NCBI GenBank assembly: GCA_963666275.2
Contig: CAXXOA010000003.1
Location: 224,001-288,000 of the forward strand
Origin: Oceanispirochaeta sp.
GTDB lineage: Bacteria > Spirochaetota > Spirochaetia > DSM-2461
Length of the DNA: 64,000 nt
Reading direction: 5' to 3'
Part shown: positions 1 through 64,000 of the stretch, one piece after another
Numbering within the stretch: position 1 is the first letter of the stretch
Layout of the letters: every line of letters starts with the position of its first letter
Made by a program: the position numbers and the translations under genes
Notes under the pieces: generated by a model
Told to the model about the DNA's origin: nothing
The model's input: only the letters and a program-made list of their open reading frames with translations
Databases searched by the model: none

Positions 1-1804
1 TGTAGGAACAGAAGCCCGAGCCCTGGAAGCCGATCCGGCTCAGCCCCTGCTGATTCTCCCCTCAGACTCTCTGACCCCGGAGGAGAAAGAGGGGTTTTTC
101 AGAATCCTTGACGGGACAGGGGCTCTTCTGGTGACAAGCTCCCGGGAGGATCTTACCCGTCCGGGAGGGGCCGTCTCCTATTTTCCCCGGACGGACCGGA
201 GGATGGGACGGGAAATCTCACTACTTATGGAGGATCTTCTATCAGGTGCCCATGAGCCAGAGGTCCCTCTGAAAATCCTGAAGTTCTCCGATTCCCTCAC
301 TGTGAATGCCCCCACTCTGAGCTCCCGGGGGACGGACCCTCCCTGGCAGACCCTCCTGCTGGCAGAATTCACTGGGATGGACCCCCGGAAGGGACTTTCA
401 CCGGAGCAGGCCGCTGCAGAAGCTCTGCAAAATGATCCCGCCTACAGGAGCGCCGTCCTGGACCGGGAGGATCAGTTCTGGTCGGTCCGTACCTCCCGAT
501 CGTCTCTGCTCCCCCAGGTCTCCCTTTTTTCCCAGATGGCCGCGATCGATGAGGACCGGGCGGAAAGCAGCCTCTCTCCCTATGAGTACGAAGGCTCCGC
601 AGGCGTTCAGGCTTCCCAGATCCTCTGGTCTGACGGGGTCCGCACGGGCTACGGGATACAGAAACTCCTGCTCCAGGCCCGGAAGGGGGAAGCTGAGACC
701 CGCCGGCAGGACACGCTTTATGCGGTTTTCCGGGGGTATTACAACCTCAGCCGGGCTATGGCGGCTCTTGAGATTCAGAAAGACGCAGTGGATCAGACAA
801 GGGCCTATCTGGAGCGTTCGGTGCTCCTTGAAAAGATAGGGGAGGACTCGCAGCTTAATGTTTACCGCTTTGAGAACCAGCTTGCAAGGGACAATCAGTC
901 CCTGATCGATGCCCTTTCCCGGGCCCGGGGAGCCTATCTGGAACTGCTCCATCTCAGAGGAGTTCCTACCTCTCAGGCGCGGTTTTCTCCGGAGAATCTT
1001 CCCCTGCCGGGGGAGAGCTCTGAACTGGAAAGATTTGTGATGGCCTTTCTGGCCGATGCGGACACTCCGGCCCGGACGGCTCTTCTGGAGGATATCGTCG
1101 TCTCCGCCGCCCTGGGGGAGTCCTCTTCCCTGCTGTCACAGGACTCCCATCTGGAAGCTGTGGAGAGGGAGAAGGCCATGCGATCCCGGGCTTTCTTCAG
1201 CCCTACTGTTCTGCTCTCCGGAGAATGGGCCTACACCTTTTATCAGGGAGGCGCCGGAGGGGGAAGTGAAGTGTCCCTGGCTCCGGGTGTTTCCTTCAAT
1301 TCCTCCGACCTGAGCAGCAGCGACGACTTTACCTGGTCCGCCGGCCTTTCTCTCTCTCTGCCTCTTCTGTCGGGAGGCGAAAGGGCGGGGGAACTTAAAA
1401 AAGCGGAGGTCCAGGTGGAAAAGGCCCGGACCGCCAGGCAGTCTGCGGCGGATTCTCTGGCGCTTAATGCCCGGAATCAGGTGACCGGACTTCTGTCGGT
1501 CTATGCAGGACTGCAGGAAGGGTTGAAGGCCGAGAGGGCCGCACAGATGGCCCTGGAGTTTACCGAAGAGGCCTATGAAAAGGGTTCGGTCAGCAGTTAT
1601 GAACTGCTGGATGCCCAAACAAGCCATACCGCAGCCTCCCTGGCTGTGACGGATAGAAAAAGCGACTTTACCATGGCCCTGTTGGGGGTACTGCGGGTTA
1701 TGGACAAAACCGATGCCTTCATAAGCCTCTCTGCAGCCCGGGATGTCCGGGAGATCTTCTCCCGGATGAGTTATGCCGGTAGGGCAACAGGAGATACCAA
1801 ATGA
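1..1804 (+). CDS. TolC-family outer-membrane efflux protein (5' end outside window)
   Basis: Frame open from base 2; two OEP-like repeats (LLPQVSL..., LSLPLLSGG..., YEKGSVSSYELLDAQ); overlaps the MFP gene start. Confidence 0.85.
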   Translation, partial: VGTEARALEADPAQPLLILPSDSLTPEEKEGFFRILDGTGALLVTSSREDLTRPGGAVSYFPRTDRRMGREISLLMEDLLSGAHEPEVPLKILKFSDSLTVNAPTLSSRGTDPPWQTLLLAEFTGMDPRKGLSPEQAAAEALQNDPAYRSAVLDREDQFWSVRTSRSSLLPQVSLFSQMAAIDEDRAESSLSPYEYEGSAGVQASQILWSDGVRTGYGIQKLLLQARKGEAETRRQDTLYAVFRGYYNLSRAMAALEIQKDAVDQTRAYLERSVLLEKIGEDSQLNVYRFENQLARDNQSLIDALSRARGAYLELLHLRGVPTSQARFSPENLPLPGESSELERFVMAFLADADTPARTALLEDIVVSAALGESSSLLSQDSHLEAVEREKAMRSRAFFSPTVLLSGEWAYTFYQGGAGGGSEVSLAPGVSFNSSDLSSSDDFTWSAGLSLSLPLLSGGERAGELKKAEVQVEKARTARQSAADSLALNARNQVTGLLSVYAGLQEGLKAERAAQMALEFTEEAYEKGSVSSYELLDAQTSHTAASLAVTDRKSDFTMALLGVLRVMDKTDAFISLSAARDVREIFSRMSYAGRATGDTK

Positions 1805-2895
1805 AATACACACACCTTTTGACACTGACTTTTCTGGCCCTGCTGACGGGCTGCCGGGAGAGTGGAGAGACCCCGTCTGCGGCAGAACCCCGGCTTGTGA
1901 GGACCCTGGCGGCTACTGTGTCGGATCCGTCTCTGGTCCGGACTTTTTCGGGGATTACCGCCGCAGAGGAGGAGCTGGTCCTGGCCTTCCGGATTCCCGG
2001 AGAGGTCCGTGCCGTTCCTGTCCGTACGGGAATGACCGTGCCGGGCGGAACCCTGCTGGCCGCTTTGGACCGGGAGGAGTATGAGCTGGAGCTGGAGCGT
2101 ACCGGGGCAGCACTGGAAAGCGCCGAAAACCAGTACACTACAAGCGAAGCCTCCTACAGAAGGATCCGGGAACTCTATCAGAACGACAGTGCCAGCCGGA
2201 GCCAGCTCGACTCAGCCCGGACGGCCTATGAATCCTCCCAGTCCAGTCTGGCTTCGGCCAGGACCCAGAAGGAGCGGGCCGACCTGCAGCTCTCCTACAC
2301 CGAGCTGCGGGCGCCCTTTCCGGGGGAGATTACCCAGGTCCTTTGCAATCCCGGTGAGATTATCGCGGCCGGTCAGGTTGTGGTTTCCCTGATCAGCCGC
2401 CCGGTGAATGTGGTCCGCTTCTCGGTGACCGAAGATATAATCCCCTTCCTCAGGGAGGGAATGGCCGGCCGTGTTTCAGTCTCCTCCCTGGGGCTGACAG
2501 GTTTGGCCGGTACTGTCCGGGAGATCTCTTCGGGGCACTCCCAGAACAGCGCCCTCTATTCTGTCCGTCTGGAGTTGGACGAGCCCCCCGGAGCGCTCCG
2601 ATCGGGCATGGCCTGTTCGGTTCAGCTGGAACTCTCCGGAGAGTCCTCTCCGGTATTCCTTGTTCCCTCCCAGGCGCTTATGGAGGATCACCGGGGGCGC
2701 TTTGTTTATCTGGCCCGCCCCGATGGAGAGGGAACCGCCAGGGTGGAACGGGCGTCGGTCGAGGCCGGGAGGCTGGAGCGGGAGGGCATACAAATCCTGG
2801 GGGGACTGAACCGTGGGGATCTTGTGATCACCGCCGGCATGTCCCGTCTGCGGGAGGGTATGACTGTCAGGACCGGGGGGGAGGTTTCTCCGTGA
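1801..2895 (+). CDS. RND efflux periplasmic adaptor (MFP) lipoprotein
   Basis: Lipobox LLTGC; lipoyl halves (FRIPGEV..., ELRAPFPGEI); sits between TolC and RND genes. Confidence 0.92.
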   Translation: MKYTHLLTLTFLALLTGCRESGETPSAAEPRLVRTLAATVSDPSLVRTFSGITAAEEELVLAFRIPGEVRAVPVRTGMTVPGGTLLAALDREEYELELERTGAALESAENQYTTSEASYRRIRELYQNDSASRSQLDSARTAYESSQSSLASARTQKERADLQLSYTELRAPFPGEITQVLCNPGEIIAAGQVVVSLISRPVNVVRFSVTEDIIPFLREGMAGRVSVSSLGLTGLAGTVREISSGHSQNSALYSVRLELDEPPGALRSGMACSVQLELSGESSPVFLVPSQALMEDHRGRFVYLARPDGEGTARVERASVEAGRLEREGIQILGGLNRGDLVITAGMSRLREGMTVRTGGEVSP

Positions 2896-5800
2896 CCATT
2901 ACCGAACTCTCTCTGAGAAAAAAAACTGTCACCCTTGTGCTCCTTATCCTGCTGATCCTGGGGGGGCTATACTCCTACTTCACCCTTCCCCAGGCGGAGG
3001 ATCCCGGGTTTACGGTCCGGGCCGCCCAGGTGATCACCCTTTATCCCGGGGCGTCTCCCGAAAGGGTGCGGGATACAGTCACTATTCCTCTGGAAGACGC
3101 CATCGGCGAACTGGGGGAACTTGAACACGTGACCTCGAGATCCCAGGAAGGGGTCTCCATCATTACAGCCACGGTGGCATTTGAATACGGAGATCTGGAG
3201 GCTATATGGGACAAGCTGGCAGATGCGGTGGATGCCGTGCGGGAGGATCTCCCTGAAGGGGCCCTGACCCCCCGGATCGAGGACGACTACGGTGATGTTT
3301 TCAGCATCCTCCTTTCTCTCACAGGGGAGGGGTACAGCCTGAGCGAACTGGACTCGATCGCCCGGGAGGTCCGGCGGAAACTTATGGGGCTGAGCGAAGT
3401 GAGCCGGGTGGATATCTATGGAGTTCCCGACAGGGAAGTCCTTGTGTCTTACCAGAGGGAGACCCTGGAGGCCCTGGGGCTGACACCCTACCATCTGGCC
3501 ACGGCGGTGCAGAAAACCAATGTGATCCGCCCCGCGGGAACCATTACTCCGGGCCGGGAGGATATCTCTCTCGAGGCGGAGGGCAGCTATACCTCCCTTG
3601 CGGGACTGGAGGAAACTCTGGTGCCACTGCCGGGAACCTCTGAATCCGTCCCTCTTCGGGACCTGGCCGCGATCTCTCTGGAAACGGAGGATCCAGTTAA
3701 ATCCCTGGTCAGGCAGGAAGGACGCGAGGCGGTAGTGCTGGCTGTCAATATGAAAGAGGGCGGCAGGATCACCGTTATGGGAGATCAGGTCCGGGAGCTG
3801 ACGGACCGGCTGGCCCGTCAGTACCCCCTGGGGGTGGATTTTGACTTTATGATCTTTCAGCCCGAACTGGTGAGCGGCCTGATAGACCAGTTCACCTTCA
3901 ATGTGATTCAGTCGATCCTTGTGGTCATGGCGGTGATGATCCTGGCTTCGGGGTTCCGGAGCGGTATGGTGGTGGCCTCTCTGGTTCCGGGTACCATGAT
4001 CGGTTCCCTGTTGATCATGAATATGGCGGGGATCGGGATCAATCAGATGTCCCTGGCGTCGCTTATCATTGTTCTGGGGATGCTTGTGGACAGCGGTATT
4101 GTCATGGTCGAGTCGATGCAGCTTGAAATCCAGGGGGGAAAAACCCCCTTCCGGGCGGCGGTGGATGCCTCCCGGGAGCTGAGACTCCCCCTTCTGACAA
4201 GCGCCCTGACCACTTCAGCCTCATTCCTGCCTATCGCCATGGCCCAGAATCCGGCGGGAGAGTATACGAGGCCCCTCTTTTATGTGGTGACTATAGCCCT
4301 GGTGCTGGCCTGGGTTCTGACGATCACCCTGATTCCCTTTCTGGGATTTCTGTTTCTTAAAAGACCCGGGGATTTCCCTGAGAATATCAGAAAAAACAGG
4401 TCCCCCCGGGAGACTCCTGCGGCACTGGAAAGGGCAAAAGTCAGGTATCTGGGGATCCTGACGGCCGTTCTCCGCCGGAGGGGAATCATGATCGGTCTGC
4501 TGGTGCTGGCACTGATCGTTTACCTCGGGGTTTTCCGGCGGATCCCTGTCTCTTTTTTTCCGCCCACCACCTATCCCTATTTTACTATGGAGATCTCCCT
4601 GCCCCGGGGAACATCCATCGCTGCCACCGCCGCCCTGGCTGACCAGGTGGATGCCTGCCTTGCAGAGGATCTGGAGGGGCAGGTCGCTTTCTTCGGGAGC
4701 TTTATCGGCGGCGGGGTTCCCCGGTTCCGTCTGAATATAGCGCCCCAGGACTCCCGGCCCGAGTACGCCTTCTATATTGTAAGGCTCCAGCAGGGGGCCT
4801 CTCCCGCCGAGATCTTCAGGGCCCTCAGGGCTTTAGTGCCTGAGATCGAAGCGGATGCGGAACTGAAGCTCTCGCCCTTCACCTACGGGCCCGGCTTCAA
4901 TGCCCCCGTGGAGATCCGGATCTCCGGAACGGACAGGGAGGCGCTTTATGTCCTGGCGGAAGAGGCGAAGAACCTTCTGGCGGACCAGGAGGGGATTCTC
5001 AATATCCGGGATGACTGGGGCCCCCGGCGGAAGATCCTTTCTGTGGAAATGGACGAATCCAGCGCCAGGCGGTACGGCATTACCCATCAGGATGTGGCGG
5101 TTTCCCTTCAGGCTGCCTCCCGGGGTCTCTCTGTTTCCGAATACAGAGGTGAGGAGACCTCTCTGTCGATTATTCTGAAAGACAGCGCCGCCGGATACGC
5201 CTCCATGGGAGATCTGGAATCCCTGAATGTCTATTCCGAGACAACGGGAGCATCGGTTCCTCTCAGGCAGGTGGCCCGGATCAGCCTGGACTGGCAGCCC
5301 GCTCTGATCATCCAGAGGGACGGCGTGGAAACCATTACGGTACAGGCCGATGTGGCCGAAGGGGTCAATGCGATTTCCGCTGCCAGAGAGGCGGGAAGGA
5401 TTCTGGAAAATCGTCCCGCCGGTCTGCCCAGGGGATTTTCCGTGGATGTAGGGGGAACCTCCGAGGGATCCGCCCAGGCCAACAGAGCTATTCTGGAGAA
5501 GGCTCCCATCGCCCTGTTCATCATCATTATGCTTCTGGTTGTCCAGTTCAACTCTGTCAGAAAGAGCCTGATCATACTGGTAACGGTTCCCTTCGGTTTC
5601 ATAGGCGTGGTTTTCGGGCTATGGGTCACAGGAAGCACATTCAGTTTTATGAGCCTGCTGGGTCTGGTCTCCCTTTCTGGGGTGGTCGTGAACGATGCGA
5701 TTATCCTTCTGGAGCGGGTGGAACTGGAAATCAGGGAGGGCGCCGATTCTCTGACAGCCCTTTACAGAGCTGCCCTGCGGAAGTTCCGGCCGATCCTTCT

Positions 5801-5999
5801 TACCTCGGTCACCACCATCGCCGGGCTGATCCCCCTGATGATTTTCGGAGGGCCCCTCTGGCTCCCCATGGCATCGGCTCTTGTCTTCGGACTGGCCTTT
5901 GCCACGGTTCTGACCCTGGGGGCTGTTCCCGCCCTCTATGCCATTCTGTTTAAAGTCGACCGGCCTGAAGTGCCGGGCAATTACAAGGAGCTTTTATGA
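2892..5999 (+). CDS. RND efflux permease (AcrB/AcrD/AcrF family)
   Basis: 1035 aa; motifs GMLVDSGIV, GVVVNDAIIL, RPILLTS; duplicated TM architecture. Confidence 0.95.
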   Translation: MTITELSLRKKTVTLVLLILLILGGLYSYFTLPQAEDPGFTVRAAQVITLYPGASPERVRDTVTIPLEDAIGELGELEHVTSRSQEGVSIITATVAFEYGDLEAIWDKLADAVDAVREDLPEGALTPRIEDDYGDVFSILLSLTGEGYSLSELDSIAREVRRKLMGLSEVSRVDIYGVPDREVLVSYQRETLEALGLTPYHLATAVQKTNVIRPAGTITPGREDISLEAEGSYTSLAGLEETLVPLPGTSESVPLRDLAAISLETEDPVKSLVRQEGREAVVLAVNMKEGGRITVMGDQVRELTDRLARQYPLGVDFDFMIFQPELVSGLIDQFTFNVIQSILVVMAVMILASGFRSGMVVASLVPGTMIGSLLIMNMAGIGINQMSLASLIIVLGMLVDSGIVMVESMQLEIQGGKTPFRAAVDASRELRLPLLTSALTTSASFLPIAMAQNPAGEYTRPLFYVVTIALVLAWVLTITLIPFLGFLFLKRPGDFPENIRKNRSPRETPAALERAKVRYLGILTAVLRRRGIMIGLLVLALIVYLGVFRRIPVSFFPPTTYPYFTMEISLPRGTSIAATAALADQVDACLAEDLEGQVAFFGSFIGGGVPRFRLNIAPQDSRPEYAFYIVRLQQGASPAEIFRALRALVPEIEADAELKLSPFTYGPGFNAPVEIRISGTDREALYVLAEEAKNLLADQEGILNIRDDWGPRRKILSVEMDESSARRYGITHQDVAVSLQAASRGLSVSEYRGEETSLSIILKDSAAGYASMGDLESLNVYSETTGASVPLRQVARISLDWQPALIIQRDGVETITVQADVAEGVNAISAAREAGRILENRPAGLPRGFSVDVGGTSEGSAQANRAILEKAPIALFIIIMLLVVQFNSVRKSLIILVTVPFGFIGVVFGLWVTGSTFSFMSLLGLVSLSGVVVNDAIILLERVELEIREGADSLTALYRAALRKFRPILLTSVTTIAGLIPLMIFGGPLWLPMASALVFGLAFATVLTLGAVPALYAILFKVDRPEVPGNYKELL

Positions 6000-6670
6000 A
6001 AATTAAAGTGAGGATTCCCGGGCCGCTGGCGGTCATTCTGTTTCTGGCCGGGGGAATCTTTCCCCTGAAATCCGATGCTCTGTGGGAGGAGGTCCTGGAT
6101 GAGGTAAACCGGAGCGGTCAAGCTGTTGCCCTGGATATATCCATAGAGGGGTATCTCTTTGACAGGAAGGGGACAATGCTCTCGTCCGGGAACACCCGGA
6201 TACAGCGGTCTATCGTCTCGGGAACGGTCCATGTGGATTCGGTCAGGGAGGATGGAGACTTCCAACCCGACCAGGAGACTCTACTGGAGCTTTTCGGAGG
6301 AACCATGCCCCGCCCGGGAGGGATTTTCGACAGGTCTGTCCAAAGCCGGCTGACCCTTACGCAGAAAGACTGGCTCTATTACAACGGGGAGGAAACTGTT
6401 CTGTACGATTACAGGTTCGAATCGGAAAAGCAGGGACCTATCAGCGGTCAGATCTGGATAGATCCTGAAAAACATCTGCCCCTGAGAATTCTCTCTGTCC
6501 CGGAGAAGACTTCGGGGTTTCTGGATACAAGCCGTATGGATCTCTATTTTCATAGGGATGAACAAGGTCTGTGGATACCCTATGAAATGCAGATGGAAGG
6601 CTCCCGTTCGGGAATTCTCTCCCGGAATGTGAGCATCAGGATGCAGATGGGGGACTTTTCCGAGCTTTAG
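5996..6670 (+). CDS. Exported hypothetical protein, last gene of efflux operon
   Basis: ATGA overlap with RND stop; N-terminal signal-like segment. Confidence 0.7.
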   Translation: MKIKVRIPGPLAVILFLAGGIFPLKSDALWEEVLDEVNRSGQAVALDISIEGYLFDRKGTMLSSGNTRIQRSIVSGTVHVDSVREDGDFQPDQETLLELFGGTMPRPGGIFDRSVQSRLTLTQKDWLYYNGEETVLYDYRFESEKQGPISGQIWIDPEKHLPLRILSVPEKTSGFLDTSRMDLYFHRDEQGLWIPYEMQMEGSRSGILSRNVSIRMQMGDFSEL

Positions 6671-6782
6671 GAGTGGCTCTTCATCACTGGGATCAGTCTT
6701 ATCCTAGAATTTAATAAAATTATATATATGAATTGAAATATGTATAAAATGTTCTTATCTTTACTGTAGAGAAGGAGCCCAT

Positions 6783-7163
6783 ATGTACAGTATAAAAAAA
6801 GAATCGGCAATGAATTTTACCGACACTCTGGAAAAGACGAAATCGGAACTGCGGAAAGAGGGTTTCGGTGTGCTCACCGAAATCGATATAAAAGCGACTC
6901 TTAAAAAGAAACTGGATGTGGACCGGGATAACTATGTGATCCTGGGAGCCTGCAATCCCCCCAATGCCCATAAGGCCCTGGAAGCGGAGGTCGAAATCGG
7001 TCTGATGCTGCCCTGCAATGTGATCGTCTATGAACAGGACGGGAAAACCTACGTCTCAGCGATCCGTCCCTCCGTAGCCATGGGAATGATAGAGAACCCC
7101 GGCCTGGGAGAGGTGGCTTCCACCATTGAAGAGAAACTGAACCGGGTGATAGAAGGGGTCTGA
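6783..7163 (+). CDS. DUF302 domain protein
   Basis: GFGVLTEID, YVILGACNP, IGLMLPCNVIV motifs; AAGGAG RBS. Confidence 0.92.
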   Translation: MYSIKKESAMNFTDTLEKTKSELRKEGFGVLTEIDIKATLKKKLDVDRDNYVILGACNPPNAHKALEAEVEIGLMLPCNVIVYEQDGKTYVSAIRPSVAMGMIENPGLGEVASTIEEKLNRVIEGV

Positions 7164-7193
7164 CGGCTTTGGAGTCTGGAGGTATTCAGGCTA

Positions 7194-7457
7194 TCAGCTA
7201 ATTAAATCAGCCGTAATGATCCGGCAGGTATTCCTGTTGATTGTGAGCTGTATATTCTCTCCTGTATGAATCAGGTAGTAGTTTTTACCCCGGACTGTGA
7301 TATCCCCGGGAGGAATTTCCTCAATTAGCCGGAGGATGTATTCTTCCATATCCCGGTTGGTGAGGTTCAGGTTCAGCTTTTTTCTGATTCTGTCGTAAAC
7401 CAGGTCGGTATAGCAGAGATTCTGCAGGATTGAATCTTTGGGGTTCATCAAGATCAT
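7194..7457 (-). CDS. DUF3781-like small protein
   Basis: RIRKKLNL...RGKNYY...TINRNTCRIITA pattern. Confidence 0.7.
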   Translation of the reverse strand: MILMNPKDSILQNLCYTDLVYDRIRKKLNLNLTNRDMEEYILRLIEEIPPGDITVRGKNYYLIHTGENIQLTINRNTCRIITADLIS

Positions 7458-7485
7458 GACTTCTTTATTTTTTGATTCAACAAAT

Positions 7486-8037
7486 TCATTGTGGTTTCAG
7501 GTTAAAGGGCGATATATAGGAATGTTGGGTAGTGTATAGAAAATCCTTGTAAAATTTTTCTGTTTCTCCAAAGACCTGAAATGCAAGCGCAAGTTGAAAG
7601 TCTGTGAAGTCAGCTCCAAAATAGGCTATATACTGCTTTATCGGACTAATATCGCTTTGGAGAACTAAACACTGAATTGAATCAGCTTTGATTTGATCTG
7701 ATTGTAAATTTAGCGGGTGAGATTTAAAAGATGGATTCTGTGATATGAAGGATTTCAAATCATTCTTTATGAATTCATCCAAAGTATCAAACTCGTAGTC
7801 TGTGTATGCCATTATCCCCGCTGGAGCATTCTGGGGTGTGAATCCCTCTGGGATAAAGAAGTTATCAATCCCCAGAGTAGCCTGGGCAAACTCCATCATC
7901 ATCTGCCATCCTGCCTGTAAGGCGATAATATAAGTTTGCCCTTCCCCATACATTATATATGTTCTAGGCTCAGTCTCCTGGGAGTGAGTCGGGGTTGAAA
8001 GTAGTATTAAAAAAAATAAGGCAGCAATCTTTCTCAT
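7486..8037 (-). CDS. Exported hypothetical protein
   Basis: Signal peptide; GAGG RBS; AT-rich. Confidence 0.7.
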   Translation of the reverse strand: MRKIAALFFLILLSTPTHSQETEPRTYIMYGEGQTYIIALQAGWQMMMEFAQATLGIDNFFIPEGFTPQNAPAGIMAYTDYEFDTLDEFIKNDLKSFISQNPSFKSHPLNLQSDQIKADSIQCLVLQSDISPIKQYIAYFGADFTDFQLALAFQVFGETEKFYKDFLYTTQHSYISPFNLKPQ

Positions 8038-8067
8038 ATATTATTTCCTCGATGAAGGGATCTTTGT

Positions 8068-9048
8068 CTAAAAGGATCTCATGAGAGCATCGTACTGTTC
8101 TTTATCATATGAAAAATAGAGAATCCCGTGTCCGGTTGAACTGAAGTCATTAAATTTCCCCATCCGGAAGACAAGATAAGATGCTTTTTTATTTTCAATA
8201 ATATCTTTCATATTTATGTATTGATCGTGTGTTGTTATCAGTTCAAGATAACCTGGTTTCTGTTCGTTATCGGGTTGAAATATCTCTAAGGGGACTATAA
8301 TTTTTTTCTGATAGCTTGATAAAAAAGGTCTCCCCACATTCATGGATTTAAAATTCTTTATGATATCATTTTCATCCTCAATATCTTCAATTTTAAATTG
8401 GCACTCTTCCGGGGAGAAATAAACAAGAAAACTCTCTCCTCCGTATATTTGCATACCATAACCATCATGCGCAGCAAACTGCCTGTTTAGATCATTTCTG
8501 CCAATAAAAGTCTTGTCTTTTAAGATATCATATTCAATTTTATCCCGATAACTCTTTGAATAGTAATTATAGTCAAATGGTTCTGAATCAGACCATCTCG
8601 GGTTGTCATTGACAAGAAAGATGATTTCCCGGCTTTCAAATGTAAAATAGGTATCTTCAGCGACTAAACCTGTAAACATTTTTTCTTTATCAAACAGCAG
8701 GTAGCCATGCACTTCGTAGGTTACATGAAGGGATTCTACTTCGGCCTGATTTTCATTTAAAAGGAATATATAGCTTTCAAGACCTTCGTCAAATTTTACC
8801 TGAATTTGTTCCGGGATAGTGAATTGAGCCTTGGTGTTATTGTAGACAAAAGGGGCCGCCAGGTAGCCGCTAAGCAATTTACCATTCTCATCCATTTCAT
8901 AAACCTGGTCTATATCGATGTTCACGATCTTATCAAATAAATATGTATTTAAAGAATTGGAAGTATTGATATCTTCCTGTGTCAATTCGACAGTTCGGCA
9001 ACTCGTAAATAATATTGCCAGTACGACTATTGGTAGAAAACGTTTCAT
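8068..9048 (-). CDS. Hypothetical lipoprotein
   Basis: MKRFLPIVVLAILFTSC lipobox; 326 aa ORF. Confidence 0.75.
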   Translation of the reverse strand: MKRFLPIVVLAILFTSCRTVELTQEDINTSNSLNTYLFDKIVNIDIDQVYEMDENGKLLSGYLAAPFVYNNTKAQFTIPEQIQVKFDEGLESYIFLLNENQAEVESLHVTYEVHGYLLFDKEKMFTGLVAEDTYFTFESREIIFLVNDNPRWSDSEPFDYNYYSKSYRDKIEYDILKDKTFIGRNDLNRQFAAHDGYGMQIYGGESFLVYFSPEECQFKIEDIEDENDIIKNFKSMNVGRPFLSSYQKKIIVPLEIFQPDNEQKPGYLELITTHDQYINMKDIIENKKASYLVFRMGKFNDFSSTGHGILYFSYDKEQYDALMRSF

Positions 9049-9366
9049 GCAACCCCGCTATTTTGATCTGGTTAAATTGTATTATACATTTACAGTCGTT
9101 CTCGTATAGGTGTCGTTTAAATTATTGTTCCGAAGGTTCTCCGGATTCTTTTCTCTCCTTGCAATGGATCTATAAATTTCTGATTCAACATGCAAGATGA
9201 ACCTGTATATCAGAAGGATTTTAATTGAGTATCAGGTTCTGGAATCCGTTACCGGGTACAATTTTATAGGGCTATTTCTAATTTAGTATGTTACTATAAA
9301 ATTAAGATAACAGCTATTTATTTATAGTTTGCAGATGGAAGAAGACTTGATTGAAAACAGATAGGG

Positions 9367-10290
9367 ATGGTATGCATGGAAAGGGAAGGTTTTAGTGTTC
9401 AGCAAGTATTAAAGTTCATTGTTAAACTGATTTTACCATTGGCAATTTTCGGTTCTACTCTACTTTTCAATTCTCGTGCTGATAGAAGGCTAGGGAGTGC
9501 CCAGAACCTGGAAAGGGATATTTCTAATAAACAGTTCCAGATGGAACTTATACAATCCCTTTCATCAGAAAATTATCATGAAAGACGAATGGCTTATCTT
9601 TTCCTGTTTGAACAGACCACTACACCCGAGTTTATGAAGCTTCTGGACTATAATGATGATCCAGCTTTAATTGATACATTGAGCGCCATTTTACTCAAAG
9701 ACAATCTAGATGAGACTATTCAGAGCATTATTGACAAAAGCCTCTACTCCAGGCTTCTTCCCTTAATGAATAGTTTGGTGAATGTTGAATGGGAACATTT
9801 TAATAAAAATACATATAAAACAGTTGGTTTCTATACATCTCCCTCTCGTATTCTGGTTCCCGACTGGCGGGAAGAGGAAGTTCAGAAATGGTATATTAAG
9901 AGTATTAAGACAAGTAGTCATGAAATTTTAAAGGAGTCCCATTATCCTCTCCCAAAAGATGCCAGCGGATTTGTCAGAATAGAATCAGATGGCTTTGAGA
10001 ATACCAGCCCTTTGAACCTTTCTGAAGCAGATATCTCGATTGGGCAGACTATTTTGACTATAGTGGAAAACGGATCAGAAAAGGCCGTTATTTCCGGTAA
10101 GATTGCAGATGTTAAGGAAAATCTCTTCTATTACTCATTTAATGATAGTTCTTTTAATTTACTAGCAACACCAGAAAAAAGATTTGGGACTCCCATTTTC
10201 AATACATATTTACGGGTAATCGGATATCACATGGGACAATCCAGTGCATCTCATTCCACTGAAATGATAGGAGTTGCAATTGATAATTAA
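9367..10290 (+). CDS. Membrane-anchored hypothetical protein with degenerate trypsin-like C-terminus
   Basis: N-terminal TM; C-terminal GTPIFNTYLRVIGYH resembles the S1 protease SGGP.FN..G.VIG motif. Confidence 0.6.
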   Translation: MVCMEREGFSVQQVLKFIVKLILPLAIFGSTLLFNSRADRRLGSAQNLERDISNKQFQMELIQSLSSENYHERRMAYLFLFEQTTTPEFMKLLDYNDDPALIDTLSAILLKDNLDETIQSIIDKSLYSRLLPLMNSLVNVEWEHFNKNTYKTVGFYTSPSRILVPDWREEEVQKWYIKSIKTSSHEILKESHYPLPKDASGFVRIESDGFENTSPLNLSEADISIGQTILTIVENGSEKAVISGKIADVKENLFYYSFNDSSFNLLATPEKRFGTPIFNTYLRVIGYHMGQSSASHSTEMIGVAIDN

Positions 10291-10342
10291 TTTTCCTAGA
10301 TGGTTTCGGCTGCATTCCTATTTTTATGTGTTTCTTAAGATT

Positions 10343-11107
10343 TCACAGAAAAATCTCCGGCTCTTTCCTTACCTGACATTTCTCAAAGAGCATATTCCTT
10401 ATTTTCAGACTGGTGGGATCTACCACTTCCCGTGCCTCTTCGGGGCAGGCCTTTATGCAGGCGCAGCATCTCAGGCATTTTGTGCCGTCAGTTTTTAAAG
10501 GGTTTTCCTGGGGGATAGCAGCTACAGGGCAAAGAGCGATGCATGAATAGCAGAGAGTGCACTTCCCCTTGTCAGTTTGAATGATCACTTCCGGTTTGGG
10601 AGGCACTTCCCTGTAGGGATAATTTCCAGGCACGGCAATTTTTCCTGATGCGTGACCCTTTCTTTCCCGGATTGCTCTGCCGAATTGCCGGGCTGCCGCC
10701 AGATCCTCTGCGTCCGGTCTTCCCCGGGCAATAGGAGTTTTACCGCTGGAAAGGGAGTGTTCTCCGATAAAGGCTGCCGCCCCCAGGATGGTTCCCCCTT
10801 TCTGTTCAACCAGGTCTTTCAGTTCCAGCAGGGCGTCTTCGTATTCCCGGTTGCCGTAGACCACGGCCAGCAGGCAGTCTGTGTTCTCCAGGTTGATCTG
10901 ATTCAGCCTCTCCGGGAATACTCCGGGTAACCTGCCTACATACACAGGGGCTCCGATAAGAACAGTCCCTTTTACAGTTTGCGGTTCTGCCCGGTTTGTG
11001 AGGTCAATCACCCCCGGGCTGGCAGAGGAGTAGGCTTTGGCCATTTCTGTCACAATCTTTTTTGTGGTTCCCGTAGGGGAAAAGTAGATCAGGTTTACAT
11101 CATTCAT
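10343..11107 (-). CDS. EFR1-family flavodoxin/ferredoxin fusion
   Basis: YFSPTGTT, VVYGNREYEDAL, two CxxCxxCxxxCP motifs. Confidence 0.9.
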   Translation of the reverse strand: MNDVNLIYFSPTGTTKKIVTEMAKAYSSASPGVIDLTNRAEPQTVKGTVLIGAPVYVGRLPGVFPERLNQINLENTDCLLAVVYGNREYEDALLELKDLVEQKGGTILGAAAFIGEHSLSSGKTPIARGRPDAEDLAAARQFGRAIRERKGHASGKIAVPGNYPYREVPPKPEVIIQTDKGKCTLCYSCIALCPVAAIPQENPLKTDGTKCLRCCACIKACPEEAREVVDPTSLKIRNMLFEKCQVRKEPEIFL

Positions 11108-11165
11108 TCCATCACCTTATAAAATCTTTCGGACGAGTCGGGGAGGCTCAGGGTTTCTGCATGTT

Positions 11166-11879
11166 TCATATCAGTTTCTCACCGATCATACCAATGAGAA
11201 AACCGAAACTCGCACCTGTTGCGGGTATCCAGTCTTTCTGCCTTCTGGAAAGAGGGGCAATATCCTGAAAAATTAAATACAGTATACCGCCACTGGCATA
11301 TAACATAATTATATCTATCAGTTTCCGGTTATCGCTGAGAAAAACCTTCCCTGATAATGCGGCAATAATTCCCAGAAAACTCAGGAAGAACATCAGCCAT
11401 AAGGCCTTCTTTTTAGACAGGCGTCTGCTCAGTTCAATATAGGAATTGAAACCCTCCGGTAAATTCTGCATTCCGATAAAAACAGCCAGGAGTAAGCCGA
11501 ACTTATGATCATGGGCAAAGGATGCCCCCAGCGCCAGGGATTCAGGGATAAAATCCGACATCATGGAAATAACCTGAGAATAGGCTCCCCGGATTCTATC
11601 AAGTATCATATCAATAGCCATGAAGGTGAAACTGCCTGCAAGAAAGATTACTGTAATATTCAAATTATCCAGATCAGATATGGACTGGGGAATCAGTGCA
11701 AATGCTATTGCGGAAAGCAAGGCCCCTCCGCCAAATGCCACAATCCAGTGGTTGATCTCCTCTCTCAGTGTTTTCTCGGCTTTCTGAAATATACTGGATA
11801 ACAAACCCCCCAATATGATCGGGAGTCCCGCCAGGCTGGAGTACATTATAATTTTAAATAATTCATTCATCCGAGTCAC
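11166..11879 (-). CDS. ZIP-family divalent metal transporter
   Basis: AFGGGALL, DFIPES, QNLPEG motifs; hydrophobic. Confidence 0.88.
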   Translation of the reverse strand: MTRMNELFKIIMYSSLAGLPIILGGLLSSIFQKAEKTLREEINHWIVAFGGGALLSAIAFALIPQSISDLDNLNITVIFLAGSFTFMAIDMILDRIRGAYSQVISMMSDFIPESLALGASFAHDHKFGLLLAVFIGMQNLPEGFNSYIELSRRLSKKKALWLMFFLSFLGIIAALSGKVFLSDNRKLIDIIMLYASGGILYLIFQDIAPLSRRQKDWIPATGASFGFLIGMIGEKLI

Positions 11880-11942
11880 CTTCTGTCTGTCTTAAGCAGT
11901 TGCTTTGTAAAGGACATATTACCAGAGACTGGTCAGGGATGT

Positions 11943-12932
11943 TTATAAAAGTTCATTTTCTATTACTTTCTTATAGCAGTCGGGACAGATCCCATGACTG
12001 AATTCGGCGGAGGAATTCTGTTTAATATAATGTTCCAGCTGATTCCATGCCCCTTCATCGTCCCGAATCTTATGGCAGTAGGAGCAGATGGGAATGATTC
12101 CCTGCAGGGTTTTCACTTCTACCAGGGCGTTCTTCAGCTCGGAAATCAGTTTTTCCTTTTCAGTGTCTTTCTGTTTTACATTCTGATCCATTTTGATAAA
12201 TTCGTCTGCGAGAAGGCCGATTTCGTCTCTATGCTTTACTGAAATGTTCCGGATAACATCTATATTGTTTTCTAGAATGGAATTACTGATAATATTTAAA
12301 GGCTTCACGATAGTGATATTGACAAGAAATGCCGTCAGTAAATTGGCTGACAGCAATAAAAGCAATTCGATAAGAAACAGGTTTGTCAGGTTTTTGCTAT
12401 ACTCAGTGAGACTCTCTGTCCTCAGGTTTAAAAGACGTTCCTGTTCTGATATCACCTGGTCCGTTATCATGCGGATTCTGTCCATCTGCACTTTACCGAT
12501 ATTACTATTAACAATTTCTATGGCTTCTTCTATATTCCCTTCTTCTGCAAGCGCTATTGTCTGTAGTAATTCTGAATTTTTCTGATTCATTATTTCAAAC
12601 AGTTCATTCAGGTATATCTGCTGTTCCCGGTTATCTTCCGTGAGGGAGATAAGTTGTTCCAGGTTATGTTGGGAGTTCTTCACTCCATCGTAAAATGGTT
12701 CCAGATAACTTGGGTTTAATGTTAGAAGATACCCCCGCTGGCCGGTTTCTGAATCTTTCATATGGCCGATAAAACTTTTGCTGTAGTCCAGGACTTCATA
12801 GGTATGCAGAACCCATTGATTTTGTTCTTGTACATAATCATTAGACTGGATCTGTATATAAAAATTCACCACGGCAATAATGGATAATATACTGAAATAA
12901 AAAATGATTTTTCCTGTAATCTTTAATCGCAT
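11943..12932 (-). CDS. CHASE3 + HAMP membrane sensor with C-terminal Cys/His motif
   Basis: ETGQRGYLLT (CHASE3); DEIGLLA (HAMP); PICSYCHKIRDD...FSHGICPDC tail. Confidence 0.85.
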   Translation of the reverse strand: MRLKITGKIIFYFSILSIIAVVNFYIQIQSNDYVQEQNQWVLHTYEVLDYSKSFIGHMKDSETGQRGYLLTLNPSYLEPFYDGVKNSQHNLEQLISLTEDNREQQIYLNELFEIMNQKNSELLQTIALAEEGNIEEAIEIVNSNIGKVQMDRIRMITDQVISEQERLLNLRTESLTEYSKNLTNLFLIELLLLLSANLLTAFLVNITIVKPLNIISNSILENNIDVIRNISVKHRDEIGLLADEFIKMDQNVKQKDTEKEKLISELKNALVEVKTLQGIIPICSYCHKIRDDEGAWNQLEHYIKQNSSAEFSHGICPDCYKKVIENELL

Positions 12933-13164
12933 TCCTATGTTTCATTCCTTTTAAAACAGAGCGTTATGAATACACGGCAAAGTTGAAAGGCGGGTATGCG
13001 TACAGGCAATTCAGCAGCAATGCTTGATTTAAAAGTGGTAATAAGTTGTATGTTCAGTACAGGATCCCGGATAGAGGGGCGGAATCGCATACCTGCTTCT
13101 ATTATAGCATCTATCGGTAACGGAGCCGTGTTTTATCTGTATGGCGGATACTGTTTTTTTTTAA

Positions 13165-13294
13165 TATTCCCTTATTCCTTATTGTAAACAACAGGAGCTT
13201 TGTACTTCCAGGAATTCCACAGCTCTTCCTTCGCCAGAAGGTCCATCATAAAGTGGGCCGTGTTGATGCGGCTTGTTTTGCCCGAGTCGAATAT
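13165..13294 (-). repeat. Displaced duplicate of the 3' end of the NAD(P)-binding gene (copy of 14583-14712)
   Basis: 130 bp direct repeat, 2 mismatches by manual alignment, offset 1418. Confidence 0.95.
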
Positions 13295-13456
13295 ACATCT
13301 GAGCAGAAACGGAGGATATTTAAAGCAGTTCAGTAGTCTTATTATTTAAGCGGCTATCAATAATTCTTTTCAGTACAAAGTTATTGAAAAAATGGTTTCC
13401 TTGTTTACGTAACTGATGTATATTTTACGGATAAAAAATATATTCAGGGAAATACA

Positions 13457-14473
13457 ATGAAAAAACTGTTGCTTGCTCTTTTTTTCCTTACTTCTGCTTT
13501 TATCATTAGCTGCGACCTCAATTCAGATACTTCTGATGATGAGGATACTACACTACCTTCTGAGGAGGAAACTTCTTCCACCCCCTCGGAATCCGATCCT
13601 GCTTCCCGCAGCTGGAACCAAGTTACTGCCTCCGCAGCCTGGACAGCCCGGCATTCTTTTGGAGCCGTTACCTATGATAATAAAATGTGGATTATGGGGG
13701 GGGAAGATAGCAGTTTTAATGAACTGAATGATGTGTGGTCAAGTACGGATGGGATTACCTGGACAGAAGTTACCAGCTCGGCAGCCTGGAGTGCACGGCA
13801 GGATATGGCTGTTGTTTCCTATGATGGAAAGCTGTGGGTTATGGGTGGATACGATGGGAATGGCGATTCTCTCAATGATGTGTGGTACAGTACCGACGGA
13901 TCAACCTGGACCGAGGCGACCAGTTCTGCCGCATGGAGTGCCAGAGATTCCATGCGGGTCATAGTTTATGATAATAAAATGTGGCTTCTCGGGGGGTATG
14001 ATTATGATGAGTGGCCTCAGAATGATGTGTGGTACAGCACCGATGGCGTAAACTGGACAGAGGCTACTGATTCAGCTGCCTGGCCTAAGAGAGAAACCCT
14101 GGATGTTGTTGTTTTTGATAACAAAATGTGGATCATCGGTGGGACCAATGATGAAACCTTATACAATGATGTGTGGTCCAGTAGCGATGGTATCATTTGG
14201 ACAGAGGTGACCGGTTCTGCCGCCTGGTCCGCTCGGTATGGAAAAGGTGTCATTGTCTATGATAATAAAATCTGGGTGATGGGCGGTTCCTATTCGTTTT
14301 CCCAACTCAATGATGTATGGTTCAGTGCTGATGGATCTACCTGGATTCAGTCTATGGATTCCGTTCTCTGGAGTGGAAGAAATTCTATGGTAGTAACCTC
14401 TTTTAAGGATAAAATATGGCTTATGGGCGGTCGCTATCTGCTGGATCTTCTGAATGATGCGTATTCCTGGTAG
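13457..14473 (+). CDS. Kelch-like repeat (beta-propeller) lipoprotein
   Basis: Lipobox FIISC, acidic linker, six ~49-aa repeats W..VT.SAAW..R....V.YDNKMW.MGG...NDVW.S.DG. Confidence 0.88.
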   Translation: MKKLLLALFFLTSAFIISCDLNSDTSDDEDTTLPSEEETSSTPSESDPASRSWNQVTASAAWTARHSFGAVTYDNKMWIMGGEDSSFNELNDVWSSTDGITWTEVTSSAAWSARQDMAVVSYDGKLWVMGGYDGNGDSLNDVWYSTDGSTWTEATSSAAWSARDSMRVIVYDNKMWLLGGYDYDEWPQNDVWYSTDGVNWTEATDSAAWPKRETLDVVVFDNKMWIIGGTNDETLYNDVWSSSDGIIWTEVTGSAAWSARYGKGVIVYDNKIWVMGGSYSFSQLNDVWFSADGSTWIQSMDSVLWSGRNSMVVTSFKDKIWLMGGRYLLDLLNDAYSW

Positions 14474-14589
14474 ATCCGGGATTGTTATTAAATAGGGAAG
14501 GAGTCATCTGTATGTGCGGCTCCATGCAGAATATCAGGGACTGAAAATATACCTGTGTAAATCACAATCCCTTCAAGGGAATTATTCCC

Positions 14590-15312
14590 TTATTCCTTAT
14601 TGTAAACAACAGGAGCTTTGTACTTCCAGGTATTCCACAGCTCTTCCTTCGCCAGAAGGTCCATCATAAAGTGGGCCGTGTTGATGCGGCTTGTTTTTCC
14701 CGAGTCGAATATGGGGCTCCTCTGAGTTGAAGCAAAGAGGGTGTATTCTGTCACTTCCTCTTCGTCGGTCAGAGCATCGGGTCTTAGGGCCACCCATTCC
14801 GGTGAGTTCCCTGGCTGAATATTTTTTTCCAGAAACTGAAGGGCTTTTTCGTTGTCTCTCTGGGGGGGCAGTATGACTCTCAGTAGTGAGATAACAAGAT
14901 TTTCCCGGAAGGAAAACTTTTCCGAGCTGCCTCCTTTCAGACAGGCTACGGTGTTCATGAGAATCACCTTTGTCTTTGACGGATCCGGTATATTCTGGAC
15001 AATCTTCTTTATAGAGTCTGTGACCAGATAGTGGGGTTTGCCGAATACTCCTTTAAAGGAAAGGTTGTGGCCCAGGCAGGAGATGACAGCATCCGTATCG
15101 GAAAGGATCTCTTTCATTCTCTCATCGCGGATATCCATTATGCTTTCCACGATGACTTCAAGGTTTTCCTTCTGAGGGATCTCCCGGAATTTGTCCGTCC
15201 TTCTTGCCAGGGCTTTTACCTGAAAGTCATTCAGAAGCAGTTGCTTCACAACCTGAAATCCCGTTTTACCGGTAGAACCTACTACAAGAACTCTCATATT
15301 TCCTCCATCCAT
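14590..15312 (-). CDS. NAD(P)-binding oxidoreductase (atypical SDR)
   Basis: VLVVGSTGKTG Rossmann motif; DAVISCLG; WVALRP. Confidence 0.9.
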   Translation of the reverse strand: MDGGNMRVLVVGSTGKTGFQVVKQLLLNDFQVKALARRTDKFREIPQKENLEVIVESIMDIRDERMKEILSDTDAVISCLGHNLSFKGVFGKPHYLVTDSIKKIVQNIPDPSKTKVILMNTVACLKGGSSEKFSFRENLVISLLRVILPPQRDNEKALQFLEKNIQPGNSPEWVALRPDALTDEEEVTEYTLFASTQRSPIFDSGKTSRINTAHFMMDLLAKEELWNTWKYKAPVVYNKE

Positions 15313-15392
15313 CTTCTTCCGAATGATTGATCATTTATCTTTCAATAAGTATCAGGTATTTATTCTGCAAAAGACAGGAGGAAAGAACAGCT

Positions 15393-16274
15393 TTACAATA
15401 TCTTCCGGATCTCCTGAATCAGTTTCTGCCGGTCACTCTCTCTGACCCGTGGATTAATGGGAATGTCCACATTCCCGAAGGAGCCTTTGGCCAGGCGGAT
15501 GATATTGTCGTTACTCAGGACATTGGCGGGAGGCCAGTTCAGTTTTTTTGCTGTTTCTTCCCGGAGCTCATAGATCTGATCGGCCAGAGCCTTTTTTTCG
15601 GCGGACAAAGTCTTGAAGCTGTTCCTCTTCCTGTAGGCGGGGATGCTCTTTTTGTCGTAGTCCACATCCTGCTGGACAATGGTGCTTATCAGATCGTGAA
15701 TTTTTCCTTGCTCTTCAATCCGCTTATGGAGCAGGTCCCGCAGATGGAACAGGTATTTCACATCTTCCAGAGCGTACTGCATGGCCGCGCTGTTGATGGG
15801 CCTTTTCGTCCAGTTGTACATCTGGAATTTCTTGGAGACCTGAATACCCAGCATGGCATCCAGCAGGGAGTTGAGTCCGCGCTTTTCCAGATTCAGGACT
15901 TCCACGTGGTACTTCAGATCCAGCACGGATTTCAGCTGGATTTTATACTGTCTGTAGATCAGCATCCGGTCGGAAGAGGCGTCAAAAAAGATCTTGACGA
16001 TCTTGCTTTCCAGCAGTTTTTTCAGCTCCCCTGTAGAGATCTTGAAGGGATCTATGATTGTAAATTCTGTTCCATCGAATATCTGGATCAGGCAGAGCTG
16101 CTCTCCGTAGCAGTGGAGGTTGAACTCTCCTTCGATGTCCATGGCCAGTTCGGTAATTTTATTGGTGTGGAGATAGTTACGGAAGGCCGAGAGCTTTTTG
16201 TCCGTGTCTATCAGTTTGTATTGTATTTCTTCAGGCATAGGTTCAGTGTAAGGGAATATCCCTTTTTTCACCAT
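15393..16274 (-). CDS. rnd: Ribonuclease D (DEDDy exonuclease + HRDC)
   Basis: AMDIEGE, LCLIQI, NWTKRP, YALEDV motifs; C-terminal HRDC-like region. Confidence 0.88.
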   Translation of the reverse strand: MVKKGIFPYTEPMPEEIQYKLIDTDKKLSAFRNYLHTNKITELAMDIEGEFNLHCYGEQLCLIQIFDGTEFTIIDPFKISTGELKKLLESKIVKIFFDASSDRMLIYRQYKIQLKSVLDLKYHVEVLNLEKRGLNSLLDAMLGIQVSKKFQMYNWTKRPINSAAMQYALEDVKYLFHLRDLLHKRIEEQGKIHDLISTIVQQDVDYDKKSIPAYRKRNSFKTLSAEKKALADQIYELREETAKKLNWPPANVLSNDNIIRLAKGSFGNVDIPINPRVRESDRQKLIQEIRKIL

Positions 16275-16313
16275 GTTTAGTCGGAGAATAATTGGGGAAC
16301 CCTTCCCGGGGGG

Positions 16314-16922
16314 CTAATTTTTCCGCAGGCTGGGGATTTTCAGTCCCTGTTCGGACGACTCTATCAGGATCGCCAGCCTTTTTAACCGGGTTTCCTCCCT
16401 TTTCGCGCTCATGATCCACCAGATCGAATCCCTTTTGTAGGACGGCGCCAGCCGGGAGAAAAACTCCCAGGCCGGGGGATTCTCCTTTATTCTGTTTTCA
16501 TACTCTTCAGAGAGGGGGACATTTCTGTGTTCCGCCGTATAGCCCTTCTTGTCGGAGCGGCTGTTGTAAATGTTTATGCCCTCAGGCTGCATCAGTCCCA
16601 GTTTCAGAAGCTTTTCCACTTTTTGTACGTTCACCGCACTCCAGACGCTGTTTTTCTTCCGGGGAGTAAAACGGATTTTATAGCTTTTGTCATCGATGGT
16701 TTTGCGGATCCCGTCGATCCATCCGAAGCAGAGTGCCGCATCCACCGATTCGGACCAGCTGATGCTCTCCCGGCCGGATCCTTTTCTGTAGTATCCCACC
16801 CATAATTCACTGACGGTCCTATGGTTAACTTCCAGCCAGCTGCGGAATTCTTCGGGGCTTGCAAAAAAAACGATCTTTTCCATGGTGATTATCCTCTGGT
16901 TCAGACTTTCAGACTCCTCCAA
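16314..16922 (-). CDS. YdeI/OmpD-associated family protein
   Basis: ALCFGWIDG, FTPRKKNSVWS, AKREETR motifs; start may be the second Met. Confidence 0.9.
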   Translation of the reverse strand: MEESESLNQRIITMEKIVFFASPEEFRSWLEVNHRTVSELWVGYYRKGSGRESISWSESVDAALCFGWIDGIRKTIDDKSYKIRFTPRKKNSVWSAVNVQKVEKLLKLGLMQPEGINIYNSRSDKKGYTAEHRNVPLSEEYENRIKENPPAWEFFSRLAPSYKRDSIWWIMSAKREETRLKRLAILIESSEQGLKIPSLRKN

Positions 16923-16972
16923 GTCTTACGATACTGCCGGGAGAATGTCAAATCTTCAGACCCGACGCTTCT

Positions 16973-17905
16973 TTACAGAATCACAGCGATGCCCAGAGGA
17001 GCAATGTAGGAAAGGCTGAAAAGGATCAGATTTCTGACGGCTGTGACAAAGGTTTCCGATTTGACCTGCCGGGAGAGAAAGAGCCTCATCTGTTTCAGAA
17101 CCAGGGGAATACTCAGCAGGGTCAGGAGGGATATCAGGGGGAGAACCCTGAATACCACTGCCAGGATCAGGAAGAGATAGACTCCGGCGCAGGAGGCGCT
17201 GTAGAGTTTCAGGGACGCTTTCCGGCCCAGGTAAAAGGGCAGCAGGAAGCGGTCATTCCGGATATCCTGTTCCAGGTCGCAGATATTGTTTGCCAGCATC
17301 AGGTTGGCAATGAGAAGGATAAAGGGGAGGGACACCAGCAGAATGGTCAGAGTTCCGGGAATGTCGATCCGGAGGTTCAGGAACCCGCTGCTGAAAGAGA
17401 GTTCCGCCAGGGCAGGGTGATGGATATACACCGAGATATAGGGAATGAAAAAGCCCATCATCAGGCCGGAGAGGATCTCCCCCAGGGGCATCCGGCTTAT
17501 GGGGATGGGGCCCCAGGTGTAGAAAATCCCCACCAAAAAGGAAAAGATTCCCAATATCAGGATAACAGGTCCGGTCCGGCTGACAAGAAGGAGCCCCGCC
17601 AGAGAGGCTATGATCAAAAGGAGAGCGATAATCCCCCTGACCCTTCCCAGGGGGATGGTTGCGGTGGCTATGATGTTATGGCTTTCCCTGTCTTCCATAT
17701 TCACCGCCTTTTTGTAGTCCATGTAGTTGTTTATGGTTGTTGTGGCCATGTCAAAAAGAAGGAGGGAGAGGAACATCAGGGCAAGATTGAAACCATTGAT
17801 ACTGCCGTAGTGGTAGAGCGCAAAGAGGCTGGCAAAAATAAAGGGGAACTGGCTGGCCGTTTTGGTCTGGATTTCCACCAGGTTTAAAAAGGTCTTTATT
17901 TTCAT
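16973..17905 (-). CDS. menA: 1,4-dihydroxy-2-naphthoate prenyltransferase (UbiA family)
   Basis: NNYMDY and NNICDLEQD Asp-rich motifs; multi-TM. Confidence 0.85.
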   Translation of the reverse strand: MKIKTFLNLVEIQTKTASQFPFIFASLFALYHYGSINGFNLALMFLSLLLFDMATTTINNYMDYKKAVNMEDRESHNIIATATIPLGRVRGIIALLLIIASLAGLLLVSRTGPVILILGIFSFLVGIFYTWGPIPISRMPLGEILSGLMMGFFIPYISVYIHHPALAELSFSSGFLNLRIDIPGTLTILLVSLPFILLIANLMLANNICDLEQDIRNDRFLLPFYLGRKASLKLYSASCAGVYLFLILAVVFRVLPLISLLTLLSIPLVLKQMRLFLSRQVKSETFVTAVRNLILFSLSYIAPLGIAVIL

Positions 17906-18012
17906 ACAGGTCTCCTCGGTTCCGGGATGTCTCCAGAATGCCGGATATCAGCGGTACCTCCGGCCCTAAAAACTTTCTTTACAATATAAATATATGACCA
18001 TAAAATTGGGAG

Positions 18013-18972
18013 GTGAATCGATTTTTTAAGTTCTCACCTTTTATATTTGCATTTCTATTCACTATTATCCTTTTCCTGGCTTTCTACACTTTGTTGAAAA
18101 GCCCGTTTTTCGTTAGGGGAAACTCTGAAAGCGGTGAGGAAAAGTCCTATCACTACGCCTTTTTTCTGCCCGCTTCGGATCATGCCTTTTTCAGGCAGCT
18201 GAAGGAGGGGGCCCTGAATGCCACCTCCTCTCTGGACTGTTCCATCTCCTTCCATGAACTGGATACGGACCCGTTGAGCCTGGAAATGGTTCCCTTCTCC
18301 GGCGTTGACGGCATCGGCGTCTATGCCTATCAGAAAGATCGAGAAACTCTTGCGAATCTATCGGCCATATCCGATGCAGGCATACCCATCATTCAAATAG
18401 AAAATGAAATCATACGAAATGAAAAAACCTTCTTTATCGGGACGAACAATTTTGAATCGGGGAAGGCCATCGGCAAAATGGCCCTCCAGTCGGGTAAAGA
18501 GAAAATCAACCTGGCTCTGGTGTACAGTCAGAAAAACCCGGGACTCATGACCGAAGCGAATCTCCTGGAACTGGGACTGAAATCCACTATGGGGTTTCAC
18601 CTGGCCAATGTCCAGAAAGAGCAGACCACCCTGAACCCCCTTGATGCGGAAGGCCTGACTTACAGGCTGATCCGGCAGGACCCGGCCATTGACGTTATTG
18701 TGCTGACAGATCCCAATGATACCCTTGTGACCGTTCAGGCCATAGTGGATATGAATCTGGTGGGAGAGATCCAGGTTATCGGTTTCGGCGATGACAAGAG
18801 GATACAGGAGTATATTAACAAGGGTCTGGTTCTGGGCTCTATTGTGAGAGATCCCTTCCTGATCGGTTTCAGCGCCATCCTGGCCCTGCAGGACATCAAT
18901 ATAAACGGATACACCTCGGCCTATGTGGACACGGGGATCAGCATTATAACGGGGAGGGACTCCAGTGATTAG
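18013..18972 (+). CDS. Periplasmic sugar-binding-fold protein associated with sensor kinase
   Basis: FIGTNNFESG, VIGFGD motifs; N-terminal TM. Confidence 0.82.
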   Translation: MNRFFKFSPFIFAFLFTIILFLAFYTLLKSPFFVRGNSESGEEKSYHYAFFLPASDHAFFRQLKEGALNATSSLDCSISFHELDTDPLSLEMVPFSGVDGIGVYAYQKDRETLANLSAISDAGIPIIQIENEIIRNEKTFFIGTNNFESGKAIGKMALQSGKEKINLALVYSQKNPGLMTEANLLELGLKSTMGFHLANVQKEQTTLNPLDAEGLTYRLIRQDPAIDVIVLTDPNDTLVTVQAIVDMNLVGEIQVIGFGDDKRIQEYINKGLVLGSIVRDPFLIGFSAILALQDININGYTSAYVDTGISIITGRDSSD

Positions 18973-20461
18973 ACTCCGGATGAGCAACTCCCTCAGAGCA
19001 AAGCTGCTTTACTATTTTATTTTCTCCATGGCTTTCACCCTGGTCTCTTTCAGTATCATCCTCACCCTGTCCCTTACTCTGCAGGATATCGCCGATAAAC
19101 GCTTCGAAGATGAGCAGTCCCTTCACACCCTGCAGGTGCAGCTGGATGAAATACAGGAACCCATAGAGAGTTATCTCAGTTTCTATTCTTCCTCTTCCCT
19201 GGCGCAGCTGCTTTATGCCTCGGAATCCATAAAAGAGACTCTCCCCGACAATCGGGTCATAAGGGATGATGAATCGGAATTGATGAAAAGGGATATCTAT
19301 TTCCTTATAGATTCCTATCTGCTTCAGGTGGATCAGCTCATTGAAATGAAACGGGGCCGGAATGTGCCGGGATATACCCGGGGCTTTGAGGATCTGTCCA
19401 TCCTCTACAATTACATCACCGACAGAATCAACGAAGTGAGTCTCAGAGGATTCAGAAGGCAACTGGGGGAATACCGCAGTTTCCTTGAGCTCTTCAGAGC
19501 CATGCAGATGTACAGCCTTATCCTGATCGTCCTGATTATGACCTTCTCCTTCACCCTGCTTATGAAAAATGTGAACACTATCTCTTCTCCCATTTATCAG
19601 CTCTCTCTTCTGGCCGGGAAAATTTCAGCCGGGGATTTCGATATGGAGGATGTCCGCTTCGATTCGGTAGATGAAATCAATCATGTTGCCTCGGCCTTCA
19701 ATGAAATGAAAAACAGCATCAGCCACTATGTGAATGAATTAAAAAAGCAGAAGGACATCGAACAGCAGATCATGACCGAGAGAGTGAGGAATCTCAAAAT
19801 GGAGCAGCTTCTCAAGAGGATGGAACTCTACACCATGCAGGCTCAGATGAATCCTCATTTTCTGTTCAACACCATAAACACGGGAGTGCAGCTTGCCATT
19901 GTGGAAGAAGCGGAGAAAACGGCGGATTTTATGGAGAACCTGGCCGCCCTGTTTAGATACAACATCCGGGAAAAGAAGTTTTTCGTTCAGTTGCGCCATG
20001 AGTACGAGGGGCTGAAGTCCTATTTCAATATATTGAAAATCCGTTTCCCCAAAACCCTCCGCCTGGAACTGGATATCAGCGAGGAGCTTCTGGATGATTT
20101 CAGCTGTCCCGCCATGGTGCTGCAGCCTCTGGTGGAAAACTCGGTACTCCATGCCTTCAAAGATAAGGAGGGCATCGGGACCGTTGCCGTTTCCATTGCG
20201 TACAACAATCCGATTCTGCGTATCTCCGTCAAAGACGACGGTGTCGGAATTCCCGAGACAACCGTACAGGCCCTTCTGGTTCCCCATATTCACGACTACC
20301 AGCTCAGCTCCAAGGTTATGGGGCTGGAGAATGTGATCCAGCGCTGCTATTTCTTCTATCCCGACGTTGAGGATGTTGTCGAAATCCACAGCGAAATCGG
20401 CCGGGGAACGGAGATAGTGATCAATATCAATACGGAGGTGGAACCATGTATCGAGTTGTGA
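18965..20461 (+). CDS. YesM/LytS-type sensor histidine kinase
   Basis: HAMP; QAQMNPHFLFNT; LQPLVENS; DDGVG. Confidence 0.93.
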   Translation: MIRLRMSNSLRAKLLYYFIFSMAFTLVSFSIILTLSLTLQDIADKRFEDEQSLHTLQVQLDEIQEPIESYLSFYSSSSLAQLLYASESIKETLPDNRVIRDDESELMKRDIYFLIDSYLLQVDQLIEMKRGRNVPGYTRGFEDLSILYNYITDRINEVSLRGFRRQLGEYRSFLELFRAMQMYSLILIVLIMTFSFTLLMKNVNTISSPIYQLSLLAGKISAGDFDMEDVRFDSVDEINHVASAFNEMKNSISHYVNELKKQKDIEQQIMTERVRNLKMEQLLKRMELYTMQAQMNPHFLFNTINTGVQLAIVEEAEKTADFMENLAALFRYNIREKKFFVQLRHEYEGLKSYFNILKIRFPKTLRLELDISEELLDDFSCPAMVLQPLVENSVLHAFKDKEGIGTVAVSIAYNNPILRISVKDDGVGIPETTVQALLVPHIHDYQLSSKVMGLENVIQRCYFFYPDVEDVVEIHSEIGRGTEIVININTEVEPCIEL

Positions 20462-21939
20462 TTGTTGACGATGAAGAACCGGTGCTGGACAGCTTCGGGT
20501 TTCTATTCAGGAAATATATCAAGGATTTTACCCTTTGCGGCAAAGCCAGAAGCGGCACCGAGGCTGTTAAGGAAATAAAAGACAAGAATCCGGACGTGGT
20601 GTTCATGGATATCCAGATGCCTGGCATGGACGGCATCGAAGCGATCCGTCAGCTCCGCCCCCTTTTTCCCCAGGTCATCTTTATTCTGGCCACCGCCTAT
20701 GAGCGCTTTGATATCGCCCAGAAAGCGATTCCCTTGGGCGTATTCAGTTACCTTGTCAAACCTGTGTCCAGGGCGAAAATCCTGGAAGAGCTGGATAAAG
20801 TCAAGCAGGAACTCGATACGAGAAAAAGGGAACAGCATACCCGCCTTGAAGACGAACAGTTCCTTGAAAAAACAAGAGATGAAAGCCTGAAACAGTTCCT
20901 GACCGGTCTGATCTGGAAGAATCCCGATGAAGAGGCCTGGAATGATTTCTGCCATCTTTTCGGCATAAACAGCGAGGGCGCCTCCGTCTGCCTCCTCGGG
21001 GGACTTAATTCGGTTTCCGAAGGCATACGCAGGGATCTCTATAAGGCTCTGATTCAGAAAATACAGTACAAATTCCATGTCCTTTATACCGAACTGGGGG
21101 ATAAAATGATCCTCTTTTTTCCCGATGAAGGCGTCGGGAAGGATCAGGATAAACAGCTGCGGCAAATCGTCAATGAACACAGTGCCGGCGATCTGACTCT
21201 GGGGATCGGAGGATTCTGCCGTTACTCTGAACTTTCACGCTCTGTCACTGAAGCGTTCCTTCCCTTCGGGGATGCGGAAAACAGCCGGAGCGACCACAAC
21301 AGAGACCCGCAGAACATGTCCTCTCTTTGCAGGGAGATCCTCAGGTGCGAAAGGAGCAAAGGGGAAGAGCTGTTTGAGAATTTCTGGGTTGAGGTATTCA
21401 AAAAAGACGAGTTTAACGTGGCTAAAGGGAAGATGGTCGCACTGTTTACCCTTCTTCTGCATGATATTGAGAATAATATCCTGATCAGAAGTCAGTTGAA
21501 CCTTGATCCTTCTGAACAGATTATGCCCCTGAAAACAATGGACGAATGGAGGCCTTGGGCGGCATCGGCCAAAACCAGCCTCTTTGATCTTCTGGATCTT
21601 CAGAAAAGCCAGGCCTATCCTCAGCCTTTGAAAAAGGCGCTGGCCTATATTGCCCAAAACTATGATCAGCAGATTCATCTCACCTCCGTTGCCGGAGAGT
21701 GTTCTGTCTCCAGCAGCTATCTGAGCCGTCTGTTTTCAGAGCATCTGGACACCACTTTCATCGATTATGTAAACAGATACAGAGTGAATCAGGCGATCTT
21801 TCTGCTGCGGGATAAGGATATTTCCATAAAAGAAGCCTCATTCAGGGTGGGATACCAGAATCCGAATTATTTCAGCAGGATATTCCGCAAAATAATGGGG
21901 ATTTCTCCGTCTGATATAGGTAAAAGGAGCTCTCAATAA
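20446..21939 (+). CDS. YesN-type response regulator (REC + AraC HTH)
   Basis: VVIVDDE, DIQMPGMDG; C-terminal YLSRLF...VGYQNPNYFSRIF. Confidence 0.94.
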   Translation: MYRVVIVDDEEPVLDSFGFLFRKYIKDFTLCGKARSGTEAVKEIKDKNPDVVFMDIQMPGMDGIEAIRQLRPLFPQVIFILATAYERFDIAQKAIPLGVFSYLVKPVSRAKILEELDKVKQELDTRKREQHTRLEDEQFLEKTRDESLKQFLTGLIWKNPDEEAWNDFCHLFGINSEGASVCLLGGLNSVSEGIRRDLYKALIQKIQYKFHVLYTELGDKMILFFPDEGVGKDQDKQLRQIVNEHSAGDLTLGIGGFCRYSELSRSVTEAFLPFGDAENSRSDHNRDPQNMSSLCREILRCERSKGEELFENFWVEVFKKDEFNVAKGKMVALFTLLLHDIENNILIRSQLNLDPSEQIMPLKTMDEWRPWAASAKTSLFDLLDLQKSQAYPQPLKKALAYIAQNYDQQIHLTSVAGECSVSSSYLSRLFSEHLDTTFIDYVNRYRVNQAIFLLRDKDISIKEASFRVGYQNPNYFSRIFRKIMGISPSDIGKRSSQ

Positions 21940-22970
21940 TGCTGCACAGAACCACTGTTATTTTCCTCACTGTTGTCCTGCTACTCTCCTGTACTCCCGG
22001 GGAAAAAGAGGAAAAAGAAAAGATTCTCATCGGTTTTTCCGCCGCTTCGGAGACATTCCTTCTTGAGAGATGGGACCGGGATACCAAGATTTTCATGCAT
22101 ACCGCCCGGGAGCTGGGAGCGGAGGTCATATTTGCCAAATCACCGGGAAACGCCCTGGATCAGATCCCGCAGATCCAGTATCTGCTGAAACAGGATATCG
22201 ATGTGCTGGTGGTCATTCCCCAGGACAAGGCTCTTCTCGGGGGGGTGATTCAGAAAACCCTGGACAGGGGCATTCCCGTACTCTCCTACGACCGGCCGAT
22301 CATGGATGTTCCCATTACGGGGTACATCTCCTTTGACAATCAGGAAGTGGGCCGGCTGCTTTCATCGGCCCTCCTTTCCCGGGTTCCCAAAGGCAACTAT
22401 GTCATCGTCAACGGTTCGGTACATGACAACAACAGCTATCAGGTCAGCAGCGGCGTTCATGAGGTCCTGGATCCTTTTATTGAGAAAGGGGATATCAACC
22501 TGGTGGAGGAGATCTGGCTGGAGTACTGGAGCTATGACGAAGCCCTGGAGGAGATCGGGAAGGTTCTGGAGAGGAACGAAGATATTCAGGCCATTTCGGC
22601 GGCTAACGACCTCATCGCCCAGGCGGCTATCAGGCTCCTCTCGGAGAGGCAGCTGGCGGGAAAAGTTGCCGTGGTCGGACAGGATGCGGATTTAGTGTCC
22701 TGTCAGAGCATTGTTGAAGGCACCCAGTTAATGACTGTGTATAAACCGATTCAGACGCTGGCGGCCAGAGCGGCGGGACTCGCTGTCGCCATGACTCAGA
22801 ATGAAATGCCCGAACCCGATCTGTATATAGAAAACAACAGCGGTAAAAAGATTCCTTTCTATGTGGAAACGCCGATTCCTGTTTACAGGGACAACCTGGA
22901 TTCCACTGTCATTCACGACGGTTTCCATTCCCGGGAAGATGTCTATCGGAACGCAATAGGACAAAACTAA
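21939..22970 (+). CDS. XylF-like sugar-binding lipoprotein
   Basis: Lipobox LLSC; ERWDRD, SYDR, GQDAD, MTVYKP. Confidence 0.9.
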   Translation: MLHRTTVIFLTVVLLLSCTPGEKEEKEKILIGFSAASETFLLERWDRDTKIFMHTARELGAEVIFAKSPGNALDQIPQIQYLLKQDIDVLVVIPQDKALLGGVIQKTLDRGIPVLSYDRPIMDVPITGYISFDNQEVGRLLSSALLSRVPKGNYVIVNGSVHDNNSYQVSSGVHEVLDPFIEKGDINLVEEIWLEYWSYDEALEEIGKVLERNEDIQAISAANDLIAQAAIRLLSERQLAGKVAVVGQDADLVSCQSIVEGTQLMTVYKPIQTLAARAAGLAVAMTQNEMPEPDLYIENNSGKKIPFYVETPIPVYRDNLDSTVIHDGFHSREDVYRNAIGQN

Positions 22971-23245
22971 CCTCAAATCTGTACTATCTTTTTTTGTAAT
23001 AATAAACCTCATGTCAAAATAGCCCTGTTCTTAGCATAACTCTCCTGTATCTGAATCGGAAAAACCATAATACTATTTTTTTAACTAACCAGTTTAAATC
23101 GAGTTATCCGTCACAGGATTATTGAGTACTTTGTATCTTTTTGAGTGCTTACAGGGAAATAAGATAGCTGAAAACCGTGATTTTGCAGCAGTTTCCCGGG
23201 ACGGCTCTGAATCGTGAATTTTTGAATAATTATAGGGGTGTTTTT

Positions 23246-24766
23246 TTGACTGATAATACTATATTGCGCATGAAGTCTATAACGAAGACATTCCCCGGGG
23301 TCAAAGCCCTGGATGAAGTCGACATCGTTGTAGAAAAAGGAGAAATCCACTTTATAGTCGGAGAAAACGGCGCCGGAAAATCTACGCTTATGAAAGTTTT
23401 AAGCGGGATTTATCCTCACGGGTCTTACGACGGCGATATCATTTTTGATGGAAAAATCAAACATTTTCACGGAATAAAAGATTCTGTGAATGACGGTATT
23501 GTTATCATCAATCAGGAACTGGAGCTGTTTCCCAATTTAACGGTCTATGAGAATGTCTTTGTGGGACATGAGATCTGCAGGAACATGTCTGTGATGGACT
23601 GGGACAAGACCAAAGAGGAAGCGAAGAAGTTTCTGGATATGGTTGGTCTTGAAGTCGATATCTACAGCCTTGTGGGAACCCTTGGAGTGGGCAAGCAGCA
23701 GTTAGTCGAAATTGCAAAAGCATTAAGCCAGAATGTAAAACTGCTGATTCTCGATGAGCCCACGGCGGCTCTGAATGAGGATGATAGTGAAAACCTGTTG
23801 AAACTGCTTCTGGATCTGAAGAAGCACGGCATCACTTCCATCATGATTTCTCATAAGTTGAAAGAAGTGGAGGCTATTGCCGATGCCATCACTGTCCTGC
23901 GGGACGGTAAGACCGTTGCCAGAATGACAAAAGATGAAATCAATGAACGGGAAATCATCAAAAACATGGTGGGCCGGGAAATTGAGGATATCTTCCCCAA
24001 AAGACCTAAATATACCGGAGGAGAGGTAGTTCTTGAAACGGCAAGGCTCAACTCTTTTGATCACTCCCTGAACCGGTACATTGTAAAAGATTCCAATATC
24101 AAAATCCGAAAAGGCGAAGTGGTCGGGATTGCCGGACTGATGGGGGCGGGCAGAACAGAGCTGGCCCATAGCATCTTCGGAAATCCGAAGAACTATAAAA
24201 TCACAGGATCCACCATTGTTTTCGGTAAACCCGAAAAGCTGACCTCTCCCAAGAAAGCCATTGAAAAGGGCATTGCCTATGTCTCTGAAGACAGGAAGAA
24301 CAACGGTTTGATTCTGGAGGAGAATATCAGCCAGAACATAACCATTTCCTCTCTGAAAAAGATATCCAGGATGGGTGTTATCAATTTTACAGATCAGAAT
24401 CTGCAGGCGGAAAAATATGTCAGAGATCTGAATATCAAGACCCCATCCATTATGCAGAAACTGAAGAATCTGAGCGGGGGAAACCAGCAGAAGGTGCAGG
24501 TCGGCAAATGGCTGTTTGCCGATCCGAAAATCCTGATCCTGGATGAACCGACCCGCGGGATCGATGTGGGGGCAAAATACGAGATATACACAATTATCAA
24601 TGATCTGGTAGCCAAGGGCATGAGCATCCTGTTCATCTCTTCAGAATTACCCGAGATCCTGGGCATGTGTGACAGGGTCTATGTCATCGCTGAAGGGGTT
24701 CAGACAGCAGAATTCGATATCGAAGATGCGACGCCGGAAAAAATAATGGAACACGCAACAGTTTAA
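23246..24766 (+). CDS. Monosaccharide ABC transporter ATP-binding protein (GguA/XylG type)
   Basis: GENGAGKST; two NBDs; LSGGNQQK; probable TTG start at 23246 after AGGGGTG. Confidence 0.93.
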   Translation: MTDNTILRMKSITKTFPGVKALDEVDIVVEKGEIHFIVGENGAGKSTLMKVLSGIYPHGSYDGDIIFDGKIKHFHGIKDSVNDGIVIINQELELFPNLTVYENVFVGHEICRNMSVMDWDKTKEEAKKFLDMVGLEVDIYSLVGTLGVGKQQLVEIAKALSQNVKLLILDEPTAALNEDDSENLLKLLLDLKKHGITSIMISHKLKEVEAIADAITVLRDGKTVARMTKDEINEREIIKNMVGREIEDIFPKRPKYTGGEVVLETARLNSFDHSLNRYIVKDSNIKIRKGEVVGIAGLMGAGRTELAHSIFGNPKNYKITGSTIVFGKPEKLTSPKKAIEKGIAYVSEDRKNNGLILEENISQNITISSLKKISRMGVINFTDQNLQAEKYVRDLNIKTPSIMQKLKNLSGGNQQKVQVGKWLFADPKILILDEPTRGIDVGAKYEIYTIINDLVAKGMSILFISSELPEILGMCDRVYVIAEGVQTAEFDIEDATPEKIMEHATV

Positions 24767-24817
24767 GACGGACACAGGCAAAGCCTGCTGGCGTCTTATA
24801 CAACCTAAGGAGAAGTA

Positions 24818-26254
24818 ATGGAACAGAATCGTAATGTATTCCAGGGAATTGTGTGGGGAATATACAAATATTTCCTGACTTTGATCTCAATGATTAAAAC
24901 CAATATCAGAGATTATGGGATGTATATTGCCCTTATTGTTATTTTTATCATTTTTCAGTTTATGACCGATGGGGTCTTCTTAAGGGCGTATAATTTTACA
25001 AACTTACTGAATCAGTCCGCCTATCTGGCCGTTTTAGCCGTGGGAATGACCCTGATCATTGTGACCCAGCAGATTGACCTGTCTGTCGGTTACCTGGGAG
25101 CCTTTCTGGGAGCCTACATTGTGGTGGCAGTCGAAACCGGAGGACAGAGTGTCTTCGTTGCTTTAGTTGCTGCTTTTGTCATCACGGTTCTTGTGGGTAT
25201 CATCAAGGGTTTCTTTGTTGCCAATGTGAAAGTCCCTTCTTTTGTAGTCACCCTGGCGGGGATGTTTATTTTCAGAGGGTTTCTGTATTTCCGTGTTAAT
25301 AACAGAACTATTTCGACAACCAATGATTTCTTCCTTAAAATCGGTACGGGTTATCTGCCCAAGATTGAAATCTCCGGATACGACATCATTTCGCTGGGAG
25401 CGGGTATCGCCCTCATCCTTATCGTGGTCATATCAGGCATGCTGCTGCGGAAGAAACAGTCCAGACTGGGTATACCCAATGAGAAACTCGAATTATTCAT
25501 CACGAAGATTGCGGTGATTTCCCTTATCATCGGCTATCTGACCTACACATTCGCCGCCAACAAGGGCATCTCCTACCTGTTATTGATCACAGCTGTGGTT
25601 GTGGCTTTCTATCATTTCATGACAACCCAGACGACCCTGGGCAGAAGGATCTACGCCGTGGGAGGAAACCCTGAGGCTGCAAAACTCTCGGGAATCAATG
25701 TGGAGAAGACCCTGATCATTGTTTTTGTCTCCATGGGAATTACCACAATGATTGCCGGTCTGATGTATGTTGCCAGACTCCAGAATGCGTCGCCCAAACA
25801 CGGGCCTTTCTGGGAACTCTACACCATCGCCGCTGTCTTTATCGGCGGTACCAGCGCCCGGGGGGGGATCGGTAAGGTTGTGAACTCCGTAGTCGGTGCG
25901 GTGGTTATCATGTCGCTGAAAAACGGTATGTCCCTGGCCGGGATCGAAGCCAATATCGAACCCATCATACTGGGATCCGTATTGCTGATGGCTGTGGTAT
26001 TCGATATCTACACAAGGAATGTCATGCCTGTGGATCTTGTGGGTATGCACTATGCCAAGAAAGCCTATAAAGAAGAACTCTCTCAGGCCCGGGCTAATTT
26101 CAACAGGGCGAAAAAGCAGCTGAAGGATGCCCAGAAAGAAAATAAAGACGATCTTATTGAATACGAGTATGAGTTTACAAACGCACAGGGTGCCTACAAT
26201 AAGATCAGAGACAGAATCAGAGTCAGCATGGAAGCTGATTTTATTAAAGAGTAA
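24818..26254 (+). CDS. Sugar ABC transporter permease (GguB/XylH type) with C-terminal helical extension
   Basis: IDLSVG, VPSFVVTLAGM, GRRIYAVGGNPEAAKLSG. Confidence 0.92.
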   Translation: MEQNRNVFQGIVWGIYKYFLTLISMIKTNIRDYGMYIALIVIFIIFQFMTDGVFLRAYNFTNLLNQSAYLAVLAVGMTLIIVTQQIDLSVGYLGAFLGAYIVVAVETGGQSVFVALVAAFVITVLVGIIKGFFVANVKVPSFVVTLAGMFIFRGFLYFRVNNRTISTTNDFFLKIGTGYLPKIEISGYDIISLGAGIALILIVVISGMLLRKKQSRLGIPNEKLELFITKIAVISLIIGYLTYTFAANKGISYLLLITAVVVAFYHFMTTQTTLGRRIYAVGGNPEAAKLSGINVEKTLIIVFVSMGITTMIAGLMYVARLQNASPKHGPFWELYTIAAVFIGGTSARGGIGKVVNSVVGAVVIMSLKNGMSLAGIEANIEPIILGSVLLMAVVFDIYTRNVMPVDLVGMHYAKKAYKEELSQARANFNRAKKQLKDAQKENKDDLIEYEYEFTNAQGAYNKIRDRIRVSMEADFIKE

Positions 26255-26309
26255 ATCTTTGCGGACCTAAGAATCTGCAATTTTTTAATATTTCAATTGG
26301 AGGAACGAA

Positions 26310-27485
26310 ATGAAACGTGTTTTGTTTGGACTGCTTGTGCTCATAGTCATGTCAGGTCTTGCCTGTAAGAATGACAGCGGTATCAAGATCGGTGTTGTGT
26401 TACCGGATGCATCCGAAGAAAGGTGGGCAAATCAGGACGGAGCTTTCTTTAAGCAGGATCTTGAAGCTCTGGGTGAAGGTTATGAGTTTGAAATACTCTT
26501 TTCCGAGGGTGATGAATCCAAGGAGAAACAGAATGTAGAAGCTTTGATCGCCAAAGGAGCAAAGGTTATTATCATTACGGCTCACGGTAACGGCGGTGCC
26601 TCTGTAGAAGCGGCTCACGCGGAAGATGTTGTCGTTGTCGCTCATGACAGAATGGCCAAATCAGCCTCTGACGTAGCCGACTACTACACCACATTCAACA
26701 GCTGGAACGTAGGTAAAGCCATGGGTAAACATCTGGTTGACGCGGCAAAAGCCGAAGGCTACTCTCCCAGCAACAAAGCTGACCTGGCCATTTTCGCCGG
26801 CCGTGTTGTTGACTGGCCCAACGCCACATACTTTTTCGGCGGAGCCTTTGAAATGCTGCAGCCTGAACTCGATATGTTCAATATCGTAAACCAGGATCCC
26901 GCTCCCTTCCTGGCTCTGGATCTCTATACAGAAGCGAACTTTAACGATGCTGCCAAAGATGCCCTTCAGGCTGCTATGCTCCCCATCGATACGGACTGGA
27001 ACCCTGAAACTGCCGGTATCAAAGCCGCCGGTGTTGTCGCTCAGATCGAAAAGACATCTGACGCCGTTTTCGTACTGGCTCCCAATGATGATACTTCTGC
27101 CGCCATCCGCCAGGAATTTGCAAAAATGGCTGAACCCTACGACAAATACTTTACCACCGGTCAGGATGCTTCCAATGTGACATTGGCCAGCCTGATGGGC
27201 GACACTGTAACCGGTAAGGGAACTCAGACCATGACTGTTTTCAAAGATGTTTCCAAACTGGTCAGTGACTCTGTAGCCATTGCTAAAAACGTTGTTGACG
27301 GCGTTGACGGACTGACAGGATTAACAAGCGGACCTTCTATCGACGGTGCCAAAACGGCTTATTCTCCCATCGATACACTGCTGGCTTCCAATCCCCAGTT
27401 AACCTATGACACCATTTTTGCCACCGGTTACAAATCAGAGGATAACCCCGATTTCAGTGACATTGATTTCAGCCCCTACAAATAA
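26310..27485 (+). CDS. Sugar ABC transporter substrate-binding lipoprotein (ChvE-like)
   Basis: Lipobox LAC; ERW, AHDR, APNDD, TGQDA, MTVFKD. Confidence 0.88.
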   Translation: MKRVLFGLLVLIVMSGLACKNDSGIKIGVVLPDASEERWANQDGAFFKQDLEALGEGYEFEILFSEGDESKEKQNVEALIAKGAKVIIITAHGNGGASVEAAHAEDVVVVAHDRMAKSASDVADYYTTFNSWNVGKAMGKHLVDAAKAEGYSPSNKADLAIFAGRVVDWPNATYFFGGAFEMLQPELDMFNIVNQDPAPFLALDLYTEANFNDAAKDALQAAMLPIDTDWNPETAGIKAAGVVAQIEKTSDAVFVLAPNDDTSAAIRQEFAKMAEPYDKYFTTGQDASNVTLASLMGDTVTGKGTQTMTVFKDVSKLVSDSVAIAKNVVDGVDGLTGLTSGPSIDGAKTAYSPIDTLLASNPQLTYDTIFATGYKSEDNPDFSDIDFSPYK

Positions 27486-27505
27486 TTAGTTTGTAAGGAT
27501 TCTTT

Positions 27506-27549
27506 AAAAAAATACCTTAAGGCCTGCACGGCTTTAAGGTATTTTTTTT
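27506..27549. terminator. Bidirectional intrinsic terminator
   Basis: AAAAAAATACCTTAAGGCC-TGCAC-GGCTTTAAGGTATTTTTTTT hairpin with A and T tracts between convergent units. Confidence 0.88.
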
Positions 27550-27565
27550 CTGCCCCTCTTTTTAC

Positions 27566-27698
27566 TCAATCATTTAACAGATTTTGCAAGACTGGTTTCA
27601 AGCTTTGAGGCTGAGTCTCCTTCACCGTAAAGGAATGGCATTGATTGAACCGGGCGTAGGCTGCCAGCTCAGACTTCAGAGCCCTGGCAAAGTCTTCC
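27566..27698 (-). repeat. Displaced duplicate of the 3' end of the ycaQ-like gene (copy of ~37886-38018)
   Basis: 71 bp exact match 27628-27698 = 37948-38018, then diverged similarity to the stop codon; offset 10320. Confidence 0.93.
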
Positions 27699-28130
27699 GC
27701 TGCCTGAGAGTAAAGGGTGTTACCAGTCAATTGCGCGGCCTCAGTGAGGAAATCCCTGTACATTCGCCGGAAAAGGGCTCCTCCGGTTCCCGCTGTTTCC
27801 CATCTGATCCGAAGCCAGGATAAGATCCGCCCCGGTGTCGGGCGCACTGACCAGCCAGTTTGAAATATCTGAAACGAGTTTGCTGATACCCCGTGGCCCA
27901 AGATTGGATATGGGCGCATTCAGATAGGCTTCTGTATTGTTCCGTATACTTTTGGAGACTGCTTCAGAAACTGCCTCCGGGGAGGGAGGGATTTTCCTGG
28001 GTAAATGAAAGGGCTCTGGAACTCATGGGCCCCCGGGCAAGCCGGGTTCTCTTCATTCAGCTTTCGGATAATGTGATCAGACCGTGTTTTTTCATCTTTT
28101 ATGTGGGAGGTGTAATGAAAGAACAGTAGG
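27699..28130 (-). pseudogene. Degraded BtrH/DUF4872-family gene remnant
   Basis: Frameshifted pieces ARGPMSSRALSFT / SIRNNTEAYLNAPISNLGPRGI / ETAGTGGALFRRMYRDFL recognisable as this family; upstream limit approximate. Confidence 0.65.
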
Positions 28131-28270
28131 TCCTGTGAGAGGTTGTATTCCGCTTTCTGTCCTTCATCAATGTCCTGCATACGGCGCAGTTCCACTTCAA
28201 GAAACTCTGTCCTTACACTGCTTCCGTGCATATTCCTCCCCCCCGCATTTTCTGCCATTTTAAGTGGGAA

Positions 28271-28327
28271 TACTCCCCGGAATACTACCCTTGGGGTATG
28301 TGCCGGAGACTGCGGCAGGGTTAGAAT
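28271..28327 (+). promoter_or_regulatory. Operator copy 1 (heptamer + 7-2-7 palindrome) with -10 TAGAAT
   Basis: TACTCCC-N5-TACTACC-CT-TGGGGTA-TGTG; TAGAAT at 28322. Confidence 0.75.
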
Positions 28328-28335
28328 CCCGAAGT

Positions 28336-28584
28336 ATGAAAACAATCAAAGACGAATTGACTTTATTCAATGCCCTTAGGTATGAAATAAGGGCATTGGG
28401 AAATCTGGAGATACATAATTCTGAATGGGACTATGTGGAGAGCATCTATCACAGAAAAATGGATGGAATTTCTATAGTAACCATACTGATCTGTATTGTG
28501 GACCAGGCGGCGTTACTGGGAATAATCAGAAGGCTGTATAATCATGGACTGCCTATCATTACAGTTCGATTCCTTGAAACCTGA
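28336..28584 (+). CDS. Small conserved protein of the type found beside MalT-like regulators
   Basis: YEIR..G.L...W...DQAALLGIIRRLYNHGLPIITV motif; ATG at 28336 within ORF 28264-28584. Confidence 0.72.
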   Translation: MKTIKDELTLFNALRYEIRALGNLEIHNSEWDYVESIYHRKMDGISIVTILICIVDQAALLGIIRRLYNHGLPIITVRFLET

Positions 28585-28681
28585 TTTCTTATCATCGGTA
28601 CACTCCGGGAAATGTTCAAGACCCTGAATCTTTGTGCTATAATGTAAACCTTTCAGTAGCCTTATCCCGCAACTGAGGTAA

Positions 28682-31408
28682 TTGATGACGATTCCCTTTT
28701 TAGAAACCAAATTTCATATACCACCTGTCAGACCCGAATATGTTTTTCGTCCGAGATTGGTAGAACAGTTAAACCGCAACCTCCATCGGAAATTAACCCT
28801 GGTGTCCGCACCGGCGGGCTTCGGAAAAACATCTCTCATAAGCGAATGGATTCTTGGAACGAACCGGCAGACGGCCTGGCTGTCCCTGGATAAGAGAGAT
28901 AATGATCCCCTTCGTTTTCTCAGCTACTTGACCGGAGCCCTGCAAAAGACAGGGGATAACATTGGCAGTAGGGCTCTGAATATGATCCAGTCCGCAGAGC
29001 AAACACCTTCGGAACCGGTGTTGACAAGTCTTATCAATGAAATCGCCTCCCAATCCCGCGAGATAATTCTGGTTATTGACGATTACCACATCATTGATGA
29101 TCGGGAGATAGATGAGATTCTCAATTTTCTCATCGATAATCTCCCCTCCCAGATGCACCTGGTTCTCTCTACAAGGGAAGATCCTCAACTGGGTCTGTCT
29201 CGCCTGAGAGCTTCCGGGCAAATGAATGAACTCAGAGCCCTGGAACTCCGGTTTCTGAGAAATGAAATTGCCCAGTTTATGAACGACCGTATGAAACTCC
29301 AACTGAACCCCGAGGATATTGCGTCCCTTGAGCAGCGCACCGAAGGATGGATTGCCAGTCTTCAGCTTGCCGCCCTCTCTATCCAGAAGCAGCAGGATAT
29401 CCCCGGATTCATTAAATCCTTTACAGGCAGCAATCGGCTGGTACTGGATTATCTTGTAGAAGAGGTACTGCGCAACCAGAACGGGGAAATTCAGGAGTTT
29501 CTCATTAAGACTTCTATCCTGGAGAGGATGTGCGGTTCTCTCTGCAATGAAATCACAGGGCGGGAGGACAGTCAGAAAATTCTGGAAACCCTGGAAAACA
29601 GCAATCTCTTTATCATTCCCCTGGATGATGAACGCCGCTGGTTCCGGTATCATCATCTTTTTGCAGAATTGCTGCGCCATCGTCTAAGAGAGACTCAGAA
29701 CGATAATATTCCAGAACTCCACAAAAAAGCCGGGTTCTGGTTCTCTCAGAATCATTACGATTTTGAGGCCATTGAGCATAATCTCCTGGCCAGGGACTTC
29801 GAAAACGCAGTTGGCTGGATAGAGGCCTACCTAAGGGAGAATTTTGAGAAAATCACCCAGGCCACCCGAAAGCGCTGGCTTGAATCGATTCCAGAAGAAT
29901 ATCTTGGTACCAGACCTTACCTGGCTCTTTTCGAGGCCTGGTCCATGATTGTCGCAGGTCAACTGGAGATCGCGGAACGGTGCATAGGAGCGGTGGAAAA
30001 CTCTCCGGTACCAAGGGGTTCCTCAAATCAGGAAAACAGACTTCAATGGACCCAATGCCTGGCCATGGCTGCCGTCTTTCGATCTTTCATACAGTCCTAT
30101 CGAGGCAATTTTGACGCCAGTATCCGGCAGGGTTTGCGGGCACTGGATTACCACCGGGAACTGATCAGTCAGCACGGGCCCGCTGCCGGTGAGGGCGAGA
30201 TCATGAGACCCCGGACCTTTGCGCTGATCGTTCTGGCTTATGCCTACGATATTGCAGGATTAATGGATGAAGCCGAACAGGCCCGGAGGGATGCGGTTTC
30301 AGCGGCGAAGCTGTTGAACGATAGGGAACTCATAGGCTTTGCCGGTGTTTTACATGCAGAATCTCTCAAGAGTAAAGGGAATCTGCGGGAAGCGGCAAAA
30401 ATATGTCAAAACCTTCTATACGATCCGGAGAATCTGGATATCTCAGAAAATCCGAAGTTCTGCTGGCTTTTTGCTTTCTACAGTGATGTTCTGACAGAAA
30501 TGGGTGAAACCGATTCTGCACTGGAACAGGTGGAACTGGCCCTGGAACGAGCCTCCCGCTGTGAAGACGGGTTCTATATAATCCGCAGCTGCATTTATAT
30601 AGTCCGAACCTTCATTTCCTGGGGAGAGTCGGAACGGGCCTGGCAGGCTATTAATCAGGTGGAACGTCTTGCTTTACAGCGATCCCTGCCTCTGCCCAAG
30701 CTTCTTATTTTACAATCCTGGAAGGCTCGGCTTCTGCTTGCTCAGGGAAAAATCGATGAGGCTGTGCAATGGGCTGAGAATCTCCGGATTGATACCGGCA
30801 CTCCTCCGCTCCGTATCCATGAAGAAGAGTATCTTGCGTTCGCAAGGATCAGGATTGCCCAGGGATTTCCGGAAGAAGCGATACTCCTTCTGGAATGGGC
30901 CGAAACTCTGGCTGTTTCTGAAAATAGAACAGCCGCCATCATTGAGTCCTTTATAATTCAATCTATGGCATTCCTGATGCTGGATAATCTGAACAGCGCC
31001 CTGAAAATTCTTGAAAAAGCCCTTTCCCTGGCAGAACCTCTGGATTTTATCGGTATTTTTATTGACGAGGGCTCTTCCATGAGCAGGCTGCTCTACGAAG
31101 CGGCAAAAGCGGGCATCCGGACCGCTTACGTCCGGCTGCTGCTGGACCATTTTCCCTCAAATAAACCTGAAGTAAAGACGATGGCAAAAATAGAAGCGAA
31201 GCAGAACGGACTAATGGAACCTCTCAGTGACCGGGAAATCGATGTACTCCAGCTTATCGCGGAAGGGATGTCCAATGAGCAGCTGGGTGAAAAATTATTC
31301 ATTTCCGTTCATACAGTGAAGGTTCATACCCGGAACATATATGCCAAACTGGAATGCCATAACCGTACAGAAGCCGTAGCCCAAGCCAGGAAATTCGGAA
31401 TTCTCTAG
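28682..31408 (+). CDS. MalT-like STAND ATPase/LuxR-HTH transcriptional regulator
   Basis: APAGFGKT, IDDYH, RTEGW, WFRYHHLFAE; C-terminal LSDREIDVL...TVKVHTRNIYAKL. Confidence 0.95.
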   Translation: MMTIPFLETKFHIPPVRPEYVFRPRLVEQLNRNLHRKLTLVSAPAGFGKTSLISEWILGTNRQTAWLSLDKRDNDPLRFLSYLTGALQKTGDNIGSRALNMIQSAEQTPSEPVLTSLINEIASQSREIILVIDDYHIIDDREIDEILNFLIDNLPSQMHLVLSTREDPQLGLSRLRASGQMNELRALELRFLRNEIAQFMNDRMKLQLNPEDIASLEQRTEGWIASLQLAALSIQKQQDIPGFIKSFTGSNRLVLDYLVEEVLRNQNGEIQEFLIKTSILERMCGSLCNEITGREDSQKILETLENSNLFIIPLDDERRWFRYHHLFAELLRHRLRETQNDNIPELHKKAGFWFSQNHYDFEAIEHNLLARDFENAVGWIEAYLRENFEKITQATRKRWLESIPEEYLGTRPYLALFEAWSMIVAGQLEIAERCIGAVENSPVPRGSSNQENRLQWTQCLAMAAVFRSFIQSYRGNFDASIRQGLRALDYHRELISQHGPAAGEGEIMRPRTFALIVLAYAYDIAGLMDEAEQARRDAVSAAKLLNDRELIGFAGVLHAESLKSKGNLREAAKICQNLLYDPENLDISENPKFCWLFAFYSDVLTEMGETDSALEQVELALERASRCEDGFYIIRSCIYIVRTFISWGESERAWQAINQVERLALQRSLPLPKLLILQSWKARLLLAQGKIDEAVQWAENLRIDTGTPPLRIHEEEYLAFARIRIAQGFPEEAILLLEWAETLAVSENRTAAIIESFIIQSMAFLMLDNLNSALKILEKALSLAEPLDFIGIFIDEGSSMSRLLYEAAKAGIRTAYVRLLLDHFPSNKPEVKTMAKIEAKQNGLMEPLSDREIDVLQLIAEGMSNEQLGEKLFISVHTVKVHTRNIYAKLECHNRTEAVAQARKFGIL

Positions 31409-31455
31409 TACAAGGGAGTTCCTCCACTCCTCTTGTATCCCCATTTACAGGCGAA

Positions 31456-31511
31456 TACCCCTTCCTTTACTACCTCTGTGGTATGTGATTCCGCCTTTGT
31501 AAGCCTAGACT
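31456..31511 (+). promoter_or_regulatory. Operator copy 2 with -10 TAGACT
   Basis: TACCCCT-N5-TACTACC-TC-TGTGGTA-TGTG; TAGACT at 31506. Confidence 0.75.
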
Positions 31512-31535
31512 CTTACCTCATAAAGAGGGGGAAAG

Positions 31536-32348
31536 ATGAAAAAAACAGACCTTAAGATAAGCTATTACGAGTACAACGCCTTTATCATCGAATCAGGAGG
31601 TAAGACTGTAGCGATTGATCCGGGAGCCACCTTTGCCTATTACTTCCAGTTTAAATCGCTTATTCCCAGAGACATCTGGCCTTCTGTGAGCCACATTATC
31701 ATAACCCACGGAGATCCTGATCATTACTGGTTTGCCGATAAAATCGCCTCGGCATCGGGAGCACCGGTCATTATGAACAGAATCATGATGAGGAATACTC
31801 CCGAAGGCGCCAGAGCATTGGGCCCCCGTTCGAAGGGGCTCAAATTCAACTGGATTGTGGAGAATCCTGAACTCTTCGACCTTGGAGAAACCCGTTATAT
31901 CGATGGCATAAGCTTTACCGCCGTGGAAACGGCCCATGGCCCTCTATCGTTAAAAATGGGCCCTTTTGAAAAAGTGGAATATCCCGGTCCGGAGGAACGG
32001 GTCGGTTGGGGAGCCATGGGTTTCAAAATGACATGGAATAACCGGACCCTGGTAAATCTAGGGGATTCCCTATTAAAAAAAGTAGCCTGGTCATCCATTA
32101 TTGAACCGGATGTGCTGATGCTGCCTATCGGTGGAAAAGAGGCCCTGAATACCATGGGTGTCGACGAGGCGATCGAAGCGGTCAGGTTGATAAAGCCCAA
32201 AGTGGTTATTCCCATGCACTATAACCTGCGGGCTCTGTTTACAGATACATACTGCCCGGCGGATGCCCAGGAATTCAGAAAAGGCATAGAAAAACCTGGT
32301 TCCCGATGTGTTGTGCTTTCTCCCGGTGATTCCTGGGAGGAAAGCTAG
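31536..32348 (+). CDS. MBL-fold metallo-hydrolase
   Basis: ITHGDPDH, LGDS, VIPMHY. Confidence 0.88.
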   Translation: MKKTDLKISYYEYNAFIIESGGKTVAIDPGATFAYYFQFKSLIPRDIWPSVSHIIITHGDPDHYWFADKIASASGAPVIMNRIMMRNTPEGARALGPRSKGLKFNWIVENPELFDLGETRYIDGISFTAVETAHGPLSLKMGPFEKVEYPGPEERVGWGAMGFKMTWNNRTLVNLGDSLLKKVAWSSIIEPDVLMLPIGGKEALNTMGVDEAIEAVRLIKPKVVIPMHYNLRALFTDTYCPADAQEFRKGIEKPGSRCVVLSPGDSWEES

Positions 32349-32397
32349 GATAGGAAAAACCGCAAACCACCCCGATCCCGGCAGCAGTCCTGCCGAT

Positions 32398-32454
32398 TAC
32401 TACCGGGATTACCACCCCGGTGGTATGCGGTTCATCCCCTCTGGGAGCTATGCT
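32398..32454 (+). promoter_or_regulatory. Operator copy 3 with -10 TATGCT
   Basis: TACTACC-N5-TACCACC-CC-GGTGGTA-TGCG; TATGCT at 32449. Confidence 0.75.
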
Positions 32455-32478
32455 TCCATCAGCATGAAGGAGGAATTC

Positions 32479-32664
32479 ATGAAAAAAATTAAAAAGAAGA
32501 AGCTGGAATACCTTCCTGTGGAACTGAGAAAAGACTGCGGGATGGAACCGCGATTTGAATATCACCATCCCGGTTCCATGGATCTTATCTTTTTTAATGG
32601 GTCAAGGATCGGGCTGGGATTCAGCAGTCATTCCAATAGGAAAGAGAAAAGGAGAGTTTCATGA
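32479..32664 (+). CDS. Short hypothetical ORF (possibly a gene remnant)
   Basis: AAGGAGG RBS before ATG 32479; ATGA overlap with next gene. Confidence 0.4.
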   Translation: MKKIKKKKLEYLPVELRKDCGMEPRFEYHHPGSMDLIFFNGSRIGLGFSSHSNRKEKRRVS

Positions 32665-33377
32665 AAAGTATGACCGGAGGAAACTGTACCATCGACAGTA
32701 ATTCCGAATGCACCAATTGCAGAATTGATGGAAGACTGGAATGTAAGTGGAATAAAAGGGCGTTGAATAACTTTCTGGTAACATCTATGCCGGTATCCCT
32801 GATTTGTCTGACCGCCGTGGCCACAGGAGCCTATGTTACTTCAAACTGGTGGTACCTGATCGGCTATTTCGTTTACTTCATCCTTATGTTTAATGTATTT
32901 GAGATCCGTTTTCTCTGCAGTCATTGCCCATACTATGCAAAATCGGGCAATAAACTGGAATGCCTGGCCAACCATGGCAGTCCGAAACTCTGGAAGTACA
33001 GACCGGGACCATTAAATGGTTTTGAGAAAGCATTGATGATAGTATTAATCTCCACCATTTTTTATATAGGTCCCATGGGCAGTACAGTTGCAGGTGTGGT
33101 TCATATGCTTATGTCTGGAGAAAGGATACTTTCTCCCATCATTATGGCCTTAGCCGCATTGGCACTAATGACAGCTTTTTCCAGTACCGGTTTTGTTATT
33201 TCCTTACGCCGTAATTTCTGCTCAAAATGTGTCAATTTTTCCTGCCCCCTCAACAAAGTCGATAAACCTGTGGTGGACCAGTATCTCTTAAAAAACGATG
33301 TGATGCGGGAAGCATGGATCAAAAGCGGATATCAATGGGAAGATCCCCATTTGAAATATAAAGAAGGAGCTGTCTGA
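32661..33377 (+). CDS. Cys-rich membrane protein
   Basis: About 4 TM segments; CTNC, CSHCPYY, CSKCVNFSCP clusters. Confidence 0.75.
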   Translation: MKSMTGGNCTIDSNSECTNCRIDGRLECKWNKRALNNFLVTSMPVSLICLTAVATGAYVTSNWWYLIGYFVYFILMFNVFEIRFLCSHCPYYAKSGNKLECLANHGSPKLWKYRPGPLNGFEKALMIVLISTIFYIGPMGSTVAGVVHMLMSGERILSPIIMALAALALMTAFSSTGFVISLRRNFCSKCVNFSCPLNKVDKPVVDQYLLKNDVMREAWIKSGYQWEDPHLKYKEGAV

Positions 33378-33378
33378 T

Positions 33379-34137
33379 ATGAAAATTCTAGCCATATGCG
33401 GCAGCCCGCGAAAAGGAAATACTTATAGGGCACTTCAGAATATCCAGGATCGCTTTATTGATATTGACATTGAAATTCTGATGCTGAAGGATCTGGATTT
33501 AAAACTCTGTCGTGGATGCTATTCCTGTGTGACCAGGGGGGAAGAGAATTGCCCTCTGAAAGATGACCGAACCTGGCTTATTGAGAAGATACACAATGCC
33601 GATGGTCTGATCGCAGCCTCTCCTGTCTATTCCCATATGATTACTGCTCTGATGAAAAACCTCTTCGACCGGTTGGGTTATGTCAGCCACCGGCCTCTGT
33701 TTTTTGATAAATTCGCCCTGTCCCTTGTAACCTACTCAGGATACGGAGCCATGCCGGCTCTGGAGTATTTGGACAGGGGATTGAGTGTTTTCGGTTTTAA
33801 TATGGTTCCTTCTCTGGCTCTGAAATACAGACCGGCCGGGAACACAGAATCCCTGGATCAGGAGAATACACGGAAATCCATTGATGCTTTTGAAGTCTTT
33901 CTGGATAAAGTCCGGAAGGGAGAGAGGGAGAAACCGGGATTGAACAAATTGATACCCTTCGGCATTTTTAAAGCCATCTCCCAAATAGCCCGGGAAACCA
34001 TGCCGGCCGATTACGAATACTACAGGAACAAAAGGGAGTATTACTATGAAGTGAAACTGCCTTTTTATACAAAATGGATCACCGAAAGGGTTGTAAAACA
34101 GGAACTGAGTAAAATACTCGGCACTGGGAATTCCTGA
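33379..34137 (+). CDS. Flavodoxin family / NADPH-dependent FMN reductase (iron-sulfur flavoprotein-like)
   Basis: GSPRKGNT, CRGCYSC...CP, ASPVY. Confidence 0.88.
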   Translation: MKILAICGSPRKGNTYRALQNIQDRFIDIDIEILMLKDLDLKLCRGCYSCVTRGEENCPLKDDRTWLIEKIHNADGLIAASPVYSHMITALMKNLFDRLGYVSHRPLFFDKFALSLVTYSGYGAMPALEYLDRGLSVFGFNMVPSLALKYRPAGNTESLDQENTRKSIDAFEVFLDKVRKGEREKPGLNKLIPFGIFKAISQIARETMPADYEYYRNKREYYYEVKLPFYTKWITERVVKQELSKILGTGNS

Positions 34138-34160
34138 AACTATATCCAGGGAGAATAGAA

Positions 34161-35099
34161 ATGAATTGTAATAAAAACAAAAAAAAGATAATCCGGAAGC
34201 TCTATATACCGCTTGTCATTATGATATCATTCTGGATGGTTGCGATTCTGCTCTGGCGGGCCACGGGAATGCCTTTTTTTCTTTTTAATTTCGGGTATAT
34301 CGGTTTTGCGGTTGCCCTGGGATTGGGACTTTACGCTCTCCTTCCCAAAAAGAAAAAATTCCTGGGTCGGTGTATTGCCCAATTAATGGTGGGAATCTAT
34401 CTGCTGGGTTTTCTGGGTATACTGGGAAGAGAGAACATGCAGCTGGAAGGGCTTTTCTTTCACCTTCTCTCGGGGTACTTCGCGGCATCTGTAATACACT
34501 ATCTGGTGGCAAAGGTCTTCGGCCCCCTGCTCTACGGCCGAGGATACTGCGGATGGGCCTGCTGGACGTCCATGATACTGGATTTTCTTCCATACAAAAG
34601 GAATAAGGCTGGCCGGGTGAGTCAAAAATGGGAACGGCTCAGGTACATCCATTTCGCCATAAGTCTGTCAGTGGTCCTGGGGGCCTGGTTTGTCATGGGT
34701 TACAGGCCTGATCCCACCGGAAAGACAACCCTGATCTGGCTGGTCATCGGGAATGCATTTTACTATGTCTCATCAATCATTCTGGCATTTGCCTTAAAAG
34801 ATAATCGCGCTTTCTGCAAATATCTCTGTCCTGTTGCGGTGGTTTTAAAAATCACTACCCGGTTTTCATTGATGAAGGTTGAAGGGAAAACCGGGGAATG
34901 CACCAGCTGCGGAGCCTGCTCCCGGGCCTGTCCTATGGATATCGATGTGATGGCCTATATTAACAATGGGGAACGTGTTCTCTCCACGGAATGCATCGGA
35001 TGCAGAACCTGTTCCAATGCGTGTCCGAAAGGGATTCTGGGAGATACCCTTAAGTTTGACATCGGCGGAAAAGAGCGGATTCGCAGAAGAATATCCTAA
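34161..35099 (+). CDS. Membrane 4Fe-4S protein (NapH/YccM-like)
   Basis: GRGYCGWAC, RAFCKYLCP, two CxxCxxCxxxCP. Confidence 0.88.
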   Translation: MNCNKNKKKIIRKLYIPLVIMISFWMVAILLWRATGMPFFLFNFGYIGFAVALGLGLYALLPKKKKFLGRCIAQLMVGIYLLGFLGILGRENMQLEGLFFHLLSGYFAASVIHYLVAKVFGPLLYGRGYCGWACWTSMILDFLPYKRNKAGRVSQKWERLRYIHFAISLSVVLGAWFVMGYRPDPTGKTTLIWLVIGNAFYYVSSIILAFALKDNRAFCKYLCPVAVVLKITTRFSLMKVEGKTGECTSCGACSRACPMDIDVMAYINNGERVLSTECIGCRTCSNACPKGILGDTLKFDIGGKERIRRRIS

Positions 35100-35127
35100 A
35101 AAACATAAAAACGAGGAGAATCATTGT

Positions 35128-35706
35128 ATGCTGAAAAAAATATTATCCCTTATCCAGGACAAAACCAGCTGGCTGGTAATTCTATCCCTGCTGGCGGTGA
35201 CTCTGGGTTTGATGTTTCTCATGAATGGAACCCGGCTGCCTTTCAGCCATCCCACCATCCTGGAGCACTCCGGTGGGATCCCTATTCTGGATATCCGTCT
35301 GGGGTTTTCTCCCGATGATGCTTATGAACTGTTTGATGCACTGGGGATGCAAGGACGCCGGGCTTATCGCCTCCTGCATCTTCTGCCGGATTTGTTTTTC
35401 CCCATGGGCTATTCCCTGGTGTTTGCCTTCCTCAGTGCCTGGTTTCTGGTGCGTCTTTTCCCCCTTAACCACTATCTGCAATGGCTCTGTCTGATTCCCC
35501 TGGTTGCCGGATTATCCGATTGGCTCGAAAACCTCAGCCTTGTGATTTGCAGTCTTTCCTATCCCGCCCGATTTGATTGGCTTGTCCGACTGGCTAATCT
35601 GATGAATAAAATCAAGTTCTTCCTGATGCCGATCGGTTCGGTATTCCTGATTCTCCTGATAATTCTCTGGTTCCTGCGGAGACGTCCGGTAAAGAATATC
35701 TGTTAA
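35128..35706 (+). CDS. Hypothetical membrane protein
   Basis: GAGGAG RBS before ATG 35128; ILDIR.G, GRRAY, DWLEN; about 4 TM. Confidence 0.72.
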   Translation: MLKKILSLIQDKTSWLVILSLLAVTLGLMFLMNGTRLPFSHPTILEHSGGIPILDIRLGFSPDDAYELFDALGMQGRRAYRLLHLLPDLFFPMGYSLVFAFLSAWFLVRLFPLNHYLQWLCLIPLVAGLSDWLENLSLVICSLSYPARFDWLVRLANLMNKIKFFLMPIGSVFLILLIILWFLRRRPVKNIC

Positions 35707-35724
35707 CAGGCCCCGATGGAAGAT

Positions 35725-35780
35725 TACTACCCCGAATACCCCCTCTGAGGTATGCGGGTTTTTTTTCCAGGGCTTATCCT
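35725..35780 (+). promoter_or_regulatory. Operator copy 4 with -10 TATCCT
   Basis: TACTACC-N5-TACCCCC-TC-TGAGGTA-TGCG; TATCCT at 35775. Confidence 0.75.
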
Positions 35781-35813
35781 GCCAGAGTAAAGTTTTTTTG
35801 CGAATGGAGGAAA

Positions 35814-36053
35814 ATGATGAGAACAATACAAAGGAAAGGAAATCTGATTCATAGGCTGTTTGCCATCCTTTTTCTGGTAAGCGCAGTACTGACTGTGCTG
35901 CCCAATGCTGCTGCCAGTAAGGAATGCCGTCTCGGATACAAGGCAGTTTGCAGTTTTACACCCTTCGGGACCCTGATTCTGATAGGGCTGTCCGCTCTTC
36001 ATGTGTTTCTCGCTGTAAAGCGCACAGGTTCAATGAAAAGGCGGGAGATATGA
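35814..36053 (+). CDS. Small membrane protein
   Basis: GGAGG RBS; two hydrophobic segments around ASKECRLGYKAVCSFTP. Confidence 0.65.
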   Translation: MMRTIQRKGNLIHRLFAILFLVSAVLTVLPNAAASKECRLGYKAVCSFTPFGTLILIGLSALHVFLAVKRTGSMKRREI

Positions 36054-36979
36054 CCACTCAGTACAGTTCCCGGGTTCTGGCAAAGGAGGAGAGTATGAGG
36101 AATTACGAAGGAAAAAAGGAATGCACCGGTTGCGGACTCTGCGGCAGGGTCTGCCCCTTTCATGTTATTGATATTCAAATAGGGAAACCTGCCGCATTAC
36201 ATCCCGACCGTCAGCACCTGTGTATCCGCTGCGGTCAATGCATGGCGGTTTGTCCTTCCCGGTTCATTCAGATAGAAGGATTATCCTATGATGAAAATTT
36301 CCCAGAGTATCAACCCCATGGAATAAAAGAGGAGAATTTTGCAAGTTTTCTTGCCTCCCGAAGATCATTAAGGGATTTTGAAGATCGGGAAGTGCCCGGG
36401 GAAGCTATCCGGACAATACTTAATTCCGTCGGATACGCCCCTTTTGGATGCCATCGGTAAAAGAGTTCCATAACCGTTGTGGATAGCCGGGAAACGATCG
36501 AGGCTGCTCTTCCTGCAATCTCCCAATTTTTGGGCCGTGTGGTAACATTAATTGAAAATCCGTTTATATCCTTCTTTTTCAAAAAAAACAGCTCTGCAGA
36601 AGAGTTCAATACGGTGAAGAATCACCTCTACCCCATCTCCAAACAGGATACCTTTGATCTGGAAAAGGGGGACCGTATTACCCGGGGGGCACCCGTAATG
36701 CTCCTGTTTCACTCAGAAAAAACAGCCGAAGCCCGGACGGCAAATGGGCTGATCAATGCCACCTACGCCATGCTTCAGGCCCATGCTCTGGGACTGGGTT
36801 CCACCTTGGTGGAGGTGGTCCCGGCGGCCATCAATCAGGTTAAGGATTTGAAAAAACTGTTTCAGATTCCCAAAACTCATGAGGTGACGATGGCTCTTGT
36901 ACTGGGATACCCGAAGTTCCCTTATAGAAGATCTTTATGCCGGCCGCTGCAGAATGTGAATTGGGTCGGTCATGATTGA
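36050..36979 (+). pseudogene. Nitroreductase with N-terminal 4Fe-4S domain, interrupted by in-frame TAA
   Basis: ORFs ending at 36460 and starting at 36479 are in the same frame; CTGCGLC..CP, SRRSLRDF, HALGLGS, LVLGYP. Confidence 0.8.
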
Positions 36980-37074
36980 TGAGAGATTTTTTTTTACCGC
37001 CGGGCTGTACTGCAAATCCCCGGGATATTTCTGCTATCCCGGGAGTGTTTCCTTGACCTGAATCTGCCATATTT

Positions 37075-37808
37075 TCAGCGGTATCGGGCGTCCTCGATGG
37101 TACAGCGGAAAAATTCCCCTTCTGTTTCAAACCGGTCTGTCCCGAAGAACCAGCCCGCCCTGAGTTTTGCGGGGATTGTGAATCTTTGGAACTGCTTTTC
37201 CTCCTCAAAGAGGGCGCCAAATGCATGGGATCTGAAGTCTCCGCCGTCTGGGTTGCCCCAGCGCTGCATCCTGAGGTGTCGGGGCTGTCCCTTTTCATCG
37301 ATCCTGAGGGTGAGGGAGGTCCTGCCCTCTCCAAGGGGGAGTGCCGCTTTTATGCGGGTGTCATCCTGGGCGGTCCACTCTACTTCAGGCCCGGCCAGGG
37401 CAGAAGGCAGCCAGATGAGTTCTGCCAGAAACCGGTCCAGGGCGGATCGGGTTATATCAGGTCCCGATGCTTTCATTACAGGGAAGAGTCCGAAAAGGCG
37501 CCAGTCCATACGGCCTTTGCCGTCAATCACCCGGTCCGAACCGCCCACAGGCAGGCCGTTGACCCGGGTCCGGGCACGCCACAGCATGCCCCGTTCCCTG
37601 TGGATAACCTGTTCTGCCCGGTAGGAGCCCCAGGTTTTCAGTTTTATCTCAGCCGAACCGCCTGGGACAAGGGGGTTCCCGGTTTTATGGCATGGGTAAG
37701 GTAGCGGGTTACCGGTTCGGGTAAATTGCTCAGTTTATCAGGCAGGAAGGGTTCCGCCGGGGAAGCCGGGGAGTACCAGAGTTTGTTGAGGGATAGCTTT
37801 TCAGACAT
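37075..37808 (-). pseudogene. DUF6544-like gene with frameshift near 37650
   Basis: N-part MSEK...LPEPVTRYL...AVRLR* continues in another frame as EIKLKTW...AEQVI...; ELIWLPSAL, GEFFR. Confidence 0.7.
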
Positions 37809-37882
37809 GGTTTTCCGCCTTTGTGCCGTTTTTAGTGTTTTATGGTCTGCCCCTTTTATAACCGTCTGTCAGGGGTATCCTG

Positions 37883-39067
37883 TCACTCTCTCTGTAATTG
37901 ATTTATTAAAAGACTTTTCATGCTTTGTGGCTGAGTCTCTTCCACAATAAAGGAATGGCATTGATTGAACCGGGCGTAGGCTGCCAGCTCAGACTTCAGA
38001 GCCCTGGCAAAGTCTTCCCTGTTTTTGTTAAACCTGTTTTCCATGACTAACTTGCTGATGTGGAAAATCCCCTGCTTCCTGTCGGCCCTGGCATCCAGCC
38101 GTGCGACAAACTGTCCCTGCCAGAGAACGGGGAGGGCATAGTAGCCATACTGTCGTTTATCCGCCGGAACGTAGCACTCTATGCGGTAATCAAAATCAAA
38201 CAGTTCCTGTAACCTTTTGCGCTGAATCACAAGGTTATCAAAGGGGGATAAGATTTTCACCCTTTTTCTTGCCAGCGGTTTTTCCAGTAAGGCGAGTTGC
38301 GCCTCCGAGGTATAGTAGCTGTGCTTTCCCACCTGGACCCGGAGCAGCTCCCCCTGTTCCTCCAGGGCCGCCAGTTCCTTTTTGATGGGAGAGAGGATGT
38401 TTTTCCGCTGATACGCCGCTTCACCGGCCTGAATCAGGCCGTGGGCCCTCAGGTTCTGCCGGATCAAATGTCCGGCCATTTCCTGTTCTGTGGGCATAGT
38501 CCTGTCTGTTTGCTCAGGCAGCACCCGTTCTGTCAGGTCATAGACTTTCTGGAATCCTGCCCGGTAGGGGCACATCAGTTCTCCTGCCATAAAGAGTTGT
38601 TCCAGAGACTGCTTGGCCGGTTTCCACTGCCACCAACCGCCTTCATGGCCCTGGGGTTTTTCAAAGTCTTTCGCCTGCAACGGCCCCTCATTTCTGATCC
38701 GGCTCAGGACTTCCTGTTCAACTTTCTGATCCCTCTCAAACCAGTGGCGGTGTTCCCTGATCCGGGCTTTTCCGGGCAATGAAAACCGGTAGTCTTCCAT
38801 GGGCAGGTAGGCCGCCGCATGGGACCAGTACTCAAATATCTGCTGCTTTTTCAGGAGTTTGTCTATGTATTCGGGCTTGTAGTTTCTGACCCGTGACCAG
38901 AGGGTGTGGTGATGGGCCCGGGAGACCACAGAAATGCTGTCGATCTGGACGTAGCCGAGATGCCGGATGGCCGCGAGAGTTCCGGTGAGCCCGGAAAATC
39001 TGCCGGTTGGAAGACCCTGGGATAACAGAGCGATTTTTCTGGCCTGGGGGTATGACAGTGTTTCCAT
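37883..39067 (-). CDS. ycaQ: YcaQ/AlkZ-family winged-helix DNA crosslink glycosylase
   Basis: YVQIDSISVV (QxD), FEYWSHAA, LSPFDNL, YRIECYVP..KRQYGYY. Confidence 0.9.
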   Translation of the reverse strand: METLSYPQARKIALLSQGLPTGRFSGLTGTLAAIRHLGYVQIDSISVVSRAHHHTLWSRVRNYKPEYIDKLLKKQQIFEYWSHAAAYLPMEDYRFSLPGKARIREHRHWFERDQKVEQEVLSRIRNEGPLQAKDFEKPQGHEGGWWQWKPAKQSLEQLFMAGELMCPYRAGFQKVYDLTERVLPEQTDRTMPTEQEMAGHLIRQNLRAHGLIQAGEAAYQRKNILSPIKKELAALEEQGELLRVQVGKHSYYTSEAQLALLEKPLARKRVKILSPFDNLVIQRKRLQELFDFDYRIECYVPADKRQYGYYALPVLWQGQFVARLDARADRKQGIFHISKLVMENRFNKNREDFARALKSELAAYARFNQCHSFIVEETQPQSMKSLLINQLQRE

Positions 39068-39136
39068 TTTTTTCAGAATTTTATCTTAAGGGGTTTTAAT
39101 TGTTTGGTCCACAAGAGATCATTTCAGTCAGCTTTC

Positions 39137-39435
39137 TCACAGTTGGTACCTGAGGACGACTATTCCGCAATCAAAAGATCTGGATTCCACCAGTGTCAGG
39201 TCGAGCCTGGCGTTCAGGTCTCCGAATATGGGCAGTCCCTTTCCGATGGCACTGGGGTTAATGAAAAGAAAGAACTCATCTATCAGGCCGTTTTTGATTA
39301 ATCCGGAGACAAAAGCGGCTCCGCCGTAGGCAATCATGTCTTTTCCGGATTGGGATTTGAGTCTCTGTATTTCTTCCACCAGATCCCCTTTTGCCAGGAT
39401 TGTATTTTCCCACTGCGATGTTTCAAGGGTTTTTG
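39137..39435 (-). repeat. Displaced duplicate of the 3' half of the DHFR-family gene (copy of 44889-45182)
   Basis: 294 bp repeat 39142-39435, about 10 mismatches by eye, offset 5747; no start codon region. Confidence 0.95.
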
Positions 39436-39540
39436 GGTTTTTAAGTTTGAAAGAGACGAATCGATCAGATTGATATTCTCATTTCAAGCAAATCTGACTG
39501 TTCAGAGAGGATCTGTCATTGTGCTTTTTCTGAGGATTCA

Positions 39541-39569
39541 TTGACAGGCTAAGTTGATCTCTTTAAAGT
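39541..39569 (+). promoter_or_regulatory. Sigma70-type promoter of iclR (probably leaderless mRNA)
   Basis: TTGACA-N17-TAAAGT; ATG 9 nt downstream; no SD. Confidence 0.65.
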
Positions 39570-39577
39570 TCCTATAT

Positions 39578-40342
39578 ATGGACTATGTAAACTCGATTCT
39601 GAAAGCTGTAAAAATTCTGGATTTATTAAAAGAAAAGGGACCATTGGGGTTTAATGAGCTTTTAAAGCTCTATGAACTGCCTAAAAGCACCCTTTCCAAA
39701 ATTCTTCACACATTGGAATCGGAGGAGATGGTCCGGAAAGATTCTGTGAGCAGCAAGTATTATCTGGGTAATAAACTGATAGAACTGGGAAGCGCTGCCA
39801 GATCTTCTCTGGAAATTCGGAATATCAGCCGTCCTATAATTACAAAACTGCATGATGATCTGGATTATACAGTCCATCTCGGTGTGATCGCTCATGGAGA
39901 AGTTCTTCCTATTGAAAGCATCGAATCGGGGCATTGGTACTGGCACCATTTCAAGTACCCCGTTGCGGTAGGAATTCCCGCCCCCATGTATGCCACAGGA
40001 GCCGGTAAAGCCATATTGGCTTTTTTAAGCTCCGATGAGATAGATGACATTTTATCCAGAGGACTGGAAAAATTTACTGATAAAACTCAAACGGATACAC
40101 AGTCTCTCAAAGAAGAGCTGGTGGAAATCCGTTCACAGGGATATGCGGTCAGCAATGCTGAACACGATGAAATGATCCGCAGTGTGGCGGCGCCAATCTT
40201 TAACAATGATGGAAAGGTTATCGCTTCGGTCAGTGTACTAGGGTTGGCAACAAGAATTGTTCCGGAAAAAATCCCTGAGATTGCGGAAAAAGTTATGGCT
40301 TCAACCAAAGAGATCTCCCACCTTTTAGGATACCAATCCTGA
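39578..40342 (+). CDS. IclR-family transcriptional regulator
   Basis: LPKSTLSKILHTL HTH; YATGAGKAILA; SVAAPIF. Confidence 0.93.
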   Translation: MDYVNSILKAVKILDLLKEKGPLGFNELLKLYELPKSTLSKILHTLESEEMVRKDSVSSKYYLGNKLIELGSAARSSLEIRNISRPIITKLHDDLDYTVHLGVIAHGEVLPIESIESGHWYWHHFKYPVAVGIPAPMYATGAGKAILAFLSSDEIDDILSRGLEKFTDKTQTDTQSLKEELVEIRSQGYAVSNAEHDEMIRSVAAPIFNNDGKVIASVSVLGLATRIVPEKIPEIAEKVMASTKEISHLLGYQS

Positions 40343-40411
40343 TTTTTTTCTAAGATCCAGGATACATTCTCTTATTCAATACAATCCGTTGGAAAAAATC
40401 TGAAAAAAAAG

Positions 40412-40455
40412 TTGACAATTTCCCATCCCATGTTACGATGTTTACATATAGAAAC
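40412..40455 (+). promoter_or_regulatory. Promoter with candidate IclR operator
   Basis: TTGACA-N16-TACGAT with extended TG; imperfect palindrome GTTTACATATAGAAAC over the start site. Confidence 0.55.
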
Positions 40456-40497
40456 AAAGTTCATATATATGTACTAATAGAACGTACGGAGAATGCA

Positions 40498-41556
40498 TTG
40501 TTAAAATTAGTTCAAAAAGAATATATTCCCAAACCTGCAGGAACGGATTTTGTTCATGCTTCCACTAATTTGAGGTTGCAAAACGGAACGGTACTTCTCT
40601 CCTGGTTCGGCGGTTCGAAAGAAGGGAATGATGACGTTTCCATCTACTATTCCCTAAAAAAGGATGCCGCCTGGAGTCTTCCAGTGAAACTGGATGACGG
40701 GATTAATGAACCTCATTGGAATCCTGTTCTCTTTCCACTGGATAATCAGAAAATCATGCTTTTCTACAAAGTAGGGAAGGAGATTACCAAATGGAGAACT
40801 TATTACTGCTTTTCTTTAGACGGTGGAACCACTTTCACAGCTCCTAAGGAACTGGTTCAGGGAGATAAGGGGGGCCGTGGTCCTGTCAGAAACAAACCTA
40901 TCCGGCTCTCCAATGGAGATATGGCTGCACCGGCTTCCATGGAAAACGGGATATGGCATGCTTTTGTGGATTTGTCATCGGATAATGGAAAGACCTGGAA
41001 ACCCAGCAATAATATTGTCATTGAAAATATAACCTATTCTCAGGAAGAGATTGTCATTTCCGAGTCCAAGAAAAAAATCCCTGTCAGTGAACAGTCTTTC
41101 TTCGGCCGGGGCGTGATTCAGCCTTCTCTGTGGGAATCGGATCCAGGTTCTGTACATATGCTGCTCCGTTCATCTGAAGGAGCCGTATACCGGAGTGATT
41201 CATTGGATTACGGTAAAACCTGGTCAAAAGCTTACGTTACGGATCTTCCCAACAACAACAGCGGTTTGGATCTGGTTAAGCTGAACAACGGTGTTCTGGT
41301 TCTCATCTACAATCCGGTGGGTACCAACTGGGGACCACGATCTCCCATCTCTCTGGCTTTATCCCAAAATAACGGGAAAACCTGGCAGAAACTGATGAAT
41401 CTGGACAGCGGGGAGGGAGAATTCTCTTATCCGGCTATCACTGCTTCGGAAGATAGAATTTTTATATCCTATTCCTACAAAAGAGAGAGCATTGCTTTCT
41501 GGGAACTGGAGATCCAACAGGAACAAGCAGATGGTACGCCGTCTGTTTTAAAATAG
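40498..41556 (+). CDS. BNR/Asp-box sialidase-like protein
   Basis: Asp-boxes SLDGGTTF, SSDNGKTW, SLDYGKTW, SQNNGKTW; FSYP; probable TTG start after GGAG. Confidence 0.88.
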   Translation: MLKLVQKEYIPKPAGTDFVHASTNLRLQNGTVLLSWFGGSKEGNDDVSIYYSLKKDAAWSLPVKLDDGINEPHWNPVLFPLDNQKIMLFYKVGKEITKWRTYYCFSLDGGTTFTAPKELVQGDKGGRGPVRNKPIRLSNGDMAAPASMENGIWHAFVDLSSDNGKTWKPSNNIVIENITYSQEEIVISESKKKIPVSEQSFFGRGVIQPSLWESDPGSVHMLLRSSEGAVYRSDSLDYGKTWSKAYVTDLPNNNSGLDLVKLNNGVLVLIYNPVGTNWGPRSPISLALSQNNGKTWQKLMNLDSGEGEFSYPAITASEDRIFISYSYKRESIAFWELEIQQEQADGTPSVLK

Positions 41557-41587
41557 ACTTTCATTAGAAAGAGAGGAGTATTTTATA

Positions 41588-42550
41588 ATGAAAAAAAGCA
41601 CTTTTTTCGTAATGGCAGCACTGACTGTCTTTTCATTCACAGCTCTGTTTGCAAACGGACAGACTGACAAGCCTTATCCTACAGCCGGTGACGTTAAGGT
41701 AATTATCCCCAAAGGGGCCGGTGGTGGAACAGATACTTCTGCCAGAGGAATGCTTCAGTTCCTTGGAAAGAAAATCGAAGGCGTTAGTTTTGTTCCGGTT
41801 AACAAACCCGACGGAGGCGGAGTAACGGGTATGGTTGAAACCGCTCATGCTAAACCCGATGGTTATACACTTGGCATGGTAACAGTTGAACTGGCCATGT
41901 TTCCCCATCAGGGAAAATCTCCTGTGACTTTTGCCGATTATGCTCCTATTGCCGCTCCCATTGCCGCTCCGGCTGCCTTGATTGTACCTGCAGATGCTCC
42001 TTACAGCACATTGGACGAATTCGCTGCCTACTGTGAAGCCAATCCCGGTAAAGTACAGGTTGGAAACTCCGGAATGGGTGCTATCTGGCATATAGCTGCG
42101 ATGAAGTTTGAGGAAGAATTCGGAGTTAAGGTTAAACATGTTCCCTATCCTAACGGAACCGCTGATATTGTAGCAGCTCTTCTGGGTGGACATATCGATG
42201 CTACCTTCGCAGATCCTTCAGGAATCAAAGGTCAGTATGAAGCCGGTCAGGTAAAAATTATTGCTTCCATGGCTGGACAGAGATCCAATATCTTTCCCGA
42301 TGTTCCTACTTTCAAAGAACTGGGACATGATCTGACGATTCGTGCCTGGGCTGCTCTGGTTGCACCCAAAGACACTCCTGCTGATGTTCTGAAAATCCTT
42401 CGTGATGCAGCAACTGAATGCTATAATGATCCTGCCTACATCGACTACTTCGTTAAACAGGGAATTGATCCTACCAATATTGTTGGTGATGAATGTTTTA
42501 AAATGATGGAACAGGATCATAAACTGTATGAAGTAATGCTGAAAAAGTAA
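41588..42550 (+). CDS. tctC: Tripartite tricarboxylate transporter substrate-binding protein
   Basis: AGGGTD, PDGYTLG, HVPY, PDVPTFKELG. Confidence 0.92.
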   Translation: MKKSTFFVMAALTVFSFTALFANGQTDKPYPTAGDVKVIIPKGAGGGTDTSARGMLQFLGKKIEGVSFVPVNKPDGGGVTGMVETAHAKPDGYTLGMVTVELAMFPHQGKSPVTFADYAPIAAPIAAPAALIVPADAPYSTLDEFAAYCEANPGKVQVGNSGMGAIWHIAAMKFEEEFGVKVKHVPYPNGTADIVAALLGGHIDATFADPSGIKGQYEAGQVKIIASMAGQRSNIFPDVPTFKELGHDLTIRAWAALVAPKDTPADVLKILRDAATECYNDPAYIDYFVKQGIDPTNIVGDECFKMMEQDHKLYEVMLKK

Positions 42551-42613
42551 TCGTATTAAAAGAATCTTTTTATTGCCGGCATGGGTGACCATGCTGGTCG
42601 TATTTTATAAGAG

Positions 42614-43087
42614 GTGTTTATGAAACCTATGAGTTTCTGGAATTCTATCGTTGCCGTGTTTTTTACGGCAATCGGTGTCGTGATGATAGCTTTATCCCGG
42701 CAGTTTCCCATCGATTTCGGAGCAGGAGATCCGGGGTCCGGTTTCTGGCCAGTCGCTTTGGGAACTATTATGATTGCTCTGTCTGTGCTGTTGGTTATAC
42801 AGAGTCTGCTGTCTCCTACTGTGAAAAGTAAAATGGTCAACCTGGCATCTGAACCGCATTTTAAGGTTTATATGGTTATGGGGCTTTCTGTTTTATTCTG
42901 TGTTCTGGTTTATCTGGCGGGTTTCCTGGCGGCCGCTCTGATTTTTATTTATCTGGTAACCGGTGTTCTCGGCGATGCCGGTCATAAAGAGAGAATCCTG
43001 ACTGCTCTGATTATCGTGGCAGCTTTATATATCATATTTACTTTGGTTTTAAAGACGTCTCTGCCTTTGCCGATTTTTCTACGTTAG
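42614..43087 (+). CDS. tctB: Tripartite tricarboxylate transporter small permease
   Basis: PGSGFWP motif; 4-5 TM; between tctC and tctA. Confidence 0.88.
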   Translation: MFMKPMSFWNSIVAVFFTAIGVVMIALSRQFPIDFGAGDPGSGFWPVALGTIMIALSVLLVIQSLLSPTVKSKMVNLASEPHFKVYMVMGLSVLFCVLVYLAGFLAAALIFIYLVTGVLGDAGHKERILTALIIVAALYIIFTLVLKTSLPLPIFLR

Positions 43088-43105
43088 TTTCATAAGGGAT
43101 ATTGT

Positions 43106-44608
43106 ATGTTGAATTTAATCACTGCCATCGGTCATGTTTTTCAACCGTTAAATATAATTGTTCTCATATTCGGTACCGGAGTCGGGATCCTTATCGGGGC
43201 CCTGCCTGGTTTATCCGTAAATATGGGTATCGCTCTCCTTTTTCCTCTTACCTTTGCATTCAACGGTTTGGCGGGAATCCTTATGCTTATGGGGATTTAC
43301 TGCGGAGCCATATACGGGGGCTCTATTTCAGCCATCCTACTTAATACACCGGGAACGCCCGCTTCTGCCGCCACAACAATGGACGGCTATCCTCTTGCCA
43401 TAAAGCGGGGCGAACCGGGAAGAGCCCTGGGGCTTTCTACTTTGGGTTCTCTTTTCGGAGGAGTTTTCAGTGCCATAACCCTGATGCTGATTGCTCCTCA
43501 GCTGGCAAAAGTCGCCTTGAAGTTTTCCAAGCCGGAGTTTTTTGCCCTGGCTATTTTTGGAATCAGTATTATTACCAGTCTGTCATCCGGATCCGTTATT
43601 AAGGGAGTTCTGGGAGGCGTTCTGGGGCTGGCCATTTCCACAATAGGTATTGATGCCATGAGCGGCCAGATCCGTTTCACATTCGGAACGACTTATCTTC
43701 TGGGAGGAATCTCCTTTATTCCTATTCTCATCGGGCTTTTTGCCTTTTCCCAGGCCCTTTTGACATTGGAAGAATCTTTTGGAAAGGAGCAGACGAAACA
43801 GAAAGTGAAAATCACCCGATCTTTTCCAACCTGGCAGGATATTAAAAAGGTTCTGGTAACTCTCATCCGTTCTTCTTTCATTGGAACTTTTATCGGCTGT
43901 GTTCCAGGTACAGGTGGAGACATTTCCTCATTTATAGCGTATGACCAGGCCAAAAAATGGTCGAAGGACAAAGCGGAGTTCGGCAGCGGCGCTATAGAGG
44001 GAATCTGTGCACCCGAAGCCGGCAACAATGCCGTATCAGGCGGGGCTTTTATTCCCATGCTGACTTTAGGGATTCCCGGTGACGGAGCAACAGCCATTAT
44101 GCTGGGAGCTCTGATGGTGCAGGGGATTCAACCCGGGCCGCTTCTCTTTAAGGAACAGATCCCAACAGTATACAGTTTGTTTATCGGACTTTTAGTGGCG
44201 AACCTTGTAATGGGAATATTCGGATTTTCTCTTATCCGTCTGTTTGTCAAGGTGATCAATGTACCGAAGAAAATTCTGATTCCCTTGATTTTCAGTCTGA
44301 CCTTTGTGGGGGCTTATGCCTATAACAACTCTATGACAGATATCTATATCATGGTTGGTTTTGGGATTCTGGGATATTTTATGAATAAGTTCCAGTTTTC
44401 CATGTCGGCTATCATCATCGGAATCATTCTGGGAAAACTGGCGGAAGCCAACTTCCGGGGAGCCTTGATTATGAGTGACGGGCAGTTAAGTGTTTTTGTA
44501 ACAAATCCTATCTGTTTTGTTCTTCTGATTATCGCCTTTATCTCTCTTTTTACACCTCTGATAGCACCGCTTATTAATAAAAAGAATAAAGTCAAATCTG
44601 CTTCCTGA
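43106..44608 (+). CDS. tctA: Tripartite tricarboxylate transporter large permease
   Basis: YGGSISAILLNTPGT, EAGNNA, LTLGIPG. Confidence 0.95.
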   Translation: MLNLITAIGHVFQPLNIIVLIFGTGVGILIGALPGLSVNMGIALLFPLTFAFNGLAGILMLMGIYCGAIYGGSISAILLNTPGTPASAATTMDGYPLAIKRGEPGRALGLSTLGSLFGGVFSAITLMLIAPQLAKVALKFSKPEFFALAIFGISIITSLSSGSVIKGVLGGVLGLAISTIGIDAMSGQIRFTFGTTYLLGGISFIPILIGLFAFSQALLTLEESFGKEQTKQKVKITRSFPTWQDIKKVLVTLIRSSFIGTFIGCVPGTGGDISSFIAYDQAKKWSKDKAEFGSGAIEGICAPEAGNNAVSGGAFIPMLTLGIPGDGATAIMLGALMVQGIQPGPLLFKEQIPTVYSLFIGLLVANLVMGIFGFSLIRLFVKVINVPKKILIPLIFSLTFVGAYAYNNSMTDIYIMVGFGILGYFMNKFQFSMSAIIIGIILGKLAEANFRGALIMSDGQLSVFVTNPICFVLLIIAFISLFTPLIAPLINKKNKVKSAS

Positions 44609-44635
44609 TTGAAATTTTTTAGAAACACGCTTTTT

Positions 44636-44664
44636 CTCCGGGGGATTTCCTCCGGAGTTTTTTT
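44636..44664 (+). terminator. Intrinsic terminator after tctA
   Basis: CTCCGGGGG-ATTT-CCTCCGGAG followed by T7. Confidence 0.8.
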
Positions 44665-44877
44665 ATAAAATGTGGTGTTCTGTATAAAGTAACCTTTCCT
44701 GTTTGAATGGCGGTCATCTGTGCTTATAGAACACAGTCAATGTGTCCTACATTGTTTACCAATCGTATATTTTGTCTTTCCAATGATGTTGAATGGATTT
44801 TTATTGGATACGGGGGTCTGAGACTGTAGAATAATGAATGATCCTACCACCGGGCTGTCCTATTCTGGCGAAATCCC

Positions 44878-45429
44878 TTATCCCGCCGGTTGGTACCTGA
44901 GGACGGCTATTCCGCAATCAAAAGACCTGGATTCCACCAGTGTCAGGTCAAGCCTGGCGTTCAGGTCTCCGAATATGGGCAGTCCCTTTCCGATGGCACT
45001 GGGGTTAATGAAAAGAAAGAACTCATCTATCAGGCCGTTCCTGATTAATCCGGAGACAAACGCGGCTCCGCCGTAGGCAATCATGTCTTTTCCGGATTGG
45101 GATTTGAGTCCCTGTATTTCTTCCACCAGATCCCCTTTCGCCAGGGTGGTATTTTCCCACTGCGATGTTTCAAGGGTTTTTGTGAATACAACTTTCTTTG
45201 TGTTTATGAAGGTCTCAGCGCCTTCTTCTTCGGGGTGGGAGGTCCAATAGGGTATGAATCCTTCTGCTAGTTTTCTTCCAAGGACTATACAATCAACATT
45301 TTCAGTGATCTGCTCCACGTATTTTTTGAGTTCCTTGTCCCAGTCAAAGTTAACCCAATCCATTTCGCCTTCAGGTCCGGCAATATACCCGTTTACTGTC
45401 ATTTGAACCTGGAGTTTCAGTTTTCTCAT
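44878..45429 (-). CDS. Dihydrofolate reductase-family (RibD C-terminal) protein
   Basis: TVNGYIAGP, LGRK, YGGA, LIDEFFL.INP..IGKG. Confidence 0.9.
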   Translation of the reverse strand: MRKLKLQVQMTVNGYIAGPEGEMDWVNFDWDKELKKYVEQITENVDCIVLGRKLAEGFIPYWTSHPEEEGAETFINTKKVVFTKTLETSQWENTTLAKGDLVEEIQGLKSQSGKDMIAYGGAAFVSGLIRNGLIDEFFLFINPSAIGKGLPIFGDLNARLDLTLVESRSFDCGIAVLRYQPAG

Positions 45430-45703
45430 GGTTTCTCCTTTTTTATCTGGTTTGAAAGATGAAGAGGGGATTTTGTGATGCTGCTTTTATTTTAGTATAG
45501 TGGGAGCTTTGGTGCTTGTAGGAAGTTGTTTTTGTCTACAAGTGGCCGAAATGTGGGGTGAGGTCAGTCTTCAGGAATAGAATGGTAATTTCTGCCCGTA
45601 CCTTTTGTTCTTTTAACACCGATTTCTGCTGTTTGCCGAAAGCTGGCGTGGTCGTTGCAAATGCAAGGACCATGACAGTAGGCAAATCAGTAGCAAATTT
45701 TTG

Positions 45704-47901
45704 GTACGCCTGACATGGCAATAAACTTATGAGGTGAAAGTCCTCTACAGCTACCCACGTATAGTAAACATGCTATACCAACTGTTAGCCGACGGCAAGG
45801 GCAATTCCGTGAGGAATTGTCTGGAGGAAGCCTGAGTGCAAAACCGGGAGCCCATGTACAAGAATGTGATATGGAATGCGAGTCACGCAGCATTCCACCC
45901 CCCAGTTCTGGAGGCTGGTCGCAAACAAGTTTGCTGCTCGCCCATGCAGCCTAGGGTGAGTCAGCCAATGATGACGATGCCCCGTGGGTGAGGGATAGGG
46001 TAAATCACAGGGTTGTCCGGCCCTGGTCGTAAACTTCGTTTACTGCTCGGGTATGCATCCGAGGAAAGTTTATTGTCTTATTCGGGAACCGAAAGCCGTT
46101 TCGGCTGGAGGTTGTTATTCAAGCGGCATGGCCGCAACCTTAACGAACACAGATCGAAGCAGCTTGCTGCGTAGAACTTTATTCGGGGAGATCTGTCTGC
46201 AAGGCGGTAACGGCGGTTTGACCGTGAGAATCCGGAGGATACCGGGGTAACAAATCCAGGCCTATCAGGGGATGACACTCTGATAAGGAGCCGTTTATAC
46301 GGAACACAAAGAAGTCGTCACAGCGATTCAAACCGGATGATACAGCGTCAGCAGGAGTAATTCTACTGATAAGCAGACAGAAGTCAGCAGAAGGCATAGT
46401 AGCCAACGCCCGGAGTAATGTCCGGTTCATGGTGAAGGTCTGAACATTTCACAAGGAGGAGCCTTATGGTTCTCAAAGGAACAATTTCAGTTTATGCCGG
46501 AATCACTTTTGGCGGACCATGGAGAAACCAGCCTTGAACGAATCTATGATGGATTTGATTTTATCCTCTGAAAATATGCACAAAGCCTGGAAACAGGTCA
46601 AACGCAATGGAGGTAGCCCTGGAATCGACGGTATCACTGTCGAGAAGTTTCCAGGATATCTGAAAACCAGATGGCCTAGAATCAAACGAGCTTTGCTCAA
46701 CGGGTACTATGTACCTTCTCCGGTGCTGAGGGTAGAAATCCCGAAGAAATCCGGAGGAAAACGGATGCTGGGAATCCCGACAGTTCTAGACAGGGTTATC
46801 CAGCAGGCTATTTCACAGGTTCTGAATCCCATATTTGATCCGGATTTCTCGGAGCATAGCTATGGATTCAGACCGGGAAGATCGGCTCACGGAGCAGTGA
46901 AACAGGTAAATCAACATGTCAAATCCGGGTATAGATACGCCGTGGATCTGGACTTGGAAAAGTTCTTTGATACAGTTAATCATGATATCCTGATGCATTT
47001 TGTGGCTGTAAAAGTCTGGGACAAATCTGTCCTCAGACTCATCGGCCGTTACCTGAGAGCCGGTATTCAGTTGGACAATGGAAAAGTGATTCCTACAGAC
47101 ATCGGCACACCCCAAGGCGGGCCCTTATCACCTCTGCTTTCCAATATCCTCCTTGATCGGTTGGATATGGAACTGGAGAGAAGAAATGTGAGGTTCGCAC
47201 GGTATGCAGATGACACTATCCTTTTAACGAAGAGATTGTGTGATGCTAGGAAGATCCTACAGGAAGTTTCAATATTTCTGGTAAGGAAATTGAAATTGGT
47301 AGTGAATCAGGAGAAAACGAAAGTTGCAAAGATAAGGGAGTGCAGTTTCCTGGGATTCACATTCAAGGGTAAGAAGATTCGCTGGACAGAGTCGTCCTTT
47401 GAGGATTTTCGGTATCATCTGAAATATCTGACAAGGCGTTCCTGGGGTGTTTCCATGGAATACAGAATCGGGAAACTCAATGAGTATATCCGGGGCTGGA
47501 TGAACTACTATGGGATCTCCCAATATTACAGCCCTTTACAGAACCTTGATGACTGGCTCCGTAGGAGGATTCGCATGTGTTACTGGAAACAGTGGCGATA
47601 TCCCAGAACGAAAGTCAGGAAACTGATGGAACTGGGGATTCCGAAAGATTTTGCCATTATCACCGGTGCCAGTAGTAAATCCTATTGGCATCTCTCCAAG
47701 TCTTACGCTACCAATGCAGCTATGTCCAATAAATGGCTGGAAGAGCAGGGATTGGTCAATATCAAATATCTGTGGTGTAAAGCCCAGGGATATATCTGAT
47801 CAAATCAGGATTTCGTTTGCTCCATGGAGTGAACCGCCCCGTGCGGACCCGCATGCGGGGTGGTGTGGGGGCTGGAGGTTAAAAGCCTCCGGCTACCCGA
47901 T
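45704..47901 (+). mobile_element. Group II intron copy 1 (attC-targeting, IIC-attC-like), 2198 bp
   Basis: 5' GTACG; domain V GAACCGCCCCGTGCGGACCCGCATGCGGGGTGGTGT; domain VI ending CCCGAT; ends defined by comparison with copy 2. Confidence 0.93.
46519..47799 (+). CDS. ltrA: Group II intron reverse transcriptase/maturase, no endonuclease domain
   Basis: PGIDG, RMLGIPTVLDR, SYGFRPGRS, GTPQGGPLSP, RYADD, maturase GWMNYY. Confidence 0.96.
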   Translation: MEKPALNESMMDLILSSENMHKAWKQVKRNGGSPGIDGITVEKFPGYLKTRWPRIKRALLNGYYVPSPVLRVEIPKKSGGKRMLGIPTVLDRVIQQAISQVLNPIFDPDFSEHSYGFRPGRSAHGAVKQVNQHVKSGYRYAVDLDLEKFFDTVNHDILMHFVAVKVWDKSVLRLIGRYLRAGIQLDNGKVIPTDIGTPQGGPLSPLLSNILLDRLDMELERRNVRFARYADDTILLTKRLCDARKILQEVSIFLVRKLKLVVNQEKTKVAKIRECSFLGFTFKGKKIRWTESSFEDFRYHLKYLTRRSWGVSMEYRIGKLNEYIRGWMNYYGISQYYSPLQNLDDWLRRRIRMCYWKQWRYPRTKVRKLMELGIPKDFAIITGASSKSYWHLSKSYATNAAMSNKWLEEQGLVNIKYLWCKAQGYI

Positions 47902-47915
47902 TTATATAGCAATTA

Positions 47916-48725
47916 TTAGCTCATACCTTTAATATTTACAGAACATTCATCTACTGTTTTTATTTCTTCAAACAAATCAATGTTTGTAAATTTTAACGAA
48001 GCCTTTGATTCGCCCAATACAATTGGTTCACAAATTGAATATAATTCAAAATCTTTACCAATTGTTATACCAAGCTGCAAACCTCCACCTATACTTGAAT
48101 ATGTACCTTCTTCAACAATTTTTGAAATTACATGATAGGGAGCTCTACTTGATAAAATTGGATGGCTAGATTCCTTTTTAAATTTCTGAATTCTTTGTTT
48201 TATATCATCTTTATGAGCACCAAGGAGAATAAAATCATTTTCACATTTCTTAGTCACATCTTCAGATAATTCTCTATTGTCTTTTCCTATTTGTGTTCTA
48301 TAGATTTTATAATCATTGTTCTTTTTGCAGTAACCAAATGAAGAGAACTCAACAGGATAGTTATTAACTATTGGTGTCGTATATTGCTTAACAATTCTAG
48401 TAACAAGATTGTGGATTTCTTCAATGCATGGTACCTTTTTATTTACTGAAATTAAACTTGTAAGGATTTTGTTTAAATTTGTTGTAACAATGAGAGCAAC
48501 TAAAGCTGATCCAGCAAATGCTATTCCAATTTTTTGGTCCCAGTATATCCGATTAAATAATCCGGAATTATCTGATTCCTTACAAATGACCTGTAATTCA
48601 TAAATTTTTGGCCCAAAATCTGTTAGAATCCTATTTGATTCTTGGCCTGATGAATATCTGGTATCAGAAACAGCCCAAAGTGATCTAGATTCATAATTAT
48701 TTATCCATAGTGCAATAGTCGACAT
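47916..48725 (-). CDS. Cassette protein with proteasome-beta/Ntn-hydrolase-like features
   Basis: N-terminal M-S-T-I, AVSDTRYS, KI, IGIAFAG, SIGG spaced as in proteasome beta/HslV subunits (fold inferred). Confidence 0.6.
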   Translation of the reverse strand: MSTIALWINNYESRSLWAVSDTRYSSGQESNRILTDFGPKIYELQVICKESDNSGLFNRIYWDQKIGIAFAGSALVALIVTTNLNKILTSLISVNKKVPCIEEIHNLVTRIVKQYTTPIVNNYPVEFSSFGYCKKNNDYKIYRTQIGKDNRELSEDVTKKCENDFILLGAHKDDIKQRIQKFKKESSHPILSSRAPYHVISKIVEEGTYSSIGGGLQLGITIGKDFELYSICEPIVLGESKASLKFTNIDLFEEIKTVDECSVNIKGMS

Positions 48726-48796
48726 ATTTTAAACCTCAAAAAAAATTATTCATGCCTAAGTTTGTATCTTTCAAGATTGATGATTTTTAAAAGAAT

Positions 48797-49516
48797 CTAT
48801 ATTTCAGAATATTTTCTTCTAATGCTATGTAAGACTTCAAATCCAATTTGCCTCATAGCTGGAAGATGAGGTTTTGAGTCTATATCTGAGAATACAAGTG
48901 TTTCTGGTTTTGTAATATCTCCTTTGTATGTTCGGATTCCAGTTTTATTTGTCTTTGATAACTCATAGTATTTTTCATCTTGTTTAGGATCGACATGAGC
49001 ACCACCATCAGTATCAGCCATATGAAGAACTAGTTCTTCTCTTGTGTATGTTATTGTATCAGAATCTACTAAAATTACTTGATTCCACCAATTTTTAAAT
49101 TCGATAAAATTCCAAGGCCTACTTTCTTTAAAATTTTCTAATGCTGGTTCAAATTTAAAGGTCAATGATTCAGGATTTTTGCTAATTTTTTGCATTGTTA
49201 GTGGAGATGAAAACATTTTTACTCCTGTCTCAACAATAGGTATAGCAGTATTAAGCATCATTAGATTGGAGTCAATTATTGATAATAAAGACTTACTATT
49301 TTTTGTATCATGAAATAAGATTCTAAGTGTTAGAGCTATTCTTTTTGATTCTATAAGATTCCCCTGATCAAATGAATTGCATGATGTATCTAAAAATGTA
49401 ATTTGCTCTTTTAAGGAATCTAGCAGATCTTTTGAGGTTAAGGGTCTTTTTCCCAAGCAACATCTTTTATATTTAATTCCGCTACCACATGAACATGAAT
49501 CATTTCTACTAGTCAT
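48797..49516 (-). CDS. Cassette protein with N-terminal SEC-C zinc motif
   Basis: SRNDSCSCGSGIKYKRCC; C-terminal MADTDGGAHVD. Confidence 0.8.
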   Translation of the reverse strand: MTSRNDSCSCGSGIKYKRCCLGKRPLTSKDLLDSLKEQITFLDTSCNSFDQGNLIESKRIALTLRILFHDTKNSKSLLSIIDSNLMMLNTAIPIVETGVKMFSSPLTMQKISKNPESLTFKFEPALENFKESRPWNFIEFKNWWNQVILVDSDTITYTREELVLHMADTDGGAHVDPKQDEKYYELSKTNKTGIRTYKGDITKPETLVFSDIDSKPHLPAMRQIGFEVLHSIRRKYSEI

Positions 49517-49679
49517 AATAAAACACCTTTATTATTAATAATTTAAAATAAGCTTGCAATGTAGTCGGACCCTACCCTTTTGCTATATAACATTCTTTTA
49601 TGCTGCTGCTCGTTAAGTTGGCGTGGTCATTGCGCATTGCAATGAGCATGACAATAGAGCAGACAGTATCAAAAGCTTG

Positions 49680-51811
49680 GTACGCCTGACATGGCAATAA
49701 ACTTATGAGGTGAAAGTCCTCTACAGCTACCCACGTATAGTAAACATGCTATACCAACTGTTAGCCGACGGCAAGGGCAATTCCGTGAGGAATTGTCTGG
49801 AGGAAGCCTGAGTGCAAAACCGGGAGCCCATGCACAAGAATGTGATAGAAGGCCCAGTTCCGGAGGCGAGTCAGCCAATGATGACGATGCCCCGTGGGTG
49901 AGGGATAGGGTAAATCACAGGGTTGTCCGACCCTGGTCGTAAACTTCGTTTACTGCTCGGGTATGCATCCGAGGAAAGTTTATTGTCTTATTCGGGAACC
50001 GAAAGCCGTTTCGGCTGGAGGTTTTTATTCAAGCGGCATGGCCGTAACCTTAACGAACACAGATCGAAGCAGCTTGCTGCGTAGATCTTTATTCGGGGAG
50101 ATCTGTCTGCAAGGCGGTAACGGCGGTTTGACCGTGAGAATCCGGAGGATACCGGGGTAACAAATCCAGGCCTATCAGGGGATGACACTCTGATAAGGAG
50201 CCGTTTATACGGAACACAAAGAAGTCGTCACAGCGATTCAAACCGGATGATACAGCGTCAGCAGGAGTAATTCTACTGATAAGCAGACAGAAGTCAGCAG
50301 AAGGCATAGTAGCCAACGCCCGGAGTAATGTCCGGTTCATGGTGAAGGTCTGAACATTTCACAAGGAGGAGCCTTATGGTTCTCAAAGGAACAATTTCAG
50401 TTTATGCCGGAATCACTTTTGGCGGACCATGGAGAAACCAGCCTTGAACGAATCTATGATGGATTTGATTTTATCCTCTGAAAATATGCACAAAGCCTGG
50501 AAACAGGTCAAACGCAATGGAGGTAGCCCTGGAATCGACGGTATCACTGTCGAGAAGTTTCCAGGATATCTGAAAACCAGATGGCCTAGAATCAAACGAG
50601 CTTTGCTCAACGGGTACTATGTACCTTCTCCGGTGCTGAGGGTAGAAATCCCGAAGAAATCCGGAGGAAAACGGATGCTGGGAATCCCGACAGTTCTAGA
50701 CAGGGTTATCCAGCAGGCTATTTCACAGGTTCTGAATCCCATATTTGATCCGGATTTCTCGGAGCATAGCTATGGATTCAGACCGGGAAGATCGGCTCAC
50801 GGAGCAGTGAAACAGGTAAATCAACATGTCAAATCCGGGTATAGATACGCCGTGGATCTGGACTTGGAAAAGTTCTTTGATACAGTTAATCATGATATCC
50901 TGATGCATTTTGTGGCTGTAAAAGTCTGGGACAAATCTGTCCTCAGACTCATCGGCCGTTACCTGAGAGCCGGTATTCAGTTGGACAATGGAAAAGTGAT
51001 TCCTACAGACATCGGCACACCCCAAGGCGGGCCCTTATCACCTCTGCTTTCCAATATCCTCCTTGATCGGTTGGATATGGAACTGGAGAGAAGAAATGTG
51101 AGGTTCGCACGGTATGCAGATGACACTATCCTTTTAACGAAGAGATTGTGTGATGCTAGGAAGATCCTACAGGAAGTTTCAATATTTCTGGTAAGGAAAT
51201 TGAAATTGGTAGTGAATCAGGAGAAAACGAAAGTTGCAAAGATAAGGGAGTGCAGTTTCCTGGGATTCACATTCAAGGGTAAGAAGATTCGCTGGACAGA
51301 GTCGTCCTTTGAGGATTTTCGGTATCATCTGAAATATCTGACAAGGCGTTCCTGGGGTGTTTCCATGGAATACAGAATCGGGAAACTCAATGAGTATATC
51401 CGGGGCTGGATGAACTACTATGGGATCTCCCAATATTACAGCCCTTTACAGAACCTTGATGACTGGCTCCGTAGGAGGATTCGCATGTGTTACTGGAAAC
51501 AGTGGCGATATCCCAGAACGAAAGTCAGGAAACTGATGGAACTGGGGATTCCGAAAGATTTTGCCATTATCACCGGTGCCAGTAGTAAATCCTATTGGCA
51601 TCTCTCCAAGTCTTACGCTACCAATGCAGCTATGTCCAATAAATGGCTGGAAGAGCAGGGATTGGTCAATATCAAATATCTGTGGTGTAAAGCCCAGGGA
51701 TATATCTGATCAAATCAGGATTTCGTTTGCTCCATGGAGTGAACCGCCCCGTGCGGACCCGCATGCGGGGTGGTGTGGGGGCTGGAGGTTAAAAGCCTCC
51801 GGCTACCCGAT
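49680..51811 (+). mobile_element. Group II intron copy 2, 2132 bp
   Basis: Same ends (GTACG...CCCGAT) and same RT as copy 1; 66 nt shorter in the 5' ribozyme region. Confidence 0.93.
50429..51709 (+). CDS. ltrA: Group II intron reverse transcriptase/maturase
   Basis: Protein identical to 46519-47799. Confidence 0.96.
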   Translation: MEKPALNESMMDLILSSENMHKAWKQVKRNGGSPGIDGITVEKFPGYLKTRWPRIKRALLNGYYVPSPVLRVEIPKKSGGKRMLGIPTVLDRVIQQAISQVLNPIFDPDFSEHSYGFRPGRSAHGAVKQVNQHVKSGYRYAVDLDLEKFFDTVNHDILMHFVAVKVWDKSVLRLIGRYLRAGIQLDNGKVIPTDIGTPQGGPLSPLLSNILLDRLDMELERRNVRFARYADDTILLTKRLCDARKILQEVSIFLVRKLKLVVNQEKTKVAKIRECSFLGFTFKGKKIRWTESSFEDFRYHLKYLTRRSWGVSMEYRIGKLNEYIRGWMNYYGISQYYSPLQNLDDWLRRRIRMCYWKQWRYPRTKVRKLMELGIPKDFAIITGASSKSYWHLSKSYATNAAMSNKWLEEQGLVNIKYLWCKAQGYI

Positions 51812-53839
51812 TTATATCTCACTTTCCAATGTCCTTATTTCATCCTCTAAAAAAAGAATTTCCTTTTCTTGTTTGAGTTTTGTCTCATTACTAAAGTTAT
51901 TTCTTTTAAATATTTTCCTTAATATATTCTCATTTTTACGTGATAATATTTTTTTAATATTTGGAGTTCGTTCTTTTATTATGATAAAAATTAGAGAAAG
52001 AATATGAGGAGAAAAGGATAATAGAGTTGCATACTTCTCGACACTATTCCAGTTTATTCTTTTAATTGCTAAAAATGAAATTAAGTAAATCATAACTATT
52101 GTAAAAACTAAAATATGTTTTCTTCTATTAATTCTTTTATTAGCTAAGGCTCGAAGTTCTTTTTCATCATTGAGGGTTTTACTGAAATCAACTTTTAGTT
52201 TTTCTAGTAATATTTTTTTAGAACTGATTGAGCTTTTCGTTGCTTCGATGTATTTCAATTCTAAGTCACTCATTGATTGTTGAAGTTTACTATTCTTATC
52301 TTTATTGAGCTCTGCTTCCTGTTTAAAATGCTCTTCTTGAATAAGATATTTTTCTAAAGAATCTTCTGTAATATTAACCAATACTTCTTCAGCATTATCT
52401 TCATTAAGTATTTCTGGTTCTTTTCTTTTTTGTCTTAGATCATTAATACGATTATGCAATGTTTCTTTTGAAACTTTTTTTTGGTTAAACAGATTTTTTA
52501 CTTCTTCATACTCTTCATTAATAGAATCCCCTAAGTGTGCTGAGAGTGTTATTTTAGCTTTATTGACTACATCTACAGTATAAGGAGAATCCTGTTTACC
52601 AAAACCTTTATTCATTTTGAACCAGAATTTATTTACAAGAAAATCAAGATCTGTTGCTAAAGGGATTCCATTTTCTTCCCTAAATGATTTTGCTTCGTAG
52701 GAAATTTTAAGAGTAGTTGAAGTTCCCGTTAAAAGTATGAAGCGGGCATCCTCAAATCTATAAACAGTGGAGTTTTTCCTCAGAATATTTATATAATTTA
52801 AAAATCTAACATTATCCCTTATATCATCAAAGTCTTTTTCTTTCTCAATTTCTTCTATCTTATCCGAATCAATTAGATTATATTTATGATTTTTTTCTGA
52901 AAAATAATCTGACTCATCATCTTGAAAAATCCTATTTGTTTTGAGTAATAAATATAAATCAGATTTTTTTGTAAGTATATCTGATTTATCCTTAGCCCCA
53001 TTAAGAATTGAAGCCATAGCTGTATGTCCAGGTTTTAAGCTTTTTGTTCCCTGTTTTATTTTTTCAGCAATATAAAAGTAGCCTTCAACCTCATCTTTAA
53101 CTTCTTGGAAGTATTTTAAATGGATTTTTTCAGTTCTTTTATTAATTTCCTTAATATATGATAGTAAAGTATTAACTTGTCTTTTAAATATTGGTCCATT
53201 ATAACCAGCTAAATGAAAAAGTATTTCAGTATCCAAATATATGGTGAGTTCAGTATCCCAGGAGCCCATAAGTGAAGGATCTGTATATTTTATACCAGAG
53301 TATAGAACTACTCCTTCTTTTATACTTTGAAGATTATTATTAAACGCTTTATTCTTTTCATTCAAGATAATAAAAGTACTTATATAGTCTGAGTACTTAA
53401 ATCCATTTGTATTAAATAAAAGAAAATTACAAAATGAATTTGAAACATCCAATTTTTGGACATCAGAAAGTTTTGATTGTTGTTTTTCTTCGATAAAACA
53501 TATCAGTTGATCAATAATTGAATCAGTTTCATCAGTAACTGTTTTTTTCAGTTTTAAGATTTTAGAATTGGATTCAGCCTTTGAAATCACATTATACATA
53601 CCATATGATTTTTCTAAAAAATCAATTTTTTTAAGAGATGTTTTCACAACTGATAAAGGTAAATCGAAACTAAATTCTTCATTTATTTTTGTAGTAATCT
53701 CTTCAATGTTAAATCTATGGAGATTATTTATTATGATAGATTCTTTAGCGAACTGACGAACTACATCATAAATATCATGATCCTTTGCATACAATTCTTT
53801 AAAAATTACATATGAAGCTAAACACTTGTGATCTTTCAT
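51812..53839 (-). CDS. Cassette protein: PIN-like domain, coiled coil, two C-terminal TM helices
   Basis: 675 aa; IYLDTEILF resembles PIN strand 1; charged helical region; hydrophobic ILVFTIVMIYLISFLAI and LLSFSPHILSLIFIII. Confidence 0.65.
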   Translation of the reverse strand: MKDHKCLASYVIFKELYAKDHDIYDVVRQFAKESIIINNLHRFNIEEITTKINEEFSFDLPLSVVKTSLKKIDFLEKSYGMYNVISKAESNSKILKLKKTVTDETDSIIDQLICFIEEKQQSKLSDVQKLDVSNSFCNFLLFNTNGFKYSDYISTFIILNEKNKAFNNNLQSIKEGVVLYSGIKYTDPSLMGSWDTELTIYLDTEILFHLAGYNGPIFKRQVNTLLSYIKEINKRTEKIHLKYFQEVKDEVEGYFYIAEKIKQGTKSLKPGHTAMASILNGAKDKSDILTKKSDLYLLLKTNRIFQDDESDYFSEKNHKYNLIDSDKIEEIEKEKDFDDIRDNVRFLNYINILRKNSTVYRFEDARFILLTGTSTTLKISYEAKSFREENGIPLATDLDFLVNKFWFKMNKGFGKQDSPYTVDVVNKAKITLSAHLGDSINEEYEEVKNLFNQKKVSKETLHNRINDLRQKRKEPEILNEDNAEEVLVNITEDSLEKYLIQEEHFKQEAELNKDKNSKLQQSMSDLELKYIEATKSSISSKKILLEKLKVDFSKTLNDEKELRALANKRINRRKHILVFTIVMIYLISFLAIKRINWNSVEKYATLLSFSPHILSLIFIIIKERTPNIKKILSRKNENILRKIFKRNNFSNETKLKQEKEILFLEDEIRTLESEI

Positions 53840-53861
53840 TTCTTCCCCATTTTTTATGTAG

Positions 53862-54035
53862 ATATAACACTCTGATCACCTGCGCCCCGGCCTGGCCGCA
53901 GGACAGGTATTGGCGTTCTTCTTGCCATCATGGTAAAACATCTTTACTATATTGAGAAGCGATTATTTACTATTGAGTTGAAATATCAGCAAGAAGTATG
54001 ACAATAGGGGTGTCAGGTGCATCAGCATGTTATGT
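53862..54035 (-). other. attC site 3 (174 bp, intact)
   Basis: Minus strand ACATAAC ATGCTGAT g CACCTG a CACCCC ... GGGGCG CAGGTG ATCAGAGT GTTATAT. Confidence 0.9.
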
Positions 54036-54167
54036 GAGCGTCCTTGCAGTAGTTTTGCCCCGAGCGAATATTACACTTAACAGATTATAATCTGAATTCT
54101 GTCTTCATTTGTATTTTAATGGTAATTTTAAGATATGCTTTATGATTATTGAGAAATAGGAAGTCTG

Positions 54168-54746
54168 ATGCAAAAAATAAATATTTCATTGATATTTTTC
54201 TTTCTCTTCTGTTTTTATTCTTGGGGTGAAAGCAGAATTGATGAATATCGTAGGAATTATAGTACAGCTATTATTAGCAATGATACGGAAATTATAGAAA
54301 ATACACTTTCTTTTATAGATAAATTAATCGATCAAAATGAATTTAAGGATATCTCTAGTATTTATTACAACAAAGCTCAATTGCTTAATAAGCTTAAAAG
54401 AACTGATGAAGCTATAGAGGCATTGGAGCATCTGGAATTCCCATTAAATAAATTTTATCAAGCTTCACTATTCGTCAGGATTGGACAAGAAGAAGATGCA
54501 ACAAGCTTATTTGATTCTGTTATTAATTTGTACTTAACTACTTTGAAAGAAGACGAAAGAACTAGAGACAATATACGTTCTTTATATGAAAGTATCATTT
54601 TAGCTAATATCTTAGCTGATAGAGATCAAAGACAAGTTGAAAAGATGATAAGAGATGACATAAGGCTTAGCGATTCAGATATCACTAGATTAAATAAAGC
54701 AAAAGAAGCTCAAAAGGATGCTTTATTGCAAGGGTTATGGCCATGA
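54168..54746 (+). CDS. Exported TPR-like hypothetical protein (antisense to array)
   Basis: Signal peptide; YYNKAQLLNKLKRTDEAIEAL TPR-like helix pair. Confidence 0.7.
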   Translation: MQKINISLIFFFLFCFYSWGESRIDEYRRNYSTAIISNDTEIIENTLSFIDKLIDQNEFKDISSIYYNKAQLLNKLKRTDEAIEALEHLEFPLNKFYQASLFVRIGQEEDATSLFDSVINLYLTTLKEDERTRDNIRSLYESIILANILADRDQRQVEKMIRDDIRLSDSDITRLNKAKEAQKDALLQGLWP

Positions 54747-54871
54747 ATAAACGGGTAGCATTGCTACTGATAACCGGATATCTGTCTACTGCTGTTAATA
54801 TATGATATATTCAAATTAGGATTCTATTACAATGTGTATTTTTAGAGTTAAACGTCATTGAAGAGAGCTTT

Positions 54872-55195
54872 ATGGATCAGAAATTATTTTACAAAAAAAA
54901 ATATCTTTACAAGATATATATGATATTACTATTCTTGAGAATTTCTTCATTTTCAATCTCTGTTTTATGGGTCCTTAGTTCTATAATAATTTTGTTTGAA
55001 CCATTTCTGTCATCGTTCCAAGTTGGTCGTGATGGTTCTATCGCGTTATTTAGTTTTGCGATTGATAATATTGGAAGAAATATCAGTATTTTAGCAATAT
55101 TAGTTACTATAACAATATTTTTTGTCTTCTTATCAAAAGCTTTCAAGAAACGGAACCATGAAATAATTGATTATTGGAGTTTGGGAAGGTATTAA
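54872..55195 (+). CDS. Small two-TM hypothetical protein (antisense to array)
   Basis: 107 aa; two hydrophobic stretches. Confidence 0.5.
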   Translation: MDQKLFYKKKYLYKIYMILLFLRISSFSISVLWVLSSIIILFEPFLSSFQVGRDGSIALFSFAIDNIGRNISILAILVTITIFFVFLSKAFKKRNHEIIDYWSLGRY

Positions 55196-55379
55196 ATGAT
55201 AATTACCGAGATTTATGGTAAATCGGTGCAACGACTTGGGCTTGGATTAAGCAAAATTTTCTTGTTATCAAAATACTTAATACTTCAGCAGAAAATAACT
55301 ACTGCTAAGGTTCAATTTTGTCTAATTTGAAATTTATGCTAACAAATTCCTTCTGAAGATTAACGAAATTTTCGAGTCC

Positions 55380-55551
55380 ACATAACACCAAAATATGCTG
55401 CGCAGCGGCCTGGCTTGCCAGGTATAGGCGCTTTTCTTGCCCCTTTATTCTAAACAGCTATTCCTTATTTGAGAAGAACAATTCCTTTGTCGAAGCAATT
55501 TCTGCAAGAAATGTGATCTATAGCTTCGACTGCATCATTTTTTTGTTATGC
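55380..55551 (-). other. attC site 4 (172 bp, intact)
   Basis: Minus strand GCATAAC AAAAAAAT g ATGCAG t CGAAGC ... GCTGCG CAGCAT ATTTTGGT GTTATGT; central part homologous to attC3. Confidence 0.88.
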
Positions 55552-56047
55552 CGCAGCATTTTGTATGCCCGGAGGCCATGAAAAGGTTGAAGATTTCCAC
55601 AATCGTAGGTGAAGGCGAATTCCCTATATTCTCTACCCATTGCCAGCCGCAACCGGCGTCGATAAGTTAGTAATCAGTGTAGGTAACGAGCCATGAAACC
55701 AGGATCAAAACCCTCATAATCTGAAAAGTTACGATCAAAAAGTCAGGAAATCTACCCGTACAAAATGTGTCGATATAACATAACTTATTATGCTGTTCAG
55801 TATAATAATACTGAACTCCCTTTCACCCCCTGTCAATAACAGAAAAAAAAGAATTATCTAGACATTTACGCAGTGATAACATCCATATCCAACAGTTATC
55901 TAGACGTCTATATAATTCCGGGAATTGTTGCCAGATGGGGGAGCGGAGGGAATATACGTCTGTAAGAAAGGATATTCCGTGAAACCGGAAGAGGGATTTT
56001 TTTTTCCCGGCCGGGAATGTCCCCCGGCCGGGATGGAGTAGACGGGA

Positions 56048-57451
56048 TTAGCCGATAGACTTCCAGGCATGCCCTTCCATCCGGTTGGTCATGCCTCCGA
56101 TTTTTGCAAGATCTTCCGCGGCTGCCTGGGCGTCGGAGAGGATCTTCTCTTCTTTCACCGGGCCTGTGTACTTTCCGGCCTCCACAAGGATTTTGCCGTC
56201 TACAAACACAGTATCCACATTCTTCTCCGACGAGGAATAAACAATGGTGGACACAGGGTTATGAAGGGGGATCGACTTGGCCGAGCGGGCGGGGTTAAAA
56301 ATCAGGATATCCGCTTTTTTCCCCGCTTCCAGGGAGCCTATCTCCTTGTCCATACCCAGGCACCGGGCGGCGTCTATGGTGGCCATTTCCAGAACCTTTT
56401 CGGCGGTCATAATGGTGGGATCACAGCTCACGGCTTTATGGATCAGGGCGGTCATCTTCATCAGTTCGATCATGTCCTGGCAGTTGTTGCTGGCCGCACC
56501 GTCCACTCCCAGGCTCACGTCGATGCCTTTTTTGAGCATCGCCGGGACAGGGGCGGTCCCTGAGGAGAGGTACATATTGCTCACCGTATTGTGGGAAACC
56601 TTCATGCCGTATCGGGCGGCGGTTTTCTGATCCTCTTCGGTCAGGTAGACGCAGTGGACCATAAGGATATCCGGACCGGTGAGGCCCAGTTTTATCATCA
56701 CATCCATATCGGGGACGCCGTGGAGTTTTTCCGCCGCCTGCCTGTCAAAGGGGGTTTCCGAGATATGCACGGTGAAGCCGGTTTTGTAGGTATCCTTCAG
56801 CTCCTTCAGCATCCTTAGGTTCTTTTCCGAGTTGGACCAGATGGCCGCCGGAGCCAGCCACAGACCGATCCGGCCGTCGTAGCTCCCGCTGTACCGGTCC
56901 CACAGGTCGATAAAGTCCTTCTCTATGACAGAGCTCTCCTGCATGATCTGCCGGGGAACGCCGAACTCTTCGCCTGTGTCCATGCAGCCCCGGCCCAGAA
57001 TGCCCCTGATGCCGATGTCGCCCATGGCTTTGATCACCCCTTCGGACAGCCCTTCGGCGGGGTGGGGGTACATGTAGTCCAGAGTGGTGGTTACCCCCGA
57101 CTGGAGGCTCTCCAGAGAGCCTGCCATGGCCGCTTTGTAGCAGTGGTCGGGGGTCAGATTCTTCGCTGCCGGAAAGGTCATGGTGGCCAGCCATTTGTCC
57201 AGGGCCATATCGTCCCCCAGGCCTTTCAGCAGGTTTTGAAAAAGGTGAGTATGGGTGTTGATCAGACCGGGCAGAACAATTTTGTTCCGGCAGTCGATCA
57301 CCCTGTCGGCACCAGCTTCCTCCGATGGAGTCAGATCCCTGACGATCCCTTCAATCCGGTCGTCCCGGATAATAACAGACCCCCCGTAAAGGATCTCCCT
57401 GTCACTGTTCAAGGTCAGAACAATGCCGCCTTTCAGAATCGTCACACCCAT
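56048..57451 (-). CDS. Metal-dependent amidohydrolase (Atz/Trz/SsnA-like nucleobase deaminase family)
   Basis: PGLINTHTH, HISE, VHCV, LGVDG, GSLEAGKKAD. Confidence 0.9.
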   Translation of the reverse strand: MGVTILKGGIVLTLNSDREILYGGSVIIRDDRIEGIVRDLTPSEEAGADRVIDCRNKIVLPGLINTHTHLFQNLLKGLGDDMALDKWLATMTFPAAKNLTPDHCYKAAMAGSLESLQSGVTTTLDYMYPHPAEGLSEGVIKAMGDIGIRGILGRGCMDTGEEFGVPRQIMQESSVIEKDFIDLWDRYSGSYDGRIGLWLAPAAIWSNSEKNLRMLKELKDTYKTGFTVHISETPFDRQAAEKLHGVPDMDVMIKLGLTGPDILMVHCVYLTEEDQKTAARYGMKVSHNTVSNMYLSSGTAPVPAMLKKGIDVSLGVDGAASNNCQDMIELMKMTALIHKAVSCDPTIMTAEKVLEMATIDAARCLGMDKEIGSLEAGKKADILIFNPARSAKSIPLHNPVSTIVYSSSEKNVDTVFVDGKILVEAGKYTGPVKEEKILSDAQAAAEDLAKIGGMTNRMEGHAWKSIG

Positions 57452-57474
57452 AACTCGCCTCCTTACTGTTTATG

Positions 57475-58926
57475 TCAGGACTTAATCATCCCGTTGAACT
57501 CTTCAATCAGAGCATCAATTTTGTCCATTTCTGCAAAGGTACCGTCCCAGTAGTTTCTGTCGTACCACTGATCGTTCAGCTCCTGCAGATCCTTGCCCTG
57601 CTGTTCAATCCAGGTAAAGTACTTCAGATTGTGAATGGCCTTCTTATCCACATAGGTCAGTTCCTTGAAGTTGTCGTAGCTTTCGGACTGCAGAGCTTCC
57701 CAGTCCCTCACCGCCTGTTTGTACGAGTAGGGGGCCTGGGCGTTCATCTCTTCCAGACGGGAGCGGTACATATCGCAGGAATCGGTTCCCATGGTGACAA
57801 GCACATCCTCCGAGGTCAGTTCCGCGTACTTGGCGTACTTGATGGCCGAGAGCACATTGGCTATGCCGCTGATTCCCAGGAGGTCCAGCTGGCCGATCAG
57901 TTCTTCCGATACACCCTCTTCCTTCAGAAGGGCCTGTCCGTCTTTCTCGTTGAACAGCTGGAGAAGTCTCAGGGGCACGTTGTCGTCGATAGCTGCCAGA
58001 TAGTCGGTCTCTTTACAGTTATGGATCCAGGGAACGTGCTTGTCCCCGATTCCCTCGATTCTGTGACCGCCGAAGCCGTTGTTCATCAGAGTGGGGCACT
58101 GGAGGGCCTCGGAAACCACAAGTTTGGAACCGGGGAAGGCTTTTTTCAGATAGTATCCCGCTCCCAGGGTTCCGCCGGAGCCGGAGGAGGAGATAAATCC
58201 CGCCAGGCTTTTTCCCTCTTTCACATAGGACTGAAGGATCTCCTCCACAGCCCGTCCTGTCACATTGTAGTGCCAGGTGGGGTTGCCCAGCTCGTCGAAC
58301 TGGTTGAAGATCCGCAGATCCTCACCGGAGGAGCGCAGCTCGGCGCACTTGTCAAAGATCTCTTTGACATTGGATTCGCATCCCGGGGTGGCAATGATCT
58401 CTCCGGCTACTTTTTTGAGCCAGTCAAAGCGCTCTTTGGACATCTCTTCGGGCAGGATGGCGATGGATTTACAGGCCATAAGAACAGAAATATAGGCCCC
58501 GCCCCGGCAGTAGTTTCCTGTAGAGGGCCAGACAGCCTTGGTTTTCTGGGGGTCGAACTGACCGGTCACCAGGGGGGGGACCAGACAGCCGAAGGTGGCG
58601 CCCACCTTATGGGCCCCCGTGGGGAACCATTTACCGGTCATCACAATAATGGGGGAGGCCACTCCTGTCAGTTCGGGAGGAAGCACAATATGGTTGGGAG
58701 CGCCGAAAAGGCCGCCGCTTGTTTTGGGTTCGTTCTTCCAGCTGATCCTGTAAAGGTTTACCGGGTCGGTATCCCAGAGACCTGTGGTTTTCAGTTTGTC
58801 CCTGATCTCATCGGGAATCTTTTCGGGATGAATCATCATATCGAAGGTAGGGAGGGTAATACCCTTTTCCCTGAAATAGCGGGCTGTCTTCTCTCTGACA
58901 TCCCCGTTCAATTGCAGATCTAACAT
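57475..58926 (-). CDS. PLP-dependent fold-type II enzyme (cysteine synthase-like)
   Basis: TGAHKVG, STGNY, SGSGGT, HRIEGIG. Confidence 0.85.
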   Translation of the reverse strand: MLDLQLNGDVREKTARYFREKGITLPTFDMMIHPEKIPDEIRDKLKTTGLWDTDPVNLYRISWKNEPKTSGGLFGAPNHIVLPPELTGVASPIIVMTGKWFPTGAHKVGATFGCLVPPLVTGQFDPQKTKAVWPSTGNYCRGGAYISVLMACKSIAILPEEMSKERFDWLKKVAGEIIATPGCESNVKEIFDKCAELRSSGEDLRIFNQFDELGNPTWHYNVTGRAVEEILQSYVKEGKSLAGFISSSGSGGTLGAGYYLKKAFPGSKLVVSEALQCPTLMNNGFGGHRIEGIGDKHVPWIHNCKETDYLAAIDDNVPLRLLQLFNEKDGQALLKEEGVSEELIGQLDLLGISGIANVLSAIKYAKYAELTSEDVLVTMGTDSCDMYRSRLEEMNAQAPYSYKQAVRDWEALQSESYDNFKELTYVDKKAIHNLKYFTWIEQQGKDLQELNDQWYDRNYWDGTFAEMDKIDALIEEFNGMIKS

Positions 58927-59285
58927 TGTATCTCCTGTGAAAGCGCTTTCAGATGGCTTTTAAAATTTATCCGTATTTCCCTCTAGATTACGGAGAACCC
59001 GGAGACTGGTCAATATTATCCTGAAAATCTTCTCAAAAGGGGAGGGAAAACTTATGATATCCTCCAAAAGATACAAAAATGTTATAAAATTGGAAAATGT
59101 CCTGTTTTTCAGAATAAAATATTCCCTTTCCTTCCGGGATCCGCGGCCCGGTCTTGCAGAAAATCCGGAAATCCGGAATGATGGAATTAGTTTTTGAAAG
59201 CGGTTTCAGGAGAGTTCGCCGGGAACCGCCGTCAGGGGCGGAAGACCCGGCGGATAAATATAACAACAGTGAGAGAGCAAAAATT

Positions 59286-60383
59286 ATGAATATACAGTTT
59301 CTGGGGCAGACCCTTCAGTCTCCTTTTATCATAGGTTCAGGTCCCCTGTCCTACGGCGCCGAGGGAATGATTGCCCTGCATAAGGCCGGAGCCGGTGCGG
59401 TGGTGACAAAAACCATCCGGGATGAAAAAGCAGTCAATCCGGAGCCCCACATTGCCGCCATCGGCAACAGAACCATGGTGAATTCGGAAAAGTGGTCCGA
59501 CTATTCGGGAGAACGCTGGATCGAAGAGGAACTGCCTGCCGCCCTGAAAGCGGGGGTGACTGTCATTGCCAGTGTGGGACATACAATGACAGAGGTGAAA
59601 AACTGGGTTCCCCGGATTCACGAAGTGGGAGTCCCTTTTTTTGAACTGGTGTCCTATATGGAAGAGGATATGCTTCCCATGATCAAAGAAGCTCTTAAGC
59701 TGACGGATAAACCGGTCCTGGCCAAGGTCAGTCCCAACTGGAACGACCCTGTGGGAGCCGCCCTGGCCTGTCTGGAAGCGGGAGCCGCCGGGATCACAGC
59801 CATAGACTCTCTGGGGCCTGTCCTTTCCATCGATATTCAGACCGGCCGGCCCTCTCTGGGCGGTCAGGGCGGTATGGGTTGGATGACAGGAAGCGGACTG
59901 AAGCCCCTGGCTCTGCGCTATGTGGCCGAGATTGCCGCCCGGACAGACAAGCCCGTCCTGGGGCTGGGCGGTGTTATGAGTCCTGAAGACGCGGTGGAAA
60001 TGGTCATGGCCGGGGCCTCCGCTGTGGGTGTGTGCACTTTTCCCATCCTTCAGGGAATGCAGGGCCTGGAAAAACTGATAGGGAAGTTTGATACGCTCCT
60101 CTCCGACCTGGGTTATGCCTCTCTGGAAGAGGCCCGGGGCGTCGTTCTGCCCCATCTGCCCGAAAGGGAAATCCTCGAGGAGCAGGGCCTTGTGATGAAG
60201 ACCGACCGCTGCCGGCTCTGCGGGATCTGTCTGACCCGCTGCCCCTATCAGGCTCTGTCCAAAGAAGAGGGGGCTCTCAAATTGAATACTCAGCGCTGCC
60301 GCCGCTGCGGTCTGTGCGTTTCTTCCTGTCCCGACAGGAATCTGTCTCTGCAGAAAATCTCTCTATTACAGGAGGCCTTGTGA
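59286..60383 (+). CDS. Dihydroorotate/dihydropyrimidine dehydrogenase-like flavoprotein with 2x4Fe-4S
   Basis: GAGAVVTKT, PVLAKVSPN, GLGGV, AGASAVGV; two CxxCxxCxxxCP. Confidence 0.85.
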   Translation: MNIQFLGQTLQSPFIIGSGPLSYGAEGMIALHKAGAGAVVTKTIRDEKAVNPEPHIAAIGNRTMVNSEKWSDYSGERWIEEELPAALKAGVTVIASVGHTMTEVKNWVPRIHEVGVPFFELVSYMEEDMLPMIKEALKLTDKPVLAKVSPNWNDPVGAALACLEAGAAGITAIDSLGPVLSIDIQTGRPSLGGQGGMGWMTGSGLKPLALRYVAEIAARTDKPVLGLGGVMSPEDAVEMVMAGASAVGVCTFPILQGMQGLEKLIGKFDTLLSDLGYASLEEARGVVLPHLPEREILEEQGLVMKTDRCRLCGICLTRCPYQALSKEEGALKLNTQRCRRCGLCVSSCPDRNLSLQKISLLQEAL

Positions 60384-62725
60384 AAGAGTTTAACGTGATC
60401 CATCACTCCCATCTTCGTCTGGAAGGGGAGGAGAAGGCGGCGGGACTGACCCGCTATGCCGAGGATATCCGGCTGTTTAATGAAGCGGCGGGAGCCACTC
60501 TCTATGCCCGGTATCCCAGAGCCCGGATTCTGGAGATACATACGGAAAAAGCCGAAGCCCTTCCGGGTGTGCTGAAGGTGATTACCGCAAAGGACATCCC
60601 CGGTTCCAACTGCCTGTTCGGACGGTTTCCCGTTCTGGCGGCAGAGGAAGTCAAATACATCGGCGATGCTGTGGCCTGTGTGGCCGCCTGCGACAGAGAG
60701 ACTGCCGAAAAAGCGGTCAGTCTGATAGAGGTGGAGTACAGGGAGATCCCCGGGATCTTCTCTCTGGAGGATGCCCGGAATCCGGATCTGGCTCCAGTGC
60801 ACGAGGACAGACCCGACAATACCATGGAAAATACTTTTTATCCCCTCTATGCGGGGGATATTGAAAAGGGTCTGGCTCAGGCGGACCTGAGGGTCAGCGA
60901 AGAGTACGACACGCCCTTTTCCATAAACGGATACATCGAGCCCGACAGCATTGTGGCCGACAGGGATCCCCTGACAGGGGGCGTGGTTATCTACGGCTGT
61001 ATTCAGAATGTCTTCTCCATCCGGGGATCGGTCTGCGGGGCCCTGAACCTTCCCGCTTCCCGGGTCCGGGTGATTCAGTCTGCCATCGGAGGCAGTTTCG
61101 GAGGAAAGAACGAAACCTCTGTGACTCTTGCCTGCCGGGCGGCCCTTCTTTCCGTCCTGACAGGCCGGGCCGTCAGGCTGCGGTTCAGCCGGAGGGATGT
61201 CTTTGTTTCCGGAGTGAAGCGTCATCCCTATCATCTGGCTATTGAAGCCGGCGTCAGCTCCGACGGGGAGATCTGCGGATGGCGGAACAGGGTCTCTGTG
61301 ATCGGAGGGCCCTATAACAACCAGGCCATGTTTGCCAACTGGCGGGCGTCGGTCCACTCTGCGGGACCCTACAGAACGCCCCATGTGAAAACGGATATTC
61401 AGGCCTACTATACCAATACCCCCTATGCCGGAGCCTACCGGGGCTTCAGCGCTCCCCAGATGTGTTTTGCCGTGGAGAGCATGATCGATGAGCTGGCCCA
61501 TAAAGCGGGAATGGACCCCGCCGAGTTCCGCAGGAAAAACTTTGTCCGTCCCGGAGATGCCCTGACCTGCGGTCAGGAAGTGGATCCCGGGGTCATGGTT
61601 CTGCCTCTGGAAGAGATGCTGGACCATGTGCTGGAGAGGGGCGAATATCAGGCGAAAAAGGCCGAATTCAATCAGTTCAACCGGGAGAACCGGCGGTACC
61701 GGAAAGGCCTCGGCCTGGCGGCGACCTTCCGGGGCTGCGGTCTGGGCGGCGAAGGGTTTGACGTGGCCGGCGCCAGGATCATCATAGAGAAAGACGGATC
61801 CATCCTGGTCCATTCGGATATGGTCGATATGGGGCAGGGACTGCGGACCTCCCATGCCCAGGTGGCGGCGGAAGCTCTGGGGGTCTCTCTGGAAAGGGTC
61901 CACATGGCCGAAACCGATACCTCCTCCACCCCCGACGGCGGGCCCACTGTGGCGTCCCGGGGGCTCTCGGCGGGAGGAATGGCTGTCAAAGTCTGCGCGG
62001 AAAAGCTCCGGGCCAGGATGATCTCCTCTCTGGCTGAAATCTGGAAGGTCTCTTCCCAATCCATTGAAATGAGCCTGGATAGAGTGACAGTCTCCGGGGG
62101 AGAACAGGATCTCTCATTTGAAGAGGCGGCTTTTCTTATTATCAACGACAACGGTATAGGGCTCCAGGCCGAAGGCTGGTTCAATCCGGGGATCTCCGAA
62201 ATTGATCCGGCGACCGGTCAGGGAACCTGCTATCCCACCTATCTTTCCGCAGTGACCCTGACGGAGGTTCTGGTGGACCTTTACACAGGGCAGATCCGGG
62301 TTCCCCGGGTCACCATGGCCTACGAGGTGGGCCGGGCTGTGAACCCGGATATCGTGAGGGGCCAGATTGTGGGCGGATATACCCAGGGGCTGGGATACGC
62401 TTTGAGCGAGAATTTCATTACCAGTGAGGGCTATGTGAAAACCACAAGTTTCGGCTCCTATCTTATGCCGGGAATAGCGGACGCCCCGGAGTTTGATCTT
62501 GAAATATTCGAACAGGACTTTCATACAGGCCCCTACGGAGCCAAAGGGGTGGGAGAAGTCGGTGTGGAGCTGGCCGCTCCCGGTGTGGCCAACGCTGTCT
62601 TTCATGCTACAGGCTGCCGGGTGCGTTCCCTGCCTCTGAATATGGAAAAAATGGCCCCTCTGTTCCTGCAGAGGGAAGAGATACATCCCGGCGGGAGTGA
62701 AGGGGAAAATCATGGAGTATCATAA
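60380..62725 (+). CDS. Xanthine dehydrogenase-family molybdopterin-binding subunit
   Basis: GGSFGGK, AYRGF, MGQG, TVASR, GPYGAKGVGE; GTG start after GGAGG. Confidence 0.93.
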   Translation: MKEFNVIHHSHLRLEGEEKAAGLTRYAEDIRLFNEAAGATLYARYPRARILEIHTEKAEALPGVLKVITAKDIPGSNCLFGRFPVLAAEEVKYIGDAVACVAACDRETAEKAVSLIEVEYREIPGIFSLEDARNPDLAPVHEDRPDNTMENTFYPLYAGDIEKGLAQADLRVSEEYDTPFSINGYIEPDSIVADRDPLTGGVVIYGCIQNVFSIRGSVCGALNLPASRVRVIQSAIGGSFGGKNETSVTLACRAALLSVLTGRAVRLRFSRRDVFVSGVKRHPYHLAIEAGVSSDGEICGWRNRVSVIGGPYNNQAMFANWRASVHSAGPYRTPHVKTDIQAYYTNTPYAGAYRGFSAPQMCFAVESMIDELAHKAGMDPAEFRRKNFVRPGDALTCGQEVDPGVMVLPLEEMLDHVLERGEYQAKKAEFNQFNRENRRYRKGLGLAATFRGCGLGGEGFDVAGARIIIEKDGSILVHSDMVDMGQGLRTSHAQVAAEALGVSLERVHMAETDTSSTPDGGPTVASRGLSAGGMAVKVCAEKLRARMISSLAEIWKVSSQSIEMSLDRVTVSGGEQDLSFEEAAFLIINDNGIGLQAEGWFNPGISEIDPATGQGTCYPTYLSAVTLTEVLVDLYTGQIRVPRVTMAYEVGRAVNPDIVRGQIVGGYTQGLGYALSENFITSEGYVKTTSFGSYLMPGIADAPEFDLEIFEQDFHTGPYGAKGVGEVGVELAAPGVANAVFHATGCRVRSLPLNMEKMAPLFLQREEIHPGGSEGENHGVS

Positions 62726-63542
62726 ACTGGCATCTCTCGAAGAGATCAGGCCTCTGACGGCGGACAGAAAAGTTGTCCGCTTTCTGGCAGGCGGTACAGA
62801 CCTGATGTACAGGGTCAAAAAGAACTTTCTGAAAACCGACCAGCTCACACTGCTGGATCTTTCGGGCCTTGAAGGCCTGGCTGGGGTGGAGATACAGGAC
62901 GGCGAGATTGTCATCGGCGGCATGACCACCCTGAACGACCTCATACAGGCTCTGGAGGAGGGTGATCATCTGCCTCTCCTGTCAGAAGCCCTCAGATCCG
63001 CCGCGTCTCCCCTGATCAGAAACAGGGCGACCCTGGGCGGTCATATCGGAGGTTCCTATCCCAATTCCCATATCCTGCCGGCCCTCCTGGCCCTGGGCTG
63101 CCGGGTGGAACTCAGAGAGGCGGGGGGGCAGATCACTGTCTCTCCTCTGGAGGATCTGCAGGGCCGTGCCTATCATAACAGGCTGGAGAAGGGGACGCTG
63201 ATCCTCTCTCTCAGAATCCCCTGTGAACAGCCCGTGAGGACCCTCTACTGGGGCTACGGGCCCCGGAAGGATTTTGCCTTTGCTCCAATGGTGCTGGCAC
63301 TGGCCGAAGGGGCAGACGGAAGCTTCAGGATAGCCGGAGGCGGCAGGGAGTGGGTTCCCCGGCGGTTTCCCCTTTTGGAAAAGGCCCTTGCCGATTCCGC
63401 CGTTCCTGACAGGACGGCTCTGAAGGGGCTGATCGAGGAGGAGAGGGCCGCCCTCTTCCAGGGACAGGGGGACTTTTCGGAGTATGAGAAAACCCTGCTG
63501 TTCCGCTTTCTCAGCGATGCGCTCACCCGGGAGGACATATGA
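62712..63542 (+). CDS. Xanthine dehydrogenase-family FAD-binding subunit
   Basis: LAGGTDL, IRNRATLGG. Confidence 0.9.
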   Translation: MEYHKLASLEEIRPLTADRKVVRFLAGGTDLMYRVKKNFLKTDQLTLLDLSGLEGLAGVEIQDGEIVIGGMTTLNDLIQALEEGDHLPLLSEALRSAASPLIRNRATLGGHIGGSYPNSHILPALLALGCRVELREAGGQITVSPLEDLQGRAYHNRLEKGTLILSLRIPCEQPVRTLYWGYGPRKDFAFAPMVLALAEGADGSFRIAGGGREWVPRRFPLLEKALADSAVPDRTALKGLIEEERAALFQGQGDFSEYEKTLLFRFLSDALTREDI

Positions 63543-64000
63543 ATATTACTCTGAATGTGAATGGACAGGACTATCCGGTGGTAATCTCTCCCGAAGAGAG
63601 CCTGCTGACTGTTTTACGAGACCGTCTGAATCTGATCGGCACGAAAGAGGGCTGCGGCACCGGAGAGTGCGGATCCTGTACGGTCCTGGCGGATGACAGA
63701 CCCCTCAAATCCTGTCTCACCTGGGCGGTTCAGATGGAAGGGAGGAAAATCCTGACCATCGAGGGAATGACCCGGTCCGGTCACCCTCTTCATCCCGTAC
63801 AGAAGGCCTATGTCGAAGCGGGAGCCGTTCAGTGCGGATTCTGTACCCCCGGTTTTGTTCTGGCCACCTACGGACTGCTCAAAAAGTATCCCGACCCGAC
63901 GGATAATCAGATAAAAGAAGAACTGGCGGGGAATATTTGCCGATGTACTGGGTATGAAACCATTCTTGCAGCTGTGAAACTGGCTGCGGCAAATATGAAG
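63539..64000 (+). CDS. Xanthine dehydrogenase-family 2Fe-2S subunit (runs off window)
   Basis: Manual translation: GTKEGCGTGECGSCTV, AVQCGFCTPG, GNICRCTGY; no stop before 64000. Confidence 0.92.
   Translation, partial: MNITLNVNGQDYPVVISPEESLLTVLRDRLNLIGTKEGCGTGECGSCTVLADDRPLKSCLTWAVQMEGRKILTIEGMTRSGHPLHPVQKAYVEAGAVQCGFCTPGFVLATYGLLKKYPDPTDNQIKEELAGNICRCTGYETILAAVKLAAANMK

Follow-up and report, generated by a model that had tools for sequence, protein, structure and literature searches.

Three gene islands lie in series within 32 kb of an Oceanispirochaeta chromosome, each placed between an intact host gene and a second, truncated copy of the 3' end of that same gene. Such gene-tail scars recur elsewhere in the genome, and the pattern is real, non-random and independent of the integron. 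The islands are probably DNA of a relative that recombined into a gene shared with the resident strain, with the far end joined illegitimately inside that gene.

The window analyzed here is a stretch of 64,000 nucleotides (C3:224001-288000) from a genome of 5.27 Mb in 3 contigs. A first-pass annotation of this DNA had described three repeats with the same polarity of gene, cargo and tail, and all three pairs were recovered by BLAST comparison of the window with itself (Table 1). The right-hand copy always forms the 3' end of an intact gene on the minus strand, and the one on the left consists of a truncated tail; the Pfam assignments of the host genes are NAD_binding_10, AlkZ-like/YcaQ and RibD_C. 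The pairs align over 130 bp at 98.5% identity (13165-13294/14583-14712), 111 bp at 92.8% (27588-27698/37910-38018) and 294 bp at 96.6% (39142-39435/44889-45182). The lengths given earlier for the first and third pairs stand, and that of the second, put at ~130 bp, becomes ~135 bp only when the part in which homology weakens toward the stop codon, after 71 identical bp at the start, is included. The insert sizes originally listed (1418, 10320 and 5747 bp) are spacings from repeat to repeat, and the unique cargo amounts to ~1.29, 10.2 and 5.44 kb. Each repeat (130, 111 and 294 bp) matches its partner alone within the genome.

Table 1. Host genes, repeats, cargo and orphan tails of the three islands (window coordinates)
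Feature	Position	Strand	Remarks
Host gene 1, NAD(P)H-binding Rossmann protein	14590..15312	-	PF13460; 240 aa, intact
Repeat 1 in intact gene	14583..14712	-	last 123 coding nt + 7 nt
Cargo 1	13295..14582	+	holds Kelch-repeat lipoprotein-like gene 13457-14473 (+)
Orphan tail 1	13165..13294	-	130 bp, 2 mismatches; CHASE3 gene next
Host gene 2, YcaQ/AlkZ-like DNA glycosylase	37883..39067	-	PF06224; 394 aa, intact
Repeat 2 in intact gene	37910..38018	-	homology fades across final 27 nt to stop
Cargo 2	27699..37882		DUF6920 gene (-), plus-strand block, DUF4872 remnant (-)
Orphan tail 2	27566..27698	-	71 bp identical, then diverged; own stop at 27566
Terminator hairpin, sugar ABC operon	27506..27549		conserved in G009, G005, G006
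Host gene 3, RibD_C/DHFR-like protein	44878..45429	-	PF01872; 183 aa, intact
Repeat 3 in intact gene	44889..45182	-	stops 11 nt short of the stop codon's end
Cargo 3	39436..44877	+	IclR regulator, BNR-repeat protein, TctC/TctB/TctA transporter
Orphan tail 3	39137..39435	-	294 bp, 10 mismatches, own TGA; 69 bp before ycaQ start

The orphan tails have a sharp upstream edge in every case, and their downstream edge lies no more than 27 nt from the stop codon, with the last codons differing in pairs 2 and 3. Pooled over the three pairs, codon differences comprise 7 synonymous and 8 non-synonymous changes, so that any synonymous excess is weak. The DNA upstream of the orphans belongs to another gene or a promoter region, and a tblastn search for paralogue homology there matched the tail alone (aa 201-240, about 343-392, and 84-180 of the respective proteins). 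Decayed tandem paralogues, the origin that would have left homology beyond the tail, were rejected on this ground.

The cargo had been described as mostly convergent and on the plus strand. This holds for the plus-strand blocks and for the Kelch-repeat lipoprotein-like gene of cargo 1, which is convergent with its host gene, but cargo 2 begins and finishes with frameshifted minus-strand genes, the DUF6920 gene and the DUF4872 remnant. The block between them encodes a MalT-like regulator, a metallo-hydrolase, an FMN reductase, a 4Fe-4S membrane protein and a ferredoxin/nitroreductase, among others. The DUF4872 remnant is severed at the junction: orphan tail 2 is joined in frame to a fragment spanning positions 90-130 of 173, the cut falling at model position 130. 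The same annotation had proposed that removal of the inserts restores a tidy unit of the DHFR-like gene, a 70 bp gap, ycaQ and a terminator. The gap exists, at 69 bp, but the terminator is that of the sugar operon: each of the 3 aligned congeners keeps the hairpin after its sugar-binding gene, next to ORFs other than ycaQ. In the window, it possibly serves both sides.

The self-alignment of the whole genome that had been suggested as a check established that the scars recur. A scan for unique partial gene copies produced 65 rows, divided into near copies (60 kb or less from the full gene; n=27) and far ones (n=38). Eleven near rows are 3' ends, 10 of them downstream and in direct orientation and 1 upstream, compared with 2 among the far rows (Fisher p=0.0009). 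One row assigned to a shadow ORF proved on re-examination to be a genuine 3' case, a tail of a cobalamin (cob) gene (101 bp, 99%) whose scar surrounds a single PD-(D/E)XK nuclease gene; it brings the total to 11 3'-tail scars in 11 unrelated host genes, with identities of 80-99%. Excluded from the count are a tandem paralogue array (C2 995307) and, at C1 1296986, an IS1182-like tail in an attC array, along with 5' rows of REP-type transposases and of tandem paralogues and the other shadow-ORF rows. Scars cluster at C3 208-269 kb (4) and C1 194-234 kb (3), and three within 32 kb exceed the genome rate (Poisson 5e-5, post hoc). Two orphan junctions sever cargo genes in mid-domain, namely, DUF4872::ycaQ tail and Peripla_BP_4::FAD_binding_2 tail.

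The range of identities across unrelated genes points to recurrent events of different ages, and the recurrent capture route proposed for the window is borne out by scars throughout the genome and in congeners. Perfect runs of 66-89 bp occur within the repeats, which would be long enough for RecA-dependent excision, but scars that have decayed to 80% indicate that many persist.

The explanation that we prefer starts from a donor strain that would have had the same gene followed by different genes. Homology between the two lineages would stop at the stop codon, where the gene neighborhoods diverge, so that a crossover within the shared gene would import the last codons of the donor together with its downstream genes. 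The far end would then be joined illegitimately 110-300 bp before the resident stop, either directly or via an end-joined circle followed by a single crossover. The host gene would stay intact with new genes next to it, and the resident tail and its old neighbor would be displaced behind the cargo, the tail subsequently decaying; events that duplicate a gene end would be the survivors, since the gene remains intact. In most scars, homology runs to the stop codon or gives out no more than 27 nt away from it, often with alternative last codons or an alternative stop codon, which fits a natural border of homology between two lineages. At C1 228741-228997, the 5' part of an aminotransferase-domain gene runs into the 3' part of a DcuC/YfcC gene, with intact copies of both genes flanking the fusion; a fusion of this head-to-tail kind is expected if two alleles of one locus were joined in tandem, and this is probably what it represents. 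Integrase-free entry anchored in homology, as had been proposed, is upheld by the lack of recombinases, IS elements and attC sites in 7000-45600, the lack of a shared junction motif, the mid-domain cuts and the recurrence of the scars. The donor, a dependence on RecA, the route of uptake and the order of events are what we infer from these patterns. Uptake may have been by transformation, given that the genome encodes machinery for it, including ComEC and DprA.

Comparison with relatives gave a mixed outcome for the empty sites that this scheme predicts. For the three window islands, neither an empty site nor a donor was found, there being no relative close enough in the genomes searched: the closest YcaQ relatives among 41 genomes are 52% identical, and the best long match among 17 metagenome loci is at 51%. 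The protein clusters of ycaQ and of the NAD-binding gene are singletons, and sharing with congeners at the DNA level is confined to the sugar operon or single genes. No other window gene was found beside ycaQ in 32 loci, apart from generic ABC ATPase matches, and a search for a DUF4872 homologue with which to assess junction microhomology found none. A sample of 1.6 Mb (4 congeners, 400 kb each) contained 1 clear scar versus 3.3 expected at the rate of the present genome (p=0.15). In congener G004, a 544-bp tail repeat (99.8%) bounds 18 kb of DNA; the empty site of this island is present in the genome analyzed here, and the G004 orphan adjoins the same neighbor as in that empty site. At 3 other scars, all in the genome analyzed here, the orphan does not adjoin the neighbor seen in congeners, which counts against the preferred explanation. 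There is 3.5 kb of extra DNA between the rdoA orphan and the neighbor seen in congeners, the congener neighbor of prkA lies 13.7 kb beyond the orphan, and the block downstream of the cob gene is inverted relative to congeners. These mismatches indicate that the tails border variable loci, with accessory DNA in both versions.

An alternative that we regard as unlikely is that the islands are remnants of site-specific elements that inserted in gene 3' ends and supplied a replacement tail, of the e14/icdC or CIME-like type, the integrase having been lost or acting in trans. As far as the accessible part of the report goes, the topology is that of icd/e14/icdC, i.e., an intact gene with a new tail, an insert and a displaced C-terminal pseudogene (PMC13626634). 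The genome contains 10 matches to the tyrosine-recombinase family PF00589 (none on C3), one of the 11 islands (C1 627-669 kb) includes a broken tyrosine integrase, and deletions could produce mid-domain junctions. However, e14 is, according to the same portion of that source, a prophage with site-specific excision, which makes a chimeric gene, and with one fixed site (PMC13626634), whereas the window has no recombinase and the genome has 11 unrelated targets. Scans of 54 window ORFs with Pfam and NCBIfam revealed no recombinase at 7-45.6 kb, and tblastn with 22 recombinase, transposase and reverse transcriptase (RT) proteins of the same genome had no match there. Neither integrases, IS elements and transposases nor multi-copy DNA were found in 7000-45600, BLASTN of 7-45.6 kb gave just one other match, of 62 bp, and PF00239 (Resolvase family) has no match in the genome. 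No 4-, 5- or 6-mer is shared among the 11 orphan junctions beyond what 500 random sets contain, leaving the 11 different targets with no common core motif. The earlier statement that no integrase, transposase or junction motif is visible thus withstood domain scans, tblastn and the k-mer test. The three cargos show no integrase trace despite near-identical repeats (98.5%), no recombinase-like ORF is among the best matches in the 99.8% G004 island, one cargo comprises just a single gene of 1.3 kb, and the recombinase gene or remnant that identifies an integrase island lies neither in nor beside the window islands.

A comparison of two congeners bears on how the repeats themselves arise. G003 and G008 share a 6.5-kb island located between a 5' partial recQ and a full recQ, with genes for a GGDEF-PEP enzyme, a response regulator, a kinase and a radical SAM protein, and with no integrase. 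The island, the recQ promoter and the first codons are 87-100% identical between the two, versus 70% for the recQ genes and 67-77% for three other orthologue pairs. The partial copies match the recQ of their own host, over nt 61-939 with 2 mismatches in G003 and over nt 43-926 with 1 mismatch in G008; the duplicated recQ measures ~880-900 bp per host, and the end points differ by ~4 nt. In G003, the joint lies 174 bp deeper in the cargo and coincides with an imperfect microhomology, and the island carries a short recQ head of donor type. Among 301 members of the class (a sample that excludes G008), only G003 has this cargo at recQ, and the matches in other genomes stop short of the recQ head.

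These observations suggest that the recQ repeats were rebuilt from the gene of each recipient. A foreign circle and a single crossover are unlikely at recQ because they would leave a partial copy of donor type, and none is seen. Any of three routes could account for the repeats: pairing in inside-out order followed by filling of the gap, a transfer in two steps by way of a conspecific donor, or gene conversion at a later time. It is tentatively conceivable that islands bounded by repeats spread between species without a recombinase, through ends-in pairing in which both island ends align inside out with the recipient's single gene copy, the gap is filled from the recipient and the host gene rebuilds the repeat; the recQ islands of G003 and G008 agree with this. 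With similar reserve, the window islands, which have near-identical repeat bodies and diverged last codons, might be viewed as the 3' mirror of a general gene-anchored mode of mobility. The literature at our disposal, which is incomplete in coverage, contained no account of recipient-rebuilt repeats, nor any that treats integrase-free scars of gene tails as a class of their own across a genome.

The divergence between repeat copies was polarized using congener outgroups. In 4 older scars (DeoR left out), non-synonymous changes fall on the orphan rather than the gene at ratios of 10/2, 11/1, 8/1 and 4/1, and synonymous changes are shared about evenly between the copies, indicating that most of the divergence is decay or neutral drift and not a functional swap of the C-terminus. 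Because of this non-synonymous excess, divergence by itself is no proof of two donors. The claim that the cargo arrived with a donor allele of the gene tail, swapping the C-terminus, therefore survives in part: only the final few codons differ as separate alleles do, the non-synonymous changes of the older scars lie mainly on the orphan, and in the recQ analogue it is the recipient that supplies the sequence of the repeat. The polarity of these changes and the host-type repeats of G003 and G008 are also what an intragenomic origin predicts, a true long target duplication that requires no homology to a donor and in which a break or replication restart copies the genome's own gene tail, unrelated DNA is patched in and the differences reflect later decay; a role for double-strand breaks is proposed in the part of Furuta 2010 available (PMC2853133). 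Such an origin is nonetheless quite improbable, since it leaves unexplained why the outer edge falls on the stop codon and the last codons come in alternative versions, the recQ island does carry a donor-type recQ head, and the FAD-binding pair differs at 22 synonymous versus 6 non-synonymous codons.

The assembly was checked against Logan contigs from two sequencing runs (X1/X2) of a single sample, from which the assembly itself was probably made. These contigs cover every unique junction of the three pairs with 0 differences and come to an end within the repeats. The collapsed repeat contigs have roughly double depth in the two runs, 21.8/14.4 versus 7-13/7-9 for pair 1 and 8.6/21.4 versus 3-7/7-11 for pair 2. 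No contig among these spans a whole repeat pair and, the sample probably being that of the assembly, the linear order across the repeats rests on the assembly. The depth of cargo 2 (4.3/6.7) is below that of its flanks (5.8-7.0/9.2-9.4); such differences in depth between cargo and flanks are too noisy to serve as a sign of excision. Misassembly of co-occurring strain variants, which the first-pass annotation had named as grounds for abandoning its reading, could draw on these two features and on the metagenomic appearance of the runs, but it is very unlikely given the unaltered junctions, the doubled depth, the orphans elsewhere that have decayed to 80% and acquired stop codons, and the same structures in congeners.

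An origin of the islands through the integron integrase, acting between attC and a secondary site, or through group II introns located in the neighboring array is likewise scarcely credible: the first host gene starts 170 bp past the last attC, the four C3 scars lie between two attC clusters, and the one IntI of the genome is encoded on C1, but the iterated profile that found 27 attC sites, four of them in the window at 45.6-55.5 kb, found none in window 1-45600, no attC bounds the cargo as in integron cassettes, and, as far as we know, duplications of 100-300 bp are not a product of cassette insertion. No attC accompanies the scars clustered at C1 194-234 kb, showing that the array is not required, and the link to it that had been raised is not supported.

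Insertion with long target duplication, which is said to have been described by Nobusato et al. in 2000, is the published pattern that the islands fit, here with metabolic cargo; it is known but little studied. In those parts of the reports that we could consult, it is characterized by inserts of <20 kb without a mobility gene, bounded by repeats that are >30 bp, variable, slightly diverged and genome-unique, some of which overlap gene 3' ends and some of which create gene fusions, and it is reported mostly in competent species (PMC2853133, PMC3457768). By the definition of Furuta 2010, the window repeats of 130, 111 and 294 bp are long enough (>30 bp) and genome-unique, and the inserts of 1.3, 10.2 and 5.4 kb are below 20 kb and free of mobile elements; an empty site with one repeat copy in another genome was seen for the congener G004 island, and none was found among the relatives searched for the three window islands. 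Long target duplication was, in the consulted text, defined with restriction-modification cargo, in contrast to the transport, redox and regulatory genes of the window. No restriction-modification family was detected among the scanned cargo ORFs, which places the islands outside that subclass. Unlike the duplications in the published excerpts, the window repeats are consistently gene tails and come one after another.

Other systems share parts of this anatomy. When linear DNA with one homologous end entered Escherichia coli by conjugation, duplications of 109-950 bp appeared in 56 of 60 clones, and Amarir-Bouhram et al. 2011 read them as circularization followed by a single crossover; this precedent has one homologous end and one illegitimate joint, as is proposed for the window, although, from what can be gathered of the report, it is a laboratory plasmid system (PMC3240628). 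For the window islands, no intermediate is seen. Classical HFIR differs in that, in the same partial source, insertion is accompanied by deletion of recipient DNA, where the window shows duplication (PMC3240628). Its hallmarks are RecA dependence and a joint microhomology of 3-10 bp, to be set beside the imperfect one at the G003 recQ joint. In the orphan arrays of rhs, CDI and T6SS loci, new 3' DNA likewise pushes the old end downstream, a C-terminal displacement for which Kirchberger 2017 proposed an HFIR-like process; to the extent covered by the available text, the cargo swapped there is the C-terminal domain, whereas in the window the protein hardly changes and it is downstream genes that make up the cargo (PMC5361080). 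In the merodiploids of Streptococcus pneumoniae (Johnston 2013), donor DNA pairs twice, on sister chromatids, and recipient DNA is duplicated, but, as described in the part of the study accessible, these involve IS repeats, 100-900 kb of duplicated DNA and no foreign cargo, unlike the window (PMC3784515).

Taken alone, the window adds a further good example to a pattern that is already published and has been seen repeatedly. The cross-species case at recQ is the most interesting lead, and the occurrence of the island in two species makes the mechanism testable, because it predicts repeats derived from the recipient. Many accessory islands lack an integrase, and gene-tail scars mark the entry of such islands and date it by their decay. 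Host recombination alone may add genes, and not just replace them, at ~2 sites per Mb in this genome.

Cargo 2, the accessory segment lying between the YcaQ/AlkZ-like host gene and its orphan tail, has a frameshifted gene as each of its two ends (DUF6920/DUF6544 and DUF4872, respectively). The two group II intron reverse transcriptase (RT) copies of the window, each inserted at an attC site, are 99.7% identical over 1953 bp, and the 3' end region of the intron has nine matches in the congener G003.

Coordinates of the features discussed (G000, the Oceanispirochaeta sp. genome; G003 and G008, congeners; L numbers, single stretches of these genomes)
Feature	Location	Stretch
Frameshifted end genes of cargo 2	window 37075-37810; 27699-28100	
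Group II intron RT copies	window 45640-47907; 49615-51817	
recQ island	G003:C2, 4512-13708 of stretch	L075
recQ island	G008:C2, 5783-16340 of stretch	L076
FAD-binding gene/recQ island	G000:C1:625164-670997	L067, L068
Nested scars	G000:C1:204000-234279	L061, L062, L070
Cobalamin gene tail scar	G000:C2:2075615-2082396	L069
tRNA-Leu(CAG) interval	G000:C2:395477-415634	
Contig-end direct repeats	G000 C1:1-8812; C2:1-11670; C3:372584-381805	
Radical SAM/kinase/response-regulator block	G000:C2:637055-640353	L092
Same block	G003:C2:677623-680920	

A 6.5-kb, integrase-free island common to two species, G003 and G008, lies at the 5' end of recQ; the recQ promoter and initial codons are part of the island, and in each host a segment of the resident recQ, about 880 bp long, is duplicated there. 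On C1 of G000, the duplication belonging to a 37-42 kb island crosses a gene border, taking in the tail of a FAD-binding gene, itself fused in frame to half of a sugar-binding gene, and the head of recQ; a broken integrase lies within this island, as do IS copies.

Nested scars, that is, truncated gene tails left beyond cargo, are found elsewhere on C1 (tails of DeoR, GntR and YfcC); an aminotransferase head is joined there directly to the YfcC tail, and the nest looks like a tandem pair of alleles from one locus.

On C2, a cobalamin gene tail scar encloses a PD-(D/E)XK nuclease gene, and the cob genes past the orphan are apparently inverted compared with G003, G008 and G009. A 20-kb interval in which no PF00589 match was detected lies between a pair of complete tRNA-Leu(CAG) genes and their terminators (repeat of 127 bp, 96%). 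Direct repeats of 2.5-3.5 kb (91-98%) occur at the G000 contig ends, with tyrosine recombinases among those of C2. The boundaries of the 3.3-kb radical SAM block match are identical in G000 and the second G003 copy, and this block is possibly a discrete mobile unit.

Follow-up and report, generated by a model that had tools for sequence, protein, structure and literature searches.

How could a row of integron cassettes be assembled at a place where no integrase gene adjoins it? The window (the whole stretch of 64,000 nucleotides of Oceanispirochaeta sp. DNA that was analysed) raises this question. Our main reading, to which we assign a probability of roughly 0.7, is that the locus comprises an integron array of four cassettes with an attI homologue at its head and no intI, one of five attI-headed arrays in the genome and likely a satellite loaded in trans, and that two of its attC sites hold group II introns from the IIC-attC lineage at G|TT, likely by way of the EBS1 sequence CAAU.

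The initial annotation described four imperfect palindromes sharing one geometry, and these are indeed present (Table 1). A detector of fixed geometry on the bottom strand (here the plus strand), with an extrahelical C 8 nt from GTT and a second extrahelical T or A 6 nt beyond, finds all four sites, gives 19 matches across the 5.27-Mb genome and none in 2.56 Mb of block-shuffled window; its geometry was set from the four sites themselves and it is circular for them. Profiles built only from attCs of a different genome, G003, provide a non-circular test and match all four as well (best E-values 4.8e-13, 1.3e-10, 3.6e-15 and 1.9e-40), with no match in 20 shuffled windows. After deletion of the introns in silico, a check that had been proposed with the original claim, the plus strands form bulged hairpins and fold better than the minus strands at all four sites (z-scores -4.8, -5.7, -5.9 and -2.7 against -2.1, -3.4, -3.4 and -2.0). 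All four carry extrahelical bases of the form T-N6-C or A-N6-C, both of which are excised by IntIs (PMC3053210), and are bounded by an R'' core (RYYYAAC) and an R' core (GTTRRRY), the R'' of sites A and B being restored by the in-silico removal of the introns. Compensatory change is seen at 23 of the 31 predicted pairs in 12 short attCs from outside the window. Sites with a G bulge also occur and are missed if a C bulge is required.

Complementarity between cassette ends extends over 12, 9, 8 and 5 nt, the pairs proposed earlier (49591/47912, 53868/51819 and 55386/54036) lie exactly where they had been placed, and the inner arms shared by short and long attCs can be seen in the sequence. A CALIN, as defined for IntegronFinder, comprises at least two clustered attCs with no intI or intI pseudogene nearby (PMC4889954). 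With its four sites, the array falls under this definition as had been claimed, since neither the TIGR02249 profile nor a tblastn search with IntI gave a match on its whole contig (C3).

Table 1 Position of the array features in the window
Feature	Position	Strand	Description	Basis
attC A, main part	45611..45703	-	short type, array's last site, bulges T-N6-C	folding, detector, G003 profiles
Intron 1	45704..47901	+	group II, 2198 nt, antisense, inserted TTG|TTA; RT 46519-47799; EBS1 CAAU 45966-45969; D5 47833-47864	boundary and RNA analysis
attC A, detached R'' part	47902..47907	-	ATATAA; last C at 45703	intron boundaries, in-silico removal
Cassette 1, second gene	47916..48725	-	269 aa; in no family of Pfam, PADLOC or NCBIfam	family searches
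Cassette 1, first gene	48797..49516	-	239 aa, N-terminal SEC-C motif	profile search
attC B, main part	49585..49679	-	short type, bulges A-N6-C	folding, detector, G003 profiles
Intron 2	49680..51811	+	group II, 2132 nt, GTACG...AT, antisense to cassettes, inserted TTG|TTA; RT 50429-51709; EBS1 CAAU 49876-49879; D5 51743-51774	boundary and RNA analysis
attC B, detached R'' part	51812..51817	-	ATATAA; last C at 49679	intron boundaries, in-silico removal
Cassette 2, gene	51812..53839	-	675 aa; TAA stop lies within R''	ORF and family searches
attC C	53862..54035	-	long type, without intron, bulges T-N6-C	folding, detector, G003 profiles
Cassette 3, cargo	54036..55379	-	ORFs antisense to array	ORF list, profile searches
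attC D	55380..55551	-	long type, without intron, bottom-strand bulges A-N6-C	folding, detector, G003 profiles
Cassette 4	55552..55778	-	first behind attI, cargo without conserved ORF, homologous across genus	genome matches, frame comparison
Orphan attI region	55772..55918	-	copy of attI-to-intI intergenic segment; direct repeat GTCTAGATAA in two copies; G|TT crossover at 55779/55778; no intI behind	homology to main attI

The cargo had been called AT-rich, which applies to cassettes 1-3 (26.5-29.8% GC) and not to cassette 4 (43.6% GC), the flanks having 44% and 56%. Cassette 4 has matches in five of the 38 genomes of the family, all of the same genus; its reading frames are not conserved, and five species have kept a short GC-rich core in it. 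We rejected it as a structured RNA, with compensatory change at none of 14 pairs on the cassette strand and at four of 15 on the other, three of these being the cassette ends; Rfam returned chance snoRNA matches only. Cassette 3 contains an ORF of 192 aa (54168-54746) with weak TPR matches and a doubtful one of 107 aa (54872-55195). Neither Pfam nor PADLOC has a family for the protein of cassette 2; among its Atlas neighbours one bears the automatic name PIN-like, which is a lead only. Known defence genes were considered as cargo and dismissed, PADLOC giving only the SEC-C motif and weak TPR matches.

The head of the array, which the initial annotation missed, is not a random site but an attI homologue. 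It is identical at 129 of 147 positions (88%) to C1:1063330-1063476, the main attI region, whose end lies some 10 nt ahead of the start codon of intI, and the homology stops at the G|TT crossover. The differences fall outside the direct repeats, and a run of 46 nt reaching the crossover is unchanged, which has a chance of about 0.001 if differences are evenly spread, for a segment picked post hoc. The next gene is an amidohydrolase gene ending at 56048; as no intI adjoins, we name the region an orphan attI homologue.

The attI core pattern has five matches in the genome, every one at the head of an attC array, and the 28 attC profile matches all lie within five regions headed by one core each. 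Only one of these five arrays has intI. This single IntI above the TIGR02249 cut-off is intact (407 aa, catalytic motifs present) and encoded on a contig other than that of the array, and a search for an intI remnant near the array on its own contig found none. The array had been attributed to an IntI acting in trans or since lost; an intact intI on another contig and the lack of a nearby remnant favour the former, with the proviso that in an assembly of three contigs, 97% complete, a second intI may exist. The four sister arrays, likewise overlooked before, have attI-like heads that are less similar to the main attI than the window copy, apart from the one beside intI. What the five arrays share is attC families, the ends of cassettes and copies of IS elements; no whole cassette recurs among them at high identity. 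Three sister arrays contain or adjoin IS copies, which fits rearrangement, and truncated introns are frequent across the sister arrays. Nothing convincing was found as a Pc promoter (3 promoter-like matches against 1.5 ± 1.2 expected), and no orthologue of the flanking amidohydrolase for an empty-site comparison was found in 20 relatives (best 39% identity).

Since no intact cassette is common to the arrays of this genome, the argument for loading in trans rests on G003. Seven genomes were searched with their own attI, and five hold extra copies: four in the present genome (G000), two in G002, three in G003, one in G013 and two in G017, those of the last two being only 25-34 bp long; G008 and G033 have none. 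None of 12 orphan attI loci has an IntI match, and nine of ten other genomes of the genus have one intI each. The detector places an attC within 1.5 kb of three of the eight orphan loci outside G000, and likewise of none of four main loci. In each of G000, G002 and G003, two orphans lose their homology at one common point, and the attI cores and repeats are conserved while the spacers have diverged. At one G003 orphan (L221), the attI is identical at 27 of 30 core positions and at 113 of 205 over the upstream alignment, and its first cassette is identical at 228 of 232 positions to the first cassette at the main attI. A near-identical first cassette behind a diverged attI suggests loading in trans; gene conversion could be an alternative source of the identity.

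We weighed how else the array might have arisen. It could be a dead remnant, an integron that was duplicated, translocated or separately acquired and lost its intI, with an inert attI and an array that decays and gathers introns. We consider this unlikely. In its favour, loss of intI and rearrangement are among the listed origins of CALINs (PMC4889954), the sister arrays are rich in IS elements and truncated introns, and no intact cassette unites the arrays. Against it, intI remnants are found near none of the orphans, attI cores and repeats are preserved beside diverged spacers, the homology has common end points in three genomes, and the diverged G003 orphan carries the near-identical first cassette.

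It is very improbable that the array is an ordinary CALIN seeded at a short secondary site (attG, GWT) without attI. Such seeding has been demonstrated in E. coli (10.1101/2022.09.11.507474), but the similarity of the 147 bp before the first cassette to the main attI region goes far beyond a GWT site, and the other orphan arrays are attI-headed too, at lower identity. Least credible of all, to a degree that we regard as almost negligible, is another repeat family (REP-like elements or terminators) whose hairpins would serve class C introns as targets. These introns do insert behind terminators (PMC4424553) and a dispersed hairpin repeat exists in the genome; yet R''/R' cores, a pair of extrahelical bases with a spacing of 6 nt, a single orientation and complementary cassette ends argue for attCs, and the same site families recur in the array beside intI.

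Under the satellite reading, IntI from the main integron would bind the orphan attI and insert cassette circles there, and recombination between attCs would remove cassettes. The intron RNP might recognise the folded bottom strand of an attC, exposed on the lagging-strand template, and reverse-splice at the position of EBS1 pairing. Insertion would split the GTT of R'' and weaken that attC, so that the cassette may thereby be fixed in place. A bolder version, which we offer tentatively and hold to be rather doubtful, is a distributed integron: the integrase would copy or move a defined attI module, with a palindromic IntI box as its distal limit, to other chromosomal sites, one intI would serve several live capture sites, and attC introns would retarget among at least three R'' registers by change of EBS1 alone. 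If true, such retargeting would let several intron types use one hairpin target.

Concerning the introns, the boundaries given initially had to be corrected to those in Table 1, and the shifted register of insertion had gone unnoticed. Both introns encode RT proteins of the same sequence, have the IIC hallmarks (short D5, CGC triad) and an IEP without endonuclease, and sit in antisense orientation within the R'' on the bottom strand of their attC. In a quick IQ-TREE analysis (48 RT rows with a minimum of 330 aa, 46 of them kept once duplicates had been removed), their IEPs fall into a spirochaete clade (support 100) that is nested with the introns of class 1 integrons (support 96). From these sequences the introns are assigned to the IIC-attC lineage, within a spirochaete clade of their own; class E and IIB were considered and rejected. 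Both are inserted at TTG|TT and not at the published TTGT|T, and since the consensus target TTGT/T is not used, we file them as a variant of the lineage.

EBS1 and target covary. Starts of introns with EBS1 CAAU follow TG in 23 of 23 cases (22 of them TTG), in few related genomes with many copies in each; 25 of 27 with ACAA follow GT, and the single divergent UAAC copy stands at GTTA|T. An attC register call was obtained for 32 of 75 intron starts, with a relaxed detector that admits G-bulge attCs, and the offset-1 calls L036 and L091 are without a resolved CAAU. In this genome, ten of eleven intron copies follow TG and the eleventh GTTA. The CAAU EBS1 is thus the likely cause of insertion at G|TT. 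Further GTTA|T introns were found neither in 80 metagenome loci (best 67% identity) nor in 30 loci from 301 genomes of the class. Where the attC lies on the predicted lagging-strand template, 11 of 22 sites hold an intron, against none of six on the other strand (p=0.055, with non-independent sites). In a different sample, contig X4 is identical to the window over 51812-52320 and diverges precisely where the intron joins, the pattern expected of an allele that has no intron; missing coverage of the flanks in X4-X6 was given no weight. No intron-free joint 49679-51812 was present among the joints listed (15 of 20). The X2 joints were rejected as alleles, as they reflect repeats within the same genome. 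In domain I, the -35 box of the outward promoter Pout is kept at the homologous place and the -10 box is not, and promoter-like matches are not in excess.

CALINs are abundant and usually taken as passive leftovers, since attI sites outside classes 1-3 go unsearched; IntegronFinder looks for those of classes 1-3 only (PMC4889954). A search with the genome's own attI reveals docking sites on some of them, which makes the origin and activity of CALINs directly testable. The natural EBS1 series ACAA, CAAU and UAAC on one structural target bears on hairpin recognition versus base pairing in class C introns, and on a possible silencing of attCs by the introns inserted in them.

The array resembles known CALINs in its attC cluster and in having its intI elsewhere in the genome (PMC4889954), and mobilisation of CALIN cassettes in trans has already been proposed (PMC4889954, PMC9668308, 10.1101/2025.06.18.660453). 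It differs in keeping an attI homologue, so that it could gain cassettes and not just lose them. Moreover, several attI copies per intI are predicted by none of the four origins given in PMC4889954, and one attI per integron is assumed in PMC3607928. Neither attI-headed orphan arrays nor the shifted G|TT register was found in print, within a partial coverage of the literature on IIC-attC target sites; TTGT/T is stated to be used by "the majority" of these introns (PMC7923331), and minor registers may be published. Like the S.ma.I2-type IIC-attC introns (PMC3001079, PMC7923331), those described here belong to the same IEP clade, begin with GTACGCC, have a short D5 with CGC triad, encode no endonuclease domain and are inserted antisense into the bottom-strand R'' of an attC. 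With sedentary chromosomal integrons (PMC5371416) the system has in common one intI per genome in nine of ten other members of the genus, a species-specific attI and related attC families, whereas its cassettes are spread across five loci. The attC bottom strand lies on the predicted lagging-strand template in four of the five arrays, that of the window included, which is opposite to 25 of the 30 sedentary integrons in PMC5371416. Finally, cassette 4 resembles the ORF-less promoter cassettes of Treponema (PMC8876359), which have no conserved ORF, a normal attC and often the first position, but it differs from them in its GC-rich core across five species, and a promoter role of cassette 4 is putative.

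The four minus-strand palindromes that the initial annotation had read as attC sites are present in the window as it described them, and we regard the array as real. Once introns 1 and 2, two group II introns splitting the R'' of attC A and attC B, are deleted in silico, TTG|TTATAT is regained, and the + strands of the four sites fold better than the - strands (z of -4.8, -5.7, -5.9 and -2.7). A detector of the reported geometry matched all four window sites and 19 sites in the whole genome (G000), with zero matches across 2.56 Mb of shuffled window sequence. Since this geometry had been derived from the window sites themselves, the test was repeated with attC profiles made from 13 attCs of a relative's genome (G003), which matched 4/4 window sites and no shuffled sequence. 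Compensatory changes are found at 23 of 31 pairs in 12 short attCs of sister arrays. On the bottom strand each site has a T-N6-C or A-N6-C pair of bulges, both types being excised by integrases (PMC3053210), and the proposed complementarity of the cassette ends extends over 12, 9, 8 and 5 nt.

Coordinates of the array, its introns and associated features (window positions unless a contig is named)
Feature	Position	Remark
Orphan attI	55772-55918	attI homologue without intI
Cassette 4	55552-55778	ORF-less
Cassette 3	54036-55379	
Cassette 2, exact match to X4 contig	51812-52320	
Intron 2	49680-51811	GTACG at 49680, CCCGAT at 51811
Intron 1	45704-47901	GTACG at 45704, CCCGAT at 47901
~42-nt hairpin repeat	45913-45954, 46021-46062, 49931-49972	
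101-nt insertion	46078-46178, 49988-50088	
RibD_C gene	44878-45429	
294-bp repeat of RibD_C part	about 39142-39435	
Divergent intron	L030:1145-3118 (C1:1046145-1048118)	G000
Intron 3' remnants	C1:1034446, C2:1173808, C2:1165075, C3:182640	G000
attI core copy L160	G004:C15:73099	

The ends and the long attC of cassette 3 recur, at 78-92%, in cassettes of two sister arrays; the ORFs are antisense in all of them and the cargo differs. No attC accompanies the RibD_C gene that follows the final attC of the array. Part of this gene recurs at 96.6% roughly 5.7 kb upstream, with the two copies on either side of a tct transporter and BNR-repeat block. The GC-rich core of cassette 4 is conserved in the relatives G001, G002, G003 and G009, and this ORF-less cassette often stands first behind attI (in the window, in three arrays of G003, at the G002 orphan and at the G001 main locus). 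One idea is that it is a promoter cassette.

The identity between the orphan attI and the main copy, which lies beside intI on another contig, stops at G|TT, the start of the first cassette, and at the other end about 10 nt short of the intI start. Beyond it follow ~130 bp with a terminator-like hairpin and then the end of an amidohydrolase gene. The absence of a nearby integrase was borne out, as nothing IntI-like was found on the window's contig. The suggested genome search revealed one intI elsewhere, encoding the only IntI above the TIGR02249 cut-off (407 aa, catalytic motifs present), and 28 attC matches in five regions (8, 6, 5, 5 and 4 sites), obtained with a profile that had the window sites among its inputs. 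The attI core has five copies in the genome; each region is headed by one, with intI in only one.

A single intI match is also the rule in the genus (9/10 other genomes). When seven genomes were each searched with their own attI region, extra copies were found in five (G000 four, G002 two, G003 three, G013 one, G017 two), those of G013 and G017 being cores of 25-34 bp only, and none in G008 and G033. No IntI match lies within ~1.5 kb of the orphan attI at 12 loci. Within the same distance, attC was found at 3/8 orphan loci outside G000 and at 0/4 main loci, so this attC check is insensitive. For two orphans each in G000, G002 and G003 the match to the main copy ends at one shared point, a palindrome in G000 and G003. 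G004 carries the G000 attI core with one mismatch, on a different contig from its intI; this copy is possibly another orphan.

One G003 orphan keeps 27/30 attI core bases but shows no more than background identity upstream (113/205), yet its first cassette and that of the main attI agree at 228/232 positions. The simplest reading of these sequences is that IntI recently loaded the cassette in trans, although gene conversion might also be the source of the near-identical cassette. Within G000, the five arrays have no complete cassette in common at high identity, which counts against activity of such loading in this genome.

The ends of both window introns are unambiguous, and G000 holds 11 intron 5' ends, every one in an attC, plus several 3' remnants. 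The introns encode a 426-aa group II RT/maturase that lacks an endonuclease. Since the same protein occurs in both window introns and in one main-integron copy, the sequences point to a recent spread. Its named relatives are from spirochaetes (79-85% identity), which makes a spirochaete host likely, and the best annotated plasmid matches (52% and 50%) belong to introns in class 1 integrons, which begin with GTACGCC and are located at TTGT|TA. In a quick tree, seven spirochaete RTs form one clade (100) within the group holding these class 1 integron introns (96).

The ~42-nt hairpin repeat has 33 matches genome-wide, often on the tip of other hairpins. In intron copies it occupies three insertion places, two in domain I and the third in frame in the RT gene, giving 440-aa variants. 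G000 carries seven Y1_Tnp genes. The 101-nt insertion, with 9-nt direct repeat flanks and a terminator-like hairpin, is present in three intron copies. The 3' remnants consist of D5/D6 or D6 only, two with the same altered D5, and lie at cassette ends whose attC is partly or wholly lost; they may bear on a proposed role of introns in cassette formation or decay.

The published IIC-attC target, used by the majority of such introns, is TTGT|T (PMC7923331). The target-pairing loop EBS1 reads ACAA in canonical introns and CAAU in the window introns. Among 75 distinct starts, all 23 of CAAU introns are preceded by TG (22 by TTG), whereas 25/27 of ACAA introns are preceded by GT; because the CAAU introns belong to a small number of related genomes, their starts cannot be counted as independent. 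The insertion point within the R'' core was callable for 32/75 starts, with G|TT in 18, GT|T in 12 and two other offsets once each. The divergent intron (RT identity 73%, EBS1 UAAC) is a single case at GTTA|T of R''. A contig from another sample (X4), matching cassette 2 exactly, departs from the reference at the intron junction for 47 further letters, the pattern that an intron-free allele would give.

Around each of the five G000 arrays the + strand has a positive GC skew and is therefore the predicted lagging-strand template. Introns occur in 11/22 attCs with the bottom strand on + and in 0/6 of the single opposite-orientation array (Fisher p=0.055, with sites that are not independent). The lagging-strand template favours attC folding (PMC5371416), and endonuclease-minus introns exploit replication forks (PMC4424553).

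The anatomy, homologies and covariation of the array and its introns are observed. We infer that the main-locus IntI would load and unload the window array, and that an intron would locate a folded attC, the exact bond being set by EBS1. A split GTT would weaken its attC. From the known chemistry of integrons, G|TT in R'' would face the bond cut by IntI in the folded attC.

The literature already covers CALINs and their mobilisation in trans, as well as IIC-attC introns and cassettes without an ORF. In a literature search lying mostly outside subscription journals, we found no description of arrays headed by extra attI copies and no report of a G|TT or GTTA| register, and PMC7923331 claims TTGT/T for the majority only.

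Follow-up and report, generated by a model that had tools for sequence, protein, structure and literature searches.

Group IIC-attC introns such as S.ma.I2, G.s.I1, Sh.ba.I2, and N.e.I1 (PMC3001079 and PMC7923331, in the parts available) combine a class IIC RNA with a reverse transcriptase (RT)/maturase that lacks an endonuclease domain, and they sit in the R'' box on the bottom strand of attC, running antisense to the cassettes. They start with GTACG, are about 2 kb long, and carry an outward promoter, P1out, in domain I or II. The target consensus for the majority of them is TTGT/T, according to the available text of PMC7923331 (a slash marks the insertion point throughout). Terminator-targeting class IIC introns, exemplified by E.r. 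in the accessible part of PMC10190682, recognize their targets by a 4-bp EBS1-IBS1 pairing, one EBS3-IBS3 pair, and an upstream DNA hairpin, and they use lagging strands; the E.r. target pairs with an EBS1 of different sequence, and EBS1 variation as such is thus known in class IIC. The IIB/CL1 intron UHB.I2 and class E fragments are also found in or next to the attCs of cassette arrays and CALINs (PMC7923331 and PMC9229058, in part).

The window analyzed here, 64,000 nucleotides of an Oceanispirochaeta sp. genome (G000), contains two introns whose positions, reported in an earlier note, and boundaries were confirmed (Table 1). They share the IIC-attC characters listed above, with a candidate P1out-like motif and an RT in the same clade, but unlike the introns described in the available parts of PMC3001079 and PMC7923331, they have EBS1 CAAU and the register G/TT instead of ACAA and GT/T, have a sister type at GTTA/T, and show a Shine-Dalgarno-led start out of frame with the RT and repeat insertions in domain I. 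They resemble the terminator-targeting introns in pairing scheme, upstream hairpin, and strand use, but their hairpin is an attC site and their RT belongs to the attC clade. UHB.I2 and the class E fragments are of other RNA/RT classes, and UHB.I2 is oriented as the cassettes, whereas the window introns are class IIC and antisense. The sequence comparisons make it very probable that the window introns are intact, recently mobile IIC-attC members of a mainly spirochaete subclade in which EBS1 has changed from ACAA to CAAU.

Structure of the introns and the cassette array

Table 1. Features of the two introns and the surrounding array (positions within the window)
Feature	Position	Strand	Remarks
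Group IIC-attC intron, copy 1	45704..47901	+	2198 nt, G/TT register; first 3'-exon base, 47902
Group IIC-attC intron, copy 2	49680..51811	+	2132 nt, G/TT register
Domains V and VI, intron 1	47833..47901	+	Bulged A at 47895
RT/maturase ORF, copy 1	46519..47799	+	426 aa, YADD intact
RT/maturase ORF, copy 2	50429..51709	+	Protein identical to that of copy 1
EBS1 = CAAU	45966..45969; copy 2, 49876-49879	+	8-nt loop, 4-bp stem; covaries with 5' exon
EBS3 = A	46003; copy 2, 49913	+	Pairs with first 3'-exon T
~24-nt hairpin insertion	45872..45900	+	Replaces conserved GAAGG stretch of domain I; in the window, copy 1 only
42-bp interspersed repeat, domain I	45913..45954	+	In the window, copy 1 only
Second 42-bp repeat insertion	46021..46062; copy 2, ~49931-49972	+	
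101-nt insertion near 3' end of domain I	46078..46178; copy 2, ~49988-50088	+	Short direct repeat at flanks
Shine-Dalgarno AGGAGG and 23-codon upstream ORF	46454..46537; copy 2, from 50364	+	
Candidate P1out (outward promoter)	45770..45798; copy 2, 49746-49774	-	TTGCCG-17-TAGCAT, intron positions 67-95
attC1 bottom strand, 5' part to G of R'' GTT	45611..45703	+	5' exon, IBS1 = TTTG
Remainder of attC1 R''	47902..47907	+	Split-off 3' exon, IBS3 = T
attC2 bottom strand, 5' part	49585..49679	+	IBS1 = CTTG; empty twin, G000:C1:1290216
attC3, empty, 174 nt	53862..54035	+	Would-be IBS1 CATG, 2/4 pairs with EBS1
attC4, empty, 172 nt	55380..55551	+	TTTG, 3/4 pairs; filled twin, G000:C1:1056548
Cassette ORF, 269 aa	47916..48725	-	No Pfam, NCBIfam, or PADLOC family
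Cassette ORF, 239 aa	48797..49516	-	N-terminal SEC-C motif
Cassette ORF, 675 aa	51812..53839	-	No family found; stop codon in split-off R'' remainder, 51812-51817

Both introns start with GTACG and end with ACCCGAT, and both score above the gathering thresholds of Rfam models RF02001 and RF01998. The domain V/VI region folds with a z score of -4.7 and a bulged A at -7, and J2/3 is AGC; these domain motifs have a class C look. An EBS1-IBS1 pairing of 3 to 4 bp, an EBS3-IBS3 pairing, and a DNA hairpin upstream of the insertion point were all found, as expected of class IIC. The EBS3 position was assigned via L137 and L125, which have a G at that place and a 3' exon starting with C. The RT matches TIGR04416 with 405 bits (cutoff, 300), and a Pfam search returned RVT_1 and GIIM as its sole matches, with no endonuclease domain. 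In both copies, the 23-codon leader ORF overlaps the RT start in another reading frame. The candidate outward promoter lies near the P1out given in Table 3 of PMC3001079 (seen in part); it was found by an ad hoc pattern and was not reported by a stricter promoter scan. Two features that had been considered atypical proved otherwise. The GTACG start also opens the published primers for G.s.I1 and Sh.ba.I2 and 83 of 92 classic-register junctions, and the 749 to 815 nt preceding the RT ORF (750 to 815 nt in the note) are explained by insertions of 24, 42, and 101 nt that vary from copy to copy. Core copies of the intron, such as the one at G000:C1:1056714-1058702, measure 1989 nt, compared with 1971 nt for S.ma.I2. 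Because these insertions account for its length, the region before the ORF was rejected as a trait of the lineage. The domain I insertions of the window copies might impair these introns.

The introns lie on the plus strand and the cassette ORFs on the minus strand, in agreement with the antisense orientation noted before. In silico removal of the introns restores attC1 and attC2 hairpins of 99 and 101 nt ending in GTTATAT, and attC4 is empty although it reads TTG-TTAT, as had also been observed. The array is a CALIN because it has four attC sites and no integrase ORF within positions 36000 to 64000 of the window. An integron integrase is located beside another array of the genome (G000:C1:1063487-1064710; TIGR02249, 389 bits; cutoff, 265). 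Apart from a weak SEC-C match, no defense-system match was found among the cassette proteins. The attC sites were detected with an nhmmer profile seeded on occupied sites and by manual checks; a scan by folding rules alone, run on four regions and genome-wide, was discarded as too noisy (177 genome-wide matches, mostly false among those listed).

Position of the intron junction

Both window introns are inserted at G/TT, a position one base 5' of that in the published consensus TTGT/T. This position is fixed by two filled/empty sibling pairs from the same genome, namely, attC2 with its empty twin and the empty attC4 with its filled twin, since the two members of each pair cease to match right after the G of GTT. 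All 10 full genome copies have TG as the last two bases of the 5' exon (nine TTG and one ATG), and TT follows directly in 9 of 9 copies with an intact 3' end. Contigs from runs X1 to X3, which probably represent the source sample and are therefore not independent of the assembly, cross intron 1 at its 5' junction, covering fewer than 31 letters of the intron, and reach about 25 letters or less into the other intron ends. No intron-less joint at either site is listed in the contigs of X1 to X4, which drop rare variants, so that absence is not implied. The one-base shift suspected in the earlier note is thus real, with the twin pairs and EBS1 in agreement. The window introns read NTTG/TT with EBS1 CAAU and depart from the consensus; TTGT/T is a majority trait and not a defining one, and the introns remain IIC-attC members as a variant.

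EBS1 and the insertion register

EBS1 was readable in 124 of the 140 junctions found, with both strands of each locus read. The 5' exon ends in TG at 27 of 27 junctions with a CAAn loop, in GT at 88 of 92 with ACnn, and in TA at 2 of 2 with TAAn; the remaining loops are three single cases. The fourth position covaries perfectly in L173 (CAAA/TTTG), L178 (CAAC/GTTG), L120 (TAAC/GTTA), and L135 (TAAG/CTTA), where the slash separates EBS1 from IBS1. The window introns have CAAU instead of ACAA, and this covariation indicates that the register shift is encoded in the intron by EBS1. Modeling of domain I had been proposed as a way to locate EBS1 and EBS3; both were located and EBS1 predicts the G/TT register, whereas a mapping to TTGT/T was not obtained. 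Counted from the cut, the conserved attC A occupies position -10 at 68 of 88 classic sites and -9 at 24 of 27 CAAn sites; the shift is thus not offset by a different spacer length. Exceptions are a G009 copy (L104) at TTG/TA rather than TTG/TT and the classic-type 5' exons of L153 and L160, which are followed by TT. In addition, most occupied sites pair with just three of the four EBS1 bases.

By analogy with other class IIC introns, a particle of intron RNA and protein would bind the folded attC bottom strand while it is single stranded on the lagging template and reverse-splice into it, and the intron would then be copied by its own RT. As the covariation shows, NTTG pairs with EBS1 and the T that follows it with EBS3, which places the cut at G/TT, one base nearer the attC stem than GT/T. 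IBS1 then consists of three spacer bases plus only the G of the conserved GTT, so that usable attCs are limited to those whose spacer ends in a match, usually TT. Within this subclade, other changes of EBS1 give other registers, such as UAAN for NTTA/T. Leon and Roy reportedly found in 2009 that IIC-attC introns need the extrahelical bases of attC.

Phylogeny of the RT

In the RT tree (61 rows), the window RT is nested within the IIC-attC clade (support, 95/99), which includes L089 and L217, matching the Sh.ba.I2 primers, and L224, matching both G.s.I1 primers; S.ma.I2 and N.e.I1 were not identified among the rows. The shifted introns form a mainly spirochaete subclade of 12 rows (support, 100/97) whose sister, L156, has the classic register, and a tree forcing all classic-register introns together was rejected by the AU test (p-AU, 0.0095). 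G/TT also occurs in L173, inside a classic branch, which points to a second origin. Terminator-type spirochaete introns (L096, L123, and L125) stand apart from the attC clade. The RT trees omit minus-strand loci (L097, L124, L127, and L128) and near-duplicate copies, and a preliminary tree also omits RT matches of <300 aa. Because the RT nests in the IIC-attC clade and a classic-only grouping is rejected, the introns are not a separate lineage, and the distinct attC-targeting lineage entertained in the earlier note is not upheld. Of the two outcomes that the note had set against that idea, the RT does fall among described IIC-attC introns, and the junction does not map to TTGT/T. The window introns are a new target-register variant of the known IIC-attC family. 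No other register was described for this family in the literature passages searched, and the primary reports may already list G/TT.

Occupancy of attC sites in the genome

The 10 full copies of the G/TT intron type differ from a reference copy by 0 to 97 mismatches (6 and 9 in the window copies). Occupancy was examined in 26 hand-curated attC sites, with relic sites containing intron fragments left out. In arrays on positive-GC-skew plus strands, 10 of 13 sites with at least three of four EBS1 pairs were filled, compared with 0 of 7 sites with two or fewer; Fisher values overstate such differences because copies that share a genome or an attC family do not count as independent. The single array in the opposite orientation was empty (0 of 6), although five of its sites match EBS1; this contrast concerns one array, possibly a recent arrival, and leading and lagging strands were inferred from GC skew in a three-contig assembly. 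Its emptiness agrees with IIC introns using lagging strands (PMC10190682) and with attC folding better on the lagging-strand template (PMC5371416), each as stated in the part of the source available. Overall, the pattern fits an occupancy that follows EBS1 pairing and replication orientation. The idea that only short attCs are occupied holds as a bias among lagging-template sites that match EBS1 (all 8 short attCs are filled and 2 of 5 long ones, with attC4 among the three empty long ones) but not as a strict rule, as attCs of 157 and 172 nt are occupied elsewhere in the genome. In G009, the attC profile found only a few sites, and occupancy was not counted there.

Alternative explanations

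It is scarcely credible that the introns use the classic TTGT/T and that their ends were drawn one base off. A T follows the intron 3' end, so that the end can be read one base later, in line with the consensus in the available text of PMC7923331; however, the T of the classic site is absent on the other side, because G is the last base of the 5' exon, immediately preceding GTACG. Moreover, GTT is unbroken in the empty twins, classic relatives share the same ends yet have EBS1 ACAA and exons ending in GT, and the bulged A falls at -7 only if the intron ends in CCCGAT. A lineage that acquired attC targeting independently is slightly more conceivable but still highly improbable. The subclade is well supported, uses other registers, and often has an out-of-frame leader, and the window RT is only 49 to 52% identical to those of clinical-integron IIC-attC introns. 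Nevertheless, it lies between classic-register branches with a classic sister, and the AU result speaks against such a lineage. Its members resemble described ones in their 5' end, in length class, in the antisense target on the bottom strand, and in a candidate P1out-like motif, and G/TT arose a second time within a classic branch (L173).

A more serious competitor, although an unlikely one, is that the protein measures the distance from the attC hairpin, that EBS1 adapted later, and that occupancy is decided by how long an attC is or how it is shaped. The IIC cryo-EM structure shows the stem and spacer of the DNA held by the protein (PMC10190682, available part), short matching sites are preferentially filled, and shifted introns mostly represent one protein clade. 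On the other hand, introns that are 73% identical and reside in one genome have registers three bases apart, with EBS1 matching each, short attCs with poor EBS1 pairing are all empty of the G/TT intron (4 of 4), and L173 switched register outside the clade.

Fate of the attC site and significance

G/TT insertion reduces the R-box pairs from 7/7 to 3/7 in attC2 and from 5/7 to 3/7 in attC1. The R box is therefore likely lost upon insertion, as G is parted from TT; the attC should freeze, and excision of cassettes at G/TT-filled attCs should be blocked, while the candidate outward promoter may maintain expression of the next cassette. An eleventh intron in the genome has EBS1 UAAC and is inserted at GTTA/T, in the attC at C1:1046049. 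In the predicted fold, its filled site keeps the R box, with GTT paired with AAC, and the recombination site seems to survive this insertion unbroken. A search for the GTTA/T type in 38 family/order genomes, 400 phylum and 400 class genomes, viral contigs, and the 80 best among 548 metagenome matches yielded only L135. Tentatively, and as a possibility rather than an expectation, IIC-attC introns may shift along the R'' box of attC through changes in the four EBS1 bases, and the resulting register (G/TT, GT/T, or GTTA/T) may decide the relationship between intron and integron. G/TT would break the R box, freeze the attC, and remove the target of the downstream register, whereas a GTTA/T intron may ride on an excisable cassette and spread by both integrase and retrohoming, and the registers would partition or compete for attCs.

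The IIC-attC target is summarized in print as one consensus, TTGT/T; here, at least three registers are found, each predicted by EBS1, and G/TT arose at least twice. These natural variants are evidence that the aim of a class IIC intron can be moved over three bases of a structured DNA target. According to the available part of PMC7923331, IIC introns are unused as targeting tools because the way they reverse-splice is incompletely understood; matched intron/target pairs could separate the share of the RNA loop from the grip of the protein on the hairpin. The genome, with 26 attCs, two intron types, and two replication orientations, constitutes a natural experiment on target choice. If the GTTA/T type does not keep the attC active, these introns are a well-documented variant of a known family; if it does, they bear on the open proposal that such introns are involved in the formation and traffic of cassettes.

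Two group II introns in a gene cassette array

According to the ORF list and an attC profile search, the cassette array in the window has four attC sites and no adjoining integrase, one being encoded elsewhere in the genome (G000, contigs C1 to C3). The cassette genes lie on the - strand, which makes the + strand the bottom strand of the attC sites. Group II introns occupy attC1 (copy 1) and attC2 (copy 2), and attC3 and attC4 are empty. Rfam motifs for domains I and II/III are present in both copies, as are a domain V/VI fold whose bulged A lies 7 bases before the intron end and an identical 426-aa RT/maturase ORF with a YADD motif, in which a protein-family search found no endonuclease domain; its nearest named relatives are from Spirochaetaceae MAGs (79-85% identity). 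With the introns removed in silico, the two sites fold into attC hairpins (99 and 101 nt) whose last bases are GTTATAT. In the cassette bounded by attC3 and attC4 (window 54168-55195), unlike in the other cassettes, the two ORFs lie on the + strand; one product has a weak TPR-like match, and the other is a small uncharacterized protein. A RibD_C gene (44878-45429) has a 294-bp, 97% identical partial duplicate (window 39142-39435 versus 44889-45182), and the two flank a block that we take to comprise an IclR regulator, a hydrolase, and a transporter.

The earlier note had claimed that both introns lie antisense in attC sites with a junction at G/TT (the slash marks the insertion point), one base away from TTGT/T, and both points are borne out. 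The cut follows the G of the R'' GTT, and the junction is fixed by two pairs of twin sites, namely, filled window attC2 with empty C1:1290216 and empty window attC4 with filled C1:1056548. The 10 full copies of the window intron type in G000 have 5' exons ending in TTG (nine) or ATG (one), and TT directly follows the intron in 9/9 copies with an intact 3' end and in 7/8 stranded 3' fragments. TTGT/T is the target of "the majority" of IIC-attC introns in the excerpted text of PMC7923331, and two S.ma.I2 deletion primers in excerpts of PMC3001079 imply this site as well; set against this described target, the twins and exon ends indicate that the register shift is real. The word "majority" in that excerpt implies known exceptions, and our literature search, which covered excerpts of PMC3001079, PMC7923331, PMC10190682, PMC4424553, PMC8876359, PMC10011109, PMC5371416, PMC7439510, and PMC9229058, sources other than the primary target-site papers, returned no description of a G/TT or GTTA/T register.

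Features of the window introns and their relatives
Feature	Location	Strand	Remark
Group II intron copy 1	45704-47901	+	2198 nt
Group II intron copy 2	49680-51811	+	2132 nt
42-bp repeat, window introns	45913-45954, 46021-46062, 49931-49972		
42-bp repeat, G000	C1:1038729, 1043079, 1060374; C3:188443, 191625		
42-bp repeat, other loci	L008, L010, L012, L117		
Upstream ORF with Shine-Dalgarno	window 46454-46537, 50364-50447		also L118, L009, L008, L122, L120, L135
Stranded 3' fragments, G000	C1:1032512, 1034514, 1050318; C2:1165104, 1166911, 1173876; C3:182668, 195140		

Insertion register and EBS1

The EBS1 loop, which the earlier note had proposed to locate, reads CAAU in the window introns versus ACAA in classic (GT/T) relatives and matches the shifted junction. 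A survey of both strands of all compared loci from L004 on gave 140 distinct 5' junctions, 124 of them with a readable EBS1, which include many copies of one intron and are not independent. The 5' exon ends in GT at 88/92 junctions with EBS1 ACnn, in TG at all 27 with CAAn (10 from G000, 7 from genome G009, and 10 from other records, L009 holding the same intron as G009), and in TA at both with TAAn; other loops were three single cases. Where two 3' exon bases could be read, they were TT in 20/21 CAAn introns versus 0/63 classic introns; L153 and L160, seen in another tally outside this count, have classic-type 5' exons followed by TT. The conserved attC A lies at -10 from the cut in 68/88 classic sites and at -9 in 24/27 CAAn sites, which indicates that the cut itself moves relative to the attC structure. 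The intron's EBS1 thus encodes the target shift.

The TAAn junctions represent a third register. The G000 intron at C1:1046145-1048118 (L120), whose RT is 73% identical to that of the window introns, has EBS1 UAAC and the site GTTA/T, and the spacer of its attC pairs poorly (2/4) with the window-type EBS1. The sole relative found among 38 family- or order-level genomes, 400 phylum-level and 400 class-level genomes, viral contigs, and the best 80 of 548 metagenome hits (L135, 893-2884; 84%) has EBS1 UAAG and lies at CTTA/T in an attC-like hairpin. Two further loops match their exons, possibly at attC sites: L137:31, with EBS1 CCGA, exon TCGG/C, and EBS3 changed to G, and L075:4012, with EBS1 CACA and exon TGTG/. 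Tandem introns with a single T between them (L190:51-60 and L152:2117-2126) fit the stacking of neighboring-register introns in one attC.

Phylogenetic position

A careful phylogeny of 61 selected RTs, consistent with a faster tree of 124 rows, groups the attC-inserting introns in one clade (support, 95/99) that includes the class 1 integron introns L088, L089, and L215 to L217; published Sh.ba.I2 primers match L089 and L217, and both G.s.I1 primers match L224, also in this clade. The window RT falls in a 12-row subclade (100/97) of G/TT types, GTTA/T types, and L137, the sister of which is the classic intron L156. Forcing 42 classic-branch rows, a group chosen after the tree was seen and including L173, to be monophyletic was rejected (p-AU 0.0095). 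The earlier note had suggested a distinct attC-targeting lineage; given the nesting of the RT within the IIC-attC clade and the AU result, the window introns are IIC-attC introns with a variant target register rather than an independent lineage. L173 has the G/TT register inside a classic branch and marks a second origin of it.

Length, repeats, and leader

The earlier note had also regarded the GTACG start and the long pre-ORF region as atypical, and neither view held. The published primers for G.s.I1 and Sh.ba.I2 begin with GTACG (excerpts of PMC3001079), as do 83/92 classic junctions. Core copies are 1989 nt, near the 1971 nt of S.ma.I2 (same excerpts), and the extra length comes from additions of 42 and 101 nt in both window copies and a further 24 and 42 nt in copy 1.

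Of the 26 matches to the 42-bp repeat family in G000, 11 lie in intron copies; the other 15 are outside introns, often within hairpins. Its insertion points in intron copies are several, most of them flanked by short, imperfect direct repeats that are CC..GG-like, and in 5/10 copies it lies in frame within the RT, adding 14 residues in the K-x-GG loop; RTs of other spirochaete introns also contain it, once at another site. A deletion between two points resembling the repeat has removed domain II and the last part of domain I from the copy at C1:1038005-1039914, whose RT frame is intact.

In 7/10 shifted-clade rows examined, a Shine-Dalgarno-led start is out of the RT frame, always in the same phase, and opens an ORF of 17-26 codons overlapping the RT start; in L012, L178, and L136 (via a TTG start), it is in frame, as it is in classic relatives wherever found. 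Changes in leader length keep to multiples of three. Where the leader is out of frame, RT levels could be held down by translational coupling or a -1 frameshift.

Occupancy of attC sites

Curation of attC sites in G000, leaving out relics bearing intron fragments, gave 26. In 20 of these, the bottom strand is a + strand of positive GC skew, read here as the lagging-strand template. On this template, sites with at least 3/4 EBS1 pairs were filled in 10/13 cases, and those with two or fewer in 0/7 by the window type, one holding the GTTA/T type. Matching short sites were all filled (8/8) versus 0/4 poorly pairing ones. The idea that only short attC sites are used fails in its strict form, sites of 157 and 172 nt being filled, and survives as a bias, as only 2/5 matching long sites are filled. 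The emptiness of attC3 would be explained most simply by its poor EBS1 pairing, and attC4 is a usable long site left unfilled. An oppositely oriented six-attC array (C1:1.290-1.305 Mb; L241, C1:1286001-1306000) has 0/6 sites filled and 5/6 matching, the twin of window attC2 among them. This single array fits the use of lagging strands by IIC introns (excerpts of PMC10190682) and the favored folding of attC on the lagging-strand template (excerpts of PMC5371416).

Eight stranded intron 3' fragments lie in or near arrays, and L290 (genome G004) is a mini-copy with an internal deletion; both suggest that attC sites filled by introns have decayed repeatedly.

Proposed insertion mechanism and effect on the integron

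The steps behind the boundaries, register, EBS1/IBS1 covariation, intact RT, multicopy spread, and phylogenetic position established here by sequence comparison may be modeled on the class IIC structure (excerpts of PMC10190682): the protein would grip the DNA hairpin, EBS1 and EBS3 would pair with the target, and the intron RNA would reverse-splice into single-stranded DNA and then be copied by the RT. The window introns have a candidate P1out-like promoter motif near the published P1out position (excerpts of PMC3001079). A weak promoter match (45473-45501) points into copy 1, with two found in the region versus 1.2 expected by chance.

What each register would do to integron attC function we infer from R-box pairing. 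Insertion at G/TT reduces R-box pairs from 7/7 to 3/7 in attC2 and from 5/7 to 3/7 in attC1, with loss of the middle pair of AAC/GTT. Insertion at GTTA/T keeps 5/7 pairs and an intact AAC/GTT triplet, and the R box of the filled attC still folds. A register-dependent partitioning of attC sites, with a GTTA/T type that would be compatible with the integrase, is a tentative and rather doubtful reading.
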